Program-made: the position numbers and the translations under genes | Part shown: one piece after another, positions 1-64,000 of the stretch | Position numbering within the stretch: the first letter of the stretch is position 1 | Layout of the letters: the number at the start of each line of letters is the position of its first letter | From: an uncultured bacterium | GTDB taxonomy: Bacteria > Patescibacteriota > Minisyncoccia > Moranbacterales > GWC2-37-73 | Assembly (NCBI GenBank): GCA_903861715.1 | Contig: CAIOVI010000019.1 | Span: 5,936 to 69,935 of the forward strand | Direction: 5' to 3' | Length of the DNA: 64,000 nucleotides | Notes under the pieces: generated by a model | What the model was told of the DNA's origin: nothing | What the model saw: the letters and a program-made list of their open reading frames with translations, nothing else | Database searches by the model: none

Positions 1-1
1 G

Positions 2-400
2 TTGGGAGTTGAACGAGGTTTGTTGTCTGTGCTTTTATCTGCTTTTGAGAATCAAGTGCTTGAGGATGGAAGCTCAAGGACAGTGCTTCACTTTAAACCT
101 GAAATAGCACCAGTTCAAATAGCAGTTTTTCCGCTGATGAAAAATAAAGAAGAATTAGTTGAAAAAGCAAAAAATATTTTTGAAGATCTTAAACAAAATT
201 TTCGTTGCGAGTTTGATGACAATGGCAACGTGGGCAAGCGCTATCGTCGCCAAGATGAAATTGGCACTCCGTTTTGCGTGACCGTGGATTTTGAAAGTTT
301 GGAAGACGGAGCTGTGACGGTGCGTGACCGCGACACCATGGTCCAAGAGCGCATCAAGATTGCCGATTTGCAGAAATACTTTGGGGAGAAACTGAAATAG
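2..400 (+). CDS. glyQS: glycine--tRNA ligase, C-terminal anticodon-binding part (5' truncated by window edge)
   Basis: The translation carries a class II GlyRS C-terminal signature (GKRYRRQDEIGTPFCVTVDF...VTVRDRDTMVQERI). The ORF runs to the window start. Confidence 0.7.
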   Translation: MGVERGLLSVLLSAFENQVLEDGSSRTVLHFKPEIAPVQIAVFPLMKNKEELVEKAKNIFEDLKQNFRCEFDDNGNVGKRYRRQDEIGTPFCVTVDFESLEDGAVTVRDRDTMVQERIKIADLQKYFGEKLK

Positions 401-486
401 TAACTAGTAATCGTTAATTAGTAACTAGAGAATGGAAAATTAATCCAAAAAGAAACCCCTGGATAATTTTTTAGTAGTAGCTTTTC

Positions 487-1326
487 ATGTTGAGCGCAAT
501 CCTGATTTCAATCGGAACATTTCTTGAAGAAATTTCTGACTCAATTGGCAAAATAAAAGTTAATGATGGGGAAGAAAGTGTTTTTGTCATGGCATTCCTG
601 AGTCTTTTTTGGAGCGCTGTTTTTTATATTTTGATTTGTATTTTCAAAAGTGAAGTTTTCGTTTTTAACTTTGCCTCGTTGCCGACTTTTATCATCAGAA
701 CCCTTTTGGAAATAATTCAACTCTATGTTTTAGTATTAGCGATAGCTGATGCTGATCGTTCAGCATATAGTTTTGTGAGAACAGTGACAATCCCATTGCT
801 GCTTCTGATTGATTTTGCGCTGGGCTATAAAGTTGTTCTGTTGTCTGTGATTGGGGTGGCTGTAGTTTTGATTGCAATTTTGTTGTTGTTTATTAATAGG
901 AAAATTGAGAAAAAGGGAATGGGACTAGTCATTTTTTCGGCGATAAATGCAGTGGTGACAATTTCTCTTTTCAAATATGACACAACTCATTTCAATTCCT
1001 TGGTGGCTGAGCAGTTGAGCATTGTTTTAATTTTGCTGGCGTTTTTTGCGCTTGTTTCGATATTCAAAAATAAGGAAAATCCTTTCATTTTTTTGAGCAA
1101 GCCAATTTTCTTTCTGCAATCATTTTCAGTTGGACTCGGTGGCGTTGTTGAAAGTTTTGGCTATAGTTATGGCGTAGCTTCAATTGCGACTGCGGTGAAA
1201 AGATCTTCAGCCTTGCTCTGGTCTCTTTTGACTGGAAAAATTTATTTCAAAGAAAAAAACATAAGTTTGAAATTTGCGATAATGTTCTTGCTGATCATTG
1301 GGCTTGTGCTAATGTCTTTAGGGTAA
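487..1326 (+). CDS. multi-pass integral membrane protein (DMT/EamA-like fold suspected)
   Basis: 279 aa with about 9-10 hydrophobic helices. No catalytic motif was recognised. Confidence 0.45.
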   Translation: MLSAILISIGTFLEEISDSIGKIKVNDGEESVFVMAFLSLFWSAVFYILICIFKSEVFVFNFASLPTFIIRTLLEIIQLYVLVLAIADADRSAYSFVRTVTIPLLLLIDFALGYKVVLLSVIGVAVVLIAILLLFINRKIEKKGMGLVIFSAINAVVTISLFKYDTTHFNSLVAEQLSIVLILLAFFALVSIFKNKENPFIFLSKPIFFLQSFSVGLGGVVESFGYSYGVASIATAVKRSSALLWSLLTGKIYFKEKNISLKFAIMFLLIIGLVLMSLG

Positions 1327-1422
1327 TCCTTCTTGTAATACATTTCCAGCTATGTCTATTCACGCTTGTGCGTCCAAAACCGTGAAAAAGGGCTATTTTT
1401 TGACATTTTTTCACGGTTTTAT

Positions 1423-1450
1423 TGACAAAAACGTGAAAAAGGACTATAAT
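1423..1450 (+). promoter_or_regulatory. near-consensus sigma70-type promoter (TTGACA-16-TATAAT) overlapped by cgtgaaaaag direct repeats
   Basis: ttgaca sits at 1423-1428 and tataat at 1445-1450, followed by GGAG and the ATG at 1459. The decamer cgtgaaaaag occurs at 1381 and 1432, with an inverted copy tttcacgg at 1410. Confidence 0.55.
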
Positions 1451-1458
1451 GGAGTTGT

Positions 1459-2346
1459 ATGACAAGAATAACCAGCGGTTACAAAAAAATAATTTCCTTG
1501 CGGGAAAGATATCACAAAGCGGCTCATGGCAAAGAGGCGCTGCTTAAAATTATTGCTGAGGTGGAAGTTGCTGAGCAGGTTTACAATTCCAACGCCATTG
1601 AAAATAGCACGTTGACCCTTGAGGAAACTGAAAAAATTCTTTTGCAAATTGATTTGGATCGTTACATTTCCGAGCGAGAAATTTTTGAAGCCAAAAACTT
1701 GGCGCAAGTTGTTTCCTATATCGATAAGCGCGCCAAGGAGCAAGAGCTTTCCTTGGAAGTGATTCTATTACTTCACAAAATGTTGATTTCCAATATTCGT
1801 GATGAAATTGCGGGCAGGTTCAGAAAAGAAAATGAATTTGTGCGAGTTGGAAATTATATTGCTCCTGCTCCACAAGAAGTTTTGGGTCGACTTGAAAAGA
1901 TGCTGGTGACCTACAACGCAGAAAGTCATGAAAATATTGTCAGGCGAATTGCAAAACTGCATTTGACGTTTGAAAACACCCATCCCTTTTGTGATGGCAA
2001 TGGTCGCATTGGCAGGGCTATTAATAACTATCTTTTGATTCGCGAAGGTTTTGTGCCAATTAGCATCAAATTTATTGATCGTCTGAAATATTATGCAGCG
2101 TTCAGGGAATTTGATCTGAACAAAGAAACGACGATTATGGAAGAAATTGTGGGCAAAGCGTTGACGAATAGTTATCATAAGCGCTTGGCCTATCTAGAAG
2201 GCAAGGAAATTGTGACTTTGGCTGAATATGCCAAAAGAAAAAAACTTTCTCATTCAAATTTGATCAACAAAGCCAACCGGCAAACTATTGAAGCTTTTCT
2301 CGAAAAAGGCATTTGGAAAATCGGGATTGATTTTGAGAAAAAATAA
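1459..2346 (+). CDS. Fic family protein (class II-like, with N-terminal inhibitory motif SNAIEN)
   Basis: Canonical Fic motif HPFCDGNGRIGR. An upstream SNAIEN sequence matches the (S/T)xxxE(G/N) inhibitory helix. Confidence 0.85.
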   Translation: MTRITSGYKKIISLRERYHKAAHGKEALLKIIAEVEVAEQVYNSNAIENSTLTLEETEKILLQIDLDRYISEREIFEAKNLAQVVSYIDKRAKEQELSLEVILLLHKMLISNIRDEIAGRFRKENEFVRVGNYIAPAPQEVLGRLEKMLVTYNAESHENIVRRIAKLHLTFENTHPFCDGNGRIGRAINNYLLIREGFVPISIKFIDRLKYYAAFREFDLNKETTIMEEIVGKALTNSYHKRLAYLEGKEIVTLAEYAKRKKLSHSNLINKANRQTIEAFLEKGIWKIGIDFEKK

Positions 2347-2349
2347 ACC

Positions 2350-2376
2350 TACTTCCATATATCCATTTATGGAAGT
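2350..2376. repeat. CCATATAT hairpin element (27-nt copy identical to the one at 14841-14867)
   Basis: tacttccatatatccatttatggaagt forms a 9-bp stem with an 8-nt loop. An identical copy lies upstream of comEC. Confidence 0.6.
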
Positions 2377-2586
2377 TGAGCTTGTGGGGTTATTTCTTAA
2401 GAAGAAAAAGATACTAACAAATTATTGGCTTGAAAATGAACAAGAGTATGAAAAAGAATCAAATTATCAGCCAAAATAGTTTCACGGAATTTTTACTTTA
2501 CACTACGCCAAATGGCAAAGTGAAAATGGTTAGTTCTATTTTGGAACATACCACCCAGTATGCTTTCAAGAGTAAGAAATAAAATT

Positions 2587-2709
2587 ATGAAACAATATAA
2601 TCAAAAATCACAAATAGTAATTTATAAATCGCTAACGGGGGAAACTAAGATTGATGTGCGTTTTGATGGTGGAACTGTTTGGCTGACTCAAAAAGAGATT
2701 TTTATATGA
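2587..2709 (+). pseudogene. RhuM-like (Fic-associated virulence-protein family) N-terminal remnant, about 40 codons
   Basis: MKQYNQKSQIVIYKSLTGETKIDVRFDGGTVWLTQKEI resembles the conserved N-terminus of RhuM family proteins. The frame stops after about 40 codons and overlaps the start of the next gene. Confidence 0.35.
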
Positions 2710-3206
2710 AAAGAATTTTAATTTTGGGCTCTGTTGGCTCTGGAAAATCAACTCTTGCTAGTAAGCTTCATGAAAAATTGAAGCTTCCTATAGTCTGCCT
2801 AGACCAATATTTCTGGAGGCCAAATTGGCAATCGACTGAAGATGGTGAGTGGCGTCAAAAAGTTGAGCAATTAGCTCAAACCCGGCAGTGGATTATGGAT
2901 GGAAATTTTTTAAATACCTTAGATATTAGGTTGCCAAAGGCGGATGCTGTGATTTTCATAGATTGCAATAGGTTCATTTGCCTTTATAGATTCCTTAAGA
3001 GAATTGTCTGGAGGAGAGAACAGGGTGTGATTGAGGGATGCCGAGAAAGTTTAAATATAAAAATGCTGATTTGGATTCTTTGGAAATTCCCGCAGTATTC
3101 TAGAAAAAATATAATTACTGAAATTGAAAAGGTAAAAGATAAGAAAAATATTTTTATTTTAAAATCAAACAATGATGTAGAAAAATTTTTATCTAAAATA
3201 AAATAA
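2706..3206 (+). CDS. P-loop NTPase, adenylate-kinase-like 'topology modulation protein' family
   Basis: Walker A motif ILGSVGSGKST at the N-terminus. Size and layout match the FlaR-like AAA family. The start was chosen at the ATG of MKRIL. Confidence 0.55.
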   Translation: MKRILILGSVGSGKSTLASKLHEKLKLPIVCLDQYFWRPNWQSTEDGEWRQKVEQLAQTRQWIMDGNFLNTLDIRLPKADAVIFIDCNRFICLYRFLKRIVWRREQGVIEGCRESLNIKMLIWILWKFPQYSRKNIITEIEKVKDKKNIFILKSNNDVEKFLSKIK

Positions 3207-3272
3207 ATTTTATTTTTATGTAGCCTTTATAGTTTTCAAAAGTCACCATTTACATGGTGGCTTTTTTGTGAG

Positions 3273-6200
3273 CTATTTTTTTATTTTTTTCTCCCACTTC
3301 TTCCCTTCAAAAGTTTGATAGAGAAGTGGAAAGATAATTAAAGTTAGCACGGTTGAAACGGAAAGCCCGAAGATGATTGCCCAAGCCAGTCCTTCCCAAA
3401 CCGGATCAGCAATAATGGTGAGAGACCCAAGGATAGCTGTCAGTGAGGTCAGTAAAATTGGTAGCAATCGAACGCGCCCAGCTTCCATGAGAGCCTGCGT
3501 GAGTTCCATGCCACGTTCCTTGAGTTCATCAAGATAAGCCAGATAGATGATCGCATTTTTCACCACGATGCCAGCCAGCGCGATGACGCCAATCATGGAA
3601 GTGGCATTGAAAAAAGTGCCCTTGATTGCGCCGAGAAAAGCAAAGCCGACCAGCACGCCAATCATCCCCAGGGGAATGGTGGCCATGATGAGCAAAGGCA
3701 CAACAAGCGAACGCAATTGAACAACCAACACGAAATAAATCATGAGCAGAGCCACGCCCATGGCGATGCCAAGATCGCGGAAAATTTCCAAGGTCAATTT
3801 CCATTCGCCATCAATGCGAACGTCAACTTTTTGTCCAATTGAATTTTCATAAGTCAGTCCCATGGGGGACCATGCAGAAATGTGACCAGTGCCATCGGAT
3901 AGTTTATAACTAAAAAGTTTTGGAAATAAATCAAAGATAGCATACATGACGCTGCGCGACCCCATTTCTCCGCTAACATAGACAACTTGCTGACGATTGT
4001 CGCTAGCAATTTCACTTTGTTGGGCTAGGGGTTTTTCAAGGAGTAATTCTGAAATAGGTACGGTTTGGCCAGTAGCGCTTTTAATGGTGAGGTTAGAGAG
4101 GCTGTTTGCGTCGGTGCGGTCTTGCGGTTGCATGCGCAGGATTACGAATTGTTGCTCAGCTTGACGGTCAGGGTAATTAATAATGTTCCTAAAGCGGGCT
4201 ACGTTAAGACCCGAAAGGGCAGTGTGTAATGTTTGAATGACAGTGGCGGGGGCAATGCCGAGTCGGCCAGCCTTATCGATGTCAACTTGATATTGTTTTT
4301 CAAAAGCTCGCTGGGTGATAGTAGTATTTAAATCAACAATGCCATCAATACTCGTCGCCATTTTTTCTAAATCTTGGGCGGTAGCATTAAGTAATTGCTG
4401 GTCGTCGCCTTGAATTTTCAGAAAGAAAGTGCTGCGTACTGGCGGTCCTGGCGGATCTTCCACGACCGTAATTTTTGCATCTGGTTCATCGCTCAAAACT
4501 TCTTGATTCAAAGTTTCTCGCAAGCTGAGCGCGATTTGTTCGGAAGTTTGCTGTCGCTGCGTGTGCGGGATTAAATTTATTTTCAGGGTTGCTTGATTTT
4601 CTTGGGCGCGCATAAAGCTTCCCTTGAAAAGACCATTGAAATCCGTAATGGGCGCCGTTGCAACAAAACTTTCTACACTAGTAATGTTTGGAAAATTAAG
4701 TGCACTTTTTTCAAGAGCCGATGCTACCTGGTTAGTTTTTGCATAGCTGATTGAATTTGGCATATCTAAATAAATGTAAAACTGATTTTTATTGGCTTTT
4801 GGTAGCATGCGAAATTGCACGATTCGAAAAATTGGCAAAAGCATTGAAAGCAAAAGCAACAGTGCGGCGCTGGCGAGCACGATATTTTTTTGACGTTTGT
4901 TGGTGGTGAGTTTGCCAATTAAGCCTGCATAGCTGTTTTCAACTTTGTGAATTATTTGCACAAAAATATTTTCTTTTTCTTCACTATGCGGAGAAGCAAA
5001 AATTCCAGTCAGTGCAGGATTGATGGTGAAAGAAATAAAAAGCGAAACCAGCAAGGTGACAGACACGAAAAAAGGAATTGGACTCATGTATGGCCCCATC
5101 ATCCCACTGACAAATGCCATGGGGATGAAAGCCAACAAAATTGTGATGGTCGACATCAACACGCCCATTCCAACTTCATCCACAGCGGTGATAATCAAAT
5201 CCGAGATTTTTTTGTCAGGATTATTTTTGATGGTTCGATGCACGTTTTCAATGATTACGATGGCATCATCAACCAAAAGTCCCAAGGCTAAAATCAGTGC
5301 AAAGAGCGTAATGCGATTGACGGTTTGGCCAGCTAGTAGGCCGATGCCGAAAGAGGCAAGCAGGGTTAGGGGAATTGAAATTGCTACAATCAAAGAATTT
5401 CTCAGACCCAAAAAAGCCATCAAAATCACCGTCACAATCACAATTGAAAGCACTAAATGTTTGGTGAGCGTGGAAATTTCTTCGCTGGCAGTTTCGCCGT
5501 CATCGCGCAGGACTGAGAATTTTACTGAGTCATATTTGTTTTGTTTTTGGACTTCGGCAAGTTTTTCGCGAACTTTTTCAGTCACACTACTGATATTAGC
5601 CCCTTTAATTTTTGCTAGCGTCACATAGGCAACTTCTTGGGAAGCAGCATTTTTTTCAGTGAAATGAACAGCATTGGTGATTTCGCCAGGACCAAAAGTG
5701 ATAGTTGCCACGTCTCCCAAAGTGAGTGGCTTGTCTTGGTTGGGAATTAGCACAATTCTGGCAGCGTCTTGCGCCGATGTGATGTTTCCACTGATGCGCA
5801 AAGTTTCCGCAGAGCCATTGTTTTTTAAAGATTCAGTCGTATAGATGCCATTGGTAGCCCCCAACATCCCGATGATATCGGAAATAGCTAGGTGATATTG
5901 CGACATTTTTGCGCTATCAAGTTCGATTTGTAAATTGTTTGTCAGCCCTCCGACGACAGAAACTTTCGAAGCTCCAGGGACAAGTTTGAGTTGGTCTGCC
6001 AAATCAAAAGCTAAACTTCGCAGGGCTTGAGGTGAACGTTTGTTCGAGGTCAGCGCAATACTGATGATTGGCACATCATCCGGGTCCATCGTCACCAGGG
6101 AAGGATCATTGGCTCCGATTGGTTTTTGATAAAGATTGTCCCGCAGCTTTTGAGAAATTGAAATTTTTGCATTTTCAACTGGCGTGCCAACTTTGAATTG

Positions 6201-6536
6201 AACCATGACTACACTTTGTCCGCCATCAAAGGAATGCGAAATGAGTTGATCAATGTTGGGAAGCTGGCTCACGACATCTTCCATTGGGCGGGTGACAAGC
6301 TCTTGAACCTGGTCAGCTGTTGCCCCGGGGAAGCTGGTTGTGATGACAAAGGCCGGCGCCACGATTTCAGGATTGTAGGCCTTGGGAATCAAAATGAAAC
6401 TGCCAACTCCCCAAGCGATGATGAAAAGCATGGCTAAAATATTCAGCTCTTTATTTTTAACAAAAACCTGAGCCATTTTTCCGGCAAAGCCTAATTTTTT
6501 CTGAGAGTTGTTTTCTGCTGGGTTAATTTGATTCAT
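3273..6536 (-). CDS. RND family efflux transporter permease (AcrB/HAE1-like)
   Basis: 1087 aa with 12-TM topology, two large periplasmic loops and typical AcrB-like sequence blocks. Confidence 0.85.
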   Translation of the reverse strand: MNQINPAENNSQKKLGFAGKMAQVFVKNKELNILAMLFIIAWGVGSFILIPKAYNPEIVAPAFVITTSFPGATADQVQELVTRPMEDVVSQLPNIDQLISHSFDGGQSVVMVQFKVGTPVENAKISISQKLRDNLYQKPIGANDPSLVTMDPDDVPIISIALTSNKRSPQALRSLAFDLADQLKLVPGASKVSVVGGLTNNLQIELDSAKMSQYHLAISDIIGMLGATNGIYTTESLKNNGSAETLRISGNITSAQDAARIVLIPNQDKPLTLGDVATITFGPGEITNAVHFTEKNAASQEVAYVTLAKIKGANISSVTEKVREKLAEVQKQNKYDSVKFSVLRDDGETASEEISTLTKHLVLSIVIVTVILMAFLGLRNSLIVAISIPLTLLASFGIGLLAGQTVNRITLFALILALGLLVDDAIVIIENVHRTIKNNPDKKISDLIITAVDEVGMGVLMSTITILLAFIPMAFVSGMMGPYMSPIPFFVSVTLLVSLFISFTINPALTGIFASPHSEEKENIFVQIIHKVENSYAGLIGKLTTNKRQKNIVLASAALLLLLSMLLPIFRIVQFRMLPKANKNQFYIYLDMPNSISYAKTNQVASALEKSALNFPNITSVESFVATAPITDFNGLFKGSFMRAQENQATLKINLIPHTQRQQTSEQIALSLRETLNQEVLSDEPDAKITVVEDPPGPPVRSTFFLKIQGDDQQLLNATAQDLEKMATSIDGIVDLNTTITQRAFEKQYQVDIDKAGRLGIAPATVIQTLHTALSGLNVARFRNIINYPDRQAEQQFVILRMQPQDRTDANSLSNLTIKSATGQTVPISELLLEKPLAQQSEIASDNRQQVVYVSGEMGSRSVMYAIFDLFPKLFSYKLSDGTGHISAWSPMGLTYENSIGQKVDVRIDGEWKLTLEIFRDLGIAMGVALLMIYFVLVVQLRSLVVPLLIMATIPLGMIGVLVGFAFLGAIKGTFFNATSMIGVIALAGIVVKNAIIYLAYLDELKERGMELTQALMEAGRVRLLPILLTSLTAILGSLTIIADPVWEGLAWAIIFGLSVSTVLTLIIFPLLYQTFEGKKWEKKIKK

Positions 6537-7650
6537 AGGGAGTTGTTACTGAGCCATTTAAGAGATATTGTTGACCTTCGACTGCAATTTTTTGATTTGC
6601 GCTAAGACCTTCAGTGACCTCGACCAGGCCATTATTCTCAGTGCTAGTTTTCAGGGTTTGTTCTTTAGCAACATTGTTTTCATCCAAAACAAAAACGACT
6701 TGGTCTCCACCGCGAGAAATGATCGCCTTTCTAGGAATCGAAATTGCTTGTCCGTCTCTTGAAACCATAATTTGTCCGCGCAAAAAATCGCCAAGGTCAA
6801 TAGCGTTATTTTCATTATTGAGATGAATACGGACAAGAGTTTTGAAATTGGCAGCATCACTGCCAGCAGCAATCGCTGTGACAATTCCTGAAAGTGGCGC
6901 GCCATTTGAAGTTTGCAAATTTGCAACATTTCCAACTGCGATATTTTTTCCATTAGTGGCTGAAACATAAGTTTCAATTTCCAAGCTGCTGGGAGTGCTG
7001 AGGCTAACAAGCGGCATGGAAAAATTTACAAAGCCACCTTCGCGACTATACACAGTCGTAATGATCCCGGCAAAAGGGGCAACGAGCGTAAAATTATTTT
7101 TGCCAGCGCTGGCGATGCTGGCTGAGCCTTGAGCTGCAATCAACTGATCTTTGGCTCCTTGAATTTGCAAATCTCTGGCGCGCTCGGCGCTTTGCACCGC
7201 TTCATCTGCTGAATCAGAAGGACTGGCATCTCTGTTAGTCCTAGCTTCGTCAACCAATTGATTGTAATATTTTTTGCTGTCACTCAATGTTTTTTCAAAC
7301 GCCGAAACTCCAGCGCTGGCAGCTGCAACTTGAGCGTCAATTTGTTCATTGCGAATTATCGCCAAGACTTCTCCTTTTTTAACTGTCTCTCCTTCATGTT
7401 TCAAAATTTTGACAATTGTTCCGCTTACTAATGGGGAAACATCAGCACGACTAGCTCCTCGGACGAAACCGGAAACTTCAATAATGGTGTTTTTGTCAGT
7501 CTGCTGAGTGAGGATGGTTTTGACAATCGGATTATTCGGTTTAGCCGTTTGGTTATTTCTATTTTTTAACACCAAGGTTGCCGTGAGAACAACTGCAACA
7601 ATAATTCCAGCAAGGAGAAGATATTGTTGTTTTGAAAAATTTTTCTGCAT
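6523..7650 (-). CDS. RND efflux periplasmic adaptor subunit (HlyD/AcrA family)
   Basis: N-terminal TM anchor, a coiled-coil central region and a beta-barrel C-terminal part. It overlaps the start of the permease gene by 14 nt. Confidence 0.75.
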   Translation of the reverse strand: MQKNFSKQQYLLLAGIIVAVVLTATLVLKNRNNQTAKPNNPIVKTILTQQTDKNTIIEVSGFVRGASRADVSPLVSGTIVKILKHEGETVKKGEVLAIIRNEQIDAQVAAASAGVSAFEKTLSDSKKYYNQLVDEARTNRDASPSDSADEAVQSAERARDLQIQGAKDQLIAAQGSASIASAGKNNFTLVAPFAGIITTVYSREGGFVNFSMPLVSLSTPSSLEIETYVSATNGKNIAVGNVANLQTSNGAPLSGIVTAIAAGSDAANFKTLVRIHLNNENNAIDLGDFLRGQIMVSRDGQAISIPRKAIISRGGDQVVFVLDENNVAKEQTLKTSTENNGLVEVTEGLSANQKIAVEGQQYLLNGSVTTPYESN

Positions 7651-7707
7651 GTTTTTTGATTTAAAAATATTAATTATCCAATTAAAAAAGCCTTGCGGCT
7701 GCTACAT

Positions 7708-7737
7708 TTGACATAATACCCCAGGGGGGTATATACT
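7708..7737 (+). promoter_or_regulatory. promoter with imperfect palindrome ATACCCC-N3-GGGGTAT in the spacer (putative operator)
   Basis: ttgaca at 7708-7713, then ataataccccaggggggtat, then tatata/tatact at 7730-7737. It lies in the divergent region between the RND operon and the DUF2892/ferredoxin/trx genes. Confidence 0.4.
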
Positions 7738-7797
7738 GTCAAGGTAGGAAGAGAAAGAAAATAAAAATAAATTAATTAATTTTTTAGCAATAATCAT

Positions 7798-7989
7798 ATG
7801 AAAAATGAAAATGGTTTGGATCGTGTGCTTCGATTTATGGTGGCGATAATATTGGTTGCTTTGGGATTTTATGTTACGGGAATTCTAAGTGTGGTCGCAT
7901 ATATCTTAGTGATTGTTATGTTTGTAACAGCAGTTTCAGGTTTTTGTCCTTTGTATAAAGTTTTCGGAATTAACACTAATAAAAAATAA
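7798..7989 (+). CDS. small membrane protein, DUF2892 (YgaP-like TM domain)
   Basis: 63 aa with two TM helices. LRFMVAIILVALGFY resembles DUF2892. Confidence 0.45.
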   Translation: MKNENGLDRVLRFMVAIILVALGFYVTGILSVVAYILVIVMFVTAVSGFCPLYKVFGINTNKK

Positions 7990-8010
7990 TAAAAATATAA
8001 AATACAAAAT

Positions 8011-8196
8011 ATGAGCAAAGTTAAAGTAGATTCAGCCAAGTGTCCGCAAGATCATCCGTGCCCACTAGTTGGAGTTTGTCCGGCTGGGGCAATCAGTCAG
8101 AAAGGATTTTCCGCCCCAACAATCGACGAAGTAAAATGCATCGCTTGTGGTCGCTGCGTCATGACCTGTCCTTATCATTGTCTTTCTTTTGAATAG
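8011..8196 (+). CDS. small Cys-rich ferredoxin-like / metal-binding protein
   Basis: Eight cysteines in two clusters (CPQDHPCPLVGVCP and CIACGRCVMTCPYHC). Confidence 0.4.
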   Translation: MSKVKVDSAKCPQDHPCPLVGVCPAGAISQKGFSAPTIDEVKCIACGRCVMTCPYHCLSFE

Positions 8197-8410
8197 GTTG
8201 GCGAGGTTTTGTTTTAAATGCTATAGTATTTAGGTGAAAGAGGGATAATAGTTTTCAAAAAATTCACCCTGTTAAATAATTTTAAATTTTTACTAAAATT
8301 TAAAATTAAGATTTGATTAACTTAAAAACAGGATGAGTGTAATTAATAAAATAATACAAATAAGTTTATTTTTTCGGTTAGGAAAAATCAAATCTTATTT
8401 CACAGGATAA

Positions 8411-8734
8411 ATGAGTCAAGAAATGGAATTTACAGATCAAAATTTTGATCAAGAAGTTATCAAAGCAAACGTGCCAGTGTTGGTTGATTTTTGGGCGCCG
8501 TGGTGTGGGCCATGCCAAATGATGGGACCAATCATTAAAGAATTGGCTGAGCAAATGGGAGAGAAAGCCAAAGTTGGGAAACTTAATGTGGATGAAAATG
8601 GTTCTATTGCTTCGCAATATGGCATCATGTCAATTCCAGCGCTGAAAATTTTCAAAGGCGGCAAAGTTGTCAAAGAATACGTTGGCGTGCAAGCTCTCGA
8701 AAATTTAAAGAAAGCGTTGGAGGAGTTGGCGTAA
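8411..8734 (+). CDS. trxA: thioredoxin
   Basis: WCGPC active site with a full thioredoxin fold-length sequence. Confidence 0.9.
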   Translation: MSQEMEFTDQNFDQEVIKANVPVLVDFWAPWCGPCQMMGPIIKELAEQMGEKAKVGKLNVDENGSIASQYGIMSIPALKIFKGGKVVKEYVGVQALENLKKALEELA

Positions 8735-8804
8735 AACATAGAGCATGTAACATAAAACATGTAGCATTAGAAATGCAATATACATTTTTTTAAAAAGCCA
8801 CTTT

Positions 8805-8832
8805 GTAGAAGGTGGCTTTTTGTGGGGCGAAA
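8805..8832 (+). terminator. rho-independent terminator after trxA
   Basis: agccacc / ggtggct stem followed by a T-run. Confidence 0.6.
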
Positions 8833-8857
8833 AAGATGCTATATTTAAGCTACTTGA

Positions 8858-9862
8858 ATGGAAAATGAGAAAATCAGAAAAATAATTCCGTTGCTCATTT
8901 TACTGATTAGTTTAGTGCTGATTGGGTTGTTTTTGGTGGGCAGGAAAACAGCTTCTTTCGAAAATGTTAAGACTGACGTGGTAGTTGAGAAAAAAGCGGT
9001 GGGTATAGCTAAGGCAGTAGCGCTAGCTGAGGTAGCAGGCTCAGTTAAAATTCTTTTTACGGGTGATATTATGCTGGACCGCTATATTAGACAAATTAGC
9101 GAAAAAAGGGGTGGCGGTTTTATTTTTGCTGGCGTCCAAGACCTACTAGTTAAAAATGATTTGGTGGTTAGCAATCTAGAGGGGCCCATTACGGATAATC
9201 CCTCGGTCAGTGTAGGCAGCGAAATCGGCGCCCACGATAACTACATTTTCACTTTCGACCCAATTGTCGCCAGTGAGCTATGGAAAAACAATATCAAGCT
9301 TGTCAATCTTGGCAATAATCATATTTTGAATTTTGGAGCAGACGGGTTGGCGCAGACCAAAGAAAATTTGCGCAGCAATAAAGTTGATTTTTTTGGTGAT
9401 CCGACTGGCGAAAAAAGAATTGCCACTTGGAACAAGAACGGTTTGAAGCTGGCTTTTGTCAATTATAATCAGTTTGAAAAAGATGGCATTGCTAAAGCGC
9501 TTGATAATATCAGTGCTGCCAAGCAATTAAATGTTGACGAAATTATTTTGTATGCGCATTGGGGAACGGAATTTGCAGCTGAGGCTGATGTGAAGCTTAA
9601 AGATTTGGCTCACAGTTTTATTGATGGCGGCGTTGATTTGATCATTGGCAGTCATCCGCACGTAGTGCAAAACAAGGAACAATATCGCGGCAAAATGATT
9701 TATTATTCCCTTGGCAATTTTATTTTTGATCAGTATTTCAGCCCTGAGGCCCAAAAAGGGTTATCCGTTCAAGTTGAAATTGATTCAAGAGATAAAAATT
9801 TTATTTTTATAGAATTTCCAGTTGCTATAAAAGGCAGCGGGCAAACAGTGATAAACTACTGA
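8858..9862 (+). CDS. CapA family protein (poly-gamma-glutamate synthesis-type metallophosphoesterase)
   Basis: N-terminal TM anchor plus typical CapA blocks (GDIMLDRY, NLEGPIT, HWG, GSHPHVVQ). Confidence 0.7.
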   Translation: MENEKIRKIIPLLILLISLVLIGLFLVGRKTASFENVKTDVVVEKKAVGIAKAVALAEVAGSVKILFTGDIMLDRYIRQISEKRGGGFIFAGVQDLLVKNDLVVSNLEGPITDNPSVSVGSEIGAHDNYIFTFDPIVASELWKNNIKLVNLGNNHILNFGADGLAQTKENLRSNKVDFFGDPTGEKRIATWNKNGLKLAFVNYNQFEKDGIAKALDNISAAKQLNVDEIILYAHWGTEFAAEADVKLKDLAHSFIDGGVDLIIGSHPHVVQNKEQYRGKMIYYSLGNFIFDQYFSPEAQKGLSVQVEIDSRDKNFIFIEFPVAIKGSGQTVINY

Positions 9863-10109
9863 TTTTTGGCTTAAATTAGGACAAATTATGAGTTTAAAAT
9901 TGTTCCAAGGGAGGCTTTTTTTGTAAATTTAGCCAAGGTTGGACTTTTTTTGTATTTTATGCAAAGTAAAATGTTCAGAGATTAACTTTTCCTTTGACAG
10001 AGTCGCTCATCTGACTTATGATACTAGCAGGTAAAATCAGCTAAAGAGGGTTATAAATCAGCTCGCTGCGATGAGAGATAATTTTTTGTTAGCTGAAATT
10101 GAAAGCACT

Positions 10110-11195
10110 ATGTTGAAAAAAATCAAAGACAATTTTGCAAAATATCTGGGTGGGCTTTTTAGTAATCTTTCCAATGACATTGGAATTGATTTGGGAACTG
10201 CCAATACGCTTGTCTATGTCAAAGGGAAAGGCATTGTGATCAATGAACCTTCGGTGGTTGCGATTAACAAACGCACCGGACAAGTCTTAGCCATTGGGCG
10301 AGAAGCCAAACGGATGGTTGGCAAAACTCCAGGGCATATTGTGGCCACGCGGCCTTTGGTGGATGGCGTGGTGAGCGATTTCGAAGTGACCACTCAAATG
10401 CTCAGATATTTCATCGAAAAAGTGCACAAAGATTCTTTTTCTTTTTCGCCGCGTCCACGAGTGCTGATTGGCATTCCGTCAGTCATCACGGAAGTTGAAA
10501 AAAAGGCCGTGATTGATGCGGCCATGAATGCTGGTGCACGTGAAGCCTATCTGATTGAGGAACCAATGGCTGCAGCTATTGGCGCGAGACTTCCAGTGAC
10601 GGATGCGCGCGGAAACATGGTGGTTGACATTGGCGGTGGCACTTCCGAAATTGCCGTTATTTCTTTGGGCGGCGTGGTCAGCGCTCGCAGTTTGCGAGTG
10701 GCGGGCGACGAAATGAATGAAGACATCATTCGCTATTGCCGAGATGAATTTAATCTTTTGATTGGCGAAAAAACTTCGGAGGACATTAAAATAGCCGTGG
10801 GTAGTGCCTATGTTTTGAAAGAGCAACTCACCATTGCAATCAGAGGACGAGACTTGGTCAGCGGTCTGCCAAAAGAAGTGATTGTCAATGACAGTCAAAT
10901 CAGAGAAGCAATTTCTCGTTCGATTCGCATTATTGTCAACAATGTGAAAACGGTGATTGAAGAAACTCCGCCAGAACTTTTGTCTGACATCATGCAGCGG
11001 GGAATTATTTTGGCTGGCGGAGGCAGTTTGATCCGAGGTCTGGACAAATTGATTGCCAATCAAACGGAAATGCCAGTTCGCATGATGGAAGATCCGCTCA
11101 CGGCTGTGGTGCGAGGCACTGGCATTGTGCTTGAAGATCTGGAAGTTTTGAAACACGTTTTGGTTGAAGATCAACGCGAGAAATCTTTTAAATAA
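10110..11195 (+). CDS. mreB: rod shape-determining protein MreB
   Basis: GIDLGTANTLVYVKGKGIVINEPSVVA and DIGGGTSE actin-fold motifs. The start was chosen at MLKKIKD. Confidence 0.9.
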   Translation: MLKKIKDNFAKYLGGLFSNLSNDIGIDLGTANTLVYVKGKGIVINEPSVVAINKRTGQVLAIGREAKRMVGKTPGHIVATRPLVDGVVSDFEVTTQMLRYFIEKVHKDSFSFSPRPRVLIGIPSVITEVEKKAVIDAAMNAGAREAYLIEEPMAAAIGARLPVTDARGNMVVDIGGGTSEIAVISLGGVVSARSLRVAGDEMNEDIIRYCRDEFNLLIGEKTSEDIKIAVGSAYVLKEQLTIAIRGRDLVSGLPKEVIVNDSQIREAISRSIRIIVNNVKTVIEETPPELLSDIMQRGIILAGGGSLIRGLDKLIANQTEMPVRMMEDPLTAVVRGTGIVLEDLEVLKHVLVEDQREKSFK

Positions 11196-11204
11196 AAACA
11201 ATAA

Positions 11205-12014
11205 ATGCAAAGATTGACTTCCGTAAAATTATTCAAGGTTGGATTGTTGGCAATTTTTTTTGGATTGCTTATTTTTTTCAATCCGGCTGGATTTTTCAAT
11301 CCATTTAGGAATATTTTTTTGGACGTTGTGCTTCCTTTCAAAAAAATCACCTATACTTTTTCGGCCACTGTCGAAGGGGCGGGTGAATTTTTGGGTTCAA
11401 TCGGACAACTGAAAACCGAAAACGAAAAATTGCTGAGTGAAAATCAAATTTTGTTGGGAGAAAATGCGATGTTGGCGGATCTGAAAAATGAAAATGCTGA
11501 TTTGCGCAGTCAGCTCAATTTGTTGCCAAGAAATCAGTTTAAGCTGCTCCCAACTAATGTTGTTAGTCAGGATTTGAGCGGACCTGGCAATTGGCTGGAA
11601 ATTGACAAAGGCAGTGACGATGGTCTCAGTGAAGGCATGGCGGTGATAATTTCCAAGAGCATTTTGGTTGGGCGAATCGGAGAAGTTGCGCCGAAAAGTT
11701 CCAAAGTAATTTTGCTGACAAACCCCAAAAGCGTTGTCAACGTGGCAACTGTTCAAACTGGAGCCAAGGGAGTGATTAAGGGCGAATATGGGCTGGGCCT
11801 TATTTTTGACATGATTTTGCAAACGGATTCAATTCAAAGTGGGGATGAAATTGTCACCTCGGGCATTGGCGGTCAGCTGCCACGAGGGTTGCTGGTGGGA
11901 ACTGTTCAGAATGTGCATGCCTCTGATGATCATTTGTTTCAGCAAGCCACGGTGGTTTCGCCGCTGCAAATTTCAAAATTGCAATTCGTGTTTGTGGTGG
12001 TTGGAAATAAATGA
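11205..12014 (+). CDS. mreC: rod shape-determining protein MreC
   Basis: N-terminal TM segment, coiled coil and a beta-rich C-terminal domain. Its position after mreB supports the call. Confidence 0.7.
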   Translation: MQRLTSVKLFKVGLLAIFFGLLIFFNPAGFFNPFRNIFLDVVLPFKKITYTFSATVEGAGEFLGSIGQLKTENEKLLSENQILLGENAMLADLKNENADLRSQLNLLPRNQFKLLPTNVVSQDLSGPGNWLEIDKGSDDGLSEGMAVIISKSILVGRIGEVAPKSSKVILLTNPKSVVNVATVQTGAKGVIKGEYGLGLIFDMILQTDSIQSGDEIVTSGIGGQLPRGLLVGTVQNVHASDDHLFQQATVVSPLQISKLQFVFVVVGNK

Positions 12015-12024
12015 TCCAAAAAAT

Positions 12025-12528
12025 ATGCAAAAAAAAATTATCTATAGCGCACTTATTTTACTGGCAATTCTGTTGCAGCTGAGTTTCTTGCCAGCCTTGG
12101 CAGGAAAAAATTTGCCAGGGGATGCAGTCTTGATGCTGGTTTTGGCGATGGCAGTTTTGGATGGTTTTGCGTTGGCCCTGAATTGGGCTATTGTGGCCGG
12201 AATCCTGGTTGATTTTGCCACTTATGGAACTTTGGGTGAGCATGTGATTGTTTTTTTGTTGGTGATTTATGTGGTGAGTTTTTTCTCTCGCAGACTTTCA
12301 GTTGAAGTCAAAGGCACTGGCCGCTTGTTGTTTTTTCTTTTTGTGGCGGCGGCTAGTTTGATTTCAAATGGACTGCTGCTGACTTTTTTGTTTTTGGAAA
12401 ACAAGCTTGTCAAATCGCAGTTGCAATTTTTCAGCAGCAGTAAAGGTTTTTTGCTGCAAATAATTTGTAACACAGTTTTGTTTTTTCTCTGGTATCAGGT
12501 CGTCAAAAAGATTAAGAAAGTGGTATAG
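12025..12528 (+). CDS. mreD: MreD-like membrane protein
   Basis: Small polytopic membrane protein lying between mreC and the PBP2 gene. Confidence 0.45.
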   Translation: MQKKIIYSALILLAILLQLSFLPALAGKNLPGDAVLMLVLAMAVLDGFALALNWAIVAGILVDFATYGTLGEHVIVFLLVIYVVSFFSRRLSVEVKGTGRLLFFLFVAAASLISNGLLLTFLFLENKLVKSQLQFFSSSKGFLLQIICNTVLFFLWYQVVKKIKKVV

Positions 12529-12564
12529 TTAGATGGGAGAGAGCAGTTTATTTTTTCAAATTTT

Positions 12565-14445
12565 ATGAAAACCAAAAGAAACAATTTTAACGCTTACTCC
12601 AGCATGGAGATTGAAGACTATGTTTTGACTGCGACTGAAAAGGAAGCGACCAAGATGGAAAAAGGACTTGAAAAAAAGTGGCTGGACTATTTGTGGTGGG
12701 TCATTGTTTTTTTTGTGCTCAGCTTGGCAGGGCGAGTGATTTTTTTAACGGTCATTAAAGGCGCCTATTATCAAGACATTGCCAAAGGAAATAGCATCCG
12801 ACCGATTGTCATCAAAGCTCCACGAGGCAGAATTTTTGATCGCACTGGCTTGGCCTTGGTCAGCAATATTCCCAGTCTTGATGCGGTGGTTGTGCCAGTT
12901 GATTTGCCGAAAGACCAAACAAAATTAAAAGAGCTTGCTCAAACACTTGCTTCAATTTTGAGTTTGAATCAAGCCCAGGTGCAGACAATTTTGGAAACCA
13001 GCAAAAATGGTTCCTTGGACACAGTTTTACTCAAAGAAAACATTTCGCAAGATGAGTCACTCAACCTTTTGGAAAAATCAAATGTGCTGACTGGGATTTC
13101 CATTGAAAAAACCGCCATCCGAGGTTATTCAGATGCGCAAATCTTTTCTCACCTGATGGGCTATGAAGGAAAAATCCAGCAGAAGGAATTGGATAATGAC
13201 AAAAGTTATCGCTTGACTGATTATATCGGCAAGCAAGGAATTGAAAAATCATATGAAAGCAGTTTGCGAGGAGTTAATGGCGCTGATCAAATTGAAGTTG
13301 ATTCAATGGGCAATGCTCAAAGAGAGGTGGGAATCATCAATCCGAAGCCTGGTAGTGATTTGGTGCTCAATATTGACGCTGGACTTCAGAAAAAAATTTA
13401 TGATAGTATCGGTGCTGTGTTGGAAAAAACTGGTGCCAAGACAGCAGCCGCAGTGGTGATTGATCCGAAAACTGGTGGAGTGTTAGCCATGGTAAACGTG
13501 CCAAGTTATGACAACAATCTGTTTGCTCAAAAAATCTCAGCGGATGATTATGCCAAATTCATCGCCGATCCAAGCAAGCCACTTTTCAATCGGGCAATTG
13601 CTGGAGAATATCCACCAGGCTCAACCATCAAACCTGCAATTGCAGCCGCCGCCCTTTCGGAAGGCACCATCACTCCCACAACTATTATTGATGGCTTGGG
13701 CGGAACGCTCAGAGTTGGCGGTTTTAGTTTCGGGGACTGGAAAGCGCATGGCCCTAGTGATGTGCGCACAGCAATTGCCCAAAGTAATGACATCTTTTTT
13801 TACACAGTTGGAGGTGGCTACGGAAATATTCAAGGCTTGGGCATGGACAGAATGAAAAAATATGACAACCTTTTTGGCTTTGGCGAAAAAACGGGCATTG
13901 ACATTGGAGGCGAATCTGCAGGCTTCATTCCAAGTGAACAATGGAAGCAAGACACTTTAGGAGAAAAATGGTTCATTGGCAATAGCTATCATGCAGCCAT
14001 TGGCCAAGGTTATGTGACAGCCACACCGCTGCAATTGGCAAACTATGTCGCAGCTATCGCCAATGGCGGAACCTTGTACAAACCGCACTTGGTTGCACAA
14101 ATCAAAAAAAGTGATGGCGGGGTGCAAACCATCAAGCCCGAGATAATCCGGAGCAATTTCATTGATCCGGCGGTTTTGAAAGTGGTGCAAGAAGGAATGC
14201 GCAAAACCATCACGGATGGCACGGCTCAAGTTTTGAAAACAATGCCAATTGAAATTGCCGGCAAAACCGGCACCGCCCAATTTGGCACCGCTGGTCAAAC
14301 GCACGGTTGGTTCATTTGCTATGCGCCCTTTGACGATCCCAAAATTGCGATGGCAGTTTTGGTGGAAGGCGGCGGGGAAGGCAATTCCAGCGCCTTGCCA
14401 GTCACCCAAGAAGCCTTGAAATGGTATTTTGGTGGCAGACAATAA
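12565..14445 (+). CDS. mrdA: penicillin-binding protein 2 (peptidoglycan D,D-transpeptidase)
   Basis: Dimerisation domain plus transpeptidase domain (STIKP, SND, KTGT motifs). Located in the mreBCD cluster. Confidence 0.85.
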   Translation: MKTKRNNFNAYSSMEIEDYVLTATEKEATKMEKGLEKKWLDYLWWVIVFFVLSLAGRVIFLTVIKGAYYQDIAKGNSIRPIVIKAPRGRIFDRTGLALVSNIPSLDAVVVPVDLPKDQTKLKELAQTLASILSLNQAQVQTILETSKNGSLDTVLLKENISQDESLNLLEKSNVLTGISIEKTAIRGYSDAQIFSHLMGYEGKIQQKELDNDKSYRLTDYIGKQGIEKSYESSLRGVNGADQIEVDSMGNAQREVGIINPKPGSDLVLNIDAGLQKKIYDSIGAVLEKTGAKTAAAVVIDPKTGGVLAMVNVPSYDNNLFAQKISADDYAKFIADPSKPLFNRAIAGEYPPGSTIKPAIAAAALSEGTITPTTIIDGLGGTLRVGGFSFGDWKAHGPSDVRTAIAQSNDIFFYTVGGGYGNIQGLGMDRMKKYDNLFGFGEKTGIDIGGESAGFIPSEQWKQDTLGEKWFIGNSYHAAIGQGYVTATPLQLANYVAAIANGGTLYKPHLVAQIKKSDGGVQTIKPEIIRSNFIDPAVLKVVQEGMRKTITDGTAQVLKTMPIEIAGKTGTAQFGTAGQTHGWFICYAPFDDPKIAMAVLVEGGGEGNSSALPVTQEALKWYFGGRQ

Positions 14446-14518
14446 ATAAATTGTCACATGGTTATATTGCTATATTGTTAGATTATAAAAGTATTATTTT
14501 ATCGAAGTATTATTATCT

Positions 14519-14676
14519 GGTGAAGTGAACGTCTGGCTAGGGCGGACTGAACAGCCTGGCCGCCTTTGAAGGAAGCGACGATAACAAAAGGTTTTTTGCC
14601 TCACCGATTTTATCGGTGTGAGTCTGAAGGGCACAGGGCCTGCCTACCGGTAGGCAGGCTTGCTCTGGGGTATTAA
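14519..14676. repeat. structured repeat element A (copy 1), containing the 22-bp perfect palindrome gcctgcctaccggtaggcaggc
   Basis: About 105 nt are shared with the inverted copy at 30287-30400. Copy 1 carries an extra insert of about 45 nt at 14530-14575. Confidence 0.7.
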
Positions 14677-14710
14677 TATTCTTTTATTTTACAAAAAAAG
14701 CTAACGCAAA

Positions 14711-14757
14711 AACAAAAAAACCATAAATCATACGATCGTATGTTTTGTGGTTTTTTG
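14711..14757. terminator. bidirectional intrinsic terminator (A-run, long hairpin with catacgatcgtatg core, T-run)
   Basis: aaaaaaccataaatcatacgatcgtatgttttgtggtttttt. Confidence 0.6.
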
Positions 14758-14771
14758 TGAAAAATTTTTTT

Positions 14772-14798
14772 ACACCCATATATTAATTTATAGGTGTG
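14772..14798. repeat. CCATATAT hairpin element (variant)
   Basis: acacccatatattaatttataggtgtg. Confidence 0.5.
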
Positions 14799-14840
14799 AA
14801 GGGAAATTAAAATTGCGAGAAAATTTTTGCAAAATATTTT

Positions 14841-14867
14841 TACTTCCATATATCCATTTATGGAAGT
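14841..14867. repeat. CCATATAT hairpin element (identical to 2350-2376)
   Basis: tacttccatatatccatttatggaagt. Confidence 0.6.
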
Positions 14868-14924
14868 AGTGAAAAAAACGGAAAATGTTATTTTGTTTTT
14901 TGAAATTTTTGCTATAATAAACTC

Positions 14925-16388
14925 ATGACCAAGTCAAAAATACTTTTGTTTTTGCTTTTGAGTTTCATTGGGGCGGTTTTTGTCAGGTCATTTTTTGAAA
15001 TTTCTCAAATTGAAATTTTTCTGCTGCTAATGTTGGCCTTGATAACACTATTCACATTTTACAAAAACAAAATGGCGACACTGGTCGCTTTTTTGTTGCT
15101 CTCTTTCGTATTTGGGTTGTGGAAAACTGACAGCAAAATATCACAGGCCAGCAATTTAACATTTTTGGGAAAAAATTTTCAAGAGCAAGCTGTTGTGCAA
15201 AAAGTGAGCCCTTCGACTTTCGGGCAGAATATTATTGTTGATTTTCAAAACGAGAAAATTTCGGTCCTGCTGCAAGTTCCGCAATATCCGGAATATAAAT
15301 ATGGAGATTTGTTGGAAATAACTTGCACTGTCAAGGCGATTGAAAATTTATCTGCCGGAGAGGCAGGCAAAGATGATAGTTTTGACTATCACATGTATAT
15401 GGCCAAAGAAGGCGTGCTGTATCAATGTGAAAAAAGTAAAATTAAAAAAGTTGGAGAAAACGGTGGCAGTTTTCTTTTGGGAAAAATAATTGCCATGCGC
15501 AGGATTTTTGAAAACAAAATCAATCAGGTGCTGCCTCAGCCAGAAGGCGCTTTGGCTATTGGACTTTTGCTGGGTGGCAGTGGTGGACTTTCCAAGGAAA
15601 TCCAAAGTGATTTTTCGCGCACTGGCATGACGCACATCGTGGCAGTTTCGGGATATAATGTGACGATCATTGCGGAATATCTAATTTTGCTTGGCATTGC
15701 CTTGGGGCTTTGGCGCAAGCAGGCAATTTGGTTTGCGATTGTGGGAATTGCTTTGTTTGTGATCATGAGCGGCTTGCCAGCTTCGGCAGTGCGAGCTGGG
15801 GTGATGAGCGGCATTTTGCTTTGGGCGATGAAAAATGGAAGGCTTTCTTCTTGTGAAAATGCCATCATTTTTGCAGGGGCGATAATGCTATTTCTCAATC
15901 CTTTGCTGCTCCGATGGGATGTGGGATTTCAACTTTCTTTTTTGGCGACTTTGGGCATTGTGCTGACTTCGGATTTTTGGGAAAAGAGTTTTGTGAAGCA
16001 GCACAAAGCCCTGGGAATTTCAGAAGCAATCACTTTGTCGCTGAGCGCTCAAATTTTTGTGTTGCCAATCATTGCCTACAACTTTCATTTGACTTCACTC
16101 ATTTCACTTCTGGCTAACGTTTTTATTTTGCCAGTGATTCCACTCTCAATGCTCTTGGTTTTTTTGGTGATGGTTTTTGGTTTGCTTTGGACGCCGCTTT
16201 CCTTGGTTTTCGCTTGGCTGGCTTTCGTGCTGCTGGCCTATGAAATAAAACTGATTCATCTTTTAGCCGAGTTTCCCTGGGCCAGTGTCGGTGTTGAAAA
16301 AGTCAACGTGTGGTGGATTGCGATTTACTATATAATATTAATAAGAATAATTTTTTGGATAAAAAGTCGAGAAAATTTAGAAGTATGA
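14925..16388 (+). CDS. comEC: ComEC/Rec2 competence protein (DUF4131 plus competence domain; no fused MBL domain)
   Basis: Polytopic membrane protein with the competence-domain block LAIGLLLGGSGGLSKEIQSDFSRTGMTHIVAVSGYNVTII. Confidence 0.8.
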   Translation: MTKSKILLFLLLSFIGAVFVRSFFEISQIEIFLLLMLALITLFTFYKNKMATLVAFLLLSFVFGLWKTDSKISQASNLTFLGKNFQEQAVVQKVSPSTFGQNIIVDFQNEKISVLLQVPQYPEYKYGDLLEITCTVKAIENLSAGEAGKDDSFDYHMYMAKEGVLYQCEKSKIKKVGENGGSFLLGKIIAMRRIFENKINQVLPQPEGALAIGLLLGGSGGLSKEIQSDFSRTGMTHIVAVSGYNVTIIAEYLILLGIALGLWRKQAIWFAIVGIALFVIMSGLPASAVRAGVMSGILLWAMKNGRLSSCENAIIFAGAIMLFLNPLLLRWDVGFQLSFLATLGIVLTSDFWEKSFVKQHKALGISEAITLSLSAQIFVLPIIAYNFHLTSLISLLANVFILPVIPLSMLLVFLVMVFGLLWTPLSLVFAWLAFVLLAYEIKLIHLLAEFPWASVGVEKVNVWWIAIYYIILIRIIFWIKSRENLEV

Positions 16389-16614
16389 TTTTTGAAATAG
16401 TATTTTGTATTTTGCATTTTCCTCTCCGCACATTGCGCAGTGCGTAGGTAAAAGACGAGTGATGAGCGTTAAGAAATTTTGAAACGCAGTGAGGTCAGTA
16501 GGCCGAACGGAGTGTAAATTTTAGCGAAGAGTGAAGTCTTTGCCCCAGCAACAAGCACGTGTCGGGATTTCTTTTGTAACTTTTCTATTAAAAGAAAAGT
16601 TAACCTCTGTAATG

Positions 16615-16650
16615 CTGGATTGCTTCGGATGATTACATCCTCGCAAAGAC
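16615..16650. repeat. family-2 palindromic element, right-arm half copy
   Basis: ctggattgcttcggatgattacatcctcgcaaagac matches the right arms of the full copies at 17627-17718 and 18444-18537. Confidence 0.55.
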
Positions 16651-16687
16651 AAAGCAAGGCTTAATTATTAGTTATCATACATCCCTT

Positions 16688-17566
16688 ATGCTTCATCGCA
16701 AAATATTTTTTCCCATCCTGGGTGGTCTGATTGCGCTCATTGTCATCTTGAGCGTTATCGTTTTTCATGGTCAAAATAACGCTCTGAGCGTGGTGTTTTT
16801 GGATGTTGGCCAAGGCGATGCGATTTTGATTTCGCAAGGCAGTCAACAAGTGTTGATTGATGGTGGCAAGGATGGAAAATTGTTGTTGGAAAAACTGGGA
16901 AAATATATTCCCTTTTGGGATCGTAAATTGGAAACCATAATTGAAACGCATCCCGATCAAGATCACATCGGAGGCTTGGTTGACGTTTTGAGAACTTATG
17001 AGGTTGGTAGTGTGCTGGAAACCAAAATGCAAAACAATTCGCAGACTTTCAAAAAATTGGAAGAAACTGTCGATCAATTGGCAAGTCAGCACAAACTTGA
17101 AAAAATTGAAGCCAAAAAAAACGTGGTCATCAAGTTTTCCAACGGCGCAATTTTGCAAATTTTATATCCTTTGGAATCTGTGACAGACACTAACTCCAAT
17201 GACACTAATCTGGCCAGCGTGGTGGCAAAATTGACAGTTGGGGACAGCCGCTTTCTTTTTACGGGTGATTTTCCAACTTTGCAAGATAGTTCATTGCTCG
17301 GCAGCGGCGAAGATGTGAGTGCGAACTTTTTGAAAGTTGCGCATCACGGTTCCAAATATGCCACCAGCAATGAGTTTCTTGAAAAAGTAAAACCAACCGA
17401 AGCGATTATTTCAGTCGGAAAAAACAATTCTTATGGTCATCCAAGTCCAGAAGTTTTGCAAAGACTTTTGCAACATAAAGTGAAAATTTTGCGCACCGAT
17501 GAAAGCGGGGATGTTGAATATGAATGTCAGAATTTAAATAGTAAATGTTTTTTGAAATCATTTTAA
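16688..17566 (+). CDS. ComEC-type metallo-beta-lactamase fold hydrolase (stand-alone, with N-terminal TM anchor)
   Basis: VVFLDVGQGDAILI and HPDQDHIGG motifs typical of the ComEC C-terminal MBL domain. Confidence 0.75.
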   Translation: MLHRKIFFPILGGLIALIVILSVIVFHGQNNALSVVFLDVGQGDAILISQGSQQVLIDGGKDGKLLLEKLGKYIPFWDRKLETIIETHPDQDHIGGLVDVLRTYEVGSVLETKMQNNSQTFKKLEETVDQLASQHKLEKIEAKKNVVIKFSNGAILQILYPLESVTDTNSNDTNLASVVAKLTVGDSRFLFTGDFPTLQDSSLLGSGEDVSANFLKVAHHGSKYATSNEFLEKVKPTEAIISVGKNNSYGHPSPEVLQRLLQHKVKILRTDESGDVEYECQNLNSKCFLKSF

Positions 17567-17626
17567 GGTTGCAATTTTTCGTATTTTTGCATTTTTGAGT
17601 CCACTTCGCAGTGTATTCTAATTTTT

Positions 17627-17718
17627 GTCATCGCGAGGATTTTGTAATCAAAATCCGTGGCGATCCAGAGCCTTGCAACGCCCTGGATTGCTTCGGAGGA
17701 TTACCTCCTCGCAAAGAC
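17627..17718. repeat. family-2 palindromic element of about 92 nt (full copy)
   Basis: gtcatcgcgaggattttgtaatcaaaatccgtggcgatccag, then a loop, then ctggattgcttcggaggattacctcctcgcaaagac. The arms are reverse complements and contain nested hairpins. Confidence 0.6.
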
Positions 17719-17835
17719 GGATGAGGATTGATTGTCTTTTTGCAAACGAAACTTGCTTTATCTCAAACTTTTGCTAGACTATAAATATCTAGCAAGCTTA
17801 TCGCTTTTTAATTTAATTATAAATAACCAAAAATT

Positions 17836-18438
17836 ATGGCGCACCCAAGCAAAGAAAGAACGTTTGTCATCCTCAAGCCGGATGCAATTCAACGAAATTT
17901 TATTGGTGAAATCATTTCTCGTTTTGAAAAAACCGGGCTCAAAATCACCGCGATGCGATTGCTGGTGCCAAAGGCCGAGCAATGCTGGACACACTATAAT
18001 AAGGACGAGGCTTGGTTTCTGAAAAAAGGTGAAGGAATTGTGAAAGCTCGTCAGGAAAATAATATGCCAGTGGAAAAAGAGGCGATTGAATATGGTCGCG
18101 ATATTATTGGCCAATTGGTGACTTTTATGACCTCCGGTCCAGTTTTGGCCATGGTGATTGAAGGCAATCAAGCGGTTGGCATTGTGACTAAATTGGTTGG
18201 GGGAACTGAACCGCTGACTTCTGACATCGGCACCATTCGCGGAGATTTGACTTTGGATTCCTATGACCTGGCTGGCATTGATGGTCGCGCCGTGCGAAAT
18301 TTGATTCACTGCTCTGACAAGCCCGAAGAGGCTGAACGCGAAATCAAAATTTGGTTTACTGAAGAAGAAATCATCAGCTATCGTTCCATTTCAGAGCAAA
18401 TGCTTTATGATGTGAACCTGGATGGAATTTTAGAATAA
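17836..18438 (+). CDS. ndk: nucleoside diphosphate kinase (long form with insertion)
   Basis: ERTFVILKPDAIQR and the NLIHCSD active-site His motif. Confidence 0.85.
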   Translation: MAHPSKERTFVILKPDAIQRNFIGEIISRFEKTGLKITAMRLLVPKAEQCWTHYNKDEAWFLKKGEGIVKARQENNMPVEKEAIEYGRDIIGQLVTFMTSGPVLAMVIEGNQAVGIVTKLVGGTEPLTSDIGTIRGDLTLDSYDLAGIDGRAVRNLIHCSDKPEEAEREIKIWFTEEEIISYRSISEQMLYDVNLDGILE

Positions 18439-18443
18439 ATAAA

Positions 18444-18537
18444 GTCATTGCGAGGATGTAATCATCCGTGGCAATCCAGAATGTTGCCAGGCCCTGGATC
18501 GCCACGTATTTCCGAGTACAGAAATACTCGCGAAGAC
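18444..18537. repeat. family-2 palindromic element of about 94 nt (full copy)
   Basis: gtcattgcgaggatgtaatcatccgtggcaatccag ... ctggatcgccacg ... ctcgcgaagac. It begins 6 nt after the ndk stop. Confidence 0.6.
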
Positions 18538-18624
18538 GCGTAGCTATCTAGAATACACAAAAATCGACCATCGTGGTCGGTTTTTTGTTTTGCTTTTTTT
18601 CCTCAAGCTTGATATTCTGGAGAT

Positions 18625-19812
18625 ATGAAAAACTTTCTGAAAAAAATATTCATTGTCATTCTGGAACTGGCTTTCATCGCGGGCGTGCTTTGGTATATTG
18701 CGGAAAAAAGAGGCATTCACAGTTTGCAACAAGTTGCGCCGACCTTGGGAAGTCGATTTGAAAAAATGGTGCAAGCGCCTTTTCCTGCCTTGGAACAACC
18801 AGTTACAAAAACTTTTCAGTGGAAATACAAAAATGTCCAATATGAATTGCCGTTGACGCTTTATCAATCGGTCTATGTCTATTATCAAAAGCAACCCAAA
18901 ATTTTTTCCTACACCGGTGACTTGCCGGCCAACTGGGAAGAAAGCTATTATGGCATGTTTTTGAAAGCCAACGACAATGATTCGACCATTGCCAATCTTG
19001 CCAGTGGTTTGCAACAATTGGGCACCCAGCATCGCTTGAGCAGTGACCAAGTCGTGGAACTTGCCTTGGCTTTTGTGCAGTCCATCACCTATGATGACAC
19101 AAAAGCTAGCAACATTTTGGCCAAAGCTGACAATGAAACCATGCTCTATCCATACGAAACACTTTTTGAACAAAAGGGTGTTTGCAGTGACAAGAGTTTG
19201 TTGGCAGTTTCAATTTTGAGAAAGCTGGGCTATGGTGTGGCAATTTTTGCTTATGAGCAAGACAACCATATGGCCATCGGGGTGCAATGTCCTCAAAATT
19301 ATTCGACCTACAATAGCGGTTATTGCTTTGGCGAAACCACTAGCGTCGGCAACAAAATTGGCCTTATTCCGCAATTTAACACTCAAAGTCAGAAAACTGC
19401 CGATCTTGCCGAACTTCCAACTTTTGATCAGGCGCAGCAACAAATCAAAAATTTGCAAGACCTTGGGCAAATGACAATTTATCAAATTACTCCTGGCAAA
19501 GAATATACGGGCATCATTGAAACGAAAAGAATTGAAACTGAGTTAACCAAGCTGAAAACCGATTTGAAAAATTTGATGGCGAAATTGGAAGCGCAGAAAA
19601 AAGTTGTTTCGGGAGAGGTTGCTGATTTGAAGAAGCAAAAAGACAACCTGGATAGTTGGAAAAATGAGCAAAACTTTGAAAAATATAACGCTGCGGTGGA
19701 GGATTATAACTCGCTGTTGGAAAAATACAAGCAAGACGTGAAAAGTTACAATAATTCGATCCCGCTTTACAATCAGACGGTGGCGAGGTATAACGAGTTA
19801 ATCAAGCAGTGA
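18625..19812 (+). CDS. membrane-anchored transglutaminase-like (Cys-His-Asp) protein with C-terminal coiled coil
   Basis: GVCSDKSLLAVSILRKLGY fits the transglutaminase-like catalytic Cys context, and NHMAIGV supplies the His. The C-terminal 100 aa are coiled-coil and Lys/Glu-rich. Confidence 0.45.
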   Translation: MKNFLKKIFIVILELAFIAGVLWYIAEKRGIHSLQQVAPTLGSRFEKMVQAPFPALEQPVTKTFQWKYKNVQYELPLTLYQSVYVYYQKQPKIFSYTGDLPANWEESYYGMFLKANDNDSTIANLASGLQQLGTQHRLSSDQVVELALAFVQSITYDDTKASNILAKADNETMLYPYETLFEQKGVCSDKSLLAVSILRKLGYGVAIFAYEQDNHMAIGVQCPQNYSTYNSGYCFGETTSVGNKIGLIPQFNTQSQKTADLAELPTFDQAQQQIKNLQDLGQMTIYQITPGKEYTGIIETKRIETELTKLKTDLKNLMAKLEAQKKVVSGEVADLKKQKDNLDSWKNEQNFEKYNAAVEDYNSLLEKYKQDVKSYNNSIPLYNQTVARYNELIKQ

Positions 19813-20405
19813 TGGAAATATTAAGCCATAAAATTGAAGAAATGGGTATAACCAAGAAGATAACGCTTAATAGTGAGAAAATTGAATATACCGTCCGCAA
19901 ACACCGAACCGCAAAAAGGCTTAAATTGGCCATTTATTGCGATGGAAATTGTGTGGTGACTTTGCCATGGCGAATGGGTTTTTGGAGTGCCGATGATTTC
20001 ATCAAGAAAAACGCCACTTGGGTTTTGGAAAAAATGAAGGCTATGAAGAAAATTGGCCGCAACAGTCTGTTTGCTCGCCATGACCATGTGGAATATCTCA
20101 AGCTCAAGGAGCATGCCCGCGAAATGGTGGCCAAGCGACTGGAGAAATTCAATGAGGTGTATGGTTTCAAATACAAAGGAGTTGCCATTCGTAATCAAAA
20201 AACCCGCTGGGGCAGTTGCTCATCCAAAGGCAATCTTAATTTCAACTACAAAATCCTGCTCCTGCCGCAACGTCACGCTGACTATATCATCGTGCACGAA
20301 CTTTGCCATCTGAAGGAATTTAATCATTCCAAGCGCTTTTGGAACCTCGTGGCTCAAACAATTCCAGAATATGAGAAGATTGTGGAACAACTGAGAATTT
20401 TATAA
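19809..20405 (+). CDS. DUF45/YgjP-like (SprT/WLM-type) zinc metallohydrolase
   Basis: HELCHLKEFNHSKRFW contains an HExxH motif. The gene overlaps the upstream gene by 4 nt (ATGA). Confidence 0.65.
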   Translation: MMEILSHKIEEMGITKKITLNSEKIEYTVRKHRTAKRLKLAIYCDGNCVVTLPWRMGFWSADDFIKKNATWVLEKMKAMKKIGRNSLFARHDHVEYLKLKEHAREMVAKRLEKFNEVYGFKYKGVAIRNQKTRWGSCSSKGNLNFNYKILLLPQRHADYIIVHELCHLKEFNHSKRFWNLVAQTIPEYEKIVEQLRIL

Positions 20406-20599
20406 AAATGCCAAACATAGTGATGGCATTTTTTTGTGCTATAATATAAAAGTAAACACTAAAAAATAAACATTATGCCCAGTAGTGAGAATTCGAAAAT
20501 TATTCACTGTGGCTGAAAGAGTTTAAGGGTTAGAAAATAATAATCTAATTTAAAATAAAAATTGTTTGAGCATGGCTCATTCGAATTTCTACTACTGGG

Positions 20600-21283
20600 A
20601 TGCGGAAAATATTTTTAGACATCGAAACTTTGCCGGCAGGCGAGGATAAGTTTGAAATTTTGCAAAAACTATATGACAAGAAAGTCGCCAAGCAAGGAAG
20701 CGAAAAAAGTGAAGGCGAAACTTTTGAAGATTTCGTCGGGGCGACCAATTTTGATGGCGCTTTCGGGCGCATTTTGTGCATCGGCTTTGCCATTGACGAT
20801 GGCGCGCCAGAAACGCTTTATCACGAAAACGATGAGCGCCAAACGCTGAAACGCTTTTGGGAAATTGTCGATTCCATCAGTTCGCCTTCACGGGGTGGCT
20901 ATGGCGGTCCAGATTATGGTGTGCAATTTGTTGGACACAACGTGATGGATTTTGATTTGCGTTTCATTTATCAACGCTCGATTGTGCTGGATGTTAAACC
21001 TGCCTACGAACTGAATTTTGCTCGCTATCGAAATTATCCAATCTTTGACACGATGCGGGAATGGTCCAAATGGAGCAGTGGGATGATTGGTTTGGAAAAG
21101 TTGGCGTTGGCCTTGGGCGTGCCTTCGCCAAAAGATGAAGGCATCGACGGCAGCCAAGTCGCTGAGTTTTTCGCCAACGGAAAGGTGAACGATATTTTAG
21201 AATATTGCAAACGCGACGTGCAGACGACCAGAGATGTCTATCGCAAAATGACTTTCGACAAACCCGCCAATAAACTTTTTTAA
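20600..21283 (+). CDS. RNase H-like DEDDy 3'-5' exonuclease (PolB-exonuclease-related family)
   Basis: Exo I FLDIET, Exo II FVGHNVMDFDLRF and Exo III YCKRDVQTT motifs. Confidence 0.6.
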   Translation: MRKIFLDIETLPAGEDKFEILQKLYDKKVAKQGSEKSEGETFEDFVGATNFDGAFGRILCIGFAIDDGAPETLYHENDERQTLKRFWEIVDSISSPSRGGYGGPDYGVQFVGHNVMDFDLRFIYQRSIVLDVKPAYELNFARYRNYPIFDTMREWSKWSSGMIGLEKLALALGVPSPKDEGIDGSQVAEFFANGKVNDILEYCKRDVQTTRDVYRKMTFDKPANKLF

Positions 21284-21296
21284 GCGTTAATTTTTT

Positions 21297-21335
21297 ATGG
21301 AGGCTCAACCTCCATAATGGAGGTTGAGCCTCCAT
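21297..21335. repeat. GGAGG-hairpin palindromic repeat (copy 1): atggaggctcaacctccat a atggaggttgagcctccat
   Basis: Perfect 19-bp inverted arms. Each arm is itself a ggagg/cctcc mini-hairpin. The element is flanked by a T-run and an A-run. Confidence 0.7.
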
Positions 21336-21344
21336 AAAAACACT

Positions 21345-21668
21345 ATGCAACAAATCAAAGAAAAAATTGTGACCCTCAAAGATAAAGGTGCGGAACTTGA
21401 AAGGGAAATTCGTGAAAAAACCTTGGGCTATATTCTCACCAGTTTTGGACTCGTCGCTGGCCTGGCTTGGAACGAAGCCATTAAAGCTTTCATTGAAAGA
21501 TTTTTCTCTGATTCAAGCGGCGGTCTGCTGGCTAAATTTCTCTACGCAATTGTTGTGACCATCGTGGTGGTGCTGATTTCACTTTATTTGACCAGACTTT
21601 TCAAGGTCGACAAAAAAGCCAAAGGCGTTGAAAAAGAGGAGGCAAAGACGGCGAAGAGAACGAAATAG
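21345..21668 (+). CDS. small membrane protein (coiled-coil N-terminus, one or two TM helices, Lys-rich tail)
   Basis: ORF with an ATG start, followed by a clean terminator. Confidence 0.4.
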   Translation: MQQIKEKIVTLKDKGAELEREIREKTLGYILTSFGLVAGLAWNEAIKAFIERFFSDSSGGLLAKFLYAIVVTIVVVLISLYLTRLFKVDKKAKGVEKEEAKTAKRTK

Positions 21669-21678
21669 TTTTTTACTG

Positions 21679-21709
21679 CCACACTACTTCATATGGTAGT
21701 GTTTTTTTG
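21679..21709 (+). terminator. rho-independent terminator
   Basis: acactac / gtagtgt stem followed by T7. Confidence 0.65.
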
Positions 21710-21896
21710 GGTTAAAAAAGTTTAATTTTTGAGAATAACTTGCGTATGGTGGATTGCTTGCATTTTGGGAAAAATTGGGCGATACTGAGCTATGAAATAT
21801 TGACTAGTTTTAGGAAGTTAATTTAATAGGTGGAAATAAGGCAAAGACTAAACTTTCAGAGCACTGAAGGTTCAGTTTTTTTGAAAAAAATTTTCC

Positions 21897-24800
21897 ATGG
21901 AACAAGGAATTTTCAGCAAGCAACAGCTCAAAGATGAACTCAGGCGAATGGTGGGAGCGACGGTATATTCGCGAGGGGTGAGTTATTATCGAGACGATTT
22001 GGTTGGGCAAATCACGTCGCAACTTTTGCAGGGAGGAAAAATAAAGCTCTCGGCTTTTGTGATGGGTTCTGATGAATATAAAACGACTGCAGTTTTTGAT
22101 TTTAGCAAAAATAGTTTCCAAAAATTCATTTGCAGTTGTCCCTATGATTGGGGAGATTGCAAGCACGCCGTGGCGTTGGCGCTCAAATTTTTGGATTTTT
22201 ATGCACAATTTCTGGAGGAAGAAAATATTGTTGAAAATGAAGGCGAAGATTTTGGAGGCAGTTTAGTTTTGTGGCTGAAAAAAATTGCACAAAACAAAAC
22301 ACAAAGCTGGGAAGATGCAGAATATTATGCGGATGAGGATGAGGAAATAGCTGAAGAATATGCGCCAAGAAGCAAAAGTAAAATCAAAATCAAAGATGCG
22401 GAAATTGTGACCTCAAAAAAACAAGAAAATAATGAAATTGCAGATTTGAAAGCTCGGCTCAAATCCATCGGCATTGATGCCGAAAATATTCCGGATTTTG
22501 TGTTGAAAGAACTTGAGAAAAAAGTCTCCGTTGGGAGTTTGCAGCTTGGCGTGCAAGCAGAATCGCTAGAAAAACCAAGGGTGGTGGAAAATCTCGGCGA
22601 GCGTTTTTTGCAAAAATATTGTTTGGTGCTGAAAACTGATTATCAATTCAAAATCGAATTACACGAGAAAAACAAGCCCAACGATAGTTATTGGATGGTT
22701 AATGCTGGCGAATTGTTGGGGCGTGAAAAAAATCAACTTACGGGAAAGCAGAAAGAATTATTGTCAGCCTTAAGTGATGTTAGTGCTTGGTATAATGATG
22801 ATGAGTCAAGTGACTATGGGAAAATTTTAAGCTTAGCGAAAGAAATAGGGGTTAGTATTTTTGCGAATAGCAAAGCTGCTAGCAGTCGGGTGACTTTCAG
22901 GGATGATGGATCCAAATTTAAAGCAAAATTATTTTTCAAAAAAGAATATGATTGGCAGGGCACAGAAAGAGTTGAGCAAGAAAAACTTTTGTTTGGTTTA
23001 GCTGGAGAATTTTTTTTGACCAAGCAAAATAGGATGTATTTGCGAGGGCAATATTTAATTGTGCTTGATAATTTTCAATTAGCAATAATTTCTTTGCCAG
23101 AAATTTTGGCTGGAGCTGTTGGGAAAATTATGAAAAGCATTAGTTATTATCAAAATTATTATTATCAGCCTAATGACAACGAGCTGCTGAATAGAGCTGA
23201 GACAATTTTGGAAGACACGGAAATAATTCGACTTAATGAATTTATCGAAAAAGTCAGGGAACTTTTTGAATTAGAAACTGATTTGTCTGCGAAATTTGAA
23301 ATTAAAGAATTTAAAAAGCTTGGACCTGCAATTATGGTCGACTATGACAATGCTAACCATTTTTTGCAATTGCGCGCCACGATGGATTATGGTTTTGCCA
23401 AGTTTGATGTGGCGCAAATAGTTTATAAATCAATGCGGGGTGGCAAACCAAGTTTTCAAAAAAGATATTTTTCCGGACGCGAAAAATATCACTTGGAAAT
23501 TGTGGGCGACAAAATCAATTATGCGAAAATGGCCTCCAAGGCTGAAATTGCCTTGTTTCGAAAATTTTCTCAAGAGGAGCAATTGGGTTTTTCGAAAACG
23601 GTGCATTGCGTGAAAAAAAGCGTCAAACAAATCGAAAAATTTCAAAGCGAAAATTGGACAAATGTGAAAGCCCTCGGTTACCCCTTGGAATATATTCATG
23701 ACAATTTTGATTTCGTGGAAGAAAACTTCAAAGTTGACTATGACGTTTCTTTTGACAAATCCAATGATTGGTTTGAATTTGATGTGGCTTGCTATTGTGG
23801 GGAAAATAACATCACCCTAGAAGATTTGCAAAAATATATTAAAGATAAACAACAATTTTTGAAATTAGCTGACGGTCGAATTTTAAAAATAACCAACCGT
23901 GCGGAATTGGAAAAATTCGTGCGGATGTTGGAAAGTTTTTATCAAAGAGAAGGCCAAAAATTTGAAGGCAAACTTTTTCACGCCCCAGAACTGGAAGATG
24001 TGCTAACAAGTTCACCGTATTATAGCGGGAAAATTGCCAAGAGTTTTAAGAATTTTATGGCTGAAGCGCAGAGTGGTAAGCCAGTAGAGAAAGTGGCAAT
24101 TCCTGCCAAAATTAAAAAACCTTTGCGCGACTATCAGAAAGATGGCATCAACTGGTTTTATTTTTTGCGCAAATATCGCTTTGGTGGAATTTTGGCTGAT
24201 GACATGGGGTTGGGCAAAACGTTGCAGGCCCTGAGTTTGATTGAAATGAACAAAATCAAAAAGAAACCTTCAATTGTGATTTGTCCGAAAACATTGCTTT
24301 TCAATTGGGAAGATGAAGCCATCAAATTTTTTCCAGCGATGAAAGTTTTGGTCATCAGTGGCGCACCGACCGAAAGACAAGCTCAACTTAAAACTTTGAA
24401 AAAAGTTGACTTGGTGATTACTTCCTATCCTTCAGTCAAAAAAGATCAACTTGAATACGATAAACTGAAATTCAATTATTGCTTTTTGGATGAGGCGCAA
24501 TATATCAAAAATCACAAAACCCAGAACGCTAAAGCCGTTAGAAAAATAAACGCCGACTATCGTTTGGCGCTCACGGGCACACCTTTGGAAAATTCTGTTT
24601 CAGAAATTTGGTCGCTGTTTGAATTTTTGATGCCAGGATTTTTGGGCACTCAGCACGCTTTTGCAGAAAAATTTGAAAGACCCATCATGAAAGAGGCAGA
24701 TAGCACAGCCTTGGAAGCTTTGCGCAAGAAAACAGCCTGCTTTGTGTTGCGTCGCACGAAGGAAAAAGTGCTGAAAGAATTGCCAGCGAAAATTCAACAA

Positions 24801-25511
24801 GTTTCGCATTGCCAACTTGGAAGCGAACAAAATATTTTGTATCAAGAAATTTTGAAGAATGTGAAAAATGATTTAGCCGAGGTGGTGGCGGAAAAAGGTT
24901 TTGCCAAATCGCAGATTCACATTTTGGCAGGGCTGACCAAGTTGCGTCAAGTTTGCAATCATCCAGTCTTGCTCCTGAAAGACAAAAATCACAAAAAATA
25001 TGCTTCCGCTAAATTGGAATTATTCTTGGAATTGGTTGGCGAAATTGTTTCGGCCGGCAGAAAAGTTTTGGTCTTCAGTCAATTCACGCAGATGCTGGAT
25101 ATTTTGGCCAAAGAATTAGAAGAGCAGGAAATTGGCTATCATTATCTGTCTGGCAAAACCAATAACCGCAAAGAATTGGTGCAAGATTTCAACAGCAATG
25201 AAAAAATCCCGGTCTTTTTAATAAGCTTAAAGGCTGGTGGCACGGGGCTTAATCTGACTTCGGCTGACAATGTGATCATCTTTGATCCTTGGTGGAATCC
25301 TAGCGTCGAAAATCAAGCCATTGATCGGGCTCATCGTATTGGTCAGAAAAATTCTGTCAATGTCTATCGCCTGATTGTCAAAGGCACGATTGAGGAAAAA
25401 ATCGTGGCCTTGCAAAACAAGAAAAAATCACTTTTCGACAATATGATCGGCGAAAGCAATGACCTTTTCAGGAAACTCACCTGGTCAGACGTGAAAGAAC
25501 TGTTCCAATAG
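21897..25511 (+). CDS. SNF2-family helicase with N-terminal SWIM zinc finger
   Basis: SWIM CxC...CxH motif (CSCPYDWGDCKHAVA). SNF2 ATPase motifs (LADDMGLGKT, DEAQYIKN, TGTPLEN) and helicase C motifs (QAIDRAHRIGQ). Confidence 0.85.
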   Translation: MEQGIFSKQQLKDELRRMVGATVYSRGVSYYRDDLVGQITSQLLQGGKIKLSAFVMGSDEYKTTAVFDFSKNSFQKFICSCPYDWGDCKHAVALALKFLDFYAQFLEEENIVENEGEDFGGSLVLWLKKIAQNKTQSWEDAEYYADEDEEIAEEYAPRSKSKIKIKDAEIVTSKKQENNEIADLKARLKSIGIDAENIPDFVLKELEKKVSVGSLQLGVQAESLEKPRVVENLGERFLQKYCLVLKTDYQFKIELHEKNKPNDSYWMVNAGELLGREKNQLTGKQKELLSALSDVSAWYNDDESSDYGKILSLAKEIGVSIFANSKAASSRVTFRDDGSKFKAKLFFKKEYDWQGTERVEQEKLLFGLAGEFFLTKQNRMYLRGQYLIVLDNFQLAIISLPEILAGAVGKIMKSISYYQNYYYQPNDNELLNRAETILEDTEIIRLNEFIEKVRELFELETDLSAKFEIKEFKKLGPAIMVDYDNANHFLQLRATMDYGFAKFDVAQIVYKSMRGGKPSFQKRYFSGREKYHLEIVGDKINYAKMASKAEIALFRKFSQEEQLGFSKTVHCVKKSVKQIEKFQSENWTNVKALGYPLEYIHDNFDFVEENFKVDYDVSFDKSNDWFEFDVACYCGENNITLEDLQKYIKDKQQFLKLADGRILKITNRAELEKFVRMLESFYQREGQKFEGKLFHAPELEDVLTSSPYYSGKIAKSFKNFMAEAQSGKPVEKVAIPAKIKKPLRDYQKDGINWFYFLRKYRFGGILADDMGLGKTLQALSLIEMNKIKKKPSIVICPKTLLFNWEDEAIKFFPAMKVLVISGAPTERQAQLKTLKKVDLVITSYPSVKKDQLEYDKLKFNYCFLDEAQYIKNHKTQNAKAVRKINADYRLALTGTPLENSVSEIWSLFEFLMPGFLGTQHAFAEKFERPIMKEADSTALEALRKKTACFVLRRTKEKVLKELPAKIQQVSHCQLGSEQNILYQEILKNVKNDLAEVVAEKGFAKSQIHILAGLTKLRQVCNHPVLLLKDKNHKKYASAKLELFLELVGEIVSAGRKVLVFSQFTQMLDILAKELEEQEIGYHYLSGKTNNRKELVQDFNSNEKIPVFLISLKAGGTGLNLTSADNVIIFDPWWNPSVENQAIDRAHRIGQKNSVNVYRLIVKGTIEEKIVALQNKKKSLFDNMIGESNDLFRKLTWSDVKELFQ

Positions 25512-25702
25512 TAAAATTGATATAGGAAAATTATTCTTTTCAAGCAGCAAAAATGGGAGCAGAGTGGGGATGCGGGTTAATTATGGTTGCTGCGTAGCAG
25601 GCTACGTAACAAACGTAGCAAAATTAAAATAACCCTTATTAGGTAACAGCGTGGTGTGATAAATTACCACATTATCAAAAGTAAAGCGCATTTTTCAAAT
25701 CT

Positions 25703-25742
25703 GACATTTACTTTGATACTCGAAAGTATCAAAGTAAATGTC
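25703..25742. promoter_or_regulatory. perfect 40-bp palindrome (18-bp arms around cgaa) 30 nt upstream of the SEC-C gene start
   Basis: gacatttactttgatact cgaa agtatcaaagtaaatgtc. A second, imperfect copy lies at 26373-26411. Confidence 0.6.
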
Positions 25743-25771
25743 ACCAAATTTAAATTCATAAAAGGAGCACC

Positions 25772-26314
25772 ATGAGCAACAAATTTAACAATCTGAAAGA
25801 AGAAGATTTGATCAAATTTTTGGATGAGGGAAGTTTAAAAGAGGATGAAATTGCTGATTTTATGCAGGCCATGCAGAACAGGGGGCTGGCAGGTTCGATT
25901 ATGCAGTTGGATGACCCAAATTCCAGAGAGGGAAAATCAACTATTGAATATGTGAGCTATCATGAGAAAATTCCGCGGGAATATTTTTTGGAAATGCCAG
26001 AAGGTGAAATCATCAAAGCGCAGAAAACTTTGCTTTCGCAGGATTCCCTGATTGAAGATAAGAAAGTGGCATTGCTGGTTCTGGCTCATGCGAAAAAAGA
26101 GGTGGCACGTGAAGCCTTGCAAAAATATTCTGAAAATCCAAATGAAAGTCTGCGAACTTGGGCAACTTTGGCCTTGCAAGAATGTGAAAGTTTTTTGGAG
26201 AAAAATGAAAATGAAAAACCAAAAATTCTTTTTCAAAAAATCAAAAGCACCAAGCGAAATGACCCTTGCCCATGTGGGTCTGGCAAGAAATTTAAAAAAT
26301 GTTGCTTGGAATAG
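25772..26314 (+). CDS. SEC-C motif protein (helical N-domain, C-terminal CPCGSGKKFKKCC metal-binding tail)
   Basis: Canonical SEC-C motif at the C-terminus. It shares an ALxECExFL helical block with the protein at 40777-41418. Confidence 0.6.
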   Translation: MSNKFNNLKEEDLIKFLDEGSLKEDEIADFMQAMQNRGLAGSIMQLDDPNSREGKSTIEYVSYHEKIPREYFLEMPEGEIIKAQKTLLSQDSLIEDKKVALLVLAHAKKEVAREALQKYSENPNESLRTWATLALQECESFLEKNENEKPKILFQKIKSTKRNDPCPCGSGKKFKKCCLE

Positions 26315-26372
26315 CCTTCAATTTTAATTATTCAGGTTAACAGCTGATCTAGCTTTTCTTTTTTCAAAAGTG

Positions 26373-26411
26373 GCAAACACTTTGATACTCGAAAGTATCA
26401 AAGCAAATGTC
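26373..26411. repeat. second copy of the tttgatactcgaaagtatcaaa palindrome (imperfect outer arms)
   Basis: Core of 24 bp identical to the copy at 25703-25742, followed by the same aaatgtcaccaaa. Confidence 0.6.
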
Positions 26412-26546
26412 ACCAAACTGAGGAAGCTTTTTGGAAAATTATTGTGTCTGAATTCACAGGTTAATATTTTTGGATTATTTTGAAATTGTGTGGTATAATA
26501 TCGATATCAGTTTTTCAACTTTTAAAGGGCTTGGCTTAAAACAAAA

Positions 26547-26969
26547 ATGAAAATTCTTGGCATTATTTTGGCCTCTCTTGCGTTTGCCGGCGTGATCATC
26601 TCACCGTTTTTTTGGTTGGGTTTTTTGCGGGCGAAAAGCGTGGGGCGATATTTGGTTGTGAGTTCAATTTTAACCTTACTATTTTTCTGGTTTTCTTTGA
26701 CATGGCTGTATGATTTTTTATTAAAGCCTGTAAATAGTTATGACGTCCTTTATTATTTTGATAACATATCTTTAGGATATTCATTTATGGTATTTTTTTT
26801 CATAATTATTTCTCCTTTGATTTTCATTAAAATTGTCCAACAAAAATTCACGCTGAAAAGTTTTGCGGGCGGGCTGCTTCTTTCTTTGGTCCTTTTCATT
26901 TCGATTTTCTTGTTTTGGGCGCTGGTGCTGTTGCCACAGGCTTTCAATCAATTGCACAATTATTTTTAG
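26547..26969 (+). CDS. small polytopic membrane protein
   Basis: 140 aa with four hydrophobic helices. Confidence 0.4.
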   Translation: MKILGIILASLAFAGVIISPFFWLGFLRAKSVGRYLVVSSILTLLFFWFSLTWLYDFLLKPVNSYDVLYYFDNISLGYSFMVFFFIIISPLIFIKIVQQKFTLKSFAGGLLLSLVLFISIFLFWALVLLPQAFNQLHNYF

Positions 26970-27060
26970 TTTCTGATCTTAAGCTAACTGCACCTAAAGA
27001 GGCTAAGCCTCTGAGTAATAATTATTTTTTGTTTTCAAAAAGAGGGGGAGCGCATTAGAT

Positions 27061-30000
27061 ATGCGAAAGAAAATTTTTCCAGGACTTCACTTGGGAATTG
27101 CAATGCTCGTTTGGATTTTTTGGGGCGTCAAAGTGGCGCAGGCTTTGGTTTTGGTGACCAATGATGTCATTGTGCCAACAACTTGGACAAAGGCCAATAG
27201 CCCTTATGTCATTCAAAATTTCATTGAAATCAAAGCACCGCTGGTCATTGAAGCTGGCACCGTGATCAAATTTCAAAATTTTGAAAGTGATGGCGGACCG
27301 ACAGTGCCCGGCCTGGGCATTCAAAGTGCTTTCACGGCTGTGGGCAGTCCTTTGGAAAAGATTGTGTTCACAAGTGCCTGTGACTCTAATTATGGTGGGG
27401 ACACGCAGCAAGATTGTTCCTCCAAAATGCCTAGTCGCAGCGGAAGTTGGGATAGCCTCAGGGTTTGGGTCGGATTTGGTCAGCCAGTTTTGATTGAATA
27501 TGTCAAAATTTTGAATGCTAGCAATGGCGTAACTTATGTAAATTCTCAGTGCAATTTTTCCTATCGGGATTTGACGGTCAGAAACACCGAAATCAGTTTT
27601 GCTTCTTCTGCTGGAATAGCGCTTCAATGCGTTCAGCCAATTTTGGACAGCTTGAAGCTAACGTTTAATTACGACGGGATTTATGTTAGTAACTCGGTTT
27701 ATAATTACACGCCGAAAATTAGAAATAGCATCCTTAGCGACAACCGGAATGCTGGCGTAGAGGCATATCGGTACACTTACTTTGATGCCAGATATAATTA
27801 TTGGGGAGATGCTAGTGGGCCATATTATGGTTATGATAATCAAGGCAACACAGAGGGCCCCAATAAAAGCGGTTCGGGCAATCGTATTGTTGGAACCAGT
27901 GTGCTGTTTCGACCTTGGGACAAAAGCGATCCAACCATTCCGAAAAAACCAGTGATTTTCATTCCCGGCATTGGCGCTTCCATCAACCCAGATTTGATGA
28001 TTGGTGGAGTTTTCGCTGACAATTGGACGATGTTTGATCACACCTATGACGGCATCCTCAAAGCTTTCAAGGTCATGGGTTATCAAGAAGGCAAGAATTT
28101 TTTCATTGCCTATTATGACTGGCGTCAAGGCAACGGCGAGTCAGCGGAAAAATATCTCAAGCCCCTCATCAAAAAAGCGCTGACACTGAATGATGTGACG
28201 CAGGTGAACCTCGTGACTCATTCCATGGGATCGTTGGTGGCGCGCAGCTATGTGCAAAGTTCCAGCTATGCCAACAACGTGGACAATTTGATTATGATTG
28301 CGCCACCCAATCGAGGTTCTTCAGATGTTTATACTTTGTGGGAAGGCGGTTATATTCCAAAAAATTGGAGTAGTAGAACAGCCATGGTTTATTATCTTGC
28401 ATATTTGCAGTTAATAAATTTAGAAACTAGTAGATATAATATTATTCATAAATATATTCCTTCCCTCAAAGATTTGCTGCCAGTTTATGATTTTCTTTTT
28501 CCAACTGGCAAGGCAGACGAACTCAAAAATTTTTTTGACATGCAAGAGCGGAATGATTTTTTGCTGGATTTGAATAAGTCGGTTGCTGGCTTGAAAACCA
28601 AAACTGATTTGAGCATCATTTTGGGCGACAAACAGCCGACTGTGAGCAAAATTCCATTTGTTGATTCTGATCAAGCGGGGCTTTGGTTGGATGGCAAGCC
28701 GAGTCCGCTCGATCCAGTGCGAGATGATGCCAGCGGTGATGGCGAAGTGCTGAGATTATCTGGTGACATTCCCAGCAATTTTTGGGCAGTGCTGAACTAT
28801 GACCACAGTGCAATTGTCAGCAAATCGGAGAAAATTGTGGCTGATCTGCTGGGCGAAACTTTGACTGACACTTTCGATTCACCAGAAATTAAAGATGAAA
28901 TTATTTTTTGGACCGATGCACCAGGAGATTTGAAAGTATCTGACCCAGATGGAGCCTCGGCGCCCAAGGATAACAATGAAGACACTGATGTCCGCTATGC
29001 GCAGGAGGAAGGCAAGGATGGTTTCAAAATCGTGTCAGTGCCGAATGTGAAAAATGGGCAATATCACGTTGAGCTTCAAGGTCATGAAAATGGGAACTAT
29101 CATTTAGCAACTGAATATGTCGATCACAAAAACGAAAATCAGCAAGAGGCAGTTCAAGTCGTTCAGACTCAGAAAGATCAAACGCAAAATTTTGTGGTGA
29201 CAGTTGATCCGAAAAATCCAGTCACGCCAATTCAAGATGTTCAATTGCAAGATGAAATTGCGCCAACCATCACATTGCAAGCTCCCGAGGATGGCAAGGC
29301 ATATGCCAATGATCAAATTTTGCCAATTGTTTTTTCAGTTTCGGATAATGTTTCCAAAGAAGAAGATCTTGTGGTTGAAAAATATCTGGATGATGACAGT
29401 CAGCTGTTTGAGGCGGACTCGATTGATTTTGCAAAGCTTGCGCTGGGCCAGCATGTTTTTTGGATCAATGTTTATGATGAGGCAGGGAACTACAACTCCG
29501 TCGGAGTGTCGTTTGAAGTCAAGCAAGCTGAAACTCCAAGCAATCCGCCGGCAGACAATGGCAGTGGCAATCAAGACCAGACTGGTGGAAGTGGCGGCGC
29601 TGGCGGCGGAAATCAAAACAATGGAAATACTGATCCAGATTCAGGTTCTAATTCAAATGGTGGCTCTAATTCTAATTCTAATTCTAATTCTAATTCAGGC
29701 AGCCAGCCAGTGACGGAAGCTGTAGTTGCGCCAACCCAGTCAGCGGCGGCTCAGGAAAATTCTGGTTCAAATCGAAAAAAAACAGCCAGCCACAAAAAGA
29801 AAAAACAAATCAAAACAATTTCAACAACAACGAAATTTATTGAAGGTGGTGGCGTGACAAAATCCAGTGAGCCAATAAAAGTGCTTTTCAGTTCAAATTT
29901 TAATTTGTCGAAAAATTCTGAAGAGCAGCAGAATTTGTTTTATCAAGTCCTGGAAGAAAATCTCAAAGGGCAGTTGCTAGCTATGGAGGAAAATCCAATT

Positions 30001-30282
30001 CAAGATGAAGAAACTTTCGTTACTTTTCAAGCAATGCGACAAAGAAATTCTTTTTTCGCCATACTGGCTAGGGCTGACAAAAATTTGTTTAAATTTCTTG
30101 GCGGGCCAATCGTGTTGGGCGCAGAGCGCAATAGCAAACAAGCGGATGCAAATTTTGAGCAGTTGCGTGCTGCTCAAAAAAAGGCTGAAAAAAGCAGGCT
30201 AGCTTTATTGCTCGAATTTGCATTTGCCTTGGCCGCCACAATTTTCTTTGCCCTTAGTTTTTTCAGGGCTCGTTTCAAATAA
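27061..30282 (+). CDS. large secreted / surface-anchored protein with parallel beta-helix N-region, lipase-like alpha/beta-hydrolase domain (GHSMGS), Ser/Asn low-complexity linker and C-terminal TM anchor
   Basis: Signal peptide. Beta-helix-like repeats (NASNG..., SDNRNAG...). VIFIPGIGAS ... VTHSMGSLVAR lipase/PGAP1-like motif. (SN)n tract. Hydrophobic C-terminus. Confidence 0.65.
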   Translation: MRKKIFPGLHLGIAMLVWIFWGVKVAQALVLVTNDVIVPTTWTKANSPYVIQNFIEIKAPLVIEAGTVIKFQNFESDGGPTVPGLGIQSAFTAVGSPLEKIVFTSACDSNYGGDTQQDCSSKMPSRSGSWDSLRVWVGFGQPVLIEYVKILNASNGVTYVNSQCNFSYRDLTVRNTEISFASSAGIALQCVQPILDSLKLTFNYDGIYVSNSVYNYTPKIRNSILSDNRNAGVEAYRYTYFDARYNYWGDASGPYYGYDNQGNTEGPNKSGSGNRIVGTSVLFRPWDKSDPTIPKKPVIFIPGIGASINPDLMIGGVFADNWTMFDHTYDGILKAFKVMGYQEGKNFFIAYYDWRQGNGESAEKYLKPLIKKALTLNDVTQVNLVTHSMGSLVARSYVQSSSYANNVDNLIMIAPPNRGSSDVYTLWEGGYIPKNWSSRTAMVYYLAYLQLINLETSRYNIIHKYIPSLKDLLPVYDFLFPTGKADELKNFFDMQERNDFLLDLNKSVAGLKTKTDLSIILGDKQPTVSKIPFVDSDQAGLWLDGKPSPLDPVRDDASGDGEVLRLSGDIPSNFWAVLNYDHSAIVSKSEKIVADLLGETLTDTFDSPEIKDEIIFWTDAPGDLKVSDPDGASAPKDNNEDTDVRYAQEEGKDGFKIVSVPNVKNGQYHVELQGHENGNYHLATEYVDHKNENQQEAVQVVQTQKDQTQNFVVTVDPKNPVTPIQDVQLQDEIAPTITLQAPEDGKAYANDQILPIVFSVSDNVSKEEDLVVEKYLDDDSQLFEADSIDFAKLALGQHVFWINVYDEAGNYNSVGVSFEVKQAETPSNPPADNGSGNQDQTGGSGGAGGGNQNNGNTDPDSGSNSNGGSNSNSNSNSNSGSQPVTEAVVAPTQSAAAQENSGSNRKKTASHKKKKQIKTISTTTKFIEGGGVTKSSEPIKVLFSSNFNLSKNSEEQQNLFYQVLEENLKGQLLAMEENPIQDEETFVTFQAMRQRNSFFAILARADKNLFKFLGGPIVLGAERNSKQADANFEQLRAAQKKAEKSRLALLLEFAFALAATIFFALSFFRARFK
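29671..29700 (+). repeat. hexanucleotide microsatellite (aattct)x5, in frame, encoding SNSNSN
   Basis: Read directly from the sequence. Confidence 0.8.
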
Positions 30283-30286
30283 AAGT

Positions 30287-30400
30287 GTATTAATACCCCA
30301 GGGCAAGCCTGCCTACCGGTAGGCAGGCCCTGGACCCTTCGGGCTCACATCGATAAAATTGGTGAGGTATCAATCTTTTGTTATCGTCGCTCACTTCGCT
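30287..30400. repeat. structured repeat element A (copy 2, inverted relative to copy 1)
   Basis: Its reverse complement matches 14572-14676, including the 22-bp palindrome. It starts 5 nt after the stop of the upstream gene. Confidence 0.7.
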
Positions 30401-30547
30401 AGATAATAAACATCCAGCCAATGAGCTTAATTATTTTCTGTTACAATATTTCAGTATATTGTAATATCCCACAATTGAAATTTTTAGCTATCGCCCGCCT
30501 GTCACGATATGACATTTCGGGCAGGCAATTATTTTCAACTCTAAAAG

Positions 30548-30619
30548 CTTTTGACTTTGTTACCATACAACTACATATGGTAACGAAGTCAAAAAGTCCA
30601 TTCAACCACATAAGGACAT
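30548..30619. repeat. long hairpin (19-bp arms) plus GTCCAT...CCACATA...GGACAT hairpin, inside a 225-bp segment bounded by 21-bp direct repeats (30474-30494 and 30699-30719)
   Basis: cttttgactttgttaccat ... atggtaacgaagtcaaaaag, then gtccattcaaccacataaggacat. Confidence 0.5.
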
Positions 30620-30754
30620 CTCGAAAAGCTAGTGGTATTTAATGGTAAATTGGTTTAGTTTGTTTTAATTTTTTTAGTTTTTTATTTCGGGGTGCATAAT
30701 TGAAATTTTTAGCTATCGCAATTTTTTTCAACTCTTTTAAAAATCAAAACCAAA

Positions 30755-30786
30755 AATCCCCAGCCTTTCGGCAGGGGATTTTTTGA
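30755..30786. terminator. bidirectional terminator (tccccagcc tttc ggcagggga flanked by A- and T-runs), probably serving rpmB
   Basis: aaaaatccccagcctttcggcaggggatttttt. Confidence 0.6.
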
Positions 30787-30886
30787 AGTCGCTTTCAATA
30801 AGAAAAATTTTATTATCTAGAGAAGCGAGAGAAACGAAAGTAATCTTTCATTTCCGAGCGAGCGACGATAGCAAGGCGTAATCGCC

Positions 30887-31054
30887 TTATTTGCTTTCAG
30901 TCTTCATGCACTTGGTGCAAATTTTGGCTTTCTTTCCGTCAATCTTTTTGGATTGAATATTGATTGCAAATTTTCTTTTGGAGGCGATGTTTGAATGGCT
31001 TCGGGAATTTCCAGCTGTAGTTCCACGACCGCAAACGCTGCATACTCTACTCAT
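30887..31054 (-). CDS. rpmB: 50S ribosomal protein L28
   Basis: MSRVCSVCGRGTTAGNSRSHSNIASKRKFAINIQ... is a typical bL28 sequence with a Zn ribbon. Confidence 0.85.
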   Translation of the reverse strand: MSRVCSVCGRGTTAGNSRSHSNIASKRKFAINIQSKKIDGKKAKICTKCMKTESK

Positions 31055-31260
31055 AGTTATGAAACATGGAACATGAAACATGAAACAAGAAATCAATCTT
31101 CTTATGTTCTAAGAAAAATATGCTTCGTGTTTTATGCTACGTGTTCTATGATGATGTTGATTTATTACAAGGTTTACTGTATCATAGCTATTGAGTTTTG
31201 ACAAGACTAAAGTCATATAACATAAAACACATAACATAAAGCAGGGCTCATCCATGTTCC

Positions 31261-31992
31261 ATGCTTTGTGATCTATGTTCCATTTCTGTGGACCTAAATT
31301 CAATTGTTTTAATTGCTTTTTATATCCTCATTCTGATTTATTCAATCGTGATTCATGAAGTCATGCATGGCTTTGTGGCGCTTTGGTTGGGCGATTCGAC
31401 GGCCAAATATGCCCAGCGGCTCAATTTCAACATTTTTAATCACATTGATCCAGTTGGTTCAATTTTGGTGCCGCTCATCATGTTGGTGACTTCCGGTTTC
31501 CACTATGCCTTTGGTTGGGCCAAGCCAGTGCCTTACAATCCCTTCAATTTGAAAAATCAAAAATTCGGGCCGATGTTGGTGGCGCTGGGCGGACCTGGTT
31601 CGAACATTGTGTTGGCCTTGGCGGCCGCAATCGTGGGCAGAATGATCACGCTGCCAACAGCCGTCAAAGGCGACATTATTGTCAGTGTGGCGATGGGCAA
31701 TTGGACTCAGCTCTCAGCACTGGTAGCTGGTTCTCTTGGGGCGATTGTTTTCACTTTGATGACAATGGTGATTTTTTGGAACGTGCTGCTGGCTTTTTTC
31801 AATCTAATTCCTTTTCCGCCGTTGGATGGTTCCAAGATTTTATTCACTTTTCTGCCAATCAAAACTGAAACCATGCTCATGCTTGAACAATATGGCTTCG
31901 TGCTCCTTTTGATGTTCATCTTCATCTTTTCAACTCCGCTTGGAATTTTTCTCAACACCATGCTGAGTTTGTTTTTCAGCGTGACTATCTAG
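31261..31992 (+). CDS. site-2 protease family (peptidase M50) membrane metalloprotease
   Basis: HEVMHG (HExxH in a TM helix) and a downstream NLIPFPPLDGSKI motif. The exact start is uncertain. Confidence 0.65.
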   Translation: MLCDLCSISVDLNSIVLIAFYILILIYSIVIHEVMHGFVALWLGDSTAKYAQRLNFNIFNHIDPVGSILVPLIMLVTSGFHYAFGWAKPVPYNPFNLKNQKFGPMLVALGGPGSNIVLALAAAIVGRMITLPTAVKGDIIVSVAMGNWTQLSALVAGSLGAIVFTLMTMVIFWNVLLAFFNLIPFPPLDGSKILFTFLPIKTETMLMLEQYGFVLLLMFIFIFSTPLGIFLNTMLSLFFSVTI

Positions 31993-32081
31993 AAAGTTAC
32001 TTGGGTTGAAATTTTTTTTGAATAAAAAAAGAAAGGCAGAGCAACTAGGTTGGTACCTTTCTTATAATAATGCTTCTTTTT

Positions 32082-32339
32082 TTAAAATTGTTCCTTCAAC
32101 TTAGGAATTATTTTAAAACCTTTTTTAAAGGATTTGAAATCTGGCTTCTCAGGGCCAAATGTAACTGTATAAGTTTTGCAATTTTGTTTTTGATGACAAT
32201 TGTCACCAGGATTTTCTTCTTTGAGGGAATAAATAAATCCACCATCAGCATCCCGTATGCCGTCGCCATTGTAATAAGCCTCCTCTGCTTCTTCAATGGT
32301 TGCTGTTTTTGTCCGGGTTTTTATTTTAAGAAGTTTCAT
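32082..32339 (-). CDS. hypothetical small protein (85 aa)
   Basis: Only non-overlapping ORF with reasonable composition in the 32.0-32.4 kb gap. No recognisable motif. Confidence 0.25.
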   Translation of the reverse strand: MKLLKIKTRTKTATIEEAEEAYYNGDGIRDADGGFIYSLKEENPGDNCHQKQNCKTYTVTFGPEKPDFKSFKKGFKIIPKLKEQF

Positions 32340-32520
32340 TTCTCAAACATTTATGGTTATTGGAATTTTTTCAAAAAAATAAAAAATGCAAAACTCTGGT
32401 TGTTAAAGACCTAATCTTTTCGTCTTGCTATTATATTTCAAAATGACTCAATAGTTTGGCATATTTTGGAAAATAAGTCAAGCTACGGCCTTCAGTGGTG
32501 TTTTGACGTCACTTCGTTTG

Positions 32521-32549
32521 ACATATTTACAAAAGTTAGGTAAACTACT
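32521..32549 (+). promoter_or_regulatory. candidate promoter for rpsL-rpsG-fusA (TTGACA-17-TAAACT)
   Basis: ttgacatatttacaaaagttaggtaaact lies about 240 nt upstream of rpsL. Confidence 0.4.
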
Positions 32550-32742
32550 TTTGTTAGTCAAGTAGCCAAATTTTTGGCTGTTTTGTTTTAGAAAGTAGTC
32601 AGTCGAGGTTCGTTTCGTTCTGGACGGATTTCCCACAGGCTATGCTTAATTAAAAAATGAACTTATATTTTTCAATTTTGATTTTTGAAATTTAATTCTG
32701 AAAAAGGAGGAATTTCAGCCAAGGGCTGATCAACCTTTGGCG

Positions 32743-32777
32743 GAAATTAGAAATTAGAAATTAGAAATTAGAAATTA
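32743..32777 (+). repeat. tandem heptamer (gaaatta)x5 immediately upstream of rpsL
   Basis: ggaaattagaaattagaaattagaaattagaaattaaag, ending 14 nt before the ATG. Confidence 0.8.
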
Positions 32778-32791
32778 AAGCGAAGCGCACT

Positions 32792-33214
32792 ATGCCAACA
32801 ATCAATCAGTTAGTGAAGAAAGGACGCACATCGTCAACCAAAAAATCAAAGTCACCAGCGATGATGACAATTTTTAACACGCTTCAAAACCGACCGAAGC
32901 AAACTTCGAGTCCGTTTAAGCGTGGAGTTTGCATTAAGGTCAGCACCACCACTCCAAAGAAACCAAACTCAGCGCTGCGAAAAATCGCTCGTGTTCGTTT
33001 GACCAATGGCATGGAAGTCACAGCTTACATCCCAGGAGTTGGACACAATTTGCAAGAGCATTCAATCGTGATGATCCGCGGAGGAAGAGTTAAAGATCTT
33101 CCAGGTGTGCGCTATCACATTGTGCGTGGAGTTTTGGACAGCGCCGGTGTTGACAAACGAAACCAAGGTCGCAGCAAATACGGAGCCAAGAGACCGAAGG
33201 CAAAAACCGAATAA
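32792..33214 (+). CDS. rpsL: 30S ribosomal protein S12
   Basis: [12 protein letters not shown] ... [10 protein letters not shown] is canonical uS12. Confidence 0.95.
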
Positions 33215-33321
33215 TTATATTTAACAGATTAACACTGATATAAAACTGATAAACACTGATCACGGATATCCGTGCTCCGTAAAAATCCGTCAAGGATCTG
33301 TTAAAATCAGTATAAAAAAAT

Positions 33322-33789
33322 ATGGCACGAAGAAAAAGAGTATATAAGAAACAATGGAAAGCTGACTCGAGATATGGAAATGTCTTGGTGGGTCGTTTCA
33401 TTGGCAAAATTTTGCAAGATGGCAAACGAAGTGTGGCTGAAAAAGTTATCTATGAATCTTTTGATATTATTCATGAACGAACCAAAAAAGGCGGTCTGAA
33501 TGTTTTTGAACAAGCAATCAAGAATGTTTCTCCCCTTTTGGAATTGAAATCAAAGCGAGTTGGTGGCGCAAACTATCAAGTTCCGATTCAGGTTTCTGGA
33601 GAACGCCGTCAGACTTTGGCTGTGCGTTGGATTTTGGCAGCTTGCCGCGCGAAGAAGGGCAAGAAAATGGCTGAGAAATTGGCTGATGAATTCATTGACG
33701 CATCAAACAAGGTTGGCAGCGCGATGAAGAAACGCGATGACACTCACCGCATGGCCGAAGCTAACAAAGCTTTTGCACATTTCGCCTAG
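33322..33789 (+). CDS. rpsG: 30S ribosomal protein S7
   Basis: MARRKR ... canonical uS7 sequence. Confidence 0.95.
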   Translation: MARRKRVYKKQWKADSRYGNVLVGRFIGKILQDGKRSVAEKVIYESFDIIHERTKKGGLNVFEQAIKNVSPLLELKSKRVGGANYQVPIQVSGERRQTLAVRWILAACRAKKGKKMAEKLADEFIDASNKVGSAMKKRDDTHRMAEANKAFAHFA

Positions 33790-33861
33790 TTTAAATTTCA
33801 ATAAGACCTATATGACTGTATAGGTCTTATAGGTCTTATTTTTTATCTAACAAAAAAAATT

Positions 33862-35946
33862 ATGTCTCAAGAAAATGACATTTCCAAATTAAGAAACATT
33901 GGCATCATCGCTCACATTGATGGCGGAAAAACCACCACCACGGAGCGTATTTTGTTTTACACTGGGATCACTCACAAAATCGGAGAGGTGCATGAAGGCG
34001 CTGCCACGATGGACTGGATGGAACAAGAACAAGAACGCGGCATCACCATCACTTCTGCGGCCACTAAATGCAGTTGGAAAGGTCATCCAATCAACATCAT
34101 CGACACTCCTGGTCACGTGGACTTCACAGTGGAAGTTGAACGCTCATTGCGCGTGCTGGATGGCGCCGTGGTTATTTTCGATGGCAAAGAAGGCGTGGAA
34201 CCGCAATCTGAAACAGTGTGGCGACAAGCTGACAAATATCACGTGCCGCGTATTTGCTTTGTCAACAAAATTGACAAAGAAGGCGCTGATTTTGATTTTG
34301 TGTTGGGCTCAATTTGGAATCGCTTGACTCCTAATGCTTTGGCGCTGCAAATTCCAATTGGCGAACGCAGTGAATTTTCTGGCGTGGTTGATTTGATGAA
34401 AATGAAAGCCTACACTTTTGAAGGCGAGATGGGCATCAAAGTGGTGGAAAATGAAATTCCAGCTGAACTCGTGGAAAAAGCCAAACAGTGGCGAGAAAAA
34501 ATGATTGAAAAAATTTCTGAAACTGATGATGCTTTGACTGAAAAATATTTGAGTGGCGAAGAAATTTCAACGGAAGAACTGAAAGCTGCTCTCCGTCGAG
34601 GCGTGCTGGCTGCCAAACTTGTGCCAGTTTTCACGGGAACTGCCCTTCGCAACAAAGGCGTGCAATTGGTGCTGGACGCTGTGGTTGACTACTTGCCATC
34701 ACCTTTGGACGTGCCTCCAGTGATTGGAACTAATCCAAAAAATGGCGAAGAAGTTACACGAGCCGCTGATGACAACGAACCTTTTTCAGCCTTGGCTTTC
34801 AAAGTTGCCACCGATCCTTTCGTGGGACAACTAACCTTCTTTCGGGTTTATTCGGGAACTCTCAAGGCTGGTTCATATGTGGTTAATGCCACTAATGGAC
34901 AAAAAGAAAGAATTGGACGAATTTTGCAAATGCATGCCAATCATCGCGAAGAAATTGATGAAATTCGAGCTGGCGGAATCGGCGCCTTGGTGGGACTCAA
35001 AAGCACGACCACTGGTGACACGCTTTGCGATGAACAAAAGCAAATCATTTTGGAAAATATTGTTTTCCCAGAACCTGTGATTGACATTGCGGTGGAACCG
35101 AAGACTAAAGCTGATCAAGAAAAAATGGGACTTGCTCTTCGCAAATTGGCTGGAGAAGATCCAACCTTGCGATTGCGCACCGATGAGGAAAGTGGGCAAA
35201 CCATTATTTCCGGAATGGGCGAGCTTCATCTTGACATCATTATTGATCGCATGAAACGAGAATTTGGAGTGGAAGCTAACATTGGTCAACCGCAAGTGGC
35301 TTATCGCGAAACCATCAAAAGCGAAGCGCAAGCTGAAGGAAAATACATCAAACAGTCTGGAGGACGTGGACAATATGGACATTGCTGGCTCAAAGTGCGT
35401 CCGCAAGAAGAAAAAGGCAAGGGCTATGAATTCTTCGATGAAATTAAAGGTGGAGTTATTCCTCAAGAATACATCACTCCGATTAATAGGGGAGCCAAAG
35501 AAGCTTTGGAAAATGGTGTGTTGGCTGGTTATCCAATGGTGGACGTGATTGTGACCCTTTATGATGGATCTTTCCATGAAGTCGACTCCTCTGAAGCCGC
35601 TTTCAAAATCGCTGGTTCAATGGCCGTGCAAGAAGCGGTCAAACGCGCCAACCCAATCATCTTGGAACCTATTATGAAAGTGGTGGTGACTGTGCCGGAA
35701 CAATTCATGGGTGACATCGTGGGCGACATTAATGCTCGTCGTGGGATGATCAAGGAAATTAATGATCGCGGAGAGGGAAATGCTCGCGTGAAAGAAATTG
35801 AATCTGAAGTTCCCTTGGCCAATATGTTTGGATATGCAACTCAAATGCGATCCATGACTCAAGGACGTGCTTCATATTCCATGGAATTTGCGCACTACAA
35901 CGAAGTGCCAAAGAACGTGGCCGAGACGATTATCGCTAAAAAATAG
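33862..35946 (+). CDS. fusA: elongation factor G
   Basis: [10 protein letters not shown]1 motif, DTPGHVDF, and full five-domain EF-G length. Confidence 0.95.
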
Positions 35947-35989
35947 TTTCCGATGCGAAACTACGAATGAAATACGAATCTACGAAATT

Positions 35990-36016
35990 AAAAAACAGCC
36001 TGCGGGCTGTTTTTTG
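35990..36016 (+). terminator. rho-independent terminator after fusA
   Basis: cagcc tgcg ggctg followed by tttttt. Confidence 0.7.
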
Positions 36017-36058
36017 GTGGGGAAAATAAATAAATCTAAATTTAGCCAACCAACTGTT

Positions 36059-36092
36059 GGAGGCTCAACCTCCATATGGAGGTTGAGCCTCC
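36059..36092. repeat. GGAGG-hairpin palindromic repeat (copy 2)
   Basis: ggaggctcaacctcc atat ggaggttgagcctcc. Confidence 0.7.
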
Positions 36093-36190
36093 TTGCTAGC
36101 ACGCAACTTTATTTGATTTGGCATGCTTGGGGAGATAAAAAAGTTTTCATCATAAAGTAAACTTTCTTGATATTTCAAAAAGTTTAGCTT

Positions 36191-37153
36191 ATGATGAAAA
36201 CAGTGAAATGTGAAATAAATTTTTATTGTTCAAAAAATATGGCACTCTATAATTTACAAAATCATAAGCTTGTAACTATCAAAGAAGAATCATTTAAATT
36301 GGAAAAAGAAATTCAAATAATTACTGAAAAAAATCTTGAATATGTTTTTGGTTTGAAATTTGTAAAATCAGAACTAGCGTTACATAATTTGAGATTTGAT
36401 ACTTTAGCATTCGATGCTGAGAATAAAAGTTTCGTGATCATTGAATATAAAAGAGACAAAAATTTCAGTGTCATAGATCAAGGGTACGCATATCTTTCAT
36501 TAATGCTGAATAATAAGGCCGATTTTATTTTGGAGTATAATGAAAGTGCTAATACCAACTTAAAACGAGATGATGTCGATTGGTCTCAATCAAGGGTGAT
36601 ATTTGTTTCACCAGTTTTTTCAAAATATCAACAGCAAGCCATAAATTTTAGGGATTTACCGATTGAACTGTGGGAAATCACAAAATATCAAAATGATTTA
36701 ATTCAATACGATAGACTGAAGTCTCCAGAAACATCTGAGTCAATCAATAAGATTAGTAAATCAAGTGAAACAGTAGAAAGGGTAACTGAGGAAGTTAGGG
36801 TTTACACGGAAGATGATTATTTAAAAACTGCTGATGAAGAAATAGTAGATCTTTATGAAGAGCTTAAGAATCAAATTTTGAGCTTAGATAACAAAATTGA
36901 AATTGTGCCAAAAAAGAAATATATAGCATTTAAGGCATCTTCTAATTTTATTGATGTATTACCACAGAAGGGTAAGATTAAATGTTGGCTCAATATGCCA
37001 AAAGGGGAATTAAATGATCCTTATGGAATTAGTAGGGATGTTTCTGGAATTGGACACTGGGGCAATGGAGATTATGAGTTTAGTATATCTTCTTCGTCTG
37101 AGTTTATAAATTTGATGCCTTTAATAAAACAAAGTTACGAAAAGAATAAATAG
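36191..37153 (+). CDS. hypothetical protein with a PD-(D/E)xK-like N-terminal nuclease motif and a DUF5655-like C-terminal region
   Basis: FDTLAFD ... VIIEYK fits a D...ExK nuclease core. The C-terminal region resembles DUF5655-type domains. The assignment is tentative. Confidence 0.4.
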   Translation: MMKTVKCEINFYCSKNMALYNLQNHKLVTIKEESFKLEKEIQIITEKNLEYVFGLKFVKSELALHNLRFDTLAFDAENKSFVIIEYKRDKNFSVIDQGYAYLSLMLNNKADFILEYNESANTNLKRDDVDWSQSRVIFVSPVFSKYQQQAINFRDLPIELWEITKYQNDLIQYDRLKSPETSESINKISKSSETVERVTEEVRVYTEDDYLKTADEEIVDLYEELKNQILSLDNKIEIVPKKKYIAFKASSNFIDVLPQKGKIKCWLNMPKGELNDPYGISRDVSGIGHWGNGDYEFSISSSSEFINLMPLIKQSYEKNK

Positions 37154-37275
37154 TCTTATTTTACCAAGCTATCAAATCCTGCCCTCGAGAACTCGAGCTA
37201 TTTCAAAAAACAAAAAGCGTGTCAAAAAAATGCATATTTAGATAGTAAAGTTTCATTTTGAGCCTGATGAGAACC

Positions 37276-37301
37276 AGACCCATATATTAATATATGGGTC
37301 T
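37276..37301. repeat. perfect 26-bp palindrome of the CCATATAT family
   Basis: agacccatatattaatatatgggtct equals its own reverse complement. Confidence 0.6.
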
Positions 37302-37542
37302 GAATGAAAATTTATTAGGCACTGTAAAATGCACATGAGTTGTGCTGAAAATTTTTCTCTTGAGTTGTTAAAATTTGGCAATTGCCAAAAAATAACAACT
37401 TTTGCAAGCTTGGAATTTTTTTGGATATGTTAATTTTGGTAAATATGCGAGATTTGGCATATCTATTTTTTTAGTTGCATTTACTAGGTTTTGTTGTTAT
37501 TTTATAGGGGTGAGAAAATAATAATTCAGAAAATATAAGCTT

Positions 37543-38649
37543 ATGAAAAAGCATGAACTGCGAGAATGTATTGAAAAAATAAAGACAGGAAGCAAGGAAG
37601 AAATCAAACTTGCCAATAAAGCGCTTGAAAAAATTTGGGATGATTCTGACAGGGAATCGGCTGATCGAAAAGAGTTTCTTGAAATGTTTATTTCTGAATT
37701 CGGAAACTTTGAAGCTATTAAAAATGAGAGCAACAAGATTGCCTTCATTGGATCTTTGAAATATGCGTTTATGTCCGTGGATCAAGATGACCGCAATTTT
37801 GAAGCTTGCGCACGATTCGTGTTGTATTGTATGACAAATCCCTCTGGGCATATAAGGCAAGCTATAATCCATGTAGGTATCTATCTGATTCATTTTTTGC
37901 GTGCGTCTTTCAGCGATTTCAGAAAAAATGAGCAAGATGAGAAACTTATTTTGAAAAACCAAGAAAGAATTGGCAAGTTCATAACTGAATTGGATGCAAT
38001 GCTGGAACATTTTTATGAGAGAAAATACAAACGTTTTAAATACATTAGCAGTTTGCCACCGAGTGCGTATAAAAGTTTGGAAATCCTTAGAAATCAGCTT
38101 CTTTGCAGTGAGTACTATCAGAAAATATTTGAGGAATATCAAAACAAGAGATTGCGCACGGTTTTGCCGCAGCTTGTTTTGAAATATACGCAATTAGGTA
38201 TTAATACGGTTGAAGACGGATTTGTCTGTTCTCTTTGCCAGCGCAGAAAAAAGCGTTTAGGATCTTCAAATCCGTTGGCTAAAAAGCCATTGATAATTTG
38301 CGAGGACTGCACAATTGATGAATATATGAAAGATTATGGCTACAAAACTCGAGCCGCTGCCGCAGCTCGCAGAAGAAGAATTTTTGATGTGGGATATTTG
38401 TTGCAAGATTTACTAGTGGATCGATATTTAGCTGAAAATAATAAAAAACATATTAGGGAATTAAGTGAGCATGAGACTGAGCAGCTTTTTATGCTTGGGG
38501 CAGGTATGTACAATGAGCTTTTTGATAAAGGCGATAAAATTTTTCTTGAGGAAATTTTTAATCAAAAAGAAATCGAAGAAAAATTACAAGCAACTTTGGA
38601 TAAAGGTGAATTTGATTGGGATTTTTTCAAAGCTAATTTGGAGCAATAA
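37543..38649 (+). CDS. hypothetical protein (368 aa) with an internal CxxC...CxxC zinc-ribbon-like segment
   Basis: CSLCQRRKK ... CEDCTIDEY. No catalytic motif was recognised. Confidence 0.45.
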   Translation: MKKHELRECIEKIKTGSKEEIKLANKALEKIWDDSDRESADRKEFLEMFISEFGNFEAIKNESNKIAFIGSLKYAFMSVDQDDRNFEACARFVLYCMTNPSGHIRQAIIHVGIYLIHFLRASFSDFRKNEQDEKLILKNQERIGKFITELDAMLEHFYERKYKRFKYISSLPPSAYKSLEILRNQLLCSEYYQKIFEEYQNKRLRTVLPQLVLKYTQLGINTVEDGFVCSLCQRRKKRLGSSNPLAKKPLIICEDCTIDEYMKDYGYKTRAAAAARRRRIFDVGYLLQDLLVDRYLAENNKKHIRELSEHETEQLFMLGAGMYNELFDKGDKIFLEEIFNQKEIEEKLQATLDKGEFDWDFFKANLEQ

Positions 38650-38718
38650 AAGGGGGATGGGAATATAATTTTAAAGGAAGAGATTGTCTTAAATTTTAAA
38701 ATGTGCTAGATTGTTACT

Positions 38719-39039
38719 ATGGAAACGCAGATAACCGACCAAAAAATAGCTGAAATTGCCAAGCAAATTGCTGAGCAACAACAACCAGAAAAGATTATTC
38801 TTTTTGGTTCTTATGCTTGGGGAAAACCGCACAAAGATTCTGATGTGGATTTGTTTGTGGTGAAAAAAACTAACGACACTCGAAAAACTGCTCAGGAGAT
38901 TAATCAATTGTTTTTTCCCAGATTCTTTCCAATGGACGTGGTTGTTTACACTCCTTTTCAATTGGAAAAGGAGCTTAATTTGGAGGAACCTTTTGCTTTG
39001 AAAATAATCAACGAAGGCAGAATTTTATTTCAAAATTAA
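38719..39039 (+). CDS. minimal nucleotidyltransferase (MntA/HI0073-like antitoxin-type NTase)
   Basis: LFGSYAWGKPHKDSDVDLFVV contains the GS...DxD NTase fold motif. Confidence 0.75.
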   Translation: METQITDQKIAEIAKQIAEQQQPEKIILFGSYAWGKPHKDSDVDLFVVKKTNDTRKTAQEINQLFFPRFFPMDVVVYTPFQLEKELNLEEPFALKIINEGRILFQN

Positions 39040-39044
39040 AAGCA

Positions 39045-39446
39045 ATGAAAGAAGAAAATAAAAAAATTGTGCTTGAGCGTTGGTTTAAGAAAGCCCAAGA
39101 AGATGAGCTTAATGCTGATTCTATTTTGAGGCATCGCGATGGCACTCCTGGCGTAGTGTGTTTTCTTGCACAACAATTGGCAGAAAAATATTTGAAAGCC
39201 TGTCTGATTTCTTTTGATTTGGAAATCTTGAAAGTGCATGATCTTTTGAGGTTGATTTCAGTTTTGGAAAGCAGTGCTTCAGAAATAAAAATTTTAAGCA
39301 ATGAGGCAAATCTTTTGAATCAATTTTATATCGAAACTCGCTATGTGGGTGATTATCCCGATTTTTCCTGGGAGGATGCAGAGAAAGCCTATGAAGCAGC
39401 CAAAAAAATCAAGGAGTTTGTTTTGAGGGAAATCACGGAGAAATAG
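39045..39446 (+). CDS. HEPN domain protein (HepT-like partner of the upstream NTase)
   Basis: Helical protein of about 130 aa immediately downstream of the NTase, with a 5-nt gap. The Rx4-6H-like region is near the C-terminus. Confidence 0.65.
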   Translation: MKEENKKIVLERWFKKAQEDELNADSILRHRDGTPGVVCFLAQQLAEKYLKACLISFDLEILKVHDLLRLISVLESSASEIKILSNEANLLNQFYIETRYVGDYPDFSWEDAEKAYEAAKKIKEFVLREITEK

Positions 39447-39710
39447 CTTTCATGAAGCATGGAACACAAAACATGGAACATGGAAGCAAAAATTCAAATA
39501 TACGTTTAAAGGCAGTCTCGTAAGGACTGTTTTTTTGTTGCGAGCAAGCCATTTTTTGGACTTATCCACAGGTGGCGATTGACAGTGATATTGAAGAAGT
39601 GTTAAACTATCATTATTGGGCAAGCGGCCGCAAGCTCAGGCTAATAAAATTAAAATTAAAAATCCAAGTTAAGTTTTAGCTTTGATAACAAAATAATTTC
39701 GTTACCATTT

Positions 39711-39745
39711 GGGAGTTCGACTCCCATTGGGGGAGTCAAACTCCC
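39711..39745. repeat. GGAGG-hairpin palindromic repeat (copy 3, variant gggag/ctccc)
   Basis: gggagttcgactccc attgg gggagtcaaactccc. Confidence 0.65.
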
Positions 39746-39801
39746 TTGAGATGATAACGTTTGCTATCTTGATATAAAATAGAATTTAACTGGGCAAAAA
39801 A

Positions 39802-40056
39802 ATGAGCAACTATCAAAACTCCGCTCAAGGCGGAAACAATGTGTCTGAAAAAGTTTTTTCCAAAATGCTTCGCGCAGGAGGCAAAAATTATTTCTTTGAT
39901 GTCAAAAAAGCCAGCAATGGCAGCAACTATCTGACCGTGGCAGAGTCCTACAAAAATCAGCAAGGCCAGCAAGTCACCAATCGAGTGATGCTTTTCAAAG
40001 ATCATTTTCAAGATTTTTTCGCTTCACTGCAGGAAGCCAGCAACTTTTTGAAGTGA
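39802..40056 (+). CDS. DUF3276 (bacterial PUR-alpha-like ssDNA/RNA-binding) protein
   Basis: KNYFFDVKKASNGSNYLTVAES is the typical PUR-like repeat signature. Confidence 0.55.
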   Translation: MSNYQNSAQGGNNVSEKVFSKMLRAGGKNYFFDVKKASNGSNYLTVAESYKNQQGQQVTNRVMLFKDHFQDFFASLQEASNFLK

Positions 40057-40535
40057 AAATTGACATTGTTAATTGGCAGTTATATTATATCAATATGAAA
40101 AACCAAACCAAAAAAACTGAAGAAAAAGTTTATACCATGGGAGAAGTCGGCTCTTTGCTGGAAAGCATGGACGGTACCATGAAGATGATGTCAGAAAATT
40201 ATGTCGGTCTTGTGAAAACTCAGGATAAAATTCTTGCGGTTCAGTATGATATGAAAAATCAACTTGAACGAGTTGAAATTAGACTCAGTGGCGTCGAGGG
40301 CGGGCTTATTGGTGTCGAGGGCAGGCTCAGTGGTGTCGAAGGCAGGCTTAGTGGTGTCGAGGGAAGATTGGATGGAGTTGAGCACCGACTTGAAAAAGTT
40401 GAAACCAAAATCGACAGGCTGCAAGATGATATGGTGGAAGTGAAGTTTGAACTCAAGAAGAAAGTTGCTGTGGATGATTTCGAAAAATTGGAAAAGCGAG
40501 TCGTCAAGCTCGAAAAACTTTCCTATTCGCATTAG
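40053..40535 (+). CDS. coiled-coil protein with tandem heptad repeats (GVEGRLS)x5
   Basis: RLSGVEGGLIGVEGRLSGVEGRLSGVEGRLDGVEHRLE is encoded by 21-nt tandem repeats at about 40279-40385. The start could instead be the ATG at 40095. Confidence 0.5.
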   Translation: MKIDIVNWQLYYINMKNQTKKTEEKVYTMGEVGSLLESMDGTMKMMSENYVGLVKTQDKILAVQYDMKNQLERVEIRLSGVEGGLIGVEGRLSGVEGRLSGVEGRLDGVEHRLEKVETKIDRLQDDMVEVKFELKKKVAVDDFEKLEKRVVKLEKLSYSH

Positions 40536-40698
40536 CAACTTTGCGCCAAAAAATCTTCAGTCAAAATACCTCCAACTTTTTGCTTGGTGGTATTTTTTAT
40601 GGACCAGTCGCAATTTTTTTCAATTATGCTAAAATAAAATCGTGGAAATAATTTTTAAACTAATACAGAATCAACTTAATTAGTTGCAGCTATACGTT

Positions 40699-40733
40699 GG
40701 AGGTTCGACCTCCATTAGGGAGGTCGAACCTCC
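40699..40733. repeat. GGAGG-hairpin palindromic repeat (copy 4, variant ttcga/tcgaa)
   Basis: ggaggttcgacctcc attag ggaggtcgaacctcc. Confidence 0.7.
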
Positions 40734-40776
40734 TTGTAACCAACAGTAATTTAATTGATTTGGTATAAGTAAAAAT

Positions 40777-41418
40777 ATGACAAAAAAGTTAAAAAAAGAA
40801 GCTGAAATTAGTTTGGCAAAGCTTGAGGATAAAGAACTCTTGATAAAAGAGCTTAAAAAATTGGCACATGCTGGCACCAAGGAGGCGGTGGCAAAAATTG
40901 AAAAATATCTTGAAACAGAAAAAGATGCTGAAAGACGAGCTTACGGCGAAATGGCTCTGGAGGAATGTGAATTTTTTCTGTATGAACCAAGGAATGAAAA
41001 AGAGGAAAAGGAGCTGATGCTCTGTGAATTGATCAAGCGTCGCGAGCGTAGAGTTGATGATTTGACGATCAAAATTGACGGCGCTGAAATGAGATTGGAA
41101 AAATTAGCACTAGAAAAGAAGGTGCATAAAAAAGTTTTGGAGTCCAACAAAAGCAAGCAAGAAGATTGGCAGTATTTTTGGTTGGAAGATTTTGTGGGGA
41201 TGGAAAAAAATGAATTGCAAAAAATTGAAGATGAACTTGCCTATGAAGAAGCTTGGATTGAGCAGGCGAAGAAAATGATCACAACCGAAAGATATAAAAA
41301 AATTCCGTTTCGTTTTCTTGGACATTTCGACTTTGGTTTTGATGAAGATTTTCCAGAAGATGATGAGGATGCTTGCGATTGCGGTTGCTGCGAGAGTGAG
41401 GAAGAATTTAAATTTTAA
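40777..41418 (+). CDS. hypothetical coiled-coil protein with acidic Cys-rich C-terminus (paralogous block shared with the SEC-C protein at 25772)
   Basis: The MALEECEFFLYE block matches LALQECESFLEK in the SEC-C protein at 25772. The C-terminus is DEDACDCGCCESEEE. Confidence 0.5.
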   Translation: MTKKLKKEAEISLAKLEDKELLIKELKKLAHAGTKEAVAKIEKYLETEKDAERRAYGEMALEECEFFLYEPRNEKEEKELMLCELIKRRERRVDDLTIKIDGAEMRLEKLALEKKVHKKVLESNKSKQEDWQYFWLEDFVGMEKNELQKIEDELAYEEAWIEQAKKMITTERYKKIPFRFLGHFDFGFDEDFPEDDEDACDCGCCESEEEFKF

Positions 41419-41451
41419 AATTGAATCAATGAAATTGCTGTCGTTTGCAAT

Positions 41452-41485
41452 GAGGCTCAACCTCCATAATGGAGGTTGAGCCTCC
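41452..41485. repeat. GGAGG-hairpin palindromic repeat (copy 5)
   Basis: gaggctcaacctcc ataat ggaggttgagcctcc. Confidence 0.7.
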
Positions 41486-41502
41486 AATGGCTGAAGTTAA
41501 AT

Positions 41503-41528
41503 ATGTCCATTCAACCACATAAGGACAT
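41503..41528. repeat. GTCCAT...CCACATA...GGACAT hairpin element
   Basis: atgtccattcaaccacataaggacat is identical over 24 nt to 30596-30619. A variant lies at 42722-42746. Confidence 0.6.
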
Positions 41529-41560
41529 TTTGTTAACTCTGTATCAAACGTCTTATTTTT

Positions 41561-42709
41561 TTGATTAGAAATCCTTTATTATCTATGCTTTCTTACATTG
41601 AAATATCAAAAGAAAATCTGCTACATAATTTTGCGGCGTTAAAATCACTGGTGCGACCGGAAGTTAAAATTATTTCAGTTATCAAGGCCAATGCTTATGG
41701 GCATGGGCAAAATGAGGTTGCGCAGATTCTTGAGGAGGTCACTGACTATTTCCAAGTGGATGATCTGCAAGAACTCAAGCTGCTGCGAGAAGTTTCTCAA
41801 AAGCCAACCCTGGTGCTGGGCTATGTTGCAAATGATGAGATAGCAGAAGCGCTAAGCTTTGGAGGAACACTTTGTGTTTATGCTGAGAAACAAATTTTTG
41901 AAATTGAAAAAAATGCAAACAAACTTGGCAAAATTGTGGATGTGCATGTGAAAATTGATGCCAGGTTGGGCAGGCAAGGTGTGTTGCCAGAAAATGCGGA
42001 AACAATAGTTGAAATTTTGAAAAAGTGTCAGCATATTCGCGTTCAGGCTGTTTATTGTCACTTTGCAAACATCGAGGACACTGCTGATTTTTCACATGCG
42101 CAAAAGCAAATTGAGGTGTTTGAACAAGTTGTGGCTTTTTTTCGAAAAAATGGTTTCGAAAACATCAAAACGCACATGTCTGCCAGTTCCGGAGTTATGG
42201 TGTATGAAAATATTCAGGGAAAATCAGGCTTTATTCGTCCGGGTCTAAGCCTTTATGGAATGTGGCCCTGCGAAGAATTGAAAAAGAAATTGGAGAGTGT
42301 GGATTTTTCTTTGAAGCCAGTGATGAAATGGGTGTCGCACATTGCTCAAGTTAAAACTTTGCCAGTCGGTCATTCAATTGGCTATGGTTTGACATTCATG
42401 ACTTCTCGACCGACGAAGATAGCCATAATTCCCCAGGGTTATAGTGATGGCTATGATCGAGGACTTTCAAATAAGGGTGAAGTCCTGATTGGCGGTTCTC
42501 GTTGCCAAGTTTTGGGTCGCGTGGCGATGAATATGTTTGTGGTTGATGTGAGCCATTTGGAAACTGTCAGTGCAGAAGACGAAGTCGTGCTGCTTGGCCG
42601 ACAAGGCAAGGAAACTATTTCGGCTGAAGAGATAGCTGAAAAAATTGAAACGATTAATTATGAAATAACCACGCGAATCTCGCCTTTGCTGAAGCGGATT
42701 GTTTGCTGA
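41561..42709 (+). CDS. alr: alanine racemase
   Basis: VIKANAYGHG PLP-lysine motif, with the C-terminal domain YGMWP block. The start could instead be the M at 41585. Confidence 0.85.
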   Translation: MIRNPLLSMLSYIEISKENLLHNFAALKSLVRPEVKIISVIKANAYGHGQNEVAQILEEVTDYFQVDDLQELKLLREVSQKPTLVLGYVANDEIAEALSFGGTLCVYAEKQIFEIEKNANKLGKIVDVHVKIDARLGRQGVLPENAETIVEILKKCQHIRVQAVYCHFANIEDTADFSHAQKQIEVFEQVVAFFRKNGFENIKTHMSASSGVMVYENIQGKSGFIRPGLSLYGMWPCEELKKKLESVDFSLKPVMKWVSHIAQVKTLPVGHSIGYGLTFMTSRPTKIAIIPQGYSDGYDRGLSNKGEVLIGGSRCQVLGRVAMNMFVVDVSHLETVSAEDEVVLLGRQGKETISAEEIAEKIETINYEITTRISPLLKRIVC

Positions 42710-42721
42710 GAATTAAAATCC

Positions 42722-42746
42722 GTCCATGGGAGCCACATATGGACAT
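42722..42746. repeat. GTCCAT...CCACATA...GGACAT hairpin element (variant)
   Basis: gtccatgggagccacatatggacat. Confidence 0.5.
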
Positions 42747-42787
42747 CTTGCTAAATGTTTAGGGAAATGTGATATAATTAGCAAGCT

Positions 42788-43663
42788 ATGAATTTTGACT
42801 TACTGTTTCAAATTTTAAACACTTGGCAATTTAACACCATCGCTTTTCTGGTGACGGCGGTTGTCTTTGCGCAATATTACAAGCTGGCTGTTAATGGCAT
42901 TAAAAAGGATGGAGTTGCTTTGGTGATTTTTCAACTGATCGGGGCCGTGAGCATTTTGGTTTTGGTTCCGTTTTTTCCAATAAAAATTTCCAATGACCCA
43001 AAGATTTACGGCTTGCTTTTTGCAGCAGTTATTTTTTATACCATCAATGATAGAATCCAAGCGACTATTAGAAAAAATTTGGAAGTCTCGCTTTATTCAA
43101 TTCTGAACCAGTTTTCAAGAGTTTTTTTGGTGCTGTATGGCATTTTTATTTTTAAGCAAGAAATTGTTTTGTTTAAGTTGCTTGGCGGTGGCTTGATTTT
43201 GCTTGGAAATATAATTCTTTTTTATCGAAAAGGGAGGTTTACTTTTAATAAATATGTATTGCTGGCAATTGTGGCAGCTTTTTGCGTGGCAACTGGGCTG
43301 GTAATTGATGTTGATATTTCGACTAGGTTTAATTTGCCGATATATATCATGCTGACGCTCGCACTTCCAGCGCTGATTATTTTCATTTCAGAACGTTTTT
43401 CTTTCAAGGAAGTTTTTGTCGAGTTCGTCTCCTTCCGGCAGAAAAATTTTCTCATAACGGGAATTTCTTGGGGTCTGATGATCTTGTTCATGATTCGGGC
43501 TTTGCAACTTGGCCAAGTGGTTTTCATCGCTCCGCTGATGGCGGTTTCAGTTTTTCTGAATGTGGTGGCTGCATATTTTTTGCACAAAGAGCACGACCAA
43601 TTTCTTCGAAAGATTTTAGTGGCGATTATAATTATTTTAGGCGTTTATTTAATAGTAGCTTAG
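42788..43663 (+). CDS. DMT/EamA-like membrane transporter
   Basis: 291 aa, about 10 TM helices, two-repeat architecture. Confidence 0.5.
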   Translation: MNFDLLFQILNTWQFNTIAFLVTAVVFAQYYKLAVNGIKKDGVALVIFQLIGAVSILVLVPFFPIKISNDPKIYGLLFAAVIFYTINDRIQATIRKNLEVSLYSILNQFSRVFLVLYGIFIFKQEIVLFKLLGGGLILLGNIILFYRKGRFTFNKYVLLAIVAAFCVATGLVIDVDISTRFNLPIYIMLTLALPALIIFISERFSFKEVFVEFVSFRQKNFLITGISWGLMILFMIRALQLGQVVFIAPLMAVSVFLNVVAAYFLHKEHDQFLRKILVAIIIILGVYLIVA

Positions 43664-43806
43664 TGTTGCAGTATTTTTTAAGAAAAGTATAAAAACAGAA
43701 AGCATATTAAGCAAGGTTTAAAAAACTAACAATAGAGATAAAATCCTTTATTTAAGCCAATTATGAAAGATAAGAAGCTAGGGCCTGAAAAGCTAATTTT
43801 TGGCTC

Positions 43807-43834
43807 TTGACAGGATTTATTTATCGTGTAGAAT
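43807..43834 (+). promoter_or_regulatory. candidate tuf promoter (TTGACA-16-TAGAAT)
   Basis: ttgacaggatttatttatcgtgtagaat lies about 155 nt upstream of tuf. Confidence 0.45.
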
Positions 43835-43989
43835 AAACAAGTATTGAGTTTTTGATTTTCCTCGAAAGGAATTTTTTTAATTGCTTTTTTTGGAATATCA
43901 TGTTAAAATTTTTTAGTAATTAAATTATCTTAAGTAACCGCTGGTTGCGGGGCAAAAATAGCCCCCAGCAAAAGCGAAAAACAATTAAT

Positions 43990-45183
43990 ATGGCAGTAGG
44001 AAAATTTGAGCGAACAAAACCACATGTAAACGTTGGAACAATTGGACACGTTGACCACGGCAAGACAACTTTGACCGCGGCTATTTTGCATTGCCAAAGC
44101 TTGAAAGGTTTTGCGAAAGAAAGAGGTGTTAATGAAATTGACAACGCTCCAGAAGAAAGAGAGCGCGGAATCACCATTGCAACTTCACACTGTGAATATG
44201 AAACCGAGGCTCGTCACTACGCTCATGTTGATTGTCCAGGTCATGCTGACTACATCAAAAACATGATCACAGGAGCTGCTCAAATGGACGGATCTATTAT
44301 CGTGGTTAGCGCTACTGATGGTCCTATGCCTCAGACTCGCGAACACATCTTGCTTGCCAAACAAGTTGGTGTGCCAGCAATCGTGGTTTTCATCAACAAG
44401 GTTGATATGGTTGATGACGCTGAATTGATTGACTTGGTGGAAGCTGAAATTCGAGAACTTTTGACCAAATATGAATTCGACGGAGAAAACGCTGCTGTTG
44501 TTCGCGGCAGCGCTACCAAGGCTTTGGCTGCAACATCTATTGAAGATCCTGCCGCTAAACCAATTTATGACTTGATGGATGCCCTTGATGCAAAAATTCC
44601 AGATCCAATTCGTGACACTGACAAGCCATTGTTGATGCCTATCGAAGACATCTTCTCAATCGAAGGTCGTGGAACGGTGGTGACCGGAAGAATCGAAAGA
44701 GGTGTGATCAACATCAATGAAGAAGTTGAAATCGTGGGTCTTCGCCCAACCGCCAAAACTGTGGTAACTGGAATTGAAATGTTCAACAAATCATTGGACA
44801 AAGGACAAGCCGGAGACAATGCGGGACTTTTGCTTCGCGGAATCAAGAAGGAAGATGTTGAACGCGGACAAGTTTTGGCCAAGACTGGCTCAATCACTCC
44901 CCACACTGAATTTGAAGGAGAAATTTACATTTTGACCAAAGAAGAAGGCGGACGACACACTCCATTTTTCAAAGGATACAAACCACAATTTTACATCCGA
45001 ACAACGGATGTGACTGGTGAAGTTATCCTGCCAGAAGGAACTGAAATGGTTATGCCTGGAGACACAATCAGCTTGACTGTCAAATTGATTGCCCCAGTTG
45101 CGATGGAAGAAGGAATGCGCTTTGCTATTCGCGAAGGAGGACGCACCGTTGGAGCCGGAGTTGCTACCAAAATCATCAAGTAA
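43990..45183 (+). CDS. tuf: elongation factor Tu
   Basis: [18 protein letters not shown] and NKVD motifs. The start is at [12 protein letters not shown]. Confidence 0.95.
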
Positions 45184-45277
45184 GTTCGAGTTTACTATGC
45201 AGACATAAGTCAAATTATGTCTGCTTGTGTTTCCTCAAACAATGTTTAAACAGTAATTTTTATTTCAATCTACTCAG

Positions 45278-45613
45278 ATGGCTTCGAAAAAAATAGAATC
45301 AGGACAAACATCCACCAGAATCAGAATTAAGATCAAAGCTTATGACAATAAGGTGATTGATCAGTCAGCCCGCAAAATTGTTGAAACTGCGGAACGAACC
45401 GGCGCCAGAATTACTGGTCCCGTGCCACTTCCAACAGAAATTCACAAGGTGACTGTCAACAAATCAACTTTTGTGCACAAGGATGCTCGCGAACAATATG
45501 AAATGCGAATCCACAAGCGTTTGGTTGACATCTGGGATCCAACTCCAAAGACAATTGAAAGCTTGACTGGGCTTGATTTGCCAGCTGGAGTTGATTTGGA
45601 AATCAAAATGTAG
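45278..45613 (+). CDS. rpsJ: 30S ribosomal protein S10
   Basis: [40 protein letters not shown] is canonical uS10. Confidence 0.95.
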
Positions 45614-45931
45614 TATGCGAATAGTCGCGAATGAGTGTTACGAATGGATGCGAATTATTTCCGAATAGTCGCGAATTGGCTGAAAAGCTTGCATAAATTT
45701 AAAAATTGGTTTAGGATAAATAGACTAGAAAAAAGAAAAGAAACTAGTTAAAGTCCGGCCTTAAAAAGTCGGATACTCAATTAGCCAAGTCGCGGACTTT
45801 TCCGTTGACTCTGCTGGCTGAGAAGTCAGTTTTTTTAATCCTACGAAATTACGAAAAATATGGAATGATTTATTTTTGTAAATTTGTAAAGAGTTATAAA
45901 TTTTAGAATAAAGTTTAGGATATTTACTGAT
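45614..45931 (+). promoter_or_regulatory. unusually long (318 bp) S10-L3 spacer containing cgaat-rich repeats and two terminator-like hairpins (45759-45800 and 45805-45837, the latter followed by T7)
   Basis: aaagtccggcc ... gtcgcggacttttcc, and tgactctgctggctgagaagtcagttttttt. Confidence 0.5.
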
Positions 45932-46492
45932 ATGAAAAATATTTTAGGAAAAAAAATGGGCATGACAACGCTGTATGATCAAACGCAAGGTGCGCTTAAT
46001 GTTACTTTGATTGAATGCGAGCCAAACACTGTGGCTATTGTCAGGACTTCCGAGAAAGATGGTTATAGTGCCGTCCAACTTGCCACCCAAAAGACCAAGA
46101 AAGTTGCTCACAAGAAAGAATTTCGCAGTGAGCAGGCGGTGACATTGGCTGTTGGGGACAAGATTACCGTTGAAAATTTTGCGATTGGAGATTTGGTCAA
46201 GGTTAGCGGAATTGCCAAGGCAAAAGGATTTCAGGGAGGCGTGAAAAGACATGGGTTTGCGGGTTCTCCTGCATCTCATGGACACAAGCACGATTTGCGA
46301 GCTCCTGGTTCAATTGGTGCTCAGCAACCACAGCATGTTATCAAAGGAAAAAGAATGGCTGGACGTATGGGAGGCAAGAGAAAATCAGTGAAGAATGTGA
46401 AAGTGGTTTATTTGAATGTTGAAAAGAATTTGATCGGTGTGCTTGGCTCAGTGCCAGGTGTCGTCGGAAGAGTGGTTGAAATTAAAGGATAA
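45932..46492 (+). CDS. rplC: 50S ribosomal protein L3
   Basis: GKKMGMTTLYD start and overall uL3 blocks. Confidence 0.9.
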   Translation: MKNILGKKMGMTTLYDQTQGALNVTLIECEPNTVAIVRTSEKDGYSAVQLATQKTKKVAHKKEFRSEQAVTLAVGDKITVENFAIGDLVKVSGIAKAKGFQGGVKRHGFAGSPASHGHKHDLRAPGSIGAQQPQHVIKGKRMAGRMGGKRKSVKNVKVVYLNVEKNLIGVLGSVPGVVGRVVEIKG

Positions 46493-46591
46493 TACGAATG
46501 CTGATACGAATTATGCCCGAATTATATACGAATATAATTTTAGGACAATTCGGATGTAATTAGGATATAATTTGGATTAAAATTAGGATAT
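46493..46591 (+). repeat. r-protein intergenic repeat (type 1)
   Basis: atacgaatgctgatacgaattatgcccgaattatatacgaatataatt ... aattaggatataatttggattaaaattaggatat ATG. Confidence 0.8.
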
Positions 46592-47221
46592 ATGGCTACA
46601 ATTGCCCTGCACAATCTAGAAGGAAAGAAATTGGAAGATTTGAACATTTCAGATGCGGTTTTCGCAGTGAAATCAAACGATGAACTTTTGCACCAAGTTT
46701 TCATGGTGATTGCTGGCAATCAAAGATTTTCAATTGCCAACACAAAAGACAAAAGTGAAGTTGCTGGAACTGGCAAAAAACCTTTCAAGCAAAAAGGAAC
46801 TGGCAGCGCCCGTCAAGGACAGAAAAGAAATCCAGTGATGAAAGGTGGTGGAATTGCTTTTGGACCAACCAGCGATCGAAATTTCAAACGCGATGTGAAC
46901 AAAAAAATGAAGCAAAAGGCGGTGCGGATTGCGCTTTCTGAAAAACTTCGCAGCGGAACTTTGATTGCGGTTGATGCTCTTGAGCTCAAGGACGCCAAAA
47001 CCAAAGCTTTTGCGCAAGTTATCAAAAACCTCAAACTGACTGGAAAGACTTTGGTGTCATTTGCTGATGGAGAAAAGAAATTGTCAATTGCTAGTCGCAA
47101 TCTTCCCAAGATTGCCAATATTGAAACCAAGGATTTGAATGTATATGATTTGCTCAACAACAAAAATGTGCTCTTGAGCAAAGCCTCGATTGCATTTTTG
47201 GAAGAAAAATTTAGCAAGTAA
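46592..47221 (+). CDS. rplD: 50S ribosomal protein L4
   Basis: KQKGTGSARQGQ ... GGGIAFGP uL4 blocks. Confidence 0.9.
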   Translation: MATIALHNLEGKKLEDLNISDAVFAVKSNDELLHQVFMVIAGNQRFSIANTKDKSEVAGTGKKPFKQKGTGSARQGQKRNPVMKGGGIAFGPTSDRNFKRDVNKKMKQKAVRIALSEKLRSGTLIAVDALELKDAKTKAFAQVIKNLKLTGKTLVSFADGEKKLSIASRNLPKIANIETKDLNVYDLLNNKNVLLSKASIAFLEEKFSK

Positions 47222-47323
47222 ATCGCGAATCAACTCGAATTTAAATCCGAATAATCGCGAATAAAAAAGTATTAGAGAAAATTAGTGAAATAATTAGTGT
47301 TGATTAGTGATTTATTTAAACAT
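47222..47323 (+). repeat. r-protein intergenic repeat (type 2: gtattagagaaaattagtgaaataattagtgttgattagtgatttat)
   Basis: About 50 nt are shared with the S3-L16 spacer at 50541-50631. Confidence 0.7.
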
Positions 47324-47707
47324 ATGGCAGTAATAGAAGAGAAAAAAGAGAATATTGCAAAAAAGGAAGTAGCGGCCAAAAAGGCAGTGAAAAAGGTTGT
47401 TCCTCGAGCTGCTGAAAATGCCGACATTGCTTACAAAGTTTTGGTTGAACCTTGGATCACTGAAAAATCCCATGCAGGCTTGGCTGAAAACAAATATGTT
47501 TTCAGAATCACCCAGGATGCTACCAAGGCGCAAGTGAAAAAAGCAATCGAAGGTTTTTATCAAGTGAGTGTCCAAAAGGTTGCAGTTTTGAATTTTATTC
47601 CAAAGAAAAGAGCCTATGGCAGATTCGAAGGCGCAAAATCAGCAATCAAGAAAGCCGTGGTGACTTTGAAAGAAGGAGATAAGATTGAATTGTTCCAAGG
47701 AGCCTAG
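47324..47707 (+). CDS. rplW: 50S ribosomal protein L23 (with Lys/Ala-rich N-terminal extension)
   Basis: YKVLVEPWITEKSHAGLAENKYVFRI uL23 core. The start is at the MAVIEEKK ATG. Confidence 0.85.
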   Translation: MAVIEEKKENIAKKEVAAKKAVKKVVPRAAENADIAYKVLVEPWITEKSHAGLAENKYVFRITQDATKAQVKKAIEGFYQVSVQKVAVLNFIPKKRAYGRFEGAKSAIKKAVVTLKEGDKIELFQGA

Positions 47708-47815
47708 ATGCGAATTATGATGCGAATTATATCCGAATATAATCCGAATCAGCAGGAAAGCTTTTTATGAAAAATTCGGAAATAATTAGGATGTAATTTG
47801 AATAAAAATTAGGAT
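47708..47815 (+). repeat. r-protein intergenic repeat (type 1b subfamily)
   Basis: gatgcgaattatgatgcgaattatatccgaatataatcc ... aattaggatgtaatttgaataaaaattaggat. Near-identical to 52555-52664. Confidence 0.8.
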
Positions 47816-48646
47816 ATGGCAATTAAAGTATACAAAAAGAATACCGCAGGTAGGCGAAATATGAGTATTGTGAAGCCTGATGATTTGACCAAGAAGAAAC
47901 CTGAGAAATCTTTGCTGGCGCCAATGACTCAAAAGGCTGGACGCAGTCACGGCAAGATTTCAACCAGGCATCAAGGTGGTGGACACAAGAGACGCTATCG
48001 CTTGGTGGATTTCAAGCAACAAAAATTTGATATTCCTGGAAAAATTATTGCGATTGAACGAGACCCAAACAGAAGCGCTTTGATTGCTTTGGTTTCATAT
48101 AAAGATGGAGACAAACGATACGTGTTGGCTTCAGAAGGGATGAAGCAAGATGTGGAAATTGTGTCAGGCGAAAGCGCACCAATCAAAAAAGGTAATCGAA
48201 CCGTGCTGCGAAACATTCCTTCGGGAACAATCATCTCGAACATTGAATTAGTGGTTGGCAAAGGCGGACAACTTTCACGTAGCGCTGGATCCGGAGCAAC
48301 TTTGATGGCTATTGATGGAAAGATGGCGCAATTGAAAATGTCCTCGAATGAAATTCGTTTGGTGAGCAAAGATTGCTATGCAACTATTGGAAAAGTGAGC
48401 AACTTCGAACATAGCGCTGAAAAAATTGGAAAGGCTGGAAGAAACAGATGGAAAGGCAAACGACCAGAAGTTCGCGGATCAGCCATGAATCCAGTTGATC
48501 ATCCACACGGAGGAGGAGAAGGCCGACAAGGAATTGGATTGAAACATCCGAAGACTCCATGGGGCAAGCCAGCTCTCGGAAAGAAGACCAGAAAGAAGAA
48601 AAGATACAGTGATAAGTTTATTGTCAAGCGAAGAGTCAAGAAATAG
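47816..48646 (+). CDS. rplB: 50S ribosomal protein L2
   Basis: Canonical uL2 sequence including HPHGGGEG. Confidence 0.95.
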   Translation: MAIKVYKKNTAGRRNMSIVKPDDLTKKKPEKSLLAPMTQKAGRSHGKISTRHQGGGHKRRYRLVDFKQQKFDIPGKIIAIERDPNRSALIALVSYKDGDKRYVLASEGMKQDVEIVSGESAPIKKGNRTVLRNIPSGTIISNIELVVGKGGQLSRSAGSGATLMAIDGKMAQLKMSSNEIRLVSKDCYATIGKVSNFEHSAEKIGKAGRNRWKGKRPEVRGSAMNPVDHPHGGGEGRQGIGLKHPKTPWGKPALGKKTRKKKRYSDKFIVKRRVKK

Positions 48647-48745
48647 ATACGAATGATGATACGAATTACATCCGAATTATATACGAATATAATTTACGGA
48701 TAATTCGGATATAATTAGGATATAATTTGAATAATAAATTAGGAT
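48647..48745 (+). repeat. r-protein intergenic repeat (type 1)
   Basis: atacgaatgatgatacgaattacatccgaattatatacgaatataatttacggataattcggatataattaggatataatttgaataataaattaggat. Confidence 0.85.
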
Positions 48746-49093
48746 ATGTCAAGAAGTTTAAAGAAAGGACCATTTGTTGATGAGCGCGTTGTGAAGAAAG
48801 TTCTCAATGCAACTCCAGGGCAAGGCACAATTAAAACTTGGTCACGAGCCTGCACAATTACGCCTGAAATGATTGGTTTCACTTTTGGAGTGCATAACGG
48901 CAAAGAATTTATTCCAGTTTATGTCACAGAAGAAACGGTTGGACACCGACTGGGGGAATTTTCACCAACTCGCAAATTTGTCAGACATGGAGGTAAAATG
49001 CAGAAAGAAATAGAATCAGCCGCCAAGCAAAAAGCCCAAGATGCAGCCAAAGCAGCCAAGGCTGAGCCAGCAGGAGGAGCGAAGAAGAAATAG
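48746..49093 (+). CDS. rpsS: 30S ribosomal protein S19 (with Ala/Lys-rich C-terminal extension)
   Basis: [11 protein letters not shown] ... [13 protein letters not shown] uS19 core. Confidence 0.9.
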
Positions 49094-49194
49094 ATACGAA
49101 TGTTGATACAAATTACATCCGAATTATATACGAATATAATTTATGAAAAATCCGGATATAATTAGGATATAATTCGAATAATAAATTAGGATAT
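49094..49194 (+). repeat. r-protein intergenic repeat (type 1)
   Basis: Near-identical to 48647-48745. Confidence 0.85.
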
Positions 49195-49779
49195 ATGAAA
49201 GTTAAAGCCTCACTCAAAAATTTAAGAATGTCTCCCCGAAAGGTCAGATTGGTCACCCGTAGTATTGTGGGCATGAATGTTGCTCAAGCCTTGATTCAAT
49301 TGCAAAATTTGGTCAAGAAAACGAGCAATCCTTTGGAGAAATTACTGCGAAGCGCTATTGCTAACGCCGAAAACAATTTTGGATTGGACAAAGACAATTT
49401 GTTTGTCAACAATATCCAAGTTGGTGGAGGACCAAGTTTGAAACGCTGGCTCCCGAGGGCTCAAGGACGAGCGACACTGATTTTGAAGAGAACTTGTCAA
49501 ATTGATCTGGAATTGGAAGAAAGTGTGGAAGGCAAGAATCGCAAATCGAAAGAGCAATTGGAAAAAGAAAGAGCGCAGCGAGAGAAGGCGACGCAAAAAA
49601 CAACTAAGGTGGAAGAAGTGAATGAAGCGGAAGTTGTGGATGAAGCGAAACCAGCGGAAACAGTAACTCAAAAAACAGTCACCAAAAAAACTCCAGTCAA
49701 GAAAGAAGTTCCCAAGAAAGGACAACAGAAAGATGGCAATTTTTTGAATAAAGTGTTTCAGCGAAAATCAGGAGTATAA
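49195..49779 (+). CDS. rplV: 50S ribosomal protein L22 (with long charged C-terminal extension)
   Basis: uL22 core over the first 110 aa, followed by a Lys/Glu-rich tail. Confidence 0.9.
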   Translation: MKVKASLKNLRMSPRKVRLVTRSIVGMNVAQALIQLQNLVKKTSNPLEKLLRSAIANAENNFGLDKDNLFVNNIQVGGGPSLKRWLPRAQGRATLILKRTCQIDLELEESVEGKNRKSKEQLEKERAQREKATQKTTKVEEVNEAEVVDEAKPAETVTQKTVTKKTPVKKEVPKKGQQKDGNFLNKVFQRKSGV

Positions 49780-49883
49780 ATACGAATGAGATGCAAATTA
49801 TGGACGAATTGGATGCGAATGTGGCATAAAGTTTAAAAATTGGGATATAATTAGTATATAATTAGGATATTAAATTAGAATAT
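49780..49883 (+). repeat. r-protein intergenic repeat (type 1, degenerate copy)
   Basis: Starts atacgaatgagatgcaaattatggacgaatt and ends gatataattagtatataattaggatattaaattagaatat. Confidence 0.6.
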
Positions 49884-50540
49884 ATGGGACATAAAGTAAA
49901 CCCAATAGGATTGCGAATAGGTATTACCAACACTTGGAAATCGAGGTGGTTTTCTGACAAGGATTATACCAAAAAGCTCAAAGAAGACATTCAAATCAGG
50001 GAATTCATCAAAAAGAAATACAAGAGTGCTGCTATTGCAGAGGTTGAAATTCATCGCAGTGCTGGCACCTTGAAACTGATTTTGAAAACTTCCAGACCTG
50101 GAGTTTTGATTGGGCGCGGCGGAAATGGAATCGGTGACATCAGCAAAATAATCAAAGATAAGTTCTTCGCTGGTCGAAAGATCGATTTGAAAATTGAAGC
50201 TCAGGAAGTTCGTCAGTTTGAAGAAAATGCTTCACTGGTTGCACAAAGCGTGGCTGAACAGTTGGAAAAACGAGTGCCTTTCAGAAGAATTTTGAAGTCA
50301 ACACTGGACACAGTTGAGAAAAATAGAATTGTCAAAGGAGTGAAAATTGAAGTTTCCGGACGCTTGGGTGGAGCTGAAATGTCTCGTCGAGAATGGCTTT
50401 CAAGAGGAACGGTGCCGCTGCACACTTTGCGAGCAGACATTGATTTCGCCAAGGCAACTGCCTTTACAACCTATGGAGCCATTGGAGTGAAGACTTGGAT
50501 TTACAAAGGAGAGGTGTTTGATGAAAAAAATGCGAATTAA
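49884..50540 (+). CDS. rpsC: 30S ribosomal protein S3
   Basis: GHKVNPIGLRIG uS3 N-terminus and KH domain. Confidence 0.95.
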   Translation: MGHKVNPIGLRIGITNTWKSRWFSDKDYTKKLKEDIQIREFIKKKYKSAAIAEVEIHRSAGTLKLILKTSRPGVLIGRGGNGIGDISKIIKDKFFAGRKIDLKIEAQEVRQFEENASLVAQSVAEQLEKRVPFRRILKSTLDTVEKNRIVKGVKIEVSGRLGGAEMSRREWLSRGTVPLHTLRADIDFAKATAFTTYGAIGVKTWIYKGEVFDEKNAN

Positions 50541-50631
50541 TTTGAATCTGATTTAAAATGATTGCGAGTGTAGCAAAGTATTAGAGAAAATTAGTGACAT
50601 AATTAGTGTGGATTAGGGATTTACCAAATAT
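50541..50631 (+). repeat. r-protein intergenic repeat (type 2)
   Basis: gtattagagaaaattagtgacataattagtgtggattagggatttac. Confidence 0.7.
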
Positions 50632-51045
50632 ATGTTGATGCCAAAAAAAGTTAAACACAGAAAGATTCACCGAGGAGGAGAAATTCGGGGAGTTGCAACC
50701 AAAGGTAATGCCGTGAGTTTCGGCAGCTTTGGACTCAAGGCCGAAACCTCAGGACTGATTTCAGCTCGTCAAATTGAAGCTGCTCGAAGAGCGATGACCA
50801 GATATGTGAAAAGAGGTGGCAAGATTTGGATCAGGATTTTTCCGGACAAGCCAATGACCAAAAAAGGTGATGAAACTCCGATGGGTAAAGGAAAAGGTAG
50901 TGTGGATCATTTTGTAGCTAAGATTAAGGAGGGAAGAATGTTGTTTGAAATGGATGGGATCGATGTTTCAGTTGCCAAGGAGGCAATGAGACTTGCTTCT
51001 CACAAATTGTGTGTCAAAACAAAATTTGTGGCAAAGGAAAAATAG
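50632..51045 (+). CDS. rplP: 50S ribosomal protein L16
   Basis: [15 protein letters not shown] uL16 N-terminus. Confidence 0.95.
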
Positions 51046-51147
51046 TATCCGAATGTTGATACAGATTACATCCGAATTGTATACGAATATAATTCATGAA
51101 CAATCCGGATATAATTAGGATATAATTCGAATAATAAATTAGGATAT
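51046..51147 (+). repeat. r-protein intergenic repeat (type 1)
   Basis: tatccgaatgttgatacagattacatccgaattgtatacgaatataattcatgaacaatccggatataattaggatataattcgaataataaattaggatat. Confidence 0.85.
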
Positions 51148-51336
51148 ATGAAAATTCAGGAAATTAGAGATTTAAATATTGAGCAAATCAAAAAGCTCAT
51201 TGCCGAGAAAAGAACGCAGGCAGTGAAACTTCGTTTTGATATTGCAGCTCGCCAGCTCAAAAATCATCGTGAGTATCGAGCTATCAAGAAAGATGTCGCT
51301 CAAGCGTTGACGGTTTTGAAGCAACTCGAGCAATAA
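51148..51336 (+). CDS. rpmC: 50S ribosomal protein L29
   Basis: Helical protein of about 62 aa with the uL29 pattern, at the expected position. Confidence 0.85.
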   Translation: MKIQEIRDLNIEQIKKLIAEKRTQAVKLRFDIAARQLKNHREYRAIKKDVAQALTVLKQLEQ

Positions 51337-51441
51337 AAGAATAATGTGAATGTCGATACGAGTTATGTCCGAATTATATGCAAATATAATTTAAGGACAA
51401 TTCGGATATAATTAGGATATAATTAGGATAAAAATTAGGAT
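51337..51441 (+). repeat. r-protein intergenic repeat (type 1)
   Basis: ... gtccgaattatatgcaaatataatttaaggacaattcggatataattaggatataattaggataaaaattaggat. Confidence 0.8.
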
Positions 51442-51681
51442 ATGACAAACACCACTAAAAAATTAGCAACCAAAAAAGGAAAAGTTGTGAGCGACTCAAT
51501 GGACAAAACCATTGTGGTTGCAGTTCAAACGCTGAAAACTCATCCGAAATATTTGAAGAAATATCGCTCGACCAAGAAATACAAGGTTCACGACGCAGAA
51601 AACAAGCACAAGGTTGGAGAAGTGGTGGAATTTGTGCAATGCAGGCCATTAAGCAAGGACAAGAACCACACATTAGCCTAA
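51442..51681 (+). CDS. rpsQ: 30S ribosomal protein S17
   Basis: GKVVSDSMDKTIVVAV ... YKVHDE uS17 blocks. Confidence 0.9.
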   Translation: MTNTTKKLATKKGKVVSDSMDKTIVVAVQTLKTHPKYLKKYRSTKKYKVHDAENKHKVGEVVEFVQCRPLSKDKNHTLA

Positions 51682-51781
51682 AATACGAATGTTGATACGA
51701 ATTAATCCGAATTATATGTAAATATAGTTTGAGGACAATTCGGATATAATTAGGATATAATTTGGATAAAAATTAGGATAT
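51682..51781 (+). repeat. r-protein intergenic repeat (type 1)
   Basis: aatacgaatgttgatacgaattaatccgaattatatgtaaatatagtttgaggacaattcggatataattaggatataatttggataaaaattaggatat. Confidence 0.85.
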
Positions 51782-52147
51782 ATGATTCAAGCAGAAACAA
51801 GATTAAGAGCAGCTGATAATTCTGGAGCAAAAGTGATTGAATGCTTCAAGATTCTGGGTGGAACTCGCAGGCGTTATGCCTCTGTGGGCGACATCATTGT
51901 TTGCTCTGTTAAATCAGCTGAACCGAGAGGCTTGGTGAAGAAAGGAGACAAAGTTCGCGCCGTGATTGTCAGACAGAAAAAAGCCTACAGACGCAAAGAT
52001 GGATCCTATATCCGTTTTGATGAAAATGCTGCGGTGATTGTTAATGAAAAAGAGCCGAAAGGAACCCGTATTTTTGGACCAATTGCCAGAGAATTGCGTG
52101 AAAAAGGTTTTGCCAAGATTGTGTCATTGGCGCCAGAAGTATTATAG
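51782..52147 (+). CDS. rplN: 50S ribosomal protein L14
   Basis: [17 protein letters not shown] uL14 N-terminus. Confidence 0.95.
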
Positions 52148-52248
52148 ATACGAATGTTGATACGAATTACATCCGAATTATATTTACGAATATAATTTAC
52201 GGACAATTCGGATATAATTAGGATATAATTCGAATAATAAATTAGGAT
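52148..52248 (+). repeat. r-protein intergenic repeat (type 1; differs at one position from the 53930-54030 copy)
   Basis: atacgaatgttgatacgaattacatccgaattatatttacgaatataatttacggacaattcggatataattaggatataattcgaataataaattaggat. Confidence 0.9.
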
Positions 52249-52554
52249 ATGAGAATTAAAAAAGGAGACCTCGTGAAAAAAATTGCAGGCAAGGATAAGG
52301 GAAAACAAGGCAAAGTCTTGCGAACTGTGCCAAGCGAGGGAAAAATTGTGGTTGAAAAAATGAACATTGTGAAAAAGCACAAGAAGGCTCGCCGAGAAGG
52401 AGAAAAGGGACAAAGAGTTGAAATTGCTGCTCCCTTTGATGCTTCGAACGCAATGTTGATTTGTCCATCCTGTGGAAAAGCAACTCGAACTTCCTATGCT
52501 TTTATCAAAGAAAGGAAAGTGCGAGTTTGCAAGAAATGTGGGAAGGAAATCTAG
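52249..52554 (+). CDS. rplX: 50S ribosomal protein L24 with a C-terminal CxxC...CxxC zinc-ribbon-like tail
   Basis: KOW region KKGDLVKKIAGKDKGKQGKV. The C-terminus CPSCGKATRTSYAFIKERKVRVCKKCGKEI replaces the usual uL24 tail. Confidence 0.85.
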   Translation: MRIKKGDLVKKIAGKDKGKQGKVLRTVPSEGKIVVEKMNIVKKHKKARREGEKGQRVEIAAPFDASNAMLICPSCGKATRTSYAFIKERKVRVCKKCGKEI

Positions 52555-52664
52555 ATACGAATTATGATGCGAATTATGTCCGAATATAATCCAAATCAAT
52601 AAATCAGTTTTTTATAAAAAATTCGGAAGAAATTAGGATGTAATTTGAATAAAAATTAGGATAT
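52555..52664 (+). repeat. r-protein intergenic repeat (type 1b subfamily)
   Basis: atacgaattatgatgcgaattatgtccgaatataatccaaatca ... aattaggatgtaatttgaataaaaattaggatat. Confidence 0.8.
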
Positions 52665-53213
52665 ATGAAAATAACTCCAGCAAAAGAAAAATATACGAAA
52701 ACTGTTGCAGCTCAAATGCAAGAGAAATTTGGATATAAAAGCGTCATGGCAGTGCCTCGAATCAAGAAAGTGGTGGTTAATGTTGGAATTGGCAAGATTG
52801 TGAAGGAAAATGATAAAATTGAGGAAGTCGTCAATACTTTGACCGCTATTACTGGGCAAAAACCTGTCAAAACCAAAGCCAAGAAAGCGATTGCCGGTTT
52901 TAAAACCAGAGAAGGCATGGAAGTTGGCGTGAAAGTGACTTTGCGAGGAGCTCGGATGTGGCAGTTTATTGACAGATTGATTGTGGCTACCTTGCCAAGA
53001 ACAAGAGATTTCCAAGGCATCACCCGTAAATCAGTTGACAGCCATGGGAATATAAACATTGGAATCAAGGAGCATTTGATTTTTCCTGAGATTTCCCCTG
53101 AACGTGTAAAATATACTTTCGGATTGCAAGCGACAGTTTCAACGACTGCCACCTCACAAGCAGAAGGTTTGGAATTATTTAAATTATTAGGATTTCCGCT
53201 GAAAAGCGAATAA
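52665..53213 (+). CDS. rplE: 50S ribosomal protein L5
   Basis: KEKYTKTVAAQMQEKFGYKSVMAVPRIKKVVVNVGIG is canonical uL5. Confidence 0.95.
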   Translation: MKITPAKEKYTKTVAAQMQEKFGYKSVMAVPRIKKVVVNVGIGKIVKENDKIEEVVNTLTAITGQKPVKTKAKKAIAGFKTREGMEVGVKVTLRGARMWQFIDRLIVATLPRTRDFQGITRKSVDSHGNINIGIKEHLIFPEISPERVKYTFGLQATVSTTATSQAEGLELFKLLGFPLKSE

Positions 53214-53233
53214 GTAAAATTGATTAAATAAAT

Positions 53234-53419
53234 ATGGCGAAAACATCTACCCAAGCTAGAGCAGAAAAAAAACCAAAATTTTCGACCCGTGAGGTGCGAA
53301 GGTGTTGGCGTTGTGGTCGGAAACATGGTTATCTTCGAGCCTTTGATATTTGCAGAATTTGCTTTCGCGAGTTGGCAAGTAAAGGAGAACTGCCGGGGGT
53401 AAAGAAAAGTAGTTGGTAA
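53234..53419 (+). CDS. rpsN: 30S ribosomal protein S14 (type Z, zinc-binding, 61 aa)
   Basis: [23 protein letters not shown]. Confidence 0.9.
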
Positions 53420-53524
53420 ATACGAATTATTTATCCGAATTACATCCGAATTATATGAAGATATGATTTGTGAATAATCCAGATAAAAAATAAGATAATT
53501 ATAATTAGGATAAAGAATTAGAAT
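53420..53524 (+). repeat. r-protein intergenic repeat (type 1, diverged 3' half)
   Basis: atacgaattatttatccgaattacatccgaattatatgaagatatgatt ... ataattaggataaagaattagaat. Confidence 0.7.
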
Positions 53525-53929
53525 ATGTTAGATCCAATAGCAGACATGCTCACAAGAATTAGAAACGCCCAGCGAGCGAAACACAAAGAGGTTTCGGTGC
53601 CGTTTTCGAAGTTGAAATATTCTATTGCTCAAATTTTGCAGCAAAGACATTTCATTCAAGCTGTCAAAAAAGAAGATGGAGAGAAATTTCCAGTGCTCAA
53701 CATTACTTTGAAATATGAGGTTGTTTCCAACACGGAGAAAAATCCTGCCATTCGGGAGATCAAGAGAGTGAGTCGAGAAGGTCAGCGGATTTATGTGAAA
53801 AAGACTGACATCAAGCGAATCAAGAACGGCTATGGAATTTCAATTGTTTCCACTTCCAAGGGTATGATGACTGGAGACAGTGCCAGAAAATTGGGATTGG
53901 GCGGGGAAATAATTTGTGAGGTCTGGTAG
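53525..53929 (+). CDS. rpsH: 30S ribosomal protein S8
   Basis: DPIADMLTRIRNA uS8 N-terminus. Confidence 0.95.
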   Translation: MLDPIADMLTRIRNAQRAKHKEVSVPFSKLKYSIAQILQQRHFIQAVKKEDGEKFPVLNITLKYEVVSNTEKNPAIREIKRVSREGQRIYVKKTDIKRIKNGYGISIVSTSKGMMTGDSARKLGLGGEIICEVW

Positions 53930-54030
53930 ATACGAATGTTGATACGAATTACATCCGAATTATATTTACGAATATAATTTACGGACAATTCGGATATAAT
54001 TAGGATATAATTTGAATAATAAATTAGGAT
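53930..54030 (+). repeat. r-protein intergenic repeat (type 1)
   Basis: Differs from the 52148-52248 copy at one position. Confidence 0.9.
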
Positions 54031-54567
54031 ATGAGTAGAATTGGAAAAAAACCGGTAGCTATTCCTCAGGGAGTGACTATTAATGTAGATAAGAACTTGG
54101 TATCCGTGACTGGGCCAAAGGGCTCACTTAAATTTGAACACCACTCCGATGTGGCGATCGAAATCAGTCCAGAAAGTCTTTTGGTTGAAAAGAAGGGCAA
54201 TGGTAAAAATGCACCAGCGATTTGGGGAACCACGGCTAGGGTTATTGAGAACATGATTGAAGGCGTGACTGTGGGTTTCAAAAAACAACTTGAACTCAAT
54301 GGCGTTGGTTTCCGTATGTCAGTGGCTGGCAAAAAAATCAACTTGGCACTTGGATTTTCACATCCAGTGGAGGTGGTAGTTCCAGCTGAACTTGACGTTA
54401 TTATCGAAGGAAATACCATGACAGTTTCGGGGATTGATAAGCATGCCGTGGGACAATTTTCTGCCAACATCAGAGCGCTTAAACCAGTTGAGCCATATAA
54501 GGGAAAAGGATTTAAATATGTTGGTGAACATGTGAGACGCAAAGAAGGCAAGAAATCATCGAAATAA
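54031..54567 (+). CDS. rplF: 50S ribosomal protein L6
   Basis: SRIGKKPVAIPQGV uL6 N-terminus. Confidence 0.95.
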   Translation: MSRIGKKPVAIPQGVTINVDKNLVSVTGPKGSLKFEHHSDVAIEISPESLLVEKKGNGKNAPAIWGTTARVIENMIEGVTVGFKKQLELNGVGFRMSVAGKKINLALGFSHPVEVVVPAELDVIIEGNTMTVSGIDKHAVGQFSANIRALKPVEPYKGKGFKYVGEHVRRKEGKKSSK

Positions 54568-54653
54568 GGCATCCGAAAAGCGCACTACGAAAGCGCCCAT
54601 ACGAAATTTCGTAGATTCGCATTTAATTCGTAGATTCGTATCGGTAAATCATT

Positions 54654-55004
54654 ATGAAAAAAATAAGTAACAATAGCAATCGTTTGCAAAGAAAACGCCG
54701 AGTCAGGGCGAAGATTTCAGGCACCGTTGAGCGTCCTCGACTTTCAGTTTTCAAAAGCTTGAAGGGTATCTATGCGCAGGTTATTGATGATGCAACTGGC
54801 AAGACTTTGGCAAGCGCTAAGCTCTCAGAAATCAAAAAAGCTGCCAACACGATTGAGGGCGCTGGAGCAGTTGGAAAATTGGTGGCTGAAAAATGTTTGG
54901 CCGCGAAAATTGAAACAGTAATATTCGACCGATCAGGTTATCAATATCATGGCAAGATAAAAGCTCTCGCAGATGGAGCTCGTGAAGGCGGACTGAAATT
55001 TTAA
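54654..55004 (+). CDS. rplR: 50S ribosomal protein L18
   Basis: [20 protein letters not shown] uL18 block. Confidence 0.9.
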
Positions 55005-55120
55005 GTTAAGTAAACAGAATTAACACGGATTTTTAACAGAATTAACACGGAAACACGGAAACTATTTTGAATTTTTTTGTGTCGTTCTGTAATTTTCTGT
55101 GTAATTCCGTTATAGTATAT

Positions 55121-55654
55121 ATGGACAAAAGATCAGGAAAAAAACCAATGAGAAGAGAGAAGCCAGAATTTGAGCAGAAGCTTTTGGATTTGGCTCGAGT
55201 TACGCGCGTGGTTAAGGGTGGACGAAGATTTCGCTTTCGTGCAACGTTGGTGATTGGAAATCGCAAAGGTCAAGTTGGCGTTGGAGTCGCCAAGGGCTCG
55301 GATGTTTCCGATGCGATTCAAAAGGCTTTCAATGATGCCAAGAAATCTATGATTACTGTGAAATTGTCTGGAAACACAATTCCCCATGACGTTCACATGA
55401 AAAAAGGCAGCGCAAAAATTTTGCTCAAGCCTGCTGCTGAAGGACGTGGAGTTATCGCTGGAGGAGCTGTCAGAGCCGTGGTTGACTTGGCTGGAATTCG
55501 TGACATTGTTTCAAAATCACTCGGAACTTCCAATAAGCTGAATGTGGCCAGAGCAACTATTGAAGCCTTGCGAAGCCTTAAGGAGCCAAGGATCAAAGTC
55601 GAAGCCGTGAAGGCTGAAGTAGTCGTCAAAGATGAGAAAGTAGAAGTTAAATAG
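55121..55654 (+). CDS. rpsE: 30S ribosomal protein S5
   Basis: LLDLARVTRVVKGGRRFRFRATLVIGNRKGQVGVGVAKG is canonical uS5. The start is at MDKRSGKK. Confidence 0.95.
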   Translation: MDKRSGKKPMRREKPEFEQKLLDLARVTRVVKGGRRFRFRATLVIGNRKGQVGVGVAKGSDVSDAIQKAFNDAKKSMITVKLSGNTIPHDVHMKKGSAKILLKPAAEGRGVIAGGAVRAVVDLAGIRDIVSKSLGTSNKLNVARATIEALRSLKEPRIKVEAVKAEVVVKDEKVEVK

Positions 55655-55775
55655 CATTTTTTCTGTTTTATAAATTATTGGCCCCACAAATCTACAAATT
55701 GACTACAAATCTATAAATGCGCATGAATTTATTTGTAGATTTGTATAAGATTCGTAGATTAGTAGGGATATTGTT

Positions 55776-56210
55776 ATGCAAATTCATCAACTTACGCTCA
55801 AAAAAAGGAAGCCAAAAAAGACCGTTGGTCGCGGAGGAAAACGTGGAACTTATTCTGGCCGAGGAAATAAGGGGCAAAAAGCTCGCTCAGGAGCTTCAAT
55901 TGATCCTTTGTTTGAAGGAGGTCGTTCCTCATTGACGGAACGTCTCAAGAAAGTGCGGGGATTCAAATCTCGAACTCCAAAGAAGACCGTGGTGAAGATT
56001 TTTGATTTGGAAAAGAATTTCAAAGATGGCGAGGTTGTTTCAATTGAAAGCTTGATAACTGCCAAGATTATTTCCAAAAAAGATTCAAAGGATGGCGTGA
56101 AAATTTTGACAACTGGTGAAATCACCAAAAAACTCACAATCGACAAAGAACTTTTGCTTTCACAATCTGCCAAAGATGCTATTGTTAAGGCAGGAGGAAC
56201 AATTTTATAG
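55776..56210 (+). CDS. rplO: 50S ribosomal protein L15
   Basis: LKKRKPKKTVGRGGKRGTYSGRGNKGQKARSG uL15 N-terminus. Confidence 0.9.
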   Translation: MQIHQLTLKKRKPKKTVGRGGKRGTYSGRGNKGQKARSGASIDPLFEGGRSSLTERLKKVRGFKSRTPKKTVVKIFDLEKNFKDGEVVSIESLITAKIISKKDSKDGVKILTTGEITKKLTIDKELLLSQSAKDAIVKAGGTIL

Positions 56211-56316
56211 TCATTCAATCATTTAAACATGCAAACAGTTAAACATATTAGCATTTAAACATGGTTTCAATAGGGTGTTGTTTAAATGATTAGATGTTTA
56301 GATGTTAAAATGAAAG

Positions 56317-57588
56317 ATGTTGGACAAAATAACACAAATTTTTAAGGTCAAAGAACTGCGTGATAAGATCCTCTTTATTTTAGGGGTTCTTATTGTTTTT
56401 CGCGTGGCTGCTAATATTCCTTTGCCAGGAGTTGACAGTGAGCAACTTCGTAGACTTTTTGAGGGCAATCAATTGCTCGGCATGCTTAACGTTTTTTCCG
56501 GAGGCGGCTTGACAAACATTTCAATCGTTATGTTGGGAGTGGGTCCTTATATCACAGCCTCAATCATCATGCAGCTTTTGACGATGATTGTGCCTAGCAT
56601 TGAACAAATTTACAAAGAAGAGGGCGAGGCTGGCAGGCAAAAATTCAACATGTGGACGCGTTGGCTCACTGTGCCTTTGGCAGTGATGCAGACTTTCGGG
56701 CTGGTGACTTTGCTGAAATCGCAAAACGTGATTGGCAATTTAACCCCGTTTAATTTAGCAGTGCTCATTTTGATTGCCACCACCGGAACCATCTTTTTGA
56801 TGTGGCTGGGAGAGCTCATCACGGAGAAAGGCATTGGTAATGGAGTTTCCCTTATCATTTTTGCCGGCATCGTCAGCAGTTTGCCTTCTTCAATCTCCAA
56901 ACTTTTTTTGACTTTTGATTCTTCTCAATTTTTCACCTATGCAATCATTCTGGCAGTCATGCTGGTGACGATTGCAGGCGTGGTTATGGTGACTGAGGGG
57001 CAACGCAATATTGAAGTTTCCTATGCCAAGCGAGTGCATGGCGGCAACACCTATGGCGGAGCTGCTTCGCATTTGCCGCTGCGAGTCAATCAAGCGGGTG
57101 TTATTCCGATCATTTTTGCAATGTCAATCATGCTTTTTCCTGGCATGATTGCAACTTTTTTGATGCGAGTCAGTAATCAAACCGTGGCGTCTTTTGCAAC
57201 TAGCGTGAACAATCTGTTTCAGAATCAAGTTTTTTATGGCAGTGCTTACTTTGTCTTGATTGTGCTCTTCACATATTTTTATACAGCTGTGGTTTTTGAT
57301 CCAGTGAAAATTTCAGAGAATTTGCAAAAACAAGGTGGTTATATTCCAGGTATTCGTCCAGGTAAGACTACGGCGGACTATTTGTTTAAAATCATGAACC
57401 GAATAACTTTGGCTGGCGCCTTGTTTCTGGGAGCTATTGCGGTCTTGCCATTCATTGTGCAGGGCCTGACCAACATTCAAACTTTGCGCATCGGTGGAAC
57501 AAGTGTGCTGATTGTCGTTTCAGTTGTCATCGAAACCATCAAACAAATTGAAGGACAATTAGTGATGCGAGACTACGAAGGATTTTAA
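56317..57588 (+). CDS. secY: preprotein translocase subunit SecY
   Basis: 10-TM protein with SecY blocks (GVGPYITASIIMQLL, GIGNGVSLIIF). Confidence 0.9.
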   Translation: MLDKITQIFKVKELRDKILFILGVLIVFRVAANIPLPGVDSEQLRRLFEGNQLLGMLNVFSGGGLTNISIVMLGVGPYITASIIMQLLTMIVPSIEQIYKEEGEAGRQKFNMWTRWLTVPLAVMQTFGLVTLLKSQNVIGNLTPFNLAVLILIATTGTIFLMWLGELITEKGIGNGVSLIIFAGIVSSLPSSISKLFLTFDSSQFFTYAIILAVMLVTIAGVVMVTEGQRNIEVSYAKRVHGGNTYGGAASHLPLRVNQAGVIPIIFAMSIMLFPGMIATFLMRVSNQTVASFATSVNNLFQNQVFYGSAYFVLIVLFTYFYTAVVFDPVKISENLQKQGGYIPGIRPGKTTADYLFKIMNRITLAGALFLGAIAVLPFIVQGLTNIQTLRIGGTSVLIVVSVVIETIKQIEGQLVMRDYEGF

Positions 57589-57598
57589 AAGTCACAAA

Positions 57599-57658
57599 AC
57601 ATAGAGCATAGAGCATAGAGCATTTTTGTTCCATGTTCCATGTTCCATGTTCCATGTT
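57599..57658 (+). repeat. two adjacent tandem heptamer arrays, (catagag)x3 and (ccatgtt)x4, ending at the adk ATG
   Basis: acatagagcatagagcatagagcatttttgttccatgttccatgttccatgttccatgtt. Confidence 0.8.
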
Positions 57659-57660
57659 TA

Positions 57661-58308
57661 ATGAATTTGATAATCTTCGGTCCCCAGGGCTCTGGCAAGG
57701 GGACGCAAGCCAACAAACTAGCCGAGAAATTTAATCTGTCCCATCTTGAAACCGGACAGATTTTTCGTGATATTGCTAGAGAAGATTCTTCCTTGGGAAG
57801 AAAAATAAAAGAGTTGAATGAAAATAAAGAAATGATTCCAGATCAAATTACAGTTGAAGTCCTGAGGCATTTTCTAGAACTGGTTCCTTCTGAAAAAGGC
57901 GTTATTCTGGACAGCGCTCCGCGCACTTTTGGTCAAATTGAGCCAGTTGAAAAAACCATGCAAGAAGAAGGTCGAACTATAGATAAGGCCATCTATATCG
58001 CGCTTTCATATGAAGAATCCGTAGCTAGAATAACCAAGCGCTTCGCTTGCACCAAGTGTTTCAGACATTTCGTGCTTGGAAAAGACATCCAAGATAGCAG
58101 TGAAAATTGTCCAACCTGCGGAGGTCTAATTATGCAAAGAGGTGACGACACCCCAGATGGAATTGCCAAGCGACTCAAAACTTTTTATGAAGTTACGATG
58201 CCGGTCATTGAGCATTATCGAGCAAAGGGAATGTTGATCGAGGTGGATGGAAAGCAGGGAGTGGAGGAAGTTTTTGAGGATATTTTAAGAGGATTAAATA
58301 AGGAATAG
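57661..58308 (+). CDS. adk: adenylate kinase (with Cys4 zinc LID)
   Basis: IIFGPQGSGKGTQ P-loop, plus CTKC ... CPTCGG in the LID domain. Confidence 0.9.
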   Translation: MNLIIFGPQGSGKGTQANKLAEKFNLSHLETGQIFRDIAREDSSLGRKIKELNENKEMIPDQITVEVLRHFLELVPSEKGVILDSAPRTFGQIEPVEKTMQEEGRTIDKAIYIALSYEESVARITKRFACTKCFRHFVLGKDIQDSSENCPTCGGLIMQRGDDTPDGIAKRLKTFYEVTMPVIEHYRAKGMLIEVDGKQGVEEVFEDILRGLNKE

Positions 58309-58443
58309 AGTTTTATCAATCTATTATAGAAAAACAATTTTTAATTTTTAATTTTTAATTTTCAAAATATTAAATTTTAAAACATTTAATTAAACATTTT
58401 AATTTGATTTCAAATTTCAAATTTCAAATTTAAAATTCAGCAG

Positions 58444-59208
58444 ATGAGTATTCACATCAAAACTGAATCTGAACTTGCCAGCATGCGCTTGGCCGGCAAA
58501 AAGCTGGCTGAGGTGATGCGCGCATTGGAAAAAGAAATCAGGCCCGGAGTTTCAACTCTGCAGCTGGATCAGTTGGCTGAAAAGCTCATTTTGGAGCGTG
58601 GTGGTCGTCCAGCTTTCAAGGGCTATGGTGGCGGCAAAAATCCTTTTCCAGCCAGTATTTGCGCTTCAATCAACAATGAAATTGTGCATGGGATTCCAAG
58701 TGGCGAAAAAATTCTTCAAGCGGGGGATGTTTTTAAGGTTGATATGGGCTTGGAAATCGAGGGCTTCTGTTCCGACATGGCGCGAACTTTTGCGGTGGGG
58801 CAAATTTCGCCAGAAGCTCAAAAATTGATTGAAACGACCCAGCAAGCTTTTTGGCAAGGCATCAAAAGACTTAAAGCCGGAAAAATGCTCAGTGACTATT
58901 CCAAAGTAGCTGAAAAAACTGTCATCAAGGAGGGTTTTTCAGTGGTGCGAAATTTGGTGGGGCATGGCATTGGCAGGGACTTGCATGAGGATCCTCAAGT
59001 GCCAAATTTTTTTGAAAAAAACTTTCGCGATGTCCAGCTTCAAGCTGGAATGACGCTGGCACTGGAACCGATGGTTAATGCTGGCGATTTTAAAACCGTG
59101 CTGGGCAAAGACGGCTGGGTTTTTGAAACAGCCGACGGCTCGCTTAGCGCTCACTATGAAAACACAATTTTGATTACAAAAAATGGAGTTGAGATTTTGA
59201 CGCAATAA
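58444..59208 (+). CDS. map: type I methionine aminopeptidase
   Basis: Pita-bread fold with His/Asp/Glu metal-ligand blocks (FKVDMG, HGIGRDLHE, ALEPM). Confidence 0.9.
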   Translation: MSIHIKTESELASMRLAGKKLAEVMRALEKEIRPGVSTLQLDQLAEKLILERGGRPAFKGYGGGKNPFPASICASINNEIVHGIPSGEKILQAGDVFKVDMGLEIEGFCSDMARTFAVGQISPEAQKLIETTQQAFWQGIKRLKAGKMLSDYSKVAEKTVIKEGFSVVRNLVGHGIGRDLHEDPQVPNFFEKNFRDVQLQAGMTLALEPMVNAGDFKTVLGKDGWVFETADGSLSAHYENTILITKNGVEILTQ

Positions 59209-59304
59209 AATAGATTCTAGAATCTTGATTCTGGATTTTAGAATTTTGGATAAAAAAAGACCCCATGGTTTCTGCAATGAGAAAGGGGGATTAAGATTCT
59301 GGCA

Positions 59305-59336
59305 GTCACGAAATAGCTTATGGTATTTCGTGACTC
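59305..59336 (+). terminator. terminator-like hairpin after map (12-bp stem agtcacgaaata / tatttcgtgact)
   Basis: Read from the sequence. A T-rich stretch follows. Confidence 0.5.
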
Positions 59337-59896
59337 AGATTCATTTGTTATTTCATTGCCGTTTTTTGGACATGAAGGAATTTGTTGCTCCAAAAATAAT
59401 GAGAAAGAGAAATAGTGCAAGAGGTCCTTTTACTATCTCTATGCAGATTTTAAAGGTATTTGGGAATATAATCCCAGATATCATTGTTAAAAAGAGTAAC
59501 AAATAAAGCGTCTTTAGTTGTTTCTGTATCATTTCTTCTTCCTTATTGTTTTTGTAAAGAGACTTCTTTTTTTTCTTCAAAACGCCAGCAAAAATAAAGA
59601 ACCGGGGCTAAAATAAAAAATGGCACCGCCCAAAGCCTTTCACGTAACCAGATATCAGTTTCTATTAACTGAAAGTTTGTACATATCGTGTAGCAAATTG
59701 CTGATAAAAACGACATGCCTTGAATGATAATTAGAAATTTTGTCTTTTTGGATAAATATTTACAGGCATAGAGCATGGATGCATTTTTTTTCATTATTTT
59801 CTTTTTTTAAAAAACATTTTGGGAAAATATGCTATACTATATAAGAACAATTCATATTATATCATAATTATGTCAAAGTCAAGAGGGTGGGAAAAT

Positions 59897-60301
59897 ATGG
59901 CTCAAGCAAGCTCTTTTTTGGGGTTAGATTTTGGGCAATCCAAAATTGGTTTGGCGATTGCTGACGAGGAAACCAGGATGGCTTTCGCTTTGGACGCTTT
60001 TAAAAATGACCAGAGTTTTTTTGTCAAATTGAAAGAAATTGTTCAGCAGAAAAATGTTGCCAAGATTATCATAGGCATGGCTCGACACAGCAATGATTTG
60101 CAAGGCAGTCAGGAAAAAATAGCTTTTGGCCAAAAAATTGAAAATGAATTAAAGCTGCCGGTTGAGTTTGCGGATGAAATGTTTTCAACCAAAATGGCCC
60201 ATGCAAACCTCAAAACGCATGGTGGCAAAAATCTTGCCCAATTTGATGATCAAGAAGCCGCCCGAATTATCTTGCAAGGCTGGCTAGACAAAACACAATG
60301 A
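59897..60301 (+). CDS. ruvX: RuvX/YqgF Holliday-junction-resolvase-like putative pre-16S rRNA nuclease
   Basis: LGLDFGQSKIGLAIADE N-terminal motif of the YqgF family. The start is at MAQASS, preceded by gagggtgg. Confidence 0.8.
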   Translation: MAQASSFLGLDFGQSKIGLAIADEETRMAFALDAFKNDQSFFVKLKEIVQQKNVAKIIIGMARHSNDLQGSQEKIAFGQKIENELKLPVEFADEMFSTKMAHANLKTHGGKNLAQFDDQEAARIILQGWLDKTQ

Positions 60302-60333
60302 TAACCAAGATACAATAACCAAGGTATAATAAC

Positions 60334-60374
60334 CCTGCCTACCTGCCTATCGGCAGACAGGCCGGCAGGCAGGC
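60334..60374. repeat. GC-rich hairpin related to the element-A palindrome (cctgcctacctgcc ... ggcaggcaggc)
   Basis: Shares the gcctgcctacc motif with 14638-14659 and 30307-30328. Confidence 0.4.
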
Positions 60375-60557
60375 AAACAAAATTCAATAATCAAAACTCA
60401 AGCATTCAAAGCCTTTGTATTTTTGGATATTGGAATTTGAAACTTGTTTGTGATTTGTATCTTGTGTCTTGTTTCTTTATAAATTTTCTAGTTACTAGTT
60501 GGCCTAGGCATATTTTAATCCTGTGGTATAATTAGAACATCTAATAAGTAATATAAA

Positions 60558-61319
60558 ATGCAGATGGAAAAAAAACCATATTTGTCAGTAGTAGTTCCTG
60601 CTTATAGGGAACAAGAAAGAATTGGAAGTAATCTTTTGGAAATTGAAAGTTTTTTGAGTGGCAAAAATTTCGACTATGAAATTATTGTGGTGGTGGATGG
60701 TTCCCCGGACAACACTGCTCAAGTGGCGGAAAATTATGCCAGTCAGGTGAAAAATTTGCGAGTGATTAACAACGCAGAAAATCATGGCAAGGGCTTCGTG
60801 GTGCGACAAGGACTGCTTGAAGCCAAAGGTCAATATGTGGTTTTTCTTGATGCAGATGGTTCAACTTCAATCACCCACGTAGAGAAGGCTTTACCAGAAC
60901 TTGAAAAAGGGGCTGGGCTTGTGATTGGTTCTCGCAAAATTAAGGGCGCTTTCATTCAAATTCATCAACCAAGGCACCGTGAAATTATGGGAGAGGGTGG
61001 CAATTGGCTCATCCGCATTGTTTTGGGACTTTGGAGTTTCCCAGACACCCAATGTGGCTTCAAAATGCTCACTGGGCAAGCTGCTCATGAAGTTGCCAAG
61101 CGCATGGTGGTTGATCGTTTCGGTTTTGATTTTGAATTAATTGTGCTGGCCAAGGCCCTTGGATTTAAAGTTGTGCAAATGCCAGTGCGCTGGCTCAATG
61201 AAGAAGGTTCAACTGTGAGCTTGACTGGACCGAATGGTTTTATTCAAGTTTTGATTGATTTATTTAAGACAAAATGGCGACTCATCACTGGAAAATATAA
61301 TATCAAGAAGGTAAAATAA
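60558..61319 (+). CDS. family 2 glycosyltransferase (polyprenyl-phosphate sugar synthase-like)
   Basis: LSVVVPAYREQERI ... VVVDGSPDNT ... FLDADG GT2 (DxD) blocks. Confidence 0.8.
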   Translation: MQMEKKPYLSVVVPAYREQERIGSNLLEIESFLSGKNFDYEIIVVVDGSPDNTAQVAENYASQVKNLRVINNAENHGKGFVVRQGLLEAKGQYVVFLDADGSTSITHVEKALPELEKGAGLVIGSRKIKGAFIQIHQPRHREIMGEGGNWLIRIVLGLWSFPDTQCGFKMLTGQAAHEVAKRMVVDRFGFDFELIVLAKALGFKVVQMPVRWLNEEGSTVSLTGPNGFIQVLIDLFKTKWRLITGKYNIKKVK

Positions 61320-61461
61320 TTGTCGTGAAAAAAAAAGAACGAGATGAGATGTCCAATGCCTAATTTCTAATGTAGGAAAAGAAATTAGCGAGCAAAATAG
61401 AAAATATCGGATGTAATTTTTAATAAAGTATGAATAGGATAAATAGTTTTAGAGGAAAATA

Positions 61462-61503
61462 AAAATTCGAGTCATTCGAGTGAAAATTCGAGTCATTCGG
61501 GTC
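61462..61503 (+). repeat. tandem direct repeat of about 21 nt (aaaattcgagtcattcgRgt x2) ending at the galT-like start
   Basis: aaaaattcgagtcattcgagtgaaaattcgagtcattcgggtcgcc. Confidence 0.75.
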
Positions 61504-61507
61504 GCCA

Positions 61508-62575
61508 ATGGCGATGCAAATAAACATCAACAACACAACTGAAGAAGAGGCTGAAGAAAAAAAGCAGCCTGAAAAGGTGCAGACTTCCCAATTGCGACAG
61601 GATTTGGTGACTGGTGATTGGGTGGTGATTGCAACTGGACGTGCCAAGCGCCCTGATTCTTTTGGTGATTTTGAAAGAATTAAAGATGACAAAGGAATTG
61701 AAAAATGCATTTTCGAAGATCCGGTGGCAAGTGGGCAGCAACCTGACGTGCTGATTTATACTGACAACAACAACGAATGGACTTTGCGGGTTTTTCCAAA
61801 TCTTTTTCCAACCGTTTCTCCAGCTCCGGCAATGAAACCAACCACCGAAGGGCCATATTTTTCAATGCCAGGCGTGGGCTTTCATGAATTGGTGGTGACC
61901 AGAGACCATTTCAAGCAACTGGCCCTCATGAATGTGCTGGAAGTGGCGGAAGTTTTCGATGCCTATCAAGATCGTTATCTTGATTTGATGAACAAGAAAA
62001 ATGTCAATTTCATTGCTATTTTTCATAATCACGGCAAGGAAGCAGGGGCTTCAATTGCCCATCCCCATTCTCAAATCATGGCCATCCCGGTCATTGCGCC
62101 CTATCCGAAATCAGAACTTGATGGCGCCGAAAGTTATCACCGACACAACAAACATTGCGTGTATTGCGTGATGAGTGAGTTCGAGAGTGATTTCAAAGAA
62201 AGAGTGGTTTTTGAAAATGATGAGTTCATCGCTTTTTGTCCTTTTGCCTCGCGTTCAGCTTTTGAAGTTTGGGTGATGCCCAAAAAGCACAGCCCTTATT
62301 TTGAACGAATTACGGACACAGAGAAAATAAAATTGGCCGAAGTTTTCAGCAAAGGCTTGAATGCAATTTACAAGGCACTCAATGATCCTCCTTACAACTT
62401 TTATATCAACACCTCGCCGTGTGATGGCAAAGATTATCCCCATTTTCACTGGCACATTGAAATTTTGCCACACACTTCCATTTGGGCAGGCTTTGAGCTT
62501 GAAACTGGAGTGGAAATTTCAACTATTGAGCCAGAAGTAGCAGCGGAATATCTGCGAAAGCAAGTCAGTAATTAG
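61508..62575 (+). CDS. galT: galactose-1-phosphate uridylyltransferase family protein (HIT-like)
   Basis: IAHPHSQIMAIP contains the HxHxQ active-site motif. An upstream CxxC ... HxH region fits the GalT Zn site. Confidence 0.7.
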   Translation: MAMQININNTTEEEAEEKKQPEKVQTSQLRQDLVTGDWVVIATGRAKRPDSFGDFERIKDDKGIEKCIFEDPVASGQQPDVLIYTDNNNEWTLRVFPNLFPTVSPAPAMKPTTEGPYFSMPGVGFHELVVTRDHFKQLALMNVLEVAEVFDAYQDRYLDLMNKKNVNFIAIFHNHGKEAGASIAHPHSQIMAIPVIAPYPKSELDGAESYHRHNKHCVYCVMSEFESDFKERVVFENDEFIAFCPFASRSAFEVWVMPKKHSPYFERITDTEKIKLAEVFSKGLNAIYKALNDPPYNFYINTSPCDGKDYPHFHWHIEILPHTSIWAGFELETGVEISTIEPEVAAEYLRKQVSN

Positions 62576-62736
62576 TAATCAGTAGCTAGTAACCAATGAT
62601 TAATAATTTCTAAAAAAGAAATGGATTAAAATTGTTATATTGTTATATTGTCATATTGTTTTTTATAAATTTTATTATCAATATATCCGTATATCAATAT
62701 AACAATGTAGCAATGTAGCAATTAAAATTATATTTT

Positions 62737-63216
62737 ATGCACACTATTATAATCAACTTCTTCGCAGGTTTCCCGAAAGAATTGGCAACGTTTTTGATTG
62801 CGCTGATTCCAATCACGGAACTGCGAGCTTCAATTCCCTTGGCTATCAAGGTTTATGGTTTGTCGCCGACAGTGGCATTGCTTTATTCTGTGGCTGGAAC
62901 CTTTTTTGCGATGGCTGTTATCGTGCTACTCTTGGATCCGATTGCAAAACTGCTTTCCAAATACATTCCGATTTTTGAAAAGTTTTTCGCTTGGCTTTTT
63001 GAGCACACTCGCAAAAGAGCAGGTGACAAGATGGAAAAGTATGGCGAGTGGGCGATTTTCATTTTGGCTGCCACGCCAATTCCACTTTTGGGCGGCATGA
63101 CAGGAGCGCTAGCAGCTTTTGTGTTTGGCATTCCTCTCAAAAAATCTTTGCCATTGCTTTTGATTGGCACGATTGTTTCAGGGTTAATCGTGATGGGGGT
63201 AACAATCTATTTTTAG
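62737..63216 (+). CDS. COG2426-type small multidrug-export-like membrane protein
   Basis: 159 aa, four TM helices. The N-terminus ELATFLIALIPITELRASIPLAI is typical of this family. Confidence 0.55.
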   Translation: MHTIIINFFAGFPKELATFLIALIPITELRASIPLAIKVYGLSPTVALLYSVAGTFFAMAVIVLLLDPIAKLLSKYIPIFEKFFAWLFEHTRKRAGDKMEKYGEWAIFILAATPIPLLGGMTGALAAFVFGIPLKKSLPLLLIGTIVSGLIVMGVTIYF

Positions 63217-63256
63217 GGAATTTGAAATTAAAATAAATATAGTTATTGCTTGGCAC

Positions 63257-63568
63257 GTGTTTATGCCTTATAATAAATTTATGCTTAAGCAAGAATACAC
63301 AGAAAGGATAAAAAAAATTCTGAAAAAACAGCTCACCAAAGGTGAAAAAGTTTTTATTTTTGGTTCAAGTGTTAGCAGTGAAAGATTTGGGGATGTGGAT
63401 TTGGCAATTGTCTCTGAGCAGGCGATGGATTTTTCAGTTATGTTAAAAATTAAAGATGATTTGGAAGAGTCAACCTTGCCTTATAAATTTGATGTGGTTG
63501 AGATTAATCAAACTAACGACCCTTTTCGCACCCACGTGATGAAGGGAGAAAAAATATGGATTATTTAG
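63257..63568 (+). CDS. minimal nucleotidyltransferase (HI0073-like)
   Basis: IFGSSVSSERFGDVDLAIV NTase motif. Confidence 0.75.
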   Translation: MFMPYNKFMLKQEYTERIKKILKKQLTKGEKVFIFGSSVSSERFGDVDLAIVSEQAMDFSVMLKIKDDLEESTLPYKFDVVEINQTNDPFRTHVMKGEKIWII

Positions 63569-63957
63569 AAGAAAAATACGCTCAATTGCTGCAAGCAATG
63601 CAAGCTTGGCAAAGAGCACTGGAGGCTCCCTTTTCTGATATTTCCAGGGATGCTTCAATCCAAAGATATGAATTTTCGTTTGAACTTCTTTGGAAAGTTA
63701 TAAAAAAGTATTTAAAAGAAATTGAAGGTTTTGAGCGGAATTCTCCCAAGGCTTGTTTTCGAGAAATTCGGATGACTCTTGATATCAGTGAAGAAGATAT
63801 TGAAATCTGTATGAGTATGATAGAGGATAGAAATTTGTCAGTGCATACCTATTCTGAGGAAATGGCGATGGTTTTGTATAATAAACTGCCTGAATATTTG
63901 AGAGTGTCAAACGTAATTGCTGAAAAAATCAAAGTCAAAGCTGGGCTGGGGAAATAG
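63556..63957 (+). CDS. HEPN-domain nucleotidyltransferase substrate-binding protein (HI0074 family)
   Basis: Overlaps the NTase gene by 13 nt. It has the HI0074-type helical sequence and ends with an NLSVHTY Rx4-6H-like region. Confidence 0.7.
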   Translation: MDYLEEKYAQLLQAMQAWQRALEAPFSDISRDASIQRYEFSFELLWKVIKKYLKEIEGFERNSPKACFREIRMTLDISEEDIEICMSMIEDRNLSVHTYSEEMAMVLYNKLPEYLRVSNVIAEKIKVKAGLGK

Positions 63958-64000
63958 TGGAAAGAAAAAAGCGTATAAAATAGGCAAAAATCCAAAATCT

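Follow-up and report, generated by a model that had tools for sequence, protein, structure and literature searches.

The ERIC/IRU elements of enterobacteria are imperfect palindromes of ~127 bp that lie in transcribed intergenic regions, in either orientation, and affect mRNA stability. Their shorter and longer variants result from sequence lost or gained at set positions inside the element. An element of the same size class occurs in the 64,000-nt stretch of DNA analysed here (the window), and sequence comparison points to its two full copies being members of a real, small and previously undescribed family in Candidatus Moranbacteria (Patescibacteria/CPR). Like ERIC/IRU, the Moranbacteria element is non-coding, intergenic beside gene ends, found in either orientation and patchy among relatives, and it combines a stable multi-helix fold with block insertion or deletion variants at fixed internal positions. 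However, it has no sequence similarity to them, it comes from a CPR bacterium, and instead of a single long imperfect palindrome it consists of two domains, its 5′ end being distinct from its 3′ end. A count of no more than three copies, of which two are full and one is partial, in ~84 kb of this genome speaks against a high-copy dispersed repeat.

Sibling sRNA families that end in intrinsic terminators, for example Qrr and the csRNAs, are also comparable in that they comprise several paralogous copies of ~100–200 nt, with a conserved single-stranded 5′ segment and conservation that ends at a U-tract. The Moranbacteria element differs from them in having no recognisable promoter and no known regulator or target, in being non-syntenic between relatives and in showing fragments and module swaps. 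The MITEs (Correia/NEMIS, RUP) are similarly small, non-coding, dispersed, structured and often co-transcribed with their neighbours, but no related IS was found for the Moranbacteria element, and the initial annotation's suggestion of a MITE-like repeat was rejected in the strict sense because the family copies have neither terminal inverted repeats (TIR) nor a target-site duplication (TSD). REP, BIME and REPIN elements, which are mobilised by RAYT (TnpA-REP), are closer in this respect, as they likewise lack TIR and TSD, are mosaics of GC-rich palindromic hairpins and conserved linkers, lie nested in or beside other elements, and occupy gene 3′ ends where roles in termination or mRNA protection have been proposed (PMC3116915, PMC8266576). 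In contrast to these, the Moranbacteria unit is no inverted-REP doublet, its consensus is far longer than the 20–40 nt of a REP and its known copies are few; the window yielded no RAYT or IS200-like gene, no transposase or recombinase and no other gene for mobilisation. The most likely reading, undemonstrated and with a little under an even chance of being right, is of an ERIC/BIME-like dispersed structured repeat family that acts as a terminator or 3′-end structure.

Modular anatomy and structural conservation

The basal unit, exemplified by the copy on contig L146, is ~145 nt long and is predicted to fold into two domains. Domain 1, the 5′ stem-loop module, would be closed by UUAUC/GAUAA and bears a variable hairpin, P0, while domain 2 (3′) would be a three-way junction closed by helix P1 (AAAAGG-UUAAUACC / GGUAUUAA-UA-CCCUUUU), which joins an A-tract with a U-tract. 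P2 and P3 are short hairpins, capped in the basal form by G(CUUG)C tetraloops that exist on one strand only. The edges are sharp: all eight copies, whether full or partial, open with TTATTATC and continue with nGAAGyGAG, and the full copies end in CTTTTATT(T). The features of the window are as follows.

14510–14692, + strand: copy 1, full element, running from TTATTATC to CTTTTATTT by alignment; covariance model 139.7 bits at 14567–14694
14510–14529, + strand: module A of copy 1, TTATTATC-tgg-tGAAGTGAa, the conserved family 5′ end present in all eight copies
14530–14575, + strand: GC-rich 46-nt hairpin segment of copy 1 at the P0 position, unrelated in sequence to the P0 of other copies
14573–14585, + strand: module B, (A/G)AGCGACGATAAC, a conserved linker whose GAUAA is able to pair with the UUAUC of module A
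14586–14600, + strand: P1 5′ strand of copy 1, AAAAGGTTTTTTGCC, with two U.U mismatches and one G.U pair
14601–14621, + strand: P2 hairpin of copy 1, TCACCGATTTTATCGGTGTGA
14622–14633, + strand: junction J23 of copy 1, GTCTGAAGGGCA; family consensus GCCCRAAGGGTC
14634–14667, + strand: P3 of copy 1, base helix CAGGG/CTCTG plus inserted palindrome; empty form in L146
14638–14659, no strand: 22-bp palindrome GCCTGCCTACCGGTAGGCAGGC in the P3 loop of copy 1, exact match
14668–14692, + strand: P1 3′ strand and U-rich tail of copy 1, GGGTATTAATATTCTTTTATTTTAC
14715–14757, no strand: bidirectional terminator hairpin of canonical type, 23 nt beyond the end of copy 1 and outside the repeat
30272–30409, − strand: copy 2, full element without the P0 hairpin, starting at 30409; covariance model 136.1 bits
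30307–30328, no strand: 22-bp palindrome in P3 of copy 2, exact match
30810–30872, + strand: partial copy 3, comprising module A, P0 hairpin GAAACGAAAGTAATCTTTCATTTC and module B (GAGCGACGATAGC), without the three-way junction
30873–30898, + strand: simple hairpin and U-rich tract, AAGGCGTAATCGCCTT ATTTGCTTTC, replacing the three-way junction after partial copy 3
60334–60374, + strand: nested GC-rich hairpin 3′ of ruvX, a non-member by fold and pattern (covariance model E=1.2)

Copies 1 and 2 are 87% identical over 119 nt (104 of 119–120 positions in a global alignment), and a repeat search of the window recovers them as 103-nt inverted arms, 14587–14689 and 30277–30379, that are 86% complementary. 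The initial annotation had described this inverted pair, with a shared tail (AGCGACGATAACAAAAG, found in both) and a ctcacc..ggtgag hairpin (P2), and was right on each count. The limits of ~115 nt that it gave were too narrow, as both copies start earlier, at TTATTATC (14510, and 30409 on the minus strand). It had also reported substitutions concentrated in loops, which the alignment does not support, the 15 differences falling mainly in the P1 5′ strand, the P2 stem and junction J23. The insert that it noted in copy 1 is present, at 46 nt, but is no extra of that copy: a hairpin occupies the P0 position in five of the six full copies, copy 2 being the one without, which implies that copy 2 lost the module between GAGCGA direct repeats and not that copy 1 gained an oddity.

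The junctions are kept across the copies, whereas the hairpins at the periphery vary by exchange, insertion or deletion, and extra GC-rich hairpins are gained or lost at fixed points, namely at P0 and in the loops of P2 and P3. The L043 copy has one additional hairpin, and both it and L104 carry ~29 extra nt in the P2 loop. Pairing is nevertheless retained in each of the three sequence forms of P2 and the four of P0, and at the P1 pair of columns 33/134 A-U, G.U and G-C all occur. Standard pairs fill 96.4% of 220 pair cells, against 37–55% when the partners are slid; five pairs are changed on both sides, and the covariation score of 0.184, compared with 0.110 in shuffles, was reached by none of 500 shuffles. 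The uneven conservation, coupled with tetraloops on one strand, suggests selection on a specific RNA, which would fit an sRNA gene too.

Distribution and gene context

Six independent full copies are known, in unrelated gene contexts, which bears out the earlier proposal of a repeat family: the two in the window and four further ones in other metagenome contigs (L104, L043, L144 and L146–149), plus two partial copies. The four are all non-syntenic, with unalignable flanks, and family members other than those of the window are single in their contigs. Between genomes the 3′ domain is 92–97% identical and the 5′ domain down to ~75%. Strains that are ~99% identical have the element unchanged, copy 1 being identical in contigs L132, L133 and L005 and copy 2 also being carried by L145, and relatives with a PBP2 of 84–86% identity (L126–131, L134–136) lack it downstream of that gene.

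Each of the six loci has a gene that reads into the element from 0–220 nt away, on the 5′ side for copy 1, L043 and L144 and on the 3′ side for copy 2, L146 and L104. The initial annotation's placement at gene 3′ ends is true throughout, but its statement that both window copies directly follow stop codons needs amending, since copy 1 starts 65 nt beyond the stop codon of PBP2, on the same strand, and copy 2 lies on the strand opposite to the convergent lipase gene (27061–30282, +), with its 3′ end overlapping the TAA stop. In both copy 2 and L146 the TAA of the convergent gene falls inside the terminal AAATAAAAG.

Function and rival explanations

For a dispersed structured repeat, we infer both mobility and a terminator or 3′-protection role. 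Copies would reach new intergenic sites without TIR or TSD and settle at gene 3′ ends in either orientation, where the element would become part of the neighbouring gene's transcript. On either strand this transcript would then carry a compact fold followed by a U-rich tract, and the two together may form an intrinsic-terminator-like, 3′-end-protecting structure; GC-rich hairpins would come and go at fixed points, the 22-bp palindrome being one such insertion. A U-rich tract indeed lies 3′ of the fold on both strands, and the 3′ end of L146 is flagged as terminator-like. Against this, a simple scan made no terminator-like call for the window copies, and the separate canonical terminator after copy 1 means that copy 1 is not needed there as a terminator.

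The main rival, which we regard as rather unlikely, is that the copies are independent genes of a sibling sRNA family, transcribed from a −10-only promoter (TATTAT within TTATTATC) and ending at the U-tract after the three-way junction, with the conserved unpaired GAGCGACGAUAAC and GUGAGCCCRAAGGGU available to bind protein or target RNAs. In all copies conservation starts exactly at the TATTAT box and stops at the U-tract, and in partial copy 3 the retained 5′ module is followed by a different hairpin and U-tract that are terminator-like on its own strand only. The conserved junctions beside variable helices, the three kinds of pair at one position of P1, the one-strand tetraloops on P2 and P3, and the near identity of 3′ domains between genomes with unalignable flanks are all as expected of an RNA gene. 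Moreover, no gene lies upstream in the same orientation at copy 2, L104 or L146, and L146 is directly preceded by a terminator, so that expression there would need its own promoter. However, promoter prediction gives no sigma-70-type call for any copy, and none of the eight has a −35 or an extended −10; the same lineage has a canonical TTGACT-17-TAAGAT upstream of tRNA-Pro. Pairing is predicted between the UUAUC of this putative −10 and the GAUAA of the element, in which case the UUAUC would belong to the folded unit. The copies are also non-syntenic and missing from relatives with 84–86% PBP2 identity, single-sided stem changes fit the forward strand in four cases and the reverse in three (our own count) and thus give no strand signal, a search of 57 translation-start regions in the window yielded no target complementarity above shuffled controls, and the Rfam search that the initial annotation had suggested returned no match.

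A riboswitch-like attenuator in the leader of a co-oriented downstream gene is very improbable. It would account for the conserved nucleotides of the three-way junction and for the U-tract behind it, and such a gene does lie 70–230 nt downstream of copy 1 (comEC), L043 (a 118-aa membrane protein) and L144 (dnaJ). These genes are functionally unrelated, however, and copy 2, L104 and L146 each point at the end of a convergent gene, with nothing downstream for them to control, so that orientation and context largely refute a cis-regulatory leader. In addition, there is no Rfam riboswitch match, and the sole double-sided change here backs P1 rather than the alternative terminator hairpin (GGGGCAUUAAUACCC in L144). 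Even less credible is the earlier idea of an inversion of the 15.6-kb segment between the inverted copies, through homologous or site-specific recombination acting on them. The copies are inverted, 15,587 nt apart, and have 30 bp of perfect identity in common, but this is their longest such run at 87% identity overall, no recombinase is nearby, other family members are single in their contigs, and the + strand carries nearly all of the genes, whether inside the segment or beyond it. Public assemblies reach across a junction in five independent cases, L005, L132 and L133 at copy 1 and L145 and a 16-kb contig at copy 2, and every one of them is collinear with the window.

The 22-bp palindrome and nearby hairpins

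The perfect palindrome GCCTGCCTACCGGTAGGCAGGC had been correctly recognised in both window copies, where no match would be expected by chance. It had been taken for the core of the element, which it is not, as the L146 copy lacks it and there has an empty site, P3 being merely CCAGGG-CUUG-CCCUGG. Because the exact 22-mer recurs with sharp edges in 109 unrelated metagenome contexts, it is, to judge by this distribution, a separate mini-palindrome and a secondary insertion into the P3 loop. In this it alone resembles the small dispersed repeats (SDR) of heterocystous cyanobacteria, reportedly described by Elhai et al. in 2008 (Genome Res 18:1484; ref. 43 of PMC3116915), with which it shares a unit of 20–27 nt, sharp edges, insertion at many unrelated sites, including other repeats and hairpin loops, and the existence of filled and empty sites. 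The sequences differ, and the contigs bearing the palindrome span 34–65% G+C rather than one clade.

Partial copy 3, a genuine copy that the initial annotation overlooked, consists of just the 5′ module, which matches that of L144 at 88% identity over 67 nt. The different terminator hairpin that follows it adjoins the rpmB stop codon (30887–31054, −) and is terminator-like on the + strand only. The diverged partial copy that had instead been proposed at 60334–60374 was rejected, with 14.7 bits (E=1.2) under the covariance model; it has in common with the family the generic CCTGCC..GGCAGG hairpin type alone, here as a hairpin within a hairpin. Other repeat families in the same window are similarly modular, as for example one in which a 32-nt GC hairpin is present in one of two repeat copies.

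Copies of the element and their gene contexts

The initial annotation had described two inverted copies of one element, and reading both sites bears this out. A repeat search of the window recovers arms of 103 nt (14587-14689 and 30277-30379) that are 86% complementary and lie 15,587 nt apart, and a global alignment of the two cores gives identity at 104 of 119-120 positions, with a longest perfect run of 30 bp. The homology is real, but its extent had been drawn too short at the 5' end; since both copies begin with TTATTATC, copy 1 is placed at 14510-14692 (+) and copy 2 at 30272-30409 (-). In copy 1 the near-repeats GAAGTGAACG and GAAGGAAGCG are separated by an extra 46 nt (14530-14575). The window also holds a partial copy 3, absent from the initial annotation, in which TTATTATCTAGAGAAGCGAG is followed by the hairpin GAAACGAAAGTAATCTTTCATTTC and then CGAGCGAGCGACGATAGC. 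With the covariance model, the stretch after ruvX that had been taken for a diverged partial copy (60334-60374) reaches only 14.7 bits (E=1.2); it is a generic hairpin-in-hairpin of the CCTGCC..GGCAGG type. The inversion that the two copies had been thought able to mediate is seen in none of the assemblies.

Features of the window at and around the copies
12565-14445, + strand: PBP2 gene, stop codon 65 nt before the start of copy 1
14510-14692, + strand: copy 1
14715-14757, no strand assigned: canonical bidirectional terminator, 3' of copy 1 and followed by comEC
27061-30282, + strand: lipase-like gene, convergent to copy 2, its TAA overlapped by the last bases of copy 2
30272-30409, - strand: copy 2
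30810-30872, + strand: partial copy 3, 5' module only
30873-30898, + strand: simple hairpin and U-tract, replacing the three-way junction after partial copy 3
30887-31054, - strand: rpmB, nearest same-strand upstream gene of copy 2, ~480 nt away

The PBP2 homologues place the host in Candidatus Moranbacteria (Patescibacteria/CPR). In gene content the window represents a core region, with mreBCD-mrdA, the rpsL-fusA-tuf-S10-spc ribosomal cluster, secY and ruvX, and nearly all of its genes lie on the + strand. Other samples provided contigs of this species (L005, L132, L133 and L145) that are 99.3-100% identical to and collinear with the window and carry the same copies. Relatives with 84-86% identical PBP2 (L126-131, L134-136) differ in gene order and have no element downstream of PBP2, and no further copy lies in the 10 kb beyond the window on either side (L137-143). 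Between strains that are about 99% identical, a 480-nt length difference was observed (window 20387-20968, 582 nt, versus L132 8315-8414, 100 nt), which falls around the start of an exonuclease-like gene (20600-21283).

The search for further copies that the initial annotation had proposed was productive, yielding four full copies, on metagenome contigs L104, L043, L144 and L146, together with one fragment. A metagenome scan with the 22-bp palindrome that both window copies contain matched at least 120 contigs, and among the matches listed only L104 and L043 also share the flanks of the element (nhmmer E about 1e-18 and 1e-16, respectively). The L144 copy and that of L146-149 were traced through P0159 and P0160, spurious ORFs called across the element, so that two of the six full copies were found solely by this route. 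L043 bears an additional 5'-module fragment at 27-58. Conserved 3'-domain patterns had no match in two scans of viral contigs, and a search of genome contigs with the palindrome returned only four unrelated terminator hairpins.

The six full copies occupy six unrelated gene contexts whose surrounding DNA cannot be aligned. All six have a gene reading into them within 0-220 nt; it enters from the 5' side for copy 1, L043 and L144 and from the 3' side for copy 2, L146 and L104. Twice the stop codon of the convergent gene falls within the terminal AAATAAAAG of the element, namely for the lipase (window 30282) and for a TrmB-family regulator (L146 1449-1451); in a relative with a 71%-identical lipase, the protein stops after the same residue, a K. 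The 400-nt gene-free stretch from copy 2 to partial copy 3 includes a perfect bidirectional terminator at about 30752-30785.

Architecture and predicted fold

The basal unit of ~145 nt is modular, and its 3' domain is 92-97% identical between genomes.

Parts of the element, 5' to 3'
Module A: TTATTATC-nnG-nGAAGyGAG, at the start of all copies
P0: hairpin present in five of the six full copies, with four unrelated sequences; lacking in copy 2
Module B: GAGCGACGATA(A/T)C, after the P0 position
P1, 5' strand: AAAAGG-UUUAAUACC, start of the 3' domain, followed by the P2 hairpin
J23: GUGAGCCCRAAGGGU, junction between the P2 and P3 hairpins
P1, 3' strand: GGUAUUAAUACCCUUUU after P3, then AUUU

RNAalifold and the covariance model agree on a three-way junction closed by P1, which lies beside CUUUUAUUU on the forward strand and CUUUUGUUAUC on the reverse. 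Standard pairs fill 96.4% of 220 pair cells, compared with 37-55% when partners are slid, five pairs show double-sided changes, and the covariation score of 0.184 (0.110 in shuffles) is reached by none of 500 shuffles, figures that come from only six sequences of about three lineages in an alignment fitted to the model. Base pairs are kept through compensatory changes, as in a structured RNA. Most of the covariation lies in P2, which is exchanged as a block: the window copies have CACCGAU-UUU-AUCGGUG, L144 and L146 have CGAGG-CUUG-CCUCG, and L043 and L104 have this second form plus about 29 extra nt. At one P1 pair A-U, G.U and G-C are all seen, and the base of P3 can adopt two registers, AGGGU/GCCCU or CCAGGG/CCCUGG. 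Closure of domain 1 is predicted in most copies through pairing between UUAUC in module A and GAUAA in module B.

The two strands are about equally stable when folded. Of the single-sided stem changes, four are compatible with the forward strand only and three with the reverse only, so wobble pairs do not discriminate between the strands; the G(CUUG)C tetraloops of P2 and P3 form on the forward strand only.

The 22-bp palindrome

The palindrome GCCTGCCTACCGGTAGGCAGGC is exact in both window copies (14638-14659 and 30307-30328), where chance would be expected to place none, and it had been regarded as the core of the element. This view does not hold. In L146 the palindrome is missing and P3 is simply CCAGGG-CUUG-CCCUGG, an empty site at which, after CCAGGG, the other five full copies are longer by 20 nt (CCTGCCTACCGGTAGGCAGG). 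The 22-mer is flanked by GC at both sides and the empty site has a single GC (CCAGG-GC-TTG when empty, CCAGG-GC..18 nt..GC-TTG when filled), and on this comparison the filled site looks like the product of a 2-bp GC duplication. Moreover, the exact 22-mer recurs in at least 109 distinct contexts in metagenome contigs of 34-65% G+C. Among the matches listed, the stem is not extended beyond the 22-mer in 61% of contexts, and the bases at positions -8 to -1 occur at nearly even frequencies, the flanks being unconserved. The empty site and the recurrence in unrelated contexts together mark the palindrome as an independent recurrent unit rather than the core of the element, and judged from its sequence contexts it behaves like an ultra-small mobile palindrome. 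No mention of its sequence was found in the literature. With its documented empty site it is a more unusual point than the family that hosts it, and so ubiquitous a 22-mer can mislead repeat-based inference, as happened with the supposed third copy. The 22-mer also often lies close to the end of a contig, and it is often adjacent to similar GC-rich palindromes or nested within them.

Other small hairpins occur in the window. A direct repeat at 30462-30560 and 30687-30760 (+) has the form CA(C/T)AATTGAAATTTTTAGCTATCGC ... AATT(A/T)TTTTCAACTC; a 32-nt GC-rich hairpin, CCGCCTGTCACGATATGACATTTCGGGCAGGC, is inserted in its first copy and missing from the second. The stretch at 60334-60374, CCCTGCCTAC[CTGCCTATCGGCAGACAGGC]CGGCAGGCAGG (-24.6 kcal/mol, z=-4.5), appears to be a GCCTGCC-type palindrome nested in the loop of another. 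The 32-nt insert and this nested hairpin display the same insertion behaviour as the palindrome.

Dispersed repeat or RNA gene

The family was compared with a range of known element classes. The Rfam search that had been suggested gave no match at the gathering threshold over the whole window (Rfam 15), only chance-level miRNA and sRNA matches far below threshold at E<=10, and, in L043, L104, L144 and L146, only tRNAs elsewhere in the contigs; a tRNA/tmRNA search of the window found none. The suggestion of MITE-like repeats fails because the element has neither terminal inverted repeats (TIR), the 5' end TTATTATCTAGCGAAG being unlike the reverse complement of the 3' end AAATAAAAGGGTATTA, nor target-site duplications (TSD), no direct repeat flanking any of the six full copies. 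No transposase was found in the 64-kb window, an IS3-family gene on L141 lies 5 kb beyond it, and the available DNA revealed no mobilising enzyme. As regards REP/REPIN elements, GC-rich palindromes are abundant in the window, and neither a RAYT nor a Y1 transposase was found among the ORFs scanned. An IS200/IS605-derived PATE is contradicted by P0 (GAAAUG..CAUUUC) and the 3' hairpins, which are unrelated in sequence, by the lack of P0 in copy 2, and by the bases 5' of TTATTATC, which are merely T/A-rich with no conserved 4-5-nt target. The ends of the element, TTATTATC and CTTTTATTT, lack the GTTRRRY of integron attC sites. A DGR TR/VR pair is incompatible with copies that are non-coding, share no frame and differ by changes of all types, and no RT was found. 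A small peptide was rejected: although the ORFs across copies 1 and 2 have a C-terminal frame in common, upstream of it the conserved DNA is in different frames and L043 has a frameshift. The SRP RNA likeness of GAAGGAAGC in the copy 1 insert reflects a variant of the repeated GAAGYGAGCG word, with no Rfam SRP match. Hammerhead and group II domain V were ruled out on sequence grounds, TIGR-Tas arrays, considered from the literature on CPR non-coding RNAs and repeats, do not match, as neither a tandem array nor a Tas gene is present, and a leader for a common downstream gene is contradicted by the orientations and contexts of the copies.

The family is previously undescribed, with no match in Rfam or the literature, and belongs to a known kind, that of small dispersed structured repeats or, possibly, of sRNA paralogues. 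The ERIC/BIME kind of dispersed, structured intergenic repeat fits better than a conventional sRNA gene, and it is preferred tentatively, with a little less than even confidence. It is favoured by the sharp ends, the non-syntenic, patchy distribution and the existence of fragments, by block insertions and deletions at fixed points, by an orientation that is random while the position at gene 3' ends is constant, and by the absence of a promoter in a lineage that uses canonical sigma-70 promoters (for example TTGACT-17-TAAGAT before tRNA-Pro in L146). The compact fold, with a closing helix that joins an A-tract to a U-tract, would leave a U-rich tail on either strand, so that the element would act as a bidirectional terminator or 3'-end protector. 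A simple terminator scan flagged the L146 copy and left the window copies and L144 unflagged.

The main rival, that the copies are an independently transcribed family of sibling sRNAs, is somewhat less likely. It draws on a TATTAT box exactly at the 5' edge, on a partial copy with its own terminator, on three copies without a co-oriented upstream gene, on a 3' domain that is very highly conserved and on the CUUG loops. However, the TATTAT box is only -10-like, having in eight copies neither a -35 at 16-18 nt nor a TGn, and promoter prediction called none. A target search with RNAduplex, in which the 5' region and J23 were run against 57 start regions of the window, did no better than shuffled sequences. 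An outward promoter on the reverse strand (TTGTTA-18-GATAAT) was also considered and rejected, since L104 is the only contig in which it would point at a gene.

A bolder combination, somewhat less likely again, is that the palindrome may be an ultra-small mobile unit and the 145-nt element may be a new structured RNA of the CPR whose gene copies move. The palindrome would on this reading be smaller than any MITE and able to insert into the hairpin loops as well as the intergenic DNA of widely differing bacteria, and the RNA may be one defined by a three-way junction, two CUUG tetraloops and invariant junctions.

The genomes of CPR/Patescibacteria are small and gene-dense, and to our knowledge almost nothing is known of their non-coding elements. 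Dispersed modular structured repeats are present even in core regions, around mreBCD-mrdA and the ribosomal protein genes, and still smaller GC-rich palindromes invade them. If the dispersed repeats terminate transcription or protect 3' ends, they help to punctuate CPR transcription units, and if the element is an RNA gene it is among very few candidate sRNAs in the phylum. Such repeats also break metagenome assemblies and produce spurious ORF calls.

Clustering of such repeats is seen in these genomes. A third family, CTGGATTGC..CGGATGATTACATCCTCGCAA(A/T)GAC, occupies three intergenic spaces of the comEC-ndk region (window 16612-16650 (+), 17651-17718 (+) and 18444-18511 (-)), and its reverse complement, of the type 'gtcattgcgagg...gcaatcc', is also found in many of the CPR-like metagenome contigs retrieved. 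A 58-nt repeat (25691-25748 and 26360-26417) is 88% identical between its copies, each of which follows a gene end and forms a long near-perfect hairpin, TGACATTTACTTTGATACT-CGAA-AGTATCAAAGTAAATGTCA. Short intergenic stretches immediately upstream of rplR and rpsL (window 54608-54645 and 32746-32776) are 92-97% identical to intergenic stretches of the unrelated contig L043 (3135-3172 and 4582-4612) and may be conserved leader or ribosome-binding motifs. At L144 1640-1760, immediately 5' of the copy on that contig, there is a further compound hairpin element, gcgtcattctgatccgccttgggcggagaagaatccc ... gggattcctcg..ggaatgaca. In L146, several fragments resembling a tRNA 3' half (cagggattcgaa.., ggaatccctgcgccc) occur at 1000-1290, downstream of both tRNA-Pro (867-940) and the terminator of that gene; these are possible scars of integrative elements, and the L146 copy of the repeat follows directly after them.

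What the first reader, a model, noticed from the sequence alone, without database searches (positions are those of the whole stretch)
16389..18540. Second palindromic element family (about 90 nt, nested hairpins) in each gap around comEC-MBL and ndk, with ComEC split into two genes
Full copies at 17627-17718 and 18444-18537 and a half copy at 16615-16650 share the arms gtcatYgcgagga..tccgtggcRatccag and ctggatYgc..tcctcgcRaagac. These form one long imperfect palindrome with internal sub-hairpins. Copy 3 begins 6 nt after the ndk stop. The ComEC competence channel (14925-16388) lacks its usual C-terminal metallo-beta-lactamase domain, which is instead encoded by a separate gene (16688-17566) with its own TM anchor. 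The repeat-bearing gap between the two genes is 299 bp. Either insertion of the element split an ancestral comEC, or the elements act as terminators or processing sites within a comEC-MBL-ndk transcription unit.
Basis: partly seen in the sequence, partly recalled or inferred. Interest (0 to 1): 0.55.

Follow-up and report, generated by a model that had tools for sequence, protein, structure and literature searches.

The report
CGTC-type REP palindromes beside split ComEC
The repeats are real and are a variant of a known family of small bacterial palindromes (CGTC-tagged REPs), here in a Candidatus Moranbacteria genome; they settled in gaps that already existed and did not split the DNA-uptake gene comEC, and the comEC gap also holds a second, apparently undescribed structured repeat.

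Summary
There are two ~92-nt palindromes (17627-17718, 18444-18537) and one half unit (16615-16650), found nowhere else in the 64 kb. Each palindrome is an inverted pair of 36-44 nt stem-loop units: (C/T)GTC tag, ATYGC/GCRAT outer stem, GA/GWR internal loop, variable inner hairpin, CCAG tail. Tag, tail, dimer layout and intergenic position match the CGTC-tagged REP superfamily (Di Nocera 2013). The stem architecture differs from what that paper describes for its four families. The same unit turns up across Proteobacteria, Bacteroidales, Spirochaetes, Melainabacteria, Verrucomicrobia and Patescibacteria.

ComEC really is split: the two genes match consecutive parts of one ComEC/Rec2 model. The split is ancestral. 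All 120 best homologues of each half stand alone, two relatives share a repeat-free spacer, and in the closest relative the two genes overlap by 14 nt. The insertion-split idea is refuted.

The elements are not terminators. A canonical terminator follows copy 3, and the order ndk, dimer, terminator is conserved in three species.

Most of the 299-bp gap is a different ~205-nt element ("B"). It is multicopy, has a rod-like fold supported by covariation, and has no Rfam match. The half copy is the tail of a B+REP composite.

The parts
14925..16388 (+). comEC channel half (DUF4131/OB fold plus Competence transmembrane domain), 487 aa
   Evidence: Pfam PF03772 at 2e-53 and PF13567. It aligns to TIGR00361 model positions 77-410 of 663. 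The 120 best homologues are 378-528 aa and none has an MBL domain.
16400..16604 (+). Element B: heptamer repeats (GTATTTT GTATTTT GCATTTT, 16400-16420), a rod-like stem-loop of about 140 nt (16424-16566) with a conserved purine-rich internal loop GAGTGATGAG / AAGAGTGAA, and a 3' hairpin (16576-16604)
   Evidence: It is 93-96% identical to L126:2368-2545 at a different locus. 44 metagenome stretches carry its 20-specified-base core, several per contig. On 28 copies, 97.3% of cells pair, 14 of 35 pairs show compensatory changes, and 0 of 500 shuffles reach the observed values. No Rfam match.
16615..16650 (-). Single CGTC-type REP unit (the 'half copy'); on the minus strand it reads tGTCTTTGCGAGGATGTAATCATCCGAAGCAATCCAG. 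It is the 3' module of the B+REP composite.
   Evidence: A matching or degraded unit follows the B 3' hairpin within about 6-12 nt in L136, L149 and L131. In L136 it lies in the same ComEC-MBL gap.
16688..17566 (+). comEC MBL (nuclease-domain) half with its own N-terminal membrane anchor, 292 aa
   Evidence: Pfam Lactamase_B. It aligns to TIGR00361 model positions 422-663. It carries HPDQDH and AHHGS motifs and a hydrophobic N-terminus. The 120 best homologues are stand-alone proteins of 233-310 aa.
17627..17718 (.). REP inverted dimer, copy 1: left unit 17627-17668 (+), 14-nt spacer 17669-17682, right unit 17683-17718 (-)
   Evidence: Fold -46.3 kcal/mol, z -5.5. No intact unit in the MBL-ndk gap of L126 or L143. 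Present in five same-species contigs, four of which carry 2 SNPs.
17836..18438 (+). ndk (nucleoside diphosphate kinase), 200 aa
   Evidence: Pfam PF00334 at 4e-40.
18444..18537 (.). It lies in the ndk 3' region upstream of the terminator.
   Evidence: Fold z -4.8 and -7.0. Orthologous dimers sit after the ndk stop in L126 and L143; their inner hairpins differ in sequence but mostly still pair.
18559..18592 (+). Canonical intrinsic terminator of ndk (12-pair stem plus T-tract)
   Evidence: Conserved in L126 and L143 downstream of the REP dimer.

Best explanation
The 'second palindromic family' is a local set of CGTC-tagged REP elements. These are small, non-coding, non-autonomous palindromic repeats. 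Each 36-44 nt unit folds on its own: a (C/T)GTC tag, a 5-bp outer stem ATYGC/GCRAT, a GA / G(A/T)(A/G) internal loop, an inner hairpin of free sequence, and a CCAG tail. Two units in inverted order with the tags outward make each ~92-nt palindrome. The third site is a single unit that arrived as the tail of a larger mosaic, element B plus one REP unit.

These elements colonised intergenic gaps at gene 3' ends that already existed. ComEC had been split into a channel gene and a membrane-anchored MBL gene long before, in the common ancestor of the sampled Moranbacteria relatives.

Shown: what the elements are, their architecture, their wide distribution, gain and loss between relatives, and that the split came first.

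Inferred: they spread through single-stranded hairpin DNA, handled by an enzyme supplied in trans and not yet identified. Where they persist, as after ndk, they are transcribed as stable stem-loops upstream of the real terminator. There they are tolerated or mildly useful as barriers to 3'-to-5' exonucleases. They do not act as terminators.
For: Unit anatomy and recurrence.

Pairing within a unit: the Y and R positions of the outer stem covary in all 5 window units. Across 101 distinct units from many taxa the counts are TA 82, CG 11, CA 6, TG 2 (Fisher p = 5e-9). Inner segments fold better than shuffles (mean -5.2 against -2.0 kcal/mol; 58 of 71 better).

Family: the published definition of CGTC REPs is tag CGTC or TGTC, stem starting AT, tail CCA, predominantly dimers, mostly intergenic and downstream of ORFs, and no dedicated transposase (PMC3733652). 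Its supplement lists dimers with the tags outward.

Hits span Alpha-, Beta- and Gammaproteobacteria, Bacteroidales, Melainabacteria, Spirochaetaceae, Chitinispirillales, Opitutaceae and Patescibacteria. 41 of them are tag-outward dimers. About 507 kb of Moranbacteria-type DNA holds 14 ATTCCC-stem units, mostly canonical CGTC-1, and 11 units of this type.

The split came first.

Gain and loss: the ComEC-MBL gap is repeat-free in L126 and L127. It holds a CGTC-1 dimer in L128, another palindrome in L130, and B+REP in the window and L136. In L129 there is no gap.

Retention: the order ndk, dimer, terminator is orthologous in three species.
Against: Two published family features are not met. The stem is not a continuous 8-9 bp with a 4-5 nt loop. 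In three of five units the first stem pair is T.T, not A-T.

I could not see Figure 2 of the 2013 paper, so I cannot show that this unit type is absent from its catalogue.

No transposase or other mobilising enzyme is known or was found, so the spreading mechanism is inference.

There are no transcript data, so the RNA role is inference. Conservation after ndk could reflect slow decay or gene conversion rather than function.

The number of copies in the whole genome is unknown.
Confidence: 0.7

Rival explanations
1. Insertion of the palindromic element broke an ancestral fused comEC into two genes.
For: The two genes correspond to contiguous parts of one ComEC/Rec2 model. The window has 314 nt where the closest relative has 7 nt.
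Against: All 120 best homologues of each half are stand-alone. L126 and L127 have the same split with a visibly similar, repeat-free spacer. In L129 the two ORFs overlap by 14 nt in different frames, so removing the insert does not restore a fused gene. Other lineages carry different elements in the same gap.
Confidence: 0.03
2. The elements are Rho-independent terminators, or attenuators, within or at the end of a comEC-MBL-ndk operon.
For: They form strong GC-rich hairpins placed just after stop codons. REPs in general have been proposed to act as terminators (PMC3733652).
Against: No T-tract follows any unit. The terminator scan does not call them, and it finds a canonical terminator about 20 nt after copy 3. 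That terminator is conserved together with the dimer in three species, so the dimer is not doing the terminator's job.
Confidence: 0.07
3. The elements are selected cis-acting RNA structures, not selfish DNA. They would stabilise the upstream mRNA segment or direct processing, and so set the relative levels of ComEC, MBL and Ndk.
For: They sit downstream of ORFs. The ndk dimer is kept at the same place in three species, with inner stems that changed sequence but mostly still pair. Pairing within units is maintained across phyla. This overlaps with the best explanation.
Against: Copy 1 and the gap-1 unit are missing from most relatives, so they are not needed for this operon. Copy number varies and other repeat families substitute in the same gap. 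The dimers are symmetric, so strand-specific selection cannot be shown.
Confidence: 0.3
4. The elements work at the DNA level. They could be target or attachment sites for site-specific recombinases, or binding sites for nucleoid or gyrase-type proteins, as proposed for some REPs, BIMEs and Neisseria dRS3.
For: The flank sequences (GTCATTGCGAG...GCAATCCAG) are nearly invariant across phyla while the inner hairpin is free, which looks like a protein recognition site. Other small elements nest inside or beside them: a CGTC-2-like unit lies inside the L126 dimer, and REP dimers lie inside B copies. From my own knowledge, not tested here: dRS3 (= CGTC-1) is a prophage and IS110-family target in Neisseria, and IS621 and IS1111 target REPs.
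Against: No recombinase or IS sits next to any copy examined. There is no direct evidence here.
Confidence: 0.2

Closest known systems
CGTC-tagged REP superfamily (Di Nocera, De Gregorio and Rocco 2013, BMC Genomics 14:522; families CGTC-1 to CGTC-4; includes Neisseria dRS3 and Rickettsia RPE-4 and RPE-6)
   Same: An unpaired 5' tag CGTC or TGTC, a stem that opens with AT, an unpaired CCA(G) tail, inverted dimers with tags outward, a position between genes and downstream of ORFs, no transposase next to them, and several types living together in one genome. Canonical CGTC-1 units (tGTCATTCCCGTGAAAACGGGAATCCAG) occur in the same Moranbacteria-type contigs.
   Different: The paper describes continuous stems of 8-9 bp and loops of 4-5 nt. 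Here the unit has a 5-bp outer stem, a purine internal loop and a variable inner hairpin, and is 36-44 nt long (28-55 nt across taxa). Three of five units start TT, not AT. The paper lists five phyla and Patescibacteria is not among them. I could not see its Figure 2, so I cannot exclude that this unit type was filed under CGTC-1 variants.
GTAG REPs, BIMEs and REPINs mobilised by RAYT (Y1/HUH) transposases
   Same: Short imperfect palindromes with an unpaired terminal tetranucleotide. They form inverted doublets with a short spacer that can fold as one long hairpin or as two, and they lie in 3' intergenic regions.
   Different: The tag is CGTC or TGTC, not GTAG. The literature reports no RAYT association for CGTC elements, and none could be tested here.
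Neisseria intergenic mosaic elements (NIMEs: repeat segments bounded by dRS3 = CGTC-1 units)
   Same: CGTC-type units combine with other repeat modules into mosaics in intergenic DNA. Here these are B+REP composites and B copies that enclose a REP dimer.
   Different: The partner module (element B) is a long, covariation-supported stem-loop specific to Moranbacteria-type genomes. Arrays here are short, with one or two modules.
ComEC proteins with the DUF4131 + Competence ('DC') domain profile (Pimentel and Zhang 2018, PMC6299819)
   Same: The channel gene has the DC profile. That paper reports repeated gains and losses of the Lactamase_B domain across bacteria.
   Different: Here the MBL domain is not lost. 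It is encoded by the next gene, with its own membrane anchor, and matches the C-terminal third of the ComEC/Rec2 model. The words 'split', 'separate' and 'adjacent' do not occur in that paper.

Membership tests
CGTC-tagged REP superfamily | Unpaired 5' terminal tag CGTC (accepted variants TGTC, CCTC) | tested here: met
   The tags are cGTC (two units), tGTC (two units) and aGTC (one unit). Four of five fit and one is a new variant.
CGTC-tagged REP superfamily | Stem opens with complementary A-T pairs at the first and second positions | tested here: inconclusive
   The two left units read AT...AT. The two right units and the singleton read TT...AT, so their first pair is T.T.
CGTC-tagged REP superfamily | Short unpaired 3' tail fitting CCA | tested here: met
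   All five units end in CCAG.
CGTC-tagged REP superfamily | Continuous stem of 8-9 bp and loop of 4-5 nt (families 1-4) | tested here: not met
   The outer stem is 5 bp, followed by a GA/GWR internal loop and an inner stem of 5-8 bp with a 4-8 nt loop. So this is filed as a variant of the superfamily and not as a member of CGTC-1 to CGTC-4.
CGTC-tagged REP superfamily | Predominantly inverted dimers; intergenic, downstream of ORFs | tested here: met
   The window has two tag-outward dimers and one singleton, all intergenic and after stop codons. There are 41 such dimers in other taxa.
CGTC-tagged REP superfamily | No dedicated transposase flanked by the repeats | not testable with these tools
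   Only 64 kb of the genome is available. The genes next to the copies are comEC, the MBL gene, ndk and a DUF553 gene.
RAYT-associated GTAG REP / REPIN | GTAG tetranucleotide at the 5' foot of the hairpin | tested here: not met
   The feet read (C/T/A)GTC.
RAYT-associated GTAG REP / REPIN | A RAYT gene in the genome, flanked by the same REPs | not testable with these tools
Intrinsic (Rho-independent) terminator | GC-rich hairpin followed directly by a U-tract | tested here: not met
   No T-run follows any unit. The scan calls only 18559-18585, downstream of copy 3.
MITE (terminal inverted repeats plus target-site duplication) | Direct target-site duplication flanking the element | tested here: not met
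   The flanks of both dimers and the singleton share no direct repeat. Flanks in 41 dimers from other taxa extend the palindrome by C...G in many cases and do not form direct repeats.
ComEC/Rec2 (NCBIfam TIGR00361, three-domain single polypeptide) | One protein covering the OB fold, the channel and the MBL domain | tested here: not met
   Two ORFs cover model positions 77-410 and 422-663. Each scores below the equivalog cut-off (89.5 and 137.3 bits against 190).
Any Rfam 15 family (for element B and for the REP dimers) | Covariance-model match | tested here: not met
   There was no match at gathering score in the window. Nothing relevant appeared at E up to 10 in 16300-18700, or at E up to 5 in six other loci that carry B.

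The most novel reading that the evidence does not exclude
Element B (window 16400-16604) is an undescribed family of structured elements in Moranbacteria-type CPR genomes, acting as an RNA or as one strand of DNA. It is a rod of about 150 nt with an invariant purine-rich internal loop (GAGUGAUGAG / AAGAGUGAA, which looks box C/D-like or K-turn-like), a swappable apical hairpin, and many G.U pairs that exist on one strand only. It is dispersed at the 3' ends of unrelated housekeeping genes and is physically coupled to CGTC REP units: some copies have a REP unit as a 3' module, others have a REP dimer in place of the apex. If B and the REP units share one handling enzyme, small CPR genomes could be the place to find the long-missing enzyme that acts on CGTC REPs.
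Probability: 0.35. Interest if true: 0.6.

Novelty: new variant of a known kind. Interest (0 to 1): 0.35.

Why it matters
For the finding as stated, the result is mostly clarifying. The palindromes belong to a repeat superfamily already described, and the attractive idea that a mobile element split comEC is wrong.

Three points have some value. First, CGTC-type REPs, whose means of spreading is still unknown, occur in very small CPR genomes. This unit type keeps almost identical flanks from Bradyrhizobium to Patescibacteria while its inner hairpin varies freely. That pattern argues for recognition by something widely conserved, and a CPR genome offers only a short list of candidate genes.

Second, a ComEC scored as lacking its MBL domain may in some lineages be a gene fission with the nuclease half encoded next door. 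This affects how competence potential is read from CPR genomes.

Third, the comEC gap led to a multicopy element with covariation support and no Rfam counterpart.

Tried and rejected
1. Rfam at gathering and at permissive thresholds found nothing for the dimers or for B.

2. tRNA or tmRNA: none in the window.

3. Literature search by sequence string (GTCATTGCGAG, GCGAAGCAATCC and others) returned only unrelated papers, mostly primer-type matches. 'Patescibacteria' plus 'repetitive extragenic palindromic' returned one irrelevant paper.

4. I first read GTCTTTGC at 16538 as a decayed left arm of a full copy ending at 16650. Rejected: it is the 3' strand of B's main helix, conserved in all B copies.

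5. I tested whether the MBL-ndk gap is a degenerate 'B enclosing a REP dimer' mosaic. Only a 19-nt GTATTTTTGCATTTT motif is shared on the left (10 of 2000 shuffles score as high). The right side is not significant (721 of 2000). Rejected.

6. Hammerhead reading of B's UGAUGAG...CGAAG core. Rejected by hand: position C3 is G and A15.1 is G, and there is no Rfam hit.

7. A partner gene for B (TnpB, IscB or a transposase). Ten adjacent ORFs are unrelated housekeeping genes: Ferric_reduct, TsaE, MFS, NYN, Obg, NrdD, Dus, cation efflux, a GT4 glycosyltransferase, and one with no match.

8. B in viral contigs: none.

9. The equal length of the L126 MBL-ndk gap (177 nt) and the window gap minus copy 1 (also 177 nt) looked like a clean empty site, but by eye the sequences do not look alignable, so I treat it as coincidence.

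Full report
**Observation**

The region reads as described. Copy 1 (17627-17718) and copy 2 (18444-18537) share both arms. The 36-nt piece at 16615-16650 is 94% identical to the right arm of copy 1 and 90% complementary to the left arm of copy 2. The arm motifs are enriched over dinucleotide shuffles: 8 hits against 1.7 expected, and 6 against 1.3. A whole-unit search with mismatches finds only these five units in the 64 kb.

Both full copies fold much better than shuffles on either strand (z from -4.8 to -7.0). Copy 1 folds as one long hairpin. Copy 2 folds as an outer stem enclosing three sub-hairpins. The elements are 51-52% G+C in a window of 39.7%. The organism is a Candidatus Moranbacteria (Patescibacteria/CPR) lake MAG, to judge from source names of homologues and the contigs that carry identical genes.

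**Anatomy**

Each full copy is an inverted pair of units. A unit reads (C/T)GTC, then [A/T]TYGC, GA, an inner hairpin, G(A/T)(A/G), GCRAT, and CCAG. The tags face outward and a 14-nt spacer separates the two units.

The five inner hairpins differ in sequence but all pair: GGATTTTG/CAAAATCC, GGAGG/CCTCC, GGATG/CATCC (twice) and GTATTTC/GAAATAC. The Y and R positions of the outer stem covary within a unit in 5 of 5 cases. Pairing between the two arms would put C.A or T.G at that position. So the unit, not the whole palindrome, is the conserved folding module.

This holds across taxa. In 101 distinct units the Y/R combinations are TA 82, CG 11, CA 6 and TG 2 (Fisher p = 5e-9). Inner segments fold better than shuffles in 58 of 71 cases.

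**What family it is**

One scan of species-representative genomes with the unit pattern hit the 120-stretch limit. The hits include Bradyrhizobium, Sphingomonas, Methylobacterium, Rickettsiales, Legionella, Coxiellaceae, Neisseriaceae, Bacteroidales, Melainabacteria, Spirochaetaceae, Chitinispirillales, Opitutaceae and Patescibacteria. The commonest form is GTCATTGCGAGCGAAGCGAAGCAATCCAG. Forty-one hits are tag-outward dimers with spacers of 1-34 nt, often built from two unequal units.

This matches the CGTC-tagged REP superfamily of Di Nocera et al. 2013 (PMC3733652). That paper defines the superfamily by:
- an unpaired CGTC or TGTC tag;
- a stem that starts AT;
- a CCA tail;
- predominantly dimers;
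- a position mostly intergenic and downstream of ORFs;
- no dedicated transposase.

It reports the superfamily from five phyla, mainly Alphaproteobacteria. Its supplementary peptides let me reconstruct the unit types: CGTC-1 (GTCATTCCCGC...), CGTC-2 (..ATYCTGAAC..), CGTC-3 (..ATCGCCGGG..) and CGTC-4 (..ATTCCGTGG..). The ATTGCGAG...GCAAT unit is not among those peptides. It also breaks the published rule of a continuous 8-9 bp stem and a 4-5 nt loop. I therefore file it as a variant of the superfamily. One caveat: Figure 2 of the paper is not in the held text.

Canonical CGTC-1 units occur in the same Moranbacteria-type contigs. About 507 kb holds 14 ATTCCC-stem units (mostly canonical CGTC-1) and 11 units of this type.

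**ComEC**

Against NCBIfam TIGR00361 (ComEC/Rec2, 663 positions), the first protein covers positions 77-410 and the second covers 422-663. The second carries HPDQDH and AHHGS motifs and an N-terminal hydrophobic anchor.

The split is old:
- All 120 best homologues of the channel half (down to 50% identity) have no MBL domain.
- All 120 best homologues of the MBL half (down to 53% identity) are stand-alone.
- Relatives at 85, 78, 72 and 68% ComEC identity, whose loci I read, keep separate ComEC and MBL genes followed by ndk.
- L126 and L127 share a visibly similar AT-rich spacer of 101-113 nt with no repeat.
- In the closest relative, L129 (96%), the two ORFs overlap by 14 nt. The window has 314 nt where L129 has 7 nt.

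The same gap holds a CGTC-1 dimer in L128 and a CCTGCC...GGCAGG palindrome in L130. The gap is a landing pad for small elements. It was not created by one.

Published work describes DUF4131 + Competence ComEC proteins and repeated gains and losses of the MBL domain. The words 'split', 'separate' and 'adjacent' do not occur in that paper.

**What fills the 299-bp gap**

About 205 nt (16400-16604) are not REP at all. This 'element B' is 93-96% identical to a sequence at a different locus in L126, after a ferric-reductase-like gene. It also resembles a sequence in the gap of a split nrdD in L128.

A scan of metagenome contigs with its 20-specified-base core found 44 stretches, with at least three copies on each of three contigs of 173-232 kb. 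Viral contigs gave none.

On 28 copies the consensus fold is a rod with seven helices. In it, 97.3% of cells pair, against 33-50% when partners are slid. Fourteen of 35 pairs show compensatory changes, and 0 of 500 shuffles reach any observed measure. Many pairs are G.U on this strand, one of them invariant, and these would be A.C on the other strand. The structure therefore belongs to one strand, the strand of comEC in the window.

Other features of B:
- an invariant internal loop, GAGUGAUGAG / AAGAGUGAA;
- apical hairpins that differ between subfamilies, often with a CAGCAG loop;
- a 3' hairpin;
- 5' heptamer repeats (GTATTTT, GCATYCC).

Ten ORFs next to other B copies are unrelated housekeeping genes. 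B lies mostly at gene 3' ends: the upstream neighbour is co-oriented 20 to 12 by my tally, and the downstream neighbour is convergent 28 to 9. There is no Rfam match.

**Link between B and the REP units**

Four copies of the window's B subfamily (window, L136, L149 and L131, out of about 15 by my count) carry a REP unit, intact or degraded, about 6-12 nt after the 3' hairpin. The intact ones have near-identical inner hairpins. The 'half copy' is therefore the tail of a B+REP composite. L136 (78% ComEC identity) has this composite in the same ComEC-MBL gap.

Other B copies (L132, L150, L173 twice) carry a REP dimer, one arm a canonical CGTC-1 unit, in place of the apex and the 3' loop strand. 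This mosaic behaviour recalls Neisseria NIMEs, where dRS3 (= CGTC-1) bounds other repeat segments.

**Function**

The elements are not terminators. They have no U-tract, and a canonical terminator follows copy 3. The order ndk stop, dimer, terminator is orthologous in the window, L126 and L143. The unit flanks and the terminator are conserved, the spacer has diverged, and the inner stems have changed but mostly still pair. In L126 the right arm is interrupted by a nested CGTC-2-like unit. Copy 1 has no intact counterpart in the MBL-ndk gap of L126 or L143, so it is not required for this gene cluster.

I conclude that these are selfish or near-neutral palindromic repeats that settle at gene 3' ends. 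Their most plausible effect is as transcribed stem-loops that slow 3'-to-5' decay of the upstream message. That role has been proposed for REPs in general and shown for E. coli REPs (my knowledge). How they spread is not known. A single-strand hairpin route through an enzyme supplied in trans is inference.

**Verdict**

The insertion-split and terminator readings are rejected, and an RNA role stays open. The family is a variant of a known kind, in a phylum where the 2013 paper did not list it and one literature search found no report. Element B is the most novel item and deserves its own follow-up.

Noticed in passing
window 16400-16604; also L126:2340-2560, L128:160-400, L131-L174: Element B is a structured repeat of about 205 nt with covariation support. 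It has a conserved purine internal loop, swappable apex modules and 5' heptamer repeats, is multicopy in Moranbacteria-type contigs, and has no Rfam match. It fills most of the ComEC-MBL gap.
   Followed up: partly
window 14640-14657, 30309-30326, 60343-60360; L130:7597-7640; inside B copies in L136, L150, L151: A third small palindrome family, CTGCCTRCCGGYAGGCAG, has 3 sites in the window against 0.13 hits expected. It also occupies the ComEC-MBL gap of L130 and is nested inside some B copies.
   Followed up: partly
window 2347-2372, 14768-14793, 14838-14863: A fourth hairpin family, TTTTACWYCCATATAT..ATTTATGG, has 3 copies against 0 expected. Two of them lie in tandem in the 479-bp gap upstream of comEC.
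   Followed up: no
L127:1-815 and L128:1-815; L174:6445-8700: The anaerobic ribonucleotide reductase NrdD is also split in relatives: a ~750-aa main gene plus an 88-aa NRDD-domain ORF. The gap is 75 nt in L127 and about 410 nt, containing element B, in L128. This is a second case of an existing gene split that was later filled by a repeat.
   Followed up: partly
L129:7457-7470 and 8572-13470: In the closest relative (96% ComEC identity) comEC and the MBL gene overlap by 14 nt. ndk is replaced downstream by an ORF of more than 1678 aa with no Pfam hit on record, which points to a recent local rearrangement.
   Followed up: no
L126:8254-8375: The right arm of the orthologous ndk dimer in L126 is interrupted by a nested CGTC-2-like unit (GTCATCCTGAAC...TTCAGGATC) with a large loop. 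REP units can insert into one another.
   Followed up: partly
L006-L125 (for example L010, L028, L081): In proteobacterial copies the unit core contains overlapping GCGAAGC heptamers. From my own knowledge this is an unusually stable DNA mini-hairpin motif, which hints at a single-stranded DNA stage. In L081 the flanks extend the palindrome by 11 nt.
   Followed up: no
L126:7440-7520 and 10555-10610: Runs of AGTAATCAGTAA / TTACTGATTAC-type short repeats appear in two intergenic regions of L126. This may be yet another repeat family in this lineage.
   Followed up: no
window 17662 and 17674 (copy 1, element positions 36 and 48), compared with L002-L005: Four same-species contigs carry two SNPs in copy 1. 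One of them (G to A) breaks the Y/R pair of the left unit. Copy 2 is identical in all five contigs.
   Followed up: yes

Follow-up and report, generated by a model that had tools for sequence, protein, structure and literature searches.

The window analysed here is a stretch of 64,000 nt of DNA from an uncultured bacterium of the Moranbacterales and contains five short palindromes, all of which are intergenic and lie between genes on the + strand. Four of them (c2 to c5) span approximately 5.4 kb within an 8-kb stretch of inserted genes (approximately 35947-43944), which is bounded by fusA (33862-35946) and tuf (43945-45183). This agrees with the initial annotation, which had placed all copies between genes and four of the five in a fusA-tuf island. 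The island consists of same-strand genes and its content differs among close relatives. An ORF at 41561-42709 encodes alanine racemase and not tuf. In the window, the copies precede the following start codon by 12-98 nt, and c2 and c4 are located near the left edges of blocks that are specific to the lineage of the window. The five features are listed below.

c1, 21292-21340, no strand assigned: perfect palindrome with its 35-bp core at 21299-21333, a core-only copy extended in both directions by 7 bp of A/T
c2, 36030-36125, + strand: copy with its core at 36059-36092 (nhmmer 47.5 bits, + orientation)
c3, 39676-39784, no strand assigned: insertion of approximately 109 bp with its core at 39711-39745 and GGGAG stems
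c4, 40659-40771, + strand: full-length 113-bp imperfect palindrome whose apex is the core at 40699-40733
c5, 41420-41492, - strand: partial copy in the opposite orientation with its core at 41451-41485 (53.4 bits on the - strand)

The core of c1 reads GGAGGCTCAACCTCC-ataat-GGAGGTTGAGCCTCC and occupies a 61-bp gap between the stop of a PolB-exo-like gene (21283) and the ATG of a DUF5654 gene (21345). In the relative L117, whose exonuclease is 92% identical, this gap holds an unrelated hairpin instead. The arms of c2 are the same as those of c1 and are separated by atat; in its flanks the right arm is conserved (TTGCTAGCACGCAACTTTATTTGATTTGGCAT) and the left arm is degenerate. c2 is located at the left boundary of DNA missing from L117. 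The core of c3 reads GGGAGTTCGACTCCC-attgg-GGGAGTCAAACTCCC and folds together with its flanks into a long hairpin (39663-39794; z = -6.9 and -8.0), which is positioned inside the loop of a small, ancestral hairpin (CCAAGTTAA...TTAACTGG). In c4, the core (GGAGGTTCGACCTCC-attag-GGAGGTCGAACCTCC) at 40699-40733 is enclosed by TAATACAGAATCAACTTAATTAGTTGCAGCTATACGTT on the left and TTGTAACCAACAGTAATTTAATTGATTTGGTATAAG on the right; the element scores 117.7 bits in + versus 53.2 bits in - orientation (nhmmer), shows a folding z of -7.4 and stops 5 nt short of the ATG of a gene for 213 amino acids. c5 begins 1 nt past the stop of this gene, so that c4 and c5 bracket it as inverted copies. It keeps one arm of the long element (41420-41450), and the first base of its core is a T (TGAGG).

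The pattern GGAGGN5CCTCC occurs seven times in the window versus 0.01 expected and the double pattern three times versus 0.00 expected (100 shuffles). An unbiased scan of the 64 kb for a hairpin arm followed by its inverted copy yielded exactly these five GC-rich elements and no others alike, and all five copies located by the initial annotation are present. Nor are they the only ones: 145 non-redundant cores were gathered from public genomes and metagenomes, and their positions are not arbitrary, as detailed below. The unit of the family is a mini-hairpin with a G-rich stem of 5-7 bp and a 5-nt loop (arm 15-19 nt), the loop being YTCRA in one arm and TYGAR in its partner. Usually, the element is an inverted doublet of this mini-hairpin (33-36 bp, arms 3-6 nt apart), so that its sequence is identical on the two DNA strands. 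The doublet form is found in all five window copies and in the 145 non-redundant copies elsewhere, and a single-hairpin form is known from one RayT subfamily. The two inverted arms were first described as 1-5 nt apart; the spacers in the window measure 4-5 nt, or 1-3 nt when the A/T bases extending each mini-stem are counted. In a genome scan, nearly all perfect palindromes came from low-GC Patescibacteria.

The family shows structural co-variation. Among copies whose search did not require complementarity, 112 of 114 showed complementary loops between the arms versus 32 expected. Stem variants (GGGAG, CGGAG, GGGGA and GGAAG) alter all four 5-mers jointly and keep the self-complementarity, and three of them were recovered without the GGAGG pattern: CGGAG in L117 via the long arms, GGGGA in L238 via the position within RayT, and GGAAG in L241 via the position within Tgt. 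The initial annotation had proposed that both arms change together with perfect palindromy, which suggested selection on the structure or on a dimeric binding site. The joint switching of the arms and a constraint on symmetry and structure are borne out in a true repeat family. The arms of c3 carry one mismatch. The flank logo of the copies is enriched only for T at -1 (64%) and A at +1 (63%), and a CGTT/GTT flank is restricted to long copies of the c4 type.

This c4-type element is also present in L018, L049 (two copies), L060, L061, L070, L087, L099, L103, L116, L190 and L208. In one rival explanation, the elements are ordinary MITEs that arose by deletion from a DDE-type insertion sequence and move via terminal inverted repeats, with the GGAGG core as an internal passenger. 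The 113-bp copies do end in TIR-like sequences (TAATAC..AATCAA / TTGATT..GTATTA) and turn up at unrelated loci of several MAGs with 85-95% identity, and a gene is bracketed by the inverted c4 and c5. However, in 92 of 139 copies the palindromic extension past the 35-bp core is no better than in shuffled flank pairs, a consistent target-site duplication was not seen, and neither a parent insertion sequence nor a DDE transposase was found in approximately 240 loci. The 213-aa product of the bracketed gene is a charged coiled-coil protein without a family match and was not found beside other palindrome copies, and L117 has the same long arms around a different core. The MITE explanation is therefore considered quite improbable. 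The 113-bp arms of c4 could be a separate MITE-like vehicle.

The location within a variable island and the formal match of GCTCAAC and GTTGAGC to the integron cores RYYYAAC and GTTRRRY had also raised the question of attC-like sites that mark gene cassettes. Even with same-strand genes that differ between close relatives and with c2 and c4 near the left edges of blocks, this explanation is almost certainly wrong: the window encodes no integrase, the orientations are mixed with c5 inverted, the elements are situated 5' and not 3' of the inserted ORFs, the proposed core sites are hairpin loops in the middle of the arms and not outer R boxes, and the family is elsewhere found inside ORFs and around RAYT genes. 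A resemblance to tRNA T-arms stems from the loop YTCRA, which is similar to the first five bases of a T-loop; the element loops comprise 5 nt versus 7 nt in a T-arm. ARAGORN detected 0 tRNA genes, and Rfam gave no hit at gathering scores, nor any match overlapping the elements at E <= 1. The likeness to a T-arm is thus one of resemblance, and a tRNA or tRNA-derived element was rejected.

Comparison with relatives revealed insertion polymorphism. c3 is missing at the orthologous site upstream of a DUF3276 gene in three close relatives (L115, L116 and L117), and a site within Tgt is empty or carries a GGAGG-type or GGAAG-type copy in homologues that are 83-86% identical. The one empty-site comparison gave neither a clean target-site signature nor a fixed inserted length. 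In the relatives, 58 of 139 cores (42%) reside within ORFs. Approximately 40 of these 58 share one frame that encodes GGSTSxxEVEPP, whereby the 35 bp and one flanking base result in an insert of 12 amino acids. Host genes were verified as MetRS, UvrC, UvrA, PheT, AlaRS and ArgRS by domains matched before and after the insert, and Tgt also carries in-gene copies. The intergenic copies prefer co-directional and convergent gaps and are rare in divergent gaps (3 of 67 versus a background of 73 of 525; Fisher p = 0.03), which are likewise avoided by published REP families (PMC3733652).

Such placement could indicate that the palindromes are primarily RNA elements, i.e. bidirectional terminators or hairpins that stabilise mRNA 3' ends and are selected at gene ends, as published REPs are thought to act (PMC3733652). 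The cores are very stable (41-nt segments, -25.6 to -35.5 kcal/mol), with z values of -4 to -8 when flanks are included. On the other hand, a T-tract after the hairpins is missing (c1 has T's before and A's after it), c2 is located approximately 25 nt 3' of the canonical intrinsic terminator that already ends fusA, and the 58 intragenic copies lie in translated genes. Near-identical sequences at unrelated loci and in different genomes require a copying mechanism, for which selection alone is insufficient. RNA function as the primary role is therefore unlikely; it could be a secondary effect of the intergenic copies, and any influence of the palindromes on transcripts is presumptive. An operator or activator site on double-stranded DNA for a dimeric or tetrameric regulator, similar to the dimeric binding site suggested in the initial annotation, would account for the dyad symmetry, for the spacing of the GGAGG/CCTCC blocks by exactly 10 bp (positions 1, 11, 21 and 31) and for the position of the window copies upstream of start codons. 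This reading is very improbable, as copies are found in frame in dozens of unrelated genes, many of them housekeeping genes, and between convergent genes, the neighbouring genes have no common function, and stem variants that alter the supposed recognition sequence co-exist within one genome, such as c3 with the GGAGG copies.

A candidate for the copying mechanism was found next to the palindromes of related genomes. The initial annotation had proposed a search for a tyrosine recombinase or transposase, and a RayT homologue of the RAYT-type Y1 (tyrosine) HUH transposases is indeed encoded in thirteen pattern-derived loci. It matches PF01797 and contains the HUH motif NPNHxHF. Its only NCBIfam match is the REP-associated tyrosine transposase at 25-33 bits, which is under the cut-off of 80 bits. 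The AF2 model (pLDDT 87) has its best PDB match in 4ER8_A (E = 6.5e-7), a complex of the E. coli RAYT with a REP hairpin, followed by further proteins of the Y1 HUH fold (2VJV, 2A6M and 2XM3; E of approximately 5e-4). Palindromes flank the gene on both sides in L047, L228 and L175 and are located 3-17 nt past its stop codon in L124, L193, L195 and L213; extra copies amount to 0.28 per kb in RayT loci versus 0.038 per kb elsewhere. In many lineages, an in-frame palindrome is also found inside the RayT gene at one conserved loop, and different types (GGAGG, GGAAG, GGGGA, CGGAG and GGACG) occupy the same codon position. The gene appears to be single-copy and syntenic between genomes (L238/L239); these two loci contain the internal palindrome, but dispersed copies are absent from the 10 kb that flank them on each side. 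A RAYT homologue, transposase or integrase was found neither in the 64-kb window nor in L115-L117, so that the tie to the genome of the window is by family and not direct. Under the favoured reading, this genome would encode a RAYT homologue.

These observations are best explained if the palindromes form a repeat family of the REP/REPIN type that occurs in Candidatus Moranbacteria and neighbouring CPR lineages and belongs to a REPIN-RAYT-type system, a reading to which we assign a probability of approximately 70%. Shown here are the membership of the five palindromes in a family, the structural co-variation, the insertion polymorphism, the in-gene copies and the physical association with RAYT-like genes. 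By analogy with the REP/RAYT and IS200/IS605 systems, the hairpins would most likely be recognised on single-stranded DNA and be copied or moved by the RAYT-like Y1 HUH transposase, which may be the enzyme that mobilises the palindromes. Copies would survive where harm is small, namely 3' of genes and in newly gained DNA (for example, the fusA-tuf island), and within genes in the single frame that is always open and in surface loops of the protein.

The family shares several features with REP/REPIN-RAYT systems (E. coli REP-TnpA_REP, PDB 4ER8, and the Pseudomonas pairs): short G+C-rich hairpins that mostly form head-to-head inverted dimers, and a gene of the RAYT fold that is flanked by repeats (here in related genomes only) and appears single-copy and syntenic. 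Many dispersed copies that prefer sites downstream of genes and are rare between divergent genes would be a further likeness; the counts are five in the 64-kb window and at least 13 in the fragmented MAG ELA328, and 58 of 139 copies are inside genes. A GTAG or CGTC tag is the mark of most described REPs, and such a tag at the hairpin end is absent from the flank logo. Further differences are the very compact Moranbacteria doublet with perfectly complementary arms, the in-frame copy inside the RAYT-like gene itself, the CPR host together with the low NCBIfam score, and the far larger share of in-gene copies, which is unusual for REPs. REPs are occasionally found inside genes, including uvrA and uvrB (survey in PMC3733652). 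With the ends of IS200/IS605 elements (IS608 and ISDra2) the fold of the transposase is common, whereas the repeats here are not sub-terminal ends of a gene-carrying mobile element and the gene resides in conserved chromosomal synteny. Transposases of the IS200/IS605 family are established to act by recognising small hairpins in single-stranded DNA. c3 and c4 resemble Correia/NEMIS and ERIC MITEs as imperfect palindromes of 109-113 bp in transcribed intergenic DNA, but the conserved shared module is the 35-bp core and not the arms, and neither a TA duplication nor a DDE parent was seen. Integron attC sites are likewise imperfect palindromes between same-strand genes of a variable region and differ in the points raised above.

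Rickettsia palindromic elements (RPEs), reported by Ogata and colleagues in 2000, are found between genes and in frame in functional protein genes of small host genomes, where they add a short peptide (summarised in PMC3733652). This dual location is shared by the palindromes described here. RPEs are mostly 100-150 bp long and have no established transposase partner, in contrast to the 35-bp unit with its physical link to a RAYT-like gene. It is tentatively proposed that a CPR RAYT lineage keeps its cognate hairpin, as a single hairpin or doublet, in its own coding sequence in the conserved surface loop before the HUH strand, and that the palindrome co-evolves with the gene and serves as a master copy that seeds translatable REPINs both between genes and, in frame, within essential genes. 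If this were true, RPE-like selfish DNA in protein-coding genes would for the first time be tied to a defined HUH enzyme, and gene and recognition site would form a single inseparable unit. The co-evolution of transposase and hairpin could be read straight from the sequence because the copy is inside the gene, and the family could help to explain the origin of in-frame palindromic insertions of the Rickettsia type.

CPR bacteria have genomes of approximately 1 Mb and are regarded as streamlined. The Moranbacteria lineage nonetheless bears a selfish repeat that looks active and extends into genes for aminoacyl-tRNA synthetases and DNA repair. For an uncultivated phylum, the family provides a compact REPIN-RAYT pair. 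The copies mark strain-level insertion polymorphisms and variable islands, and inserts of 12 residues disturb protein family models and alignments. The repeats also break MAG assemblies: the fragmented MAG ELA328 contains at least 13 copies, and several of its contigs stop at one of them.

The five 35-bp GGAGG palindromes claimed in the initial annotation (c1 to c5) are all present where they had been placed, and all of them are intergenic, as described, with plus-strand genes on both sides:

c1, core 21299-21333, palindrome extending to 21292-21340: core-only copy without long arms
c2, 36059-36092: copy that retains the right long arm
c3, 39711-39745: GGGAG/CTCCC stems with one mismatch between the arms; a different sub-family with its own long stem
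c4, 40699-40733: apex of a 113-bp imperfect palindrome, 40659-40771 (z = -7.4)
c5, 41451-41485: first base T; partial copy in the opposite orientation

In the 64-kb window the motif GGAGGN5CCTCC occurs 7 times (0.01 expected) and the double pattern 3 times (0.00 expected), and a scan free of any preset sequence, which looked for hairpin arms with an inverted copy next to them, returned c1 to c5 as the sole GC-rich elements. The arms are mini-hairpins, each with a stem of 5-7 bp and a loop of 5 nt, which reads YTCRA in the 5' arm and TYGAR in the 3' arm. Both strands read alike because the second arm is an inverted copy of the first. Folding of the single-stranded doublet favours one hairpin of 15-19 bp (-25.6 to -35.5 kcal/mol) over two mini-hairpins (about -16 kcal/mol). 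The long arms of c4, TAATACnnAATCAACTTAATTAGTGGTAGnTAnnCGTT and TTGCAACCACCAGTAATTTAATTGATTyGGTATwA, were found again at unrelated loci in the palindrome-rich MAG ELA328 and in other bins, and they give such copies an orientation (118-125 bits vs 53-65 on the opposite strand). For the 113-bp arms only, an origin as a DDE-type MITE is possible. ARAGORN and Rfam detected no tRNA and no Rfam family in the window and were blank at the elements at gathering scores and at E <= 1, and a tRNA or known RNA family was rejected. A formal resemblance to integron attC sites had been pointed out; the attC reading is contradicted by each defining feature tested, and the chance that the palindrome is an attC site is close to nil.

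The window belongs to a lineage whose EF-G (33862-35946) has homologues of 80-100% identity named Candidatus Moranbacteria or Moraniibacteriota by their sources, and ENA metagenome scaffolds contain the same DNA; the contigs derive from BUCK21 samples (e.g. ERZ18661299). In its gene order, eight inserted genes separate rpsL-rpsG-fusA from tuf and rpsJ. They encode a DUF5655 protein, an unknown 368-aa protein, a nucleotidyltransferase/HEPN pair, DUF3276 plus coiled-coil, an unknown 213-aa protein, alanine racemase and EamA. Comparison of this interval with three close relatives (L115, L116 and L117) provided evidence of insertion. At c3, about 109 additional bases (39676-39784) lie within the loop of a small hairpin, which all three relatives keep with the insert absent. 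Immediately behind the fusA terminator, the window and L116 share a segment made up of c2 and the DUF5655 gene that L117 lacks, and an AAATAAA repeat stands at both junctions. L117 also lacks a 3.2-kb block (40599-43802), and c4 lies within it, about 60 bp from its left end. Copies c4 and c5, inverted relative to each other, bracket the 213-aa gene. The repeats may either help gene gain or merely pile up where insertions are tolerated. The 213-aa gene was considered as a novel transposase and rejected, as it is without a family match, appears charged and coiled-coil-like, and does not accompany other copies.

The fusA-tuf interval as such (window 35947-43944) is a hot spot of gene content, holding 4 to 11 genes across relatives whose EF-G proteins are 93-98% identical; in L115 it is rearranged and secA comes after it. 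The DUF5655 proteins of the window and L116 are 99.7% identical and the EF-G proteins of the same pair 95%, which, judged from sequence, suggests recent exchange. The place of the toxin-antitoxin-like nucleotidyltransferase/HEPN pair (window 38719-39446) is taken by a different nucleotidyltransferase/HepT pair in L116 (13491-14115) and L117 (12266-12893).

The genome-wide pattern search proposed in the initial annotation was run across species, with one genome per species, and yielded more than 110 loci, so that the family is not limited to c1 to c5. Perfect palindromes were almost all found in low-GC Patescibacteria (Moran-, Saccharibacteria, Kaiser-, Giovannoni-, Nealson-, Harrisonbacteria and others), and the high-GC matches are non-palindromic coding tandem repeats. 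With 120 further loci from a metagenome scan, 145 non-redundant cores were obtained, 130 of which have the order YTCRA...TYGAR; the repeat family is real and widespread. A phage origin was rejected, as viral contigs searched for the palindrome gave no matches. Most copies lack palindromic extension beyond the core: the shared module is the 35-bp doublet, and the long arms are lineage-specific. One apparent copy downstream of fusA, at L087, was discarded as an orthologue because its 694-codon ORF is a truncated membrane protein and not EF-G.

The metagenome pattern left two degenerate loop positions free to differ between the arms, and these were complementary in 112 of 114 cases (32 expected). 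Stem variants were located independently of the GGAGG sequence: CGGAG in L117 via its arms, GGGGA in L238 via its position in a transposase gene, and GGAAG in L241 via its position in Tgt. In these and in c3 (GGGAG) all four 5-mers are altered jointly. Hence the hairpin of each arm and the symmetry between the arms are both maintained, which bears out the structural half of an earlier suggestion of selection on structure or on a dimeric binding site. The other half does not hold up: an operator is contradicted by the stem variants and by copies inside genes, and is a very improbable reading.

Among the cores of related genomes, 58 of 139 lie within long ORFs, and approximately 40 of these use the single always-open frame, which encodes the 12 codons GGSTS[I/T/K][M/R]EVEPP. 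The hosts are genuine genes with a Pfam match on each side of the insert (MetRS, UvrC, UvrA, PheT, AlaRS, ArgRS, glycosyltransferases and Tgt). In Tgt homologues of 83-86% identity, the site after GSLFVWKN is empty (L242) or occupied by a GGAGG doublet (L126) or a GGAAG doublet (L241); neither this single comparison nor the boundaries of c3 define the exact target site or inserted length. No in-frame copies occur in 120 EF-G homologues, whose length differences are start-codon calls, and no degenerate in-frame copies were found in the window's own genes. REPs inside genes, including uvrA and uvrB, and in-frame Rickettsia RPEs have already been published (PMC3733652); a literature search found the EVEPP peptide mentioned nowhere in this context. 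Intergenic copies may, as a by-product, act in termination or RNA stability, but such a role explains neither the genic copies nor the near-identical sequences across unrelated loci. A promoter module was dropped: between the TTGnnn that follows the core and the closest -10-like hexamer there are 21-24 nt, and copies also occur between convergent genes and inside ORFs. Separately, Tgt proteins of Moranbacteria/Parcubacteria (P0241-P0360) range from 357 to 449 aa owing to numerous short inserts that are lineage-specific and occupy several sites (e.g. SALGGPASGW, GLTSSRLEVRPR, FQISNEFQNSKLKNSKID), and some of these resemble translated palindromic repeats of other types.

The transposase that the initial annotation had suggested looking for was found beside the palindromes in related genomes only, as a RAYT-like Y1 transposase gene (RayT); the scanned parts of the window encode no transposase or integrase. 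In six pattern-derived loci an in-frame doublet lies inside a 216-245-aa PF01797 (Y1_Tnp) protein, directly preceding the HUH strand LVEIxxYCLNPNHxHF. At E <= 1e-10 the family has 5345 homologues, of which many carry the names Moranbacteria or Parcubacteria and some the JGI label 'REP element-mobilizing transposase RayT'; the one NCBIfam entry it hits, 'REP-associated tyrosine transposase', scores 25-33 bits, short of the 80-bit cut-off. Searched against the PDB by sequence alone, the RayT profile yielded nothing beyond chance hits, and a fold search was needed. The AlphaFold model (pLDDT 87, pTM 0.85) best matched 4ER8_A, the E. coli RAYT with a REP hairpin (E = 6.5e-7), followed by IS608 and ISDra2 TnpA, and its only low-confidence loop consists of the palindrome-encoded residues. 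Homologues elsewhere in the family have different palindromes at this codon position, or a single hairpin in one sub-family; 45 of 112 site windows are palindrome-compatible (>= 14 nt per arm) vs 3 of 336 control windows. A RayT homologue occurs in thirteen pattern-derived loci, about tenfold over expectation by a rough estimate that assumes one gene per ~1-Mb genome. GGAGG doublets stand on both flanks of the gene in three loci:

L047: doublet 7087-7118, RayT ORF 7123-7782, doublet 7794-7825
L228: doublet 547-582, RayT ORF 607-1302, doublet 1329-1363
L175: doublets on both flanks of RayT

In L124, L193, L195 and L213 a doublet lies 3-17 nt beyond the RayT stop codon, and additional copies number 0.28 per kb in RayT loci vs 0.038 per kb elsewhere. 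The gene is in conserved synteny in L238 and L239, as expected for a vertically inherited RAYT.

The reading of c1 to c5, with a probability of about 0.7, is that they are inverted REP doublets (REPINs) belonging to a RAYT-like transposase. The mechanism proposed for them is modelled on what is established for the IS200/IS605 and RAYT families. The enzyme would recognise the hairpins on single strands of DNA and use its HUH/Tyr active site to cut and rejoin them, and surviving insertions would be sifted by selection. We infer that a RAYT-like enzyme moves the palindromes and is present in the window's genome. Intergenic copies are depleted in divergent gaps (3/67 vs 73/525, p = 0.03); such sifting by selection is proposed to account for this depletion and for the prevalence of the open frame among copies within genes. 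The family is probably a new addition to the REP/REPIN-RAYT kind, and no paper found in the literature search linked RAYT or REPIN with CPR. Its noteworthy traits are a double hairpin that is both very compact and perfectly symmetric, in-frame copies that occur frequently within essential genes, and the palindrome copy retained within the RAYT-like gene.

Other repeats are also present. A second, unrelated dispersed repeat of ~105-125 bp (window 46480-54051) separates ribosomal-protein genes in the S10/spc operon. It has at least 12 copies of 85-99% identity, all in one orientation, and every copy ends at the start codon of the following gene (...AATTAGGATATATG). Examples are:

48627-48769
49078-49206
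51031-51156
52144-52266
53924-54051

A 122-bp repeat of 87-91% identity, which includes the perfect palindrome GCCTGCCTACCGGTAGGCAGGC, lies downstream of genes at window 14568-14689 and 30277-30397 (inverted) and at L115 21598-21718. Another perfect palindrome, CACTACCATACTACTTCAT..ATGAAGTAGTATGGTAGTG, is found downstream of the coiled-coil gene in L116 (about 15180-15230) and L117 (about 13960-14010); the window lacks it at the corresponding place (40535-40660). At about 31995-32049, two alignment pieces with the otherwise identical scaffold L001 overlap and ~100 bp of L001 are unaligned, suggesting that tandem-repeat copy number differs between samples. A ComEC-like competence domain (14925-16388) and a metallo-beta-lactamase domain (16688-17566) are encoded by separate ORFs ~300 bp apart.
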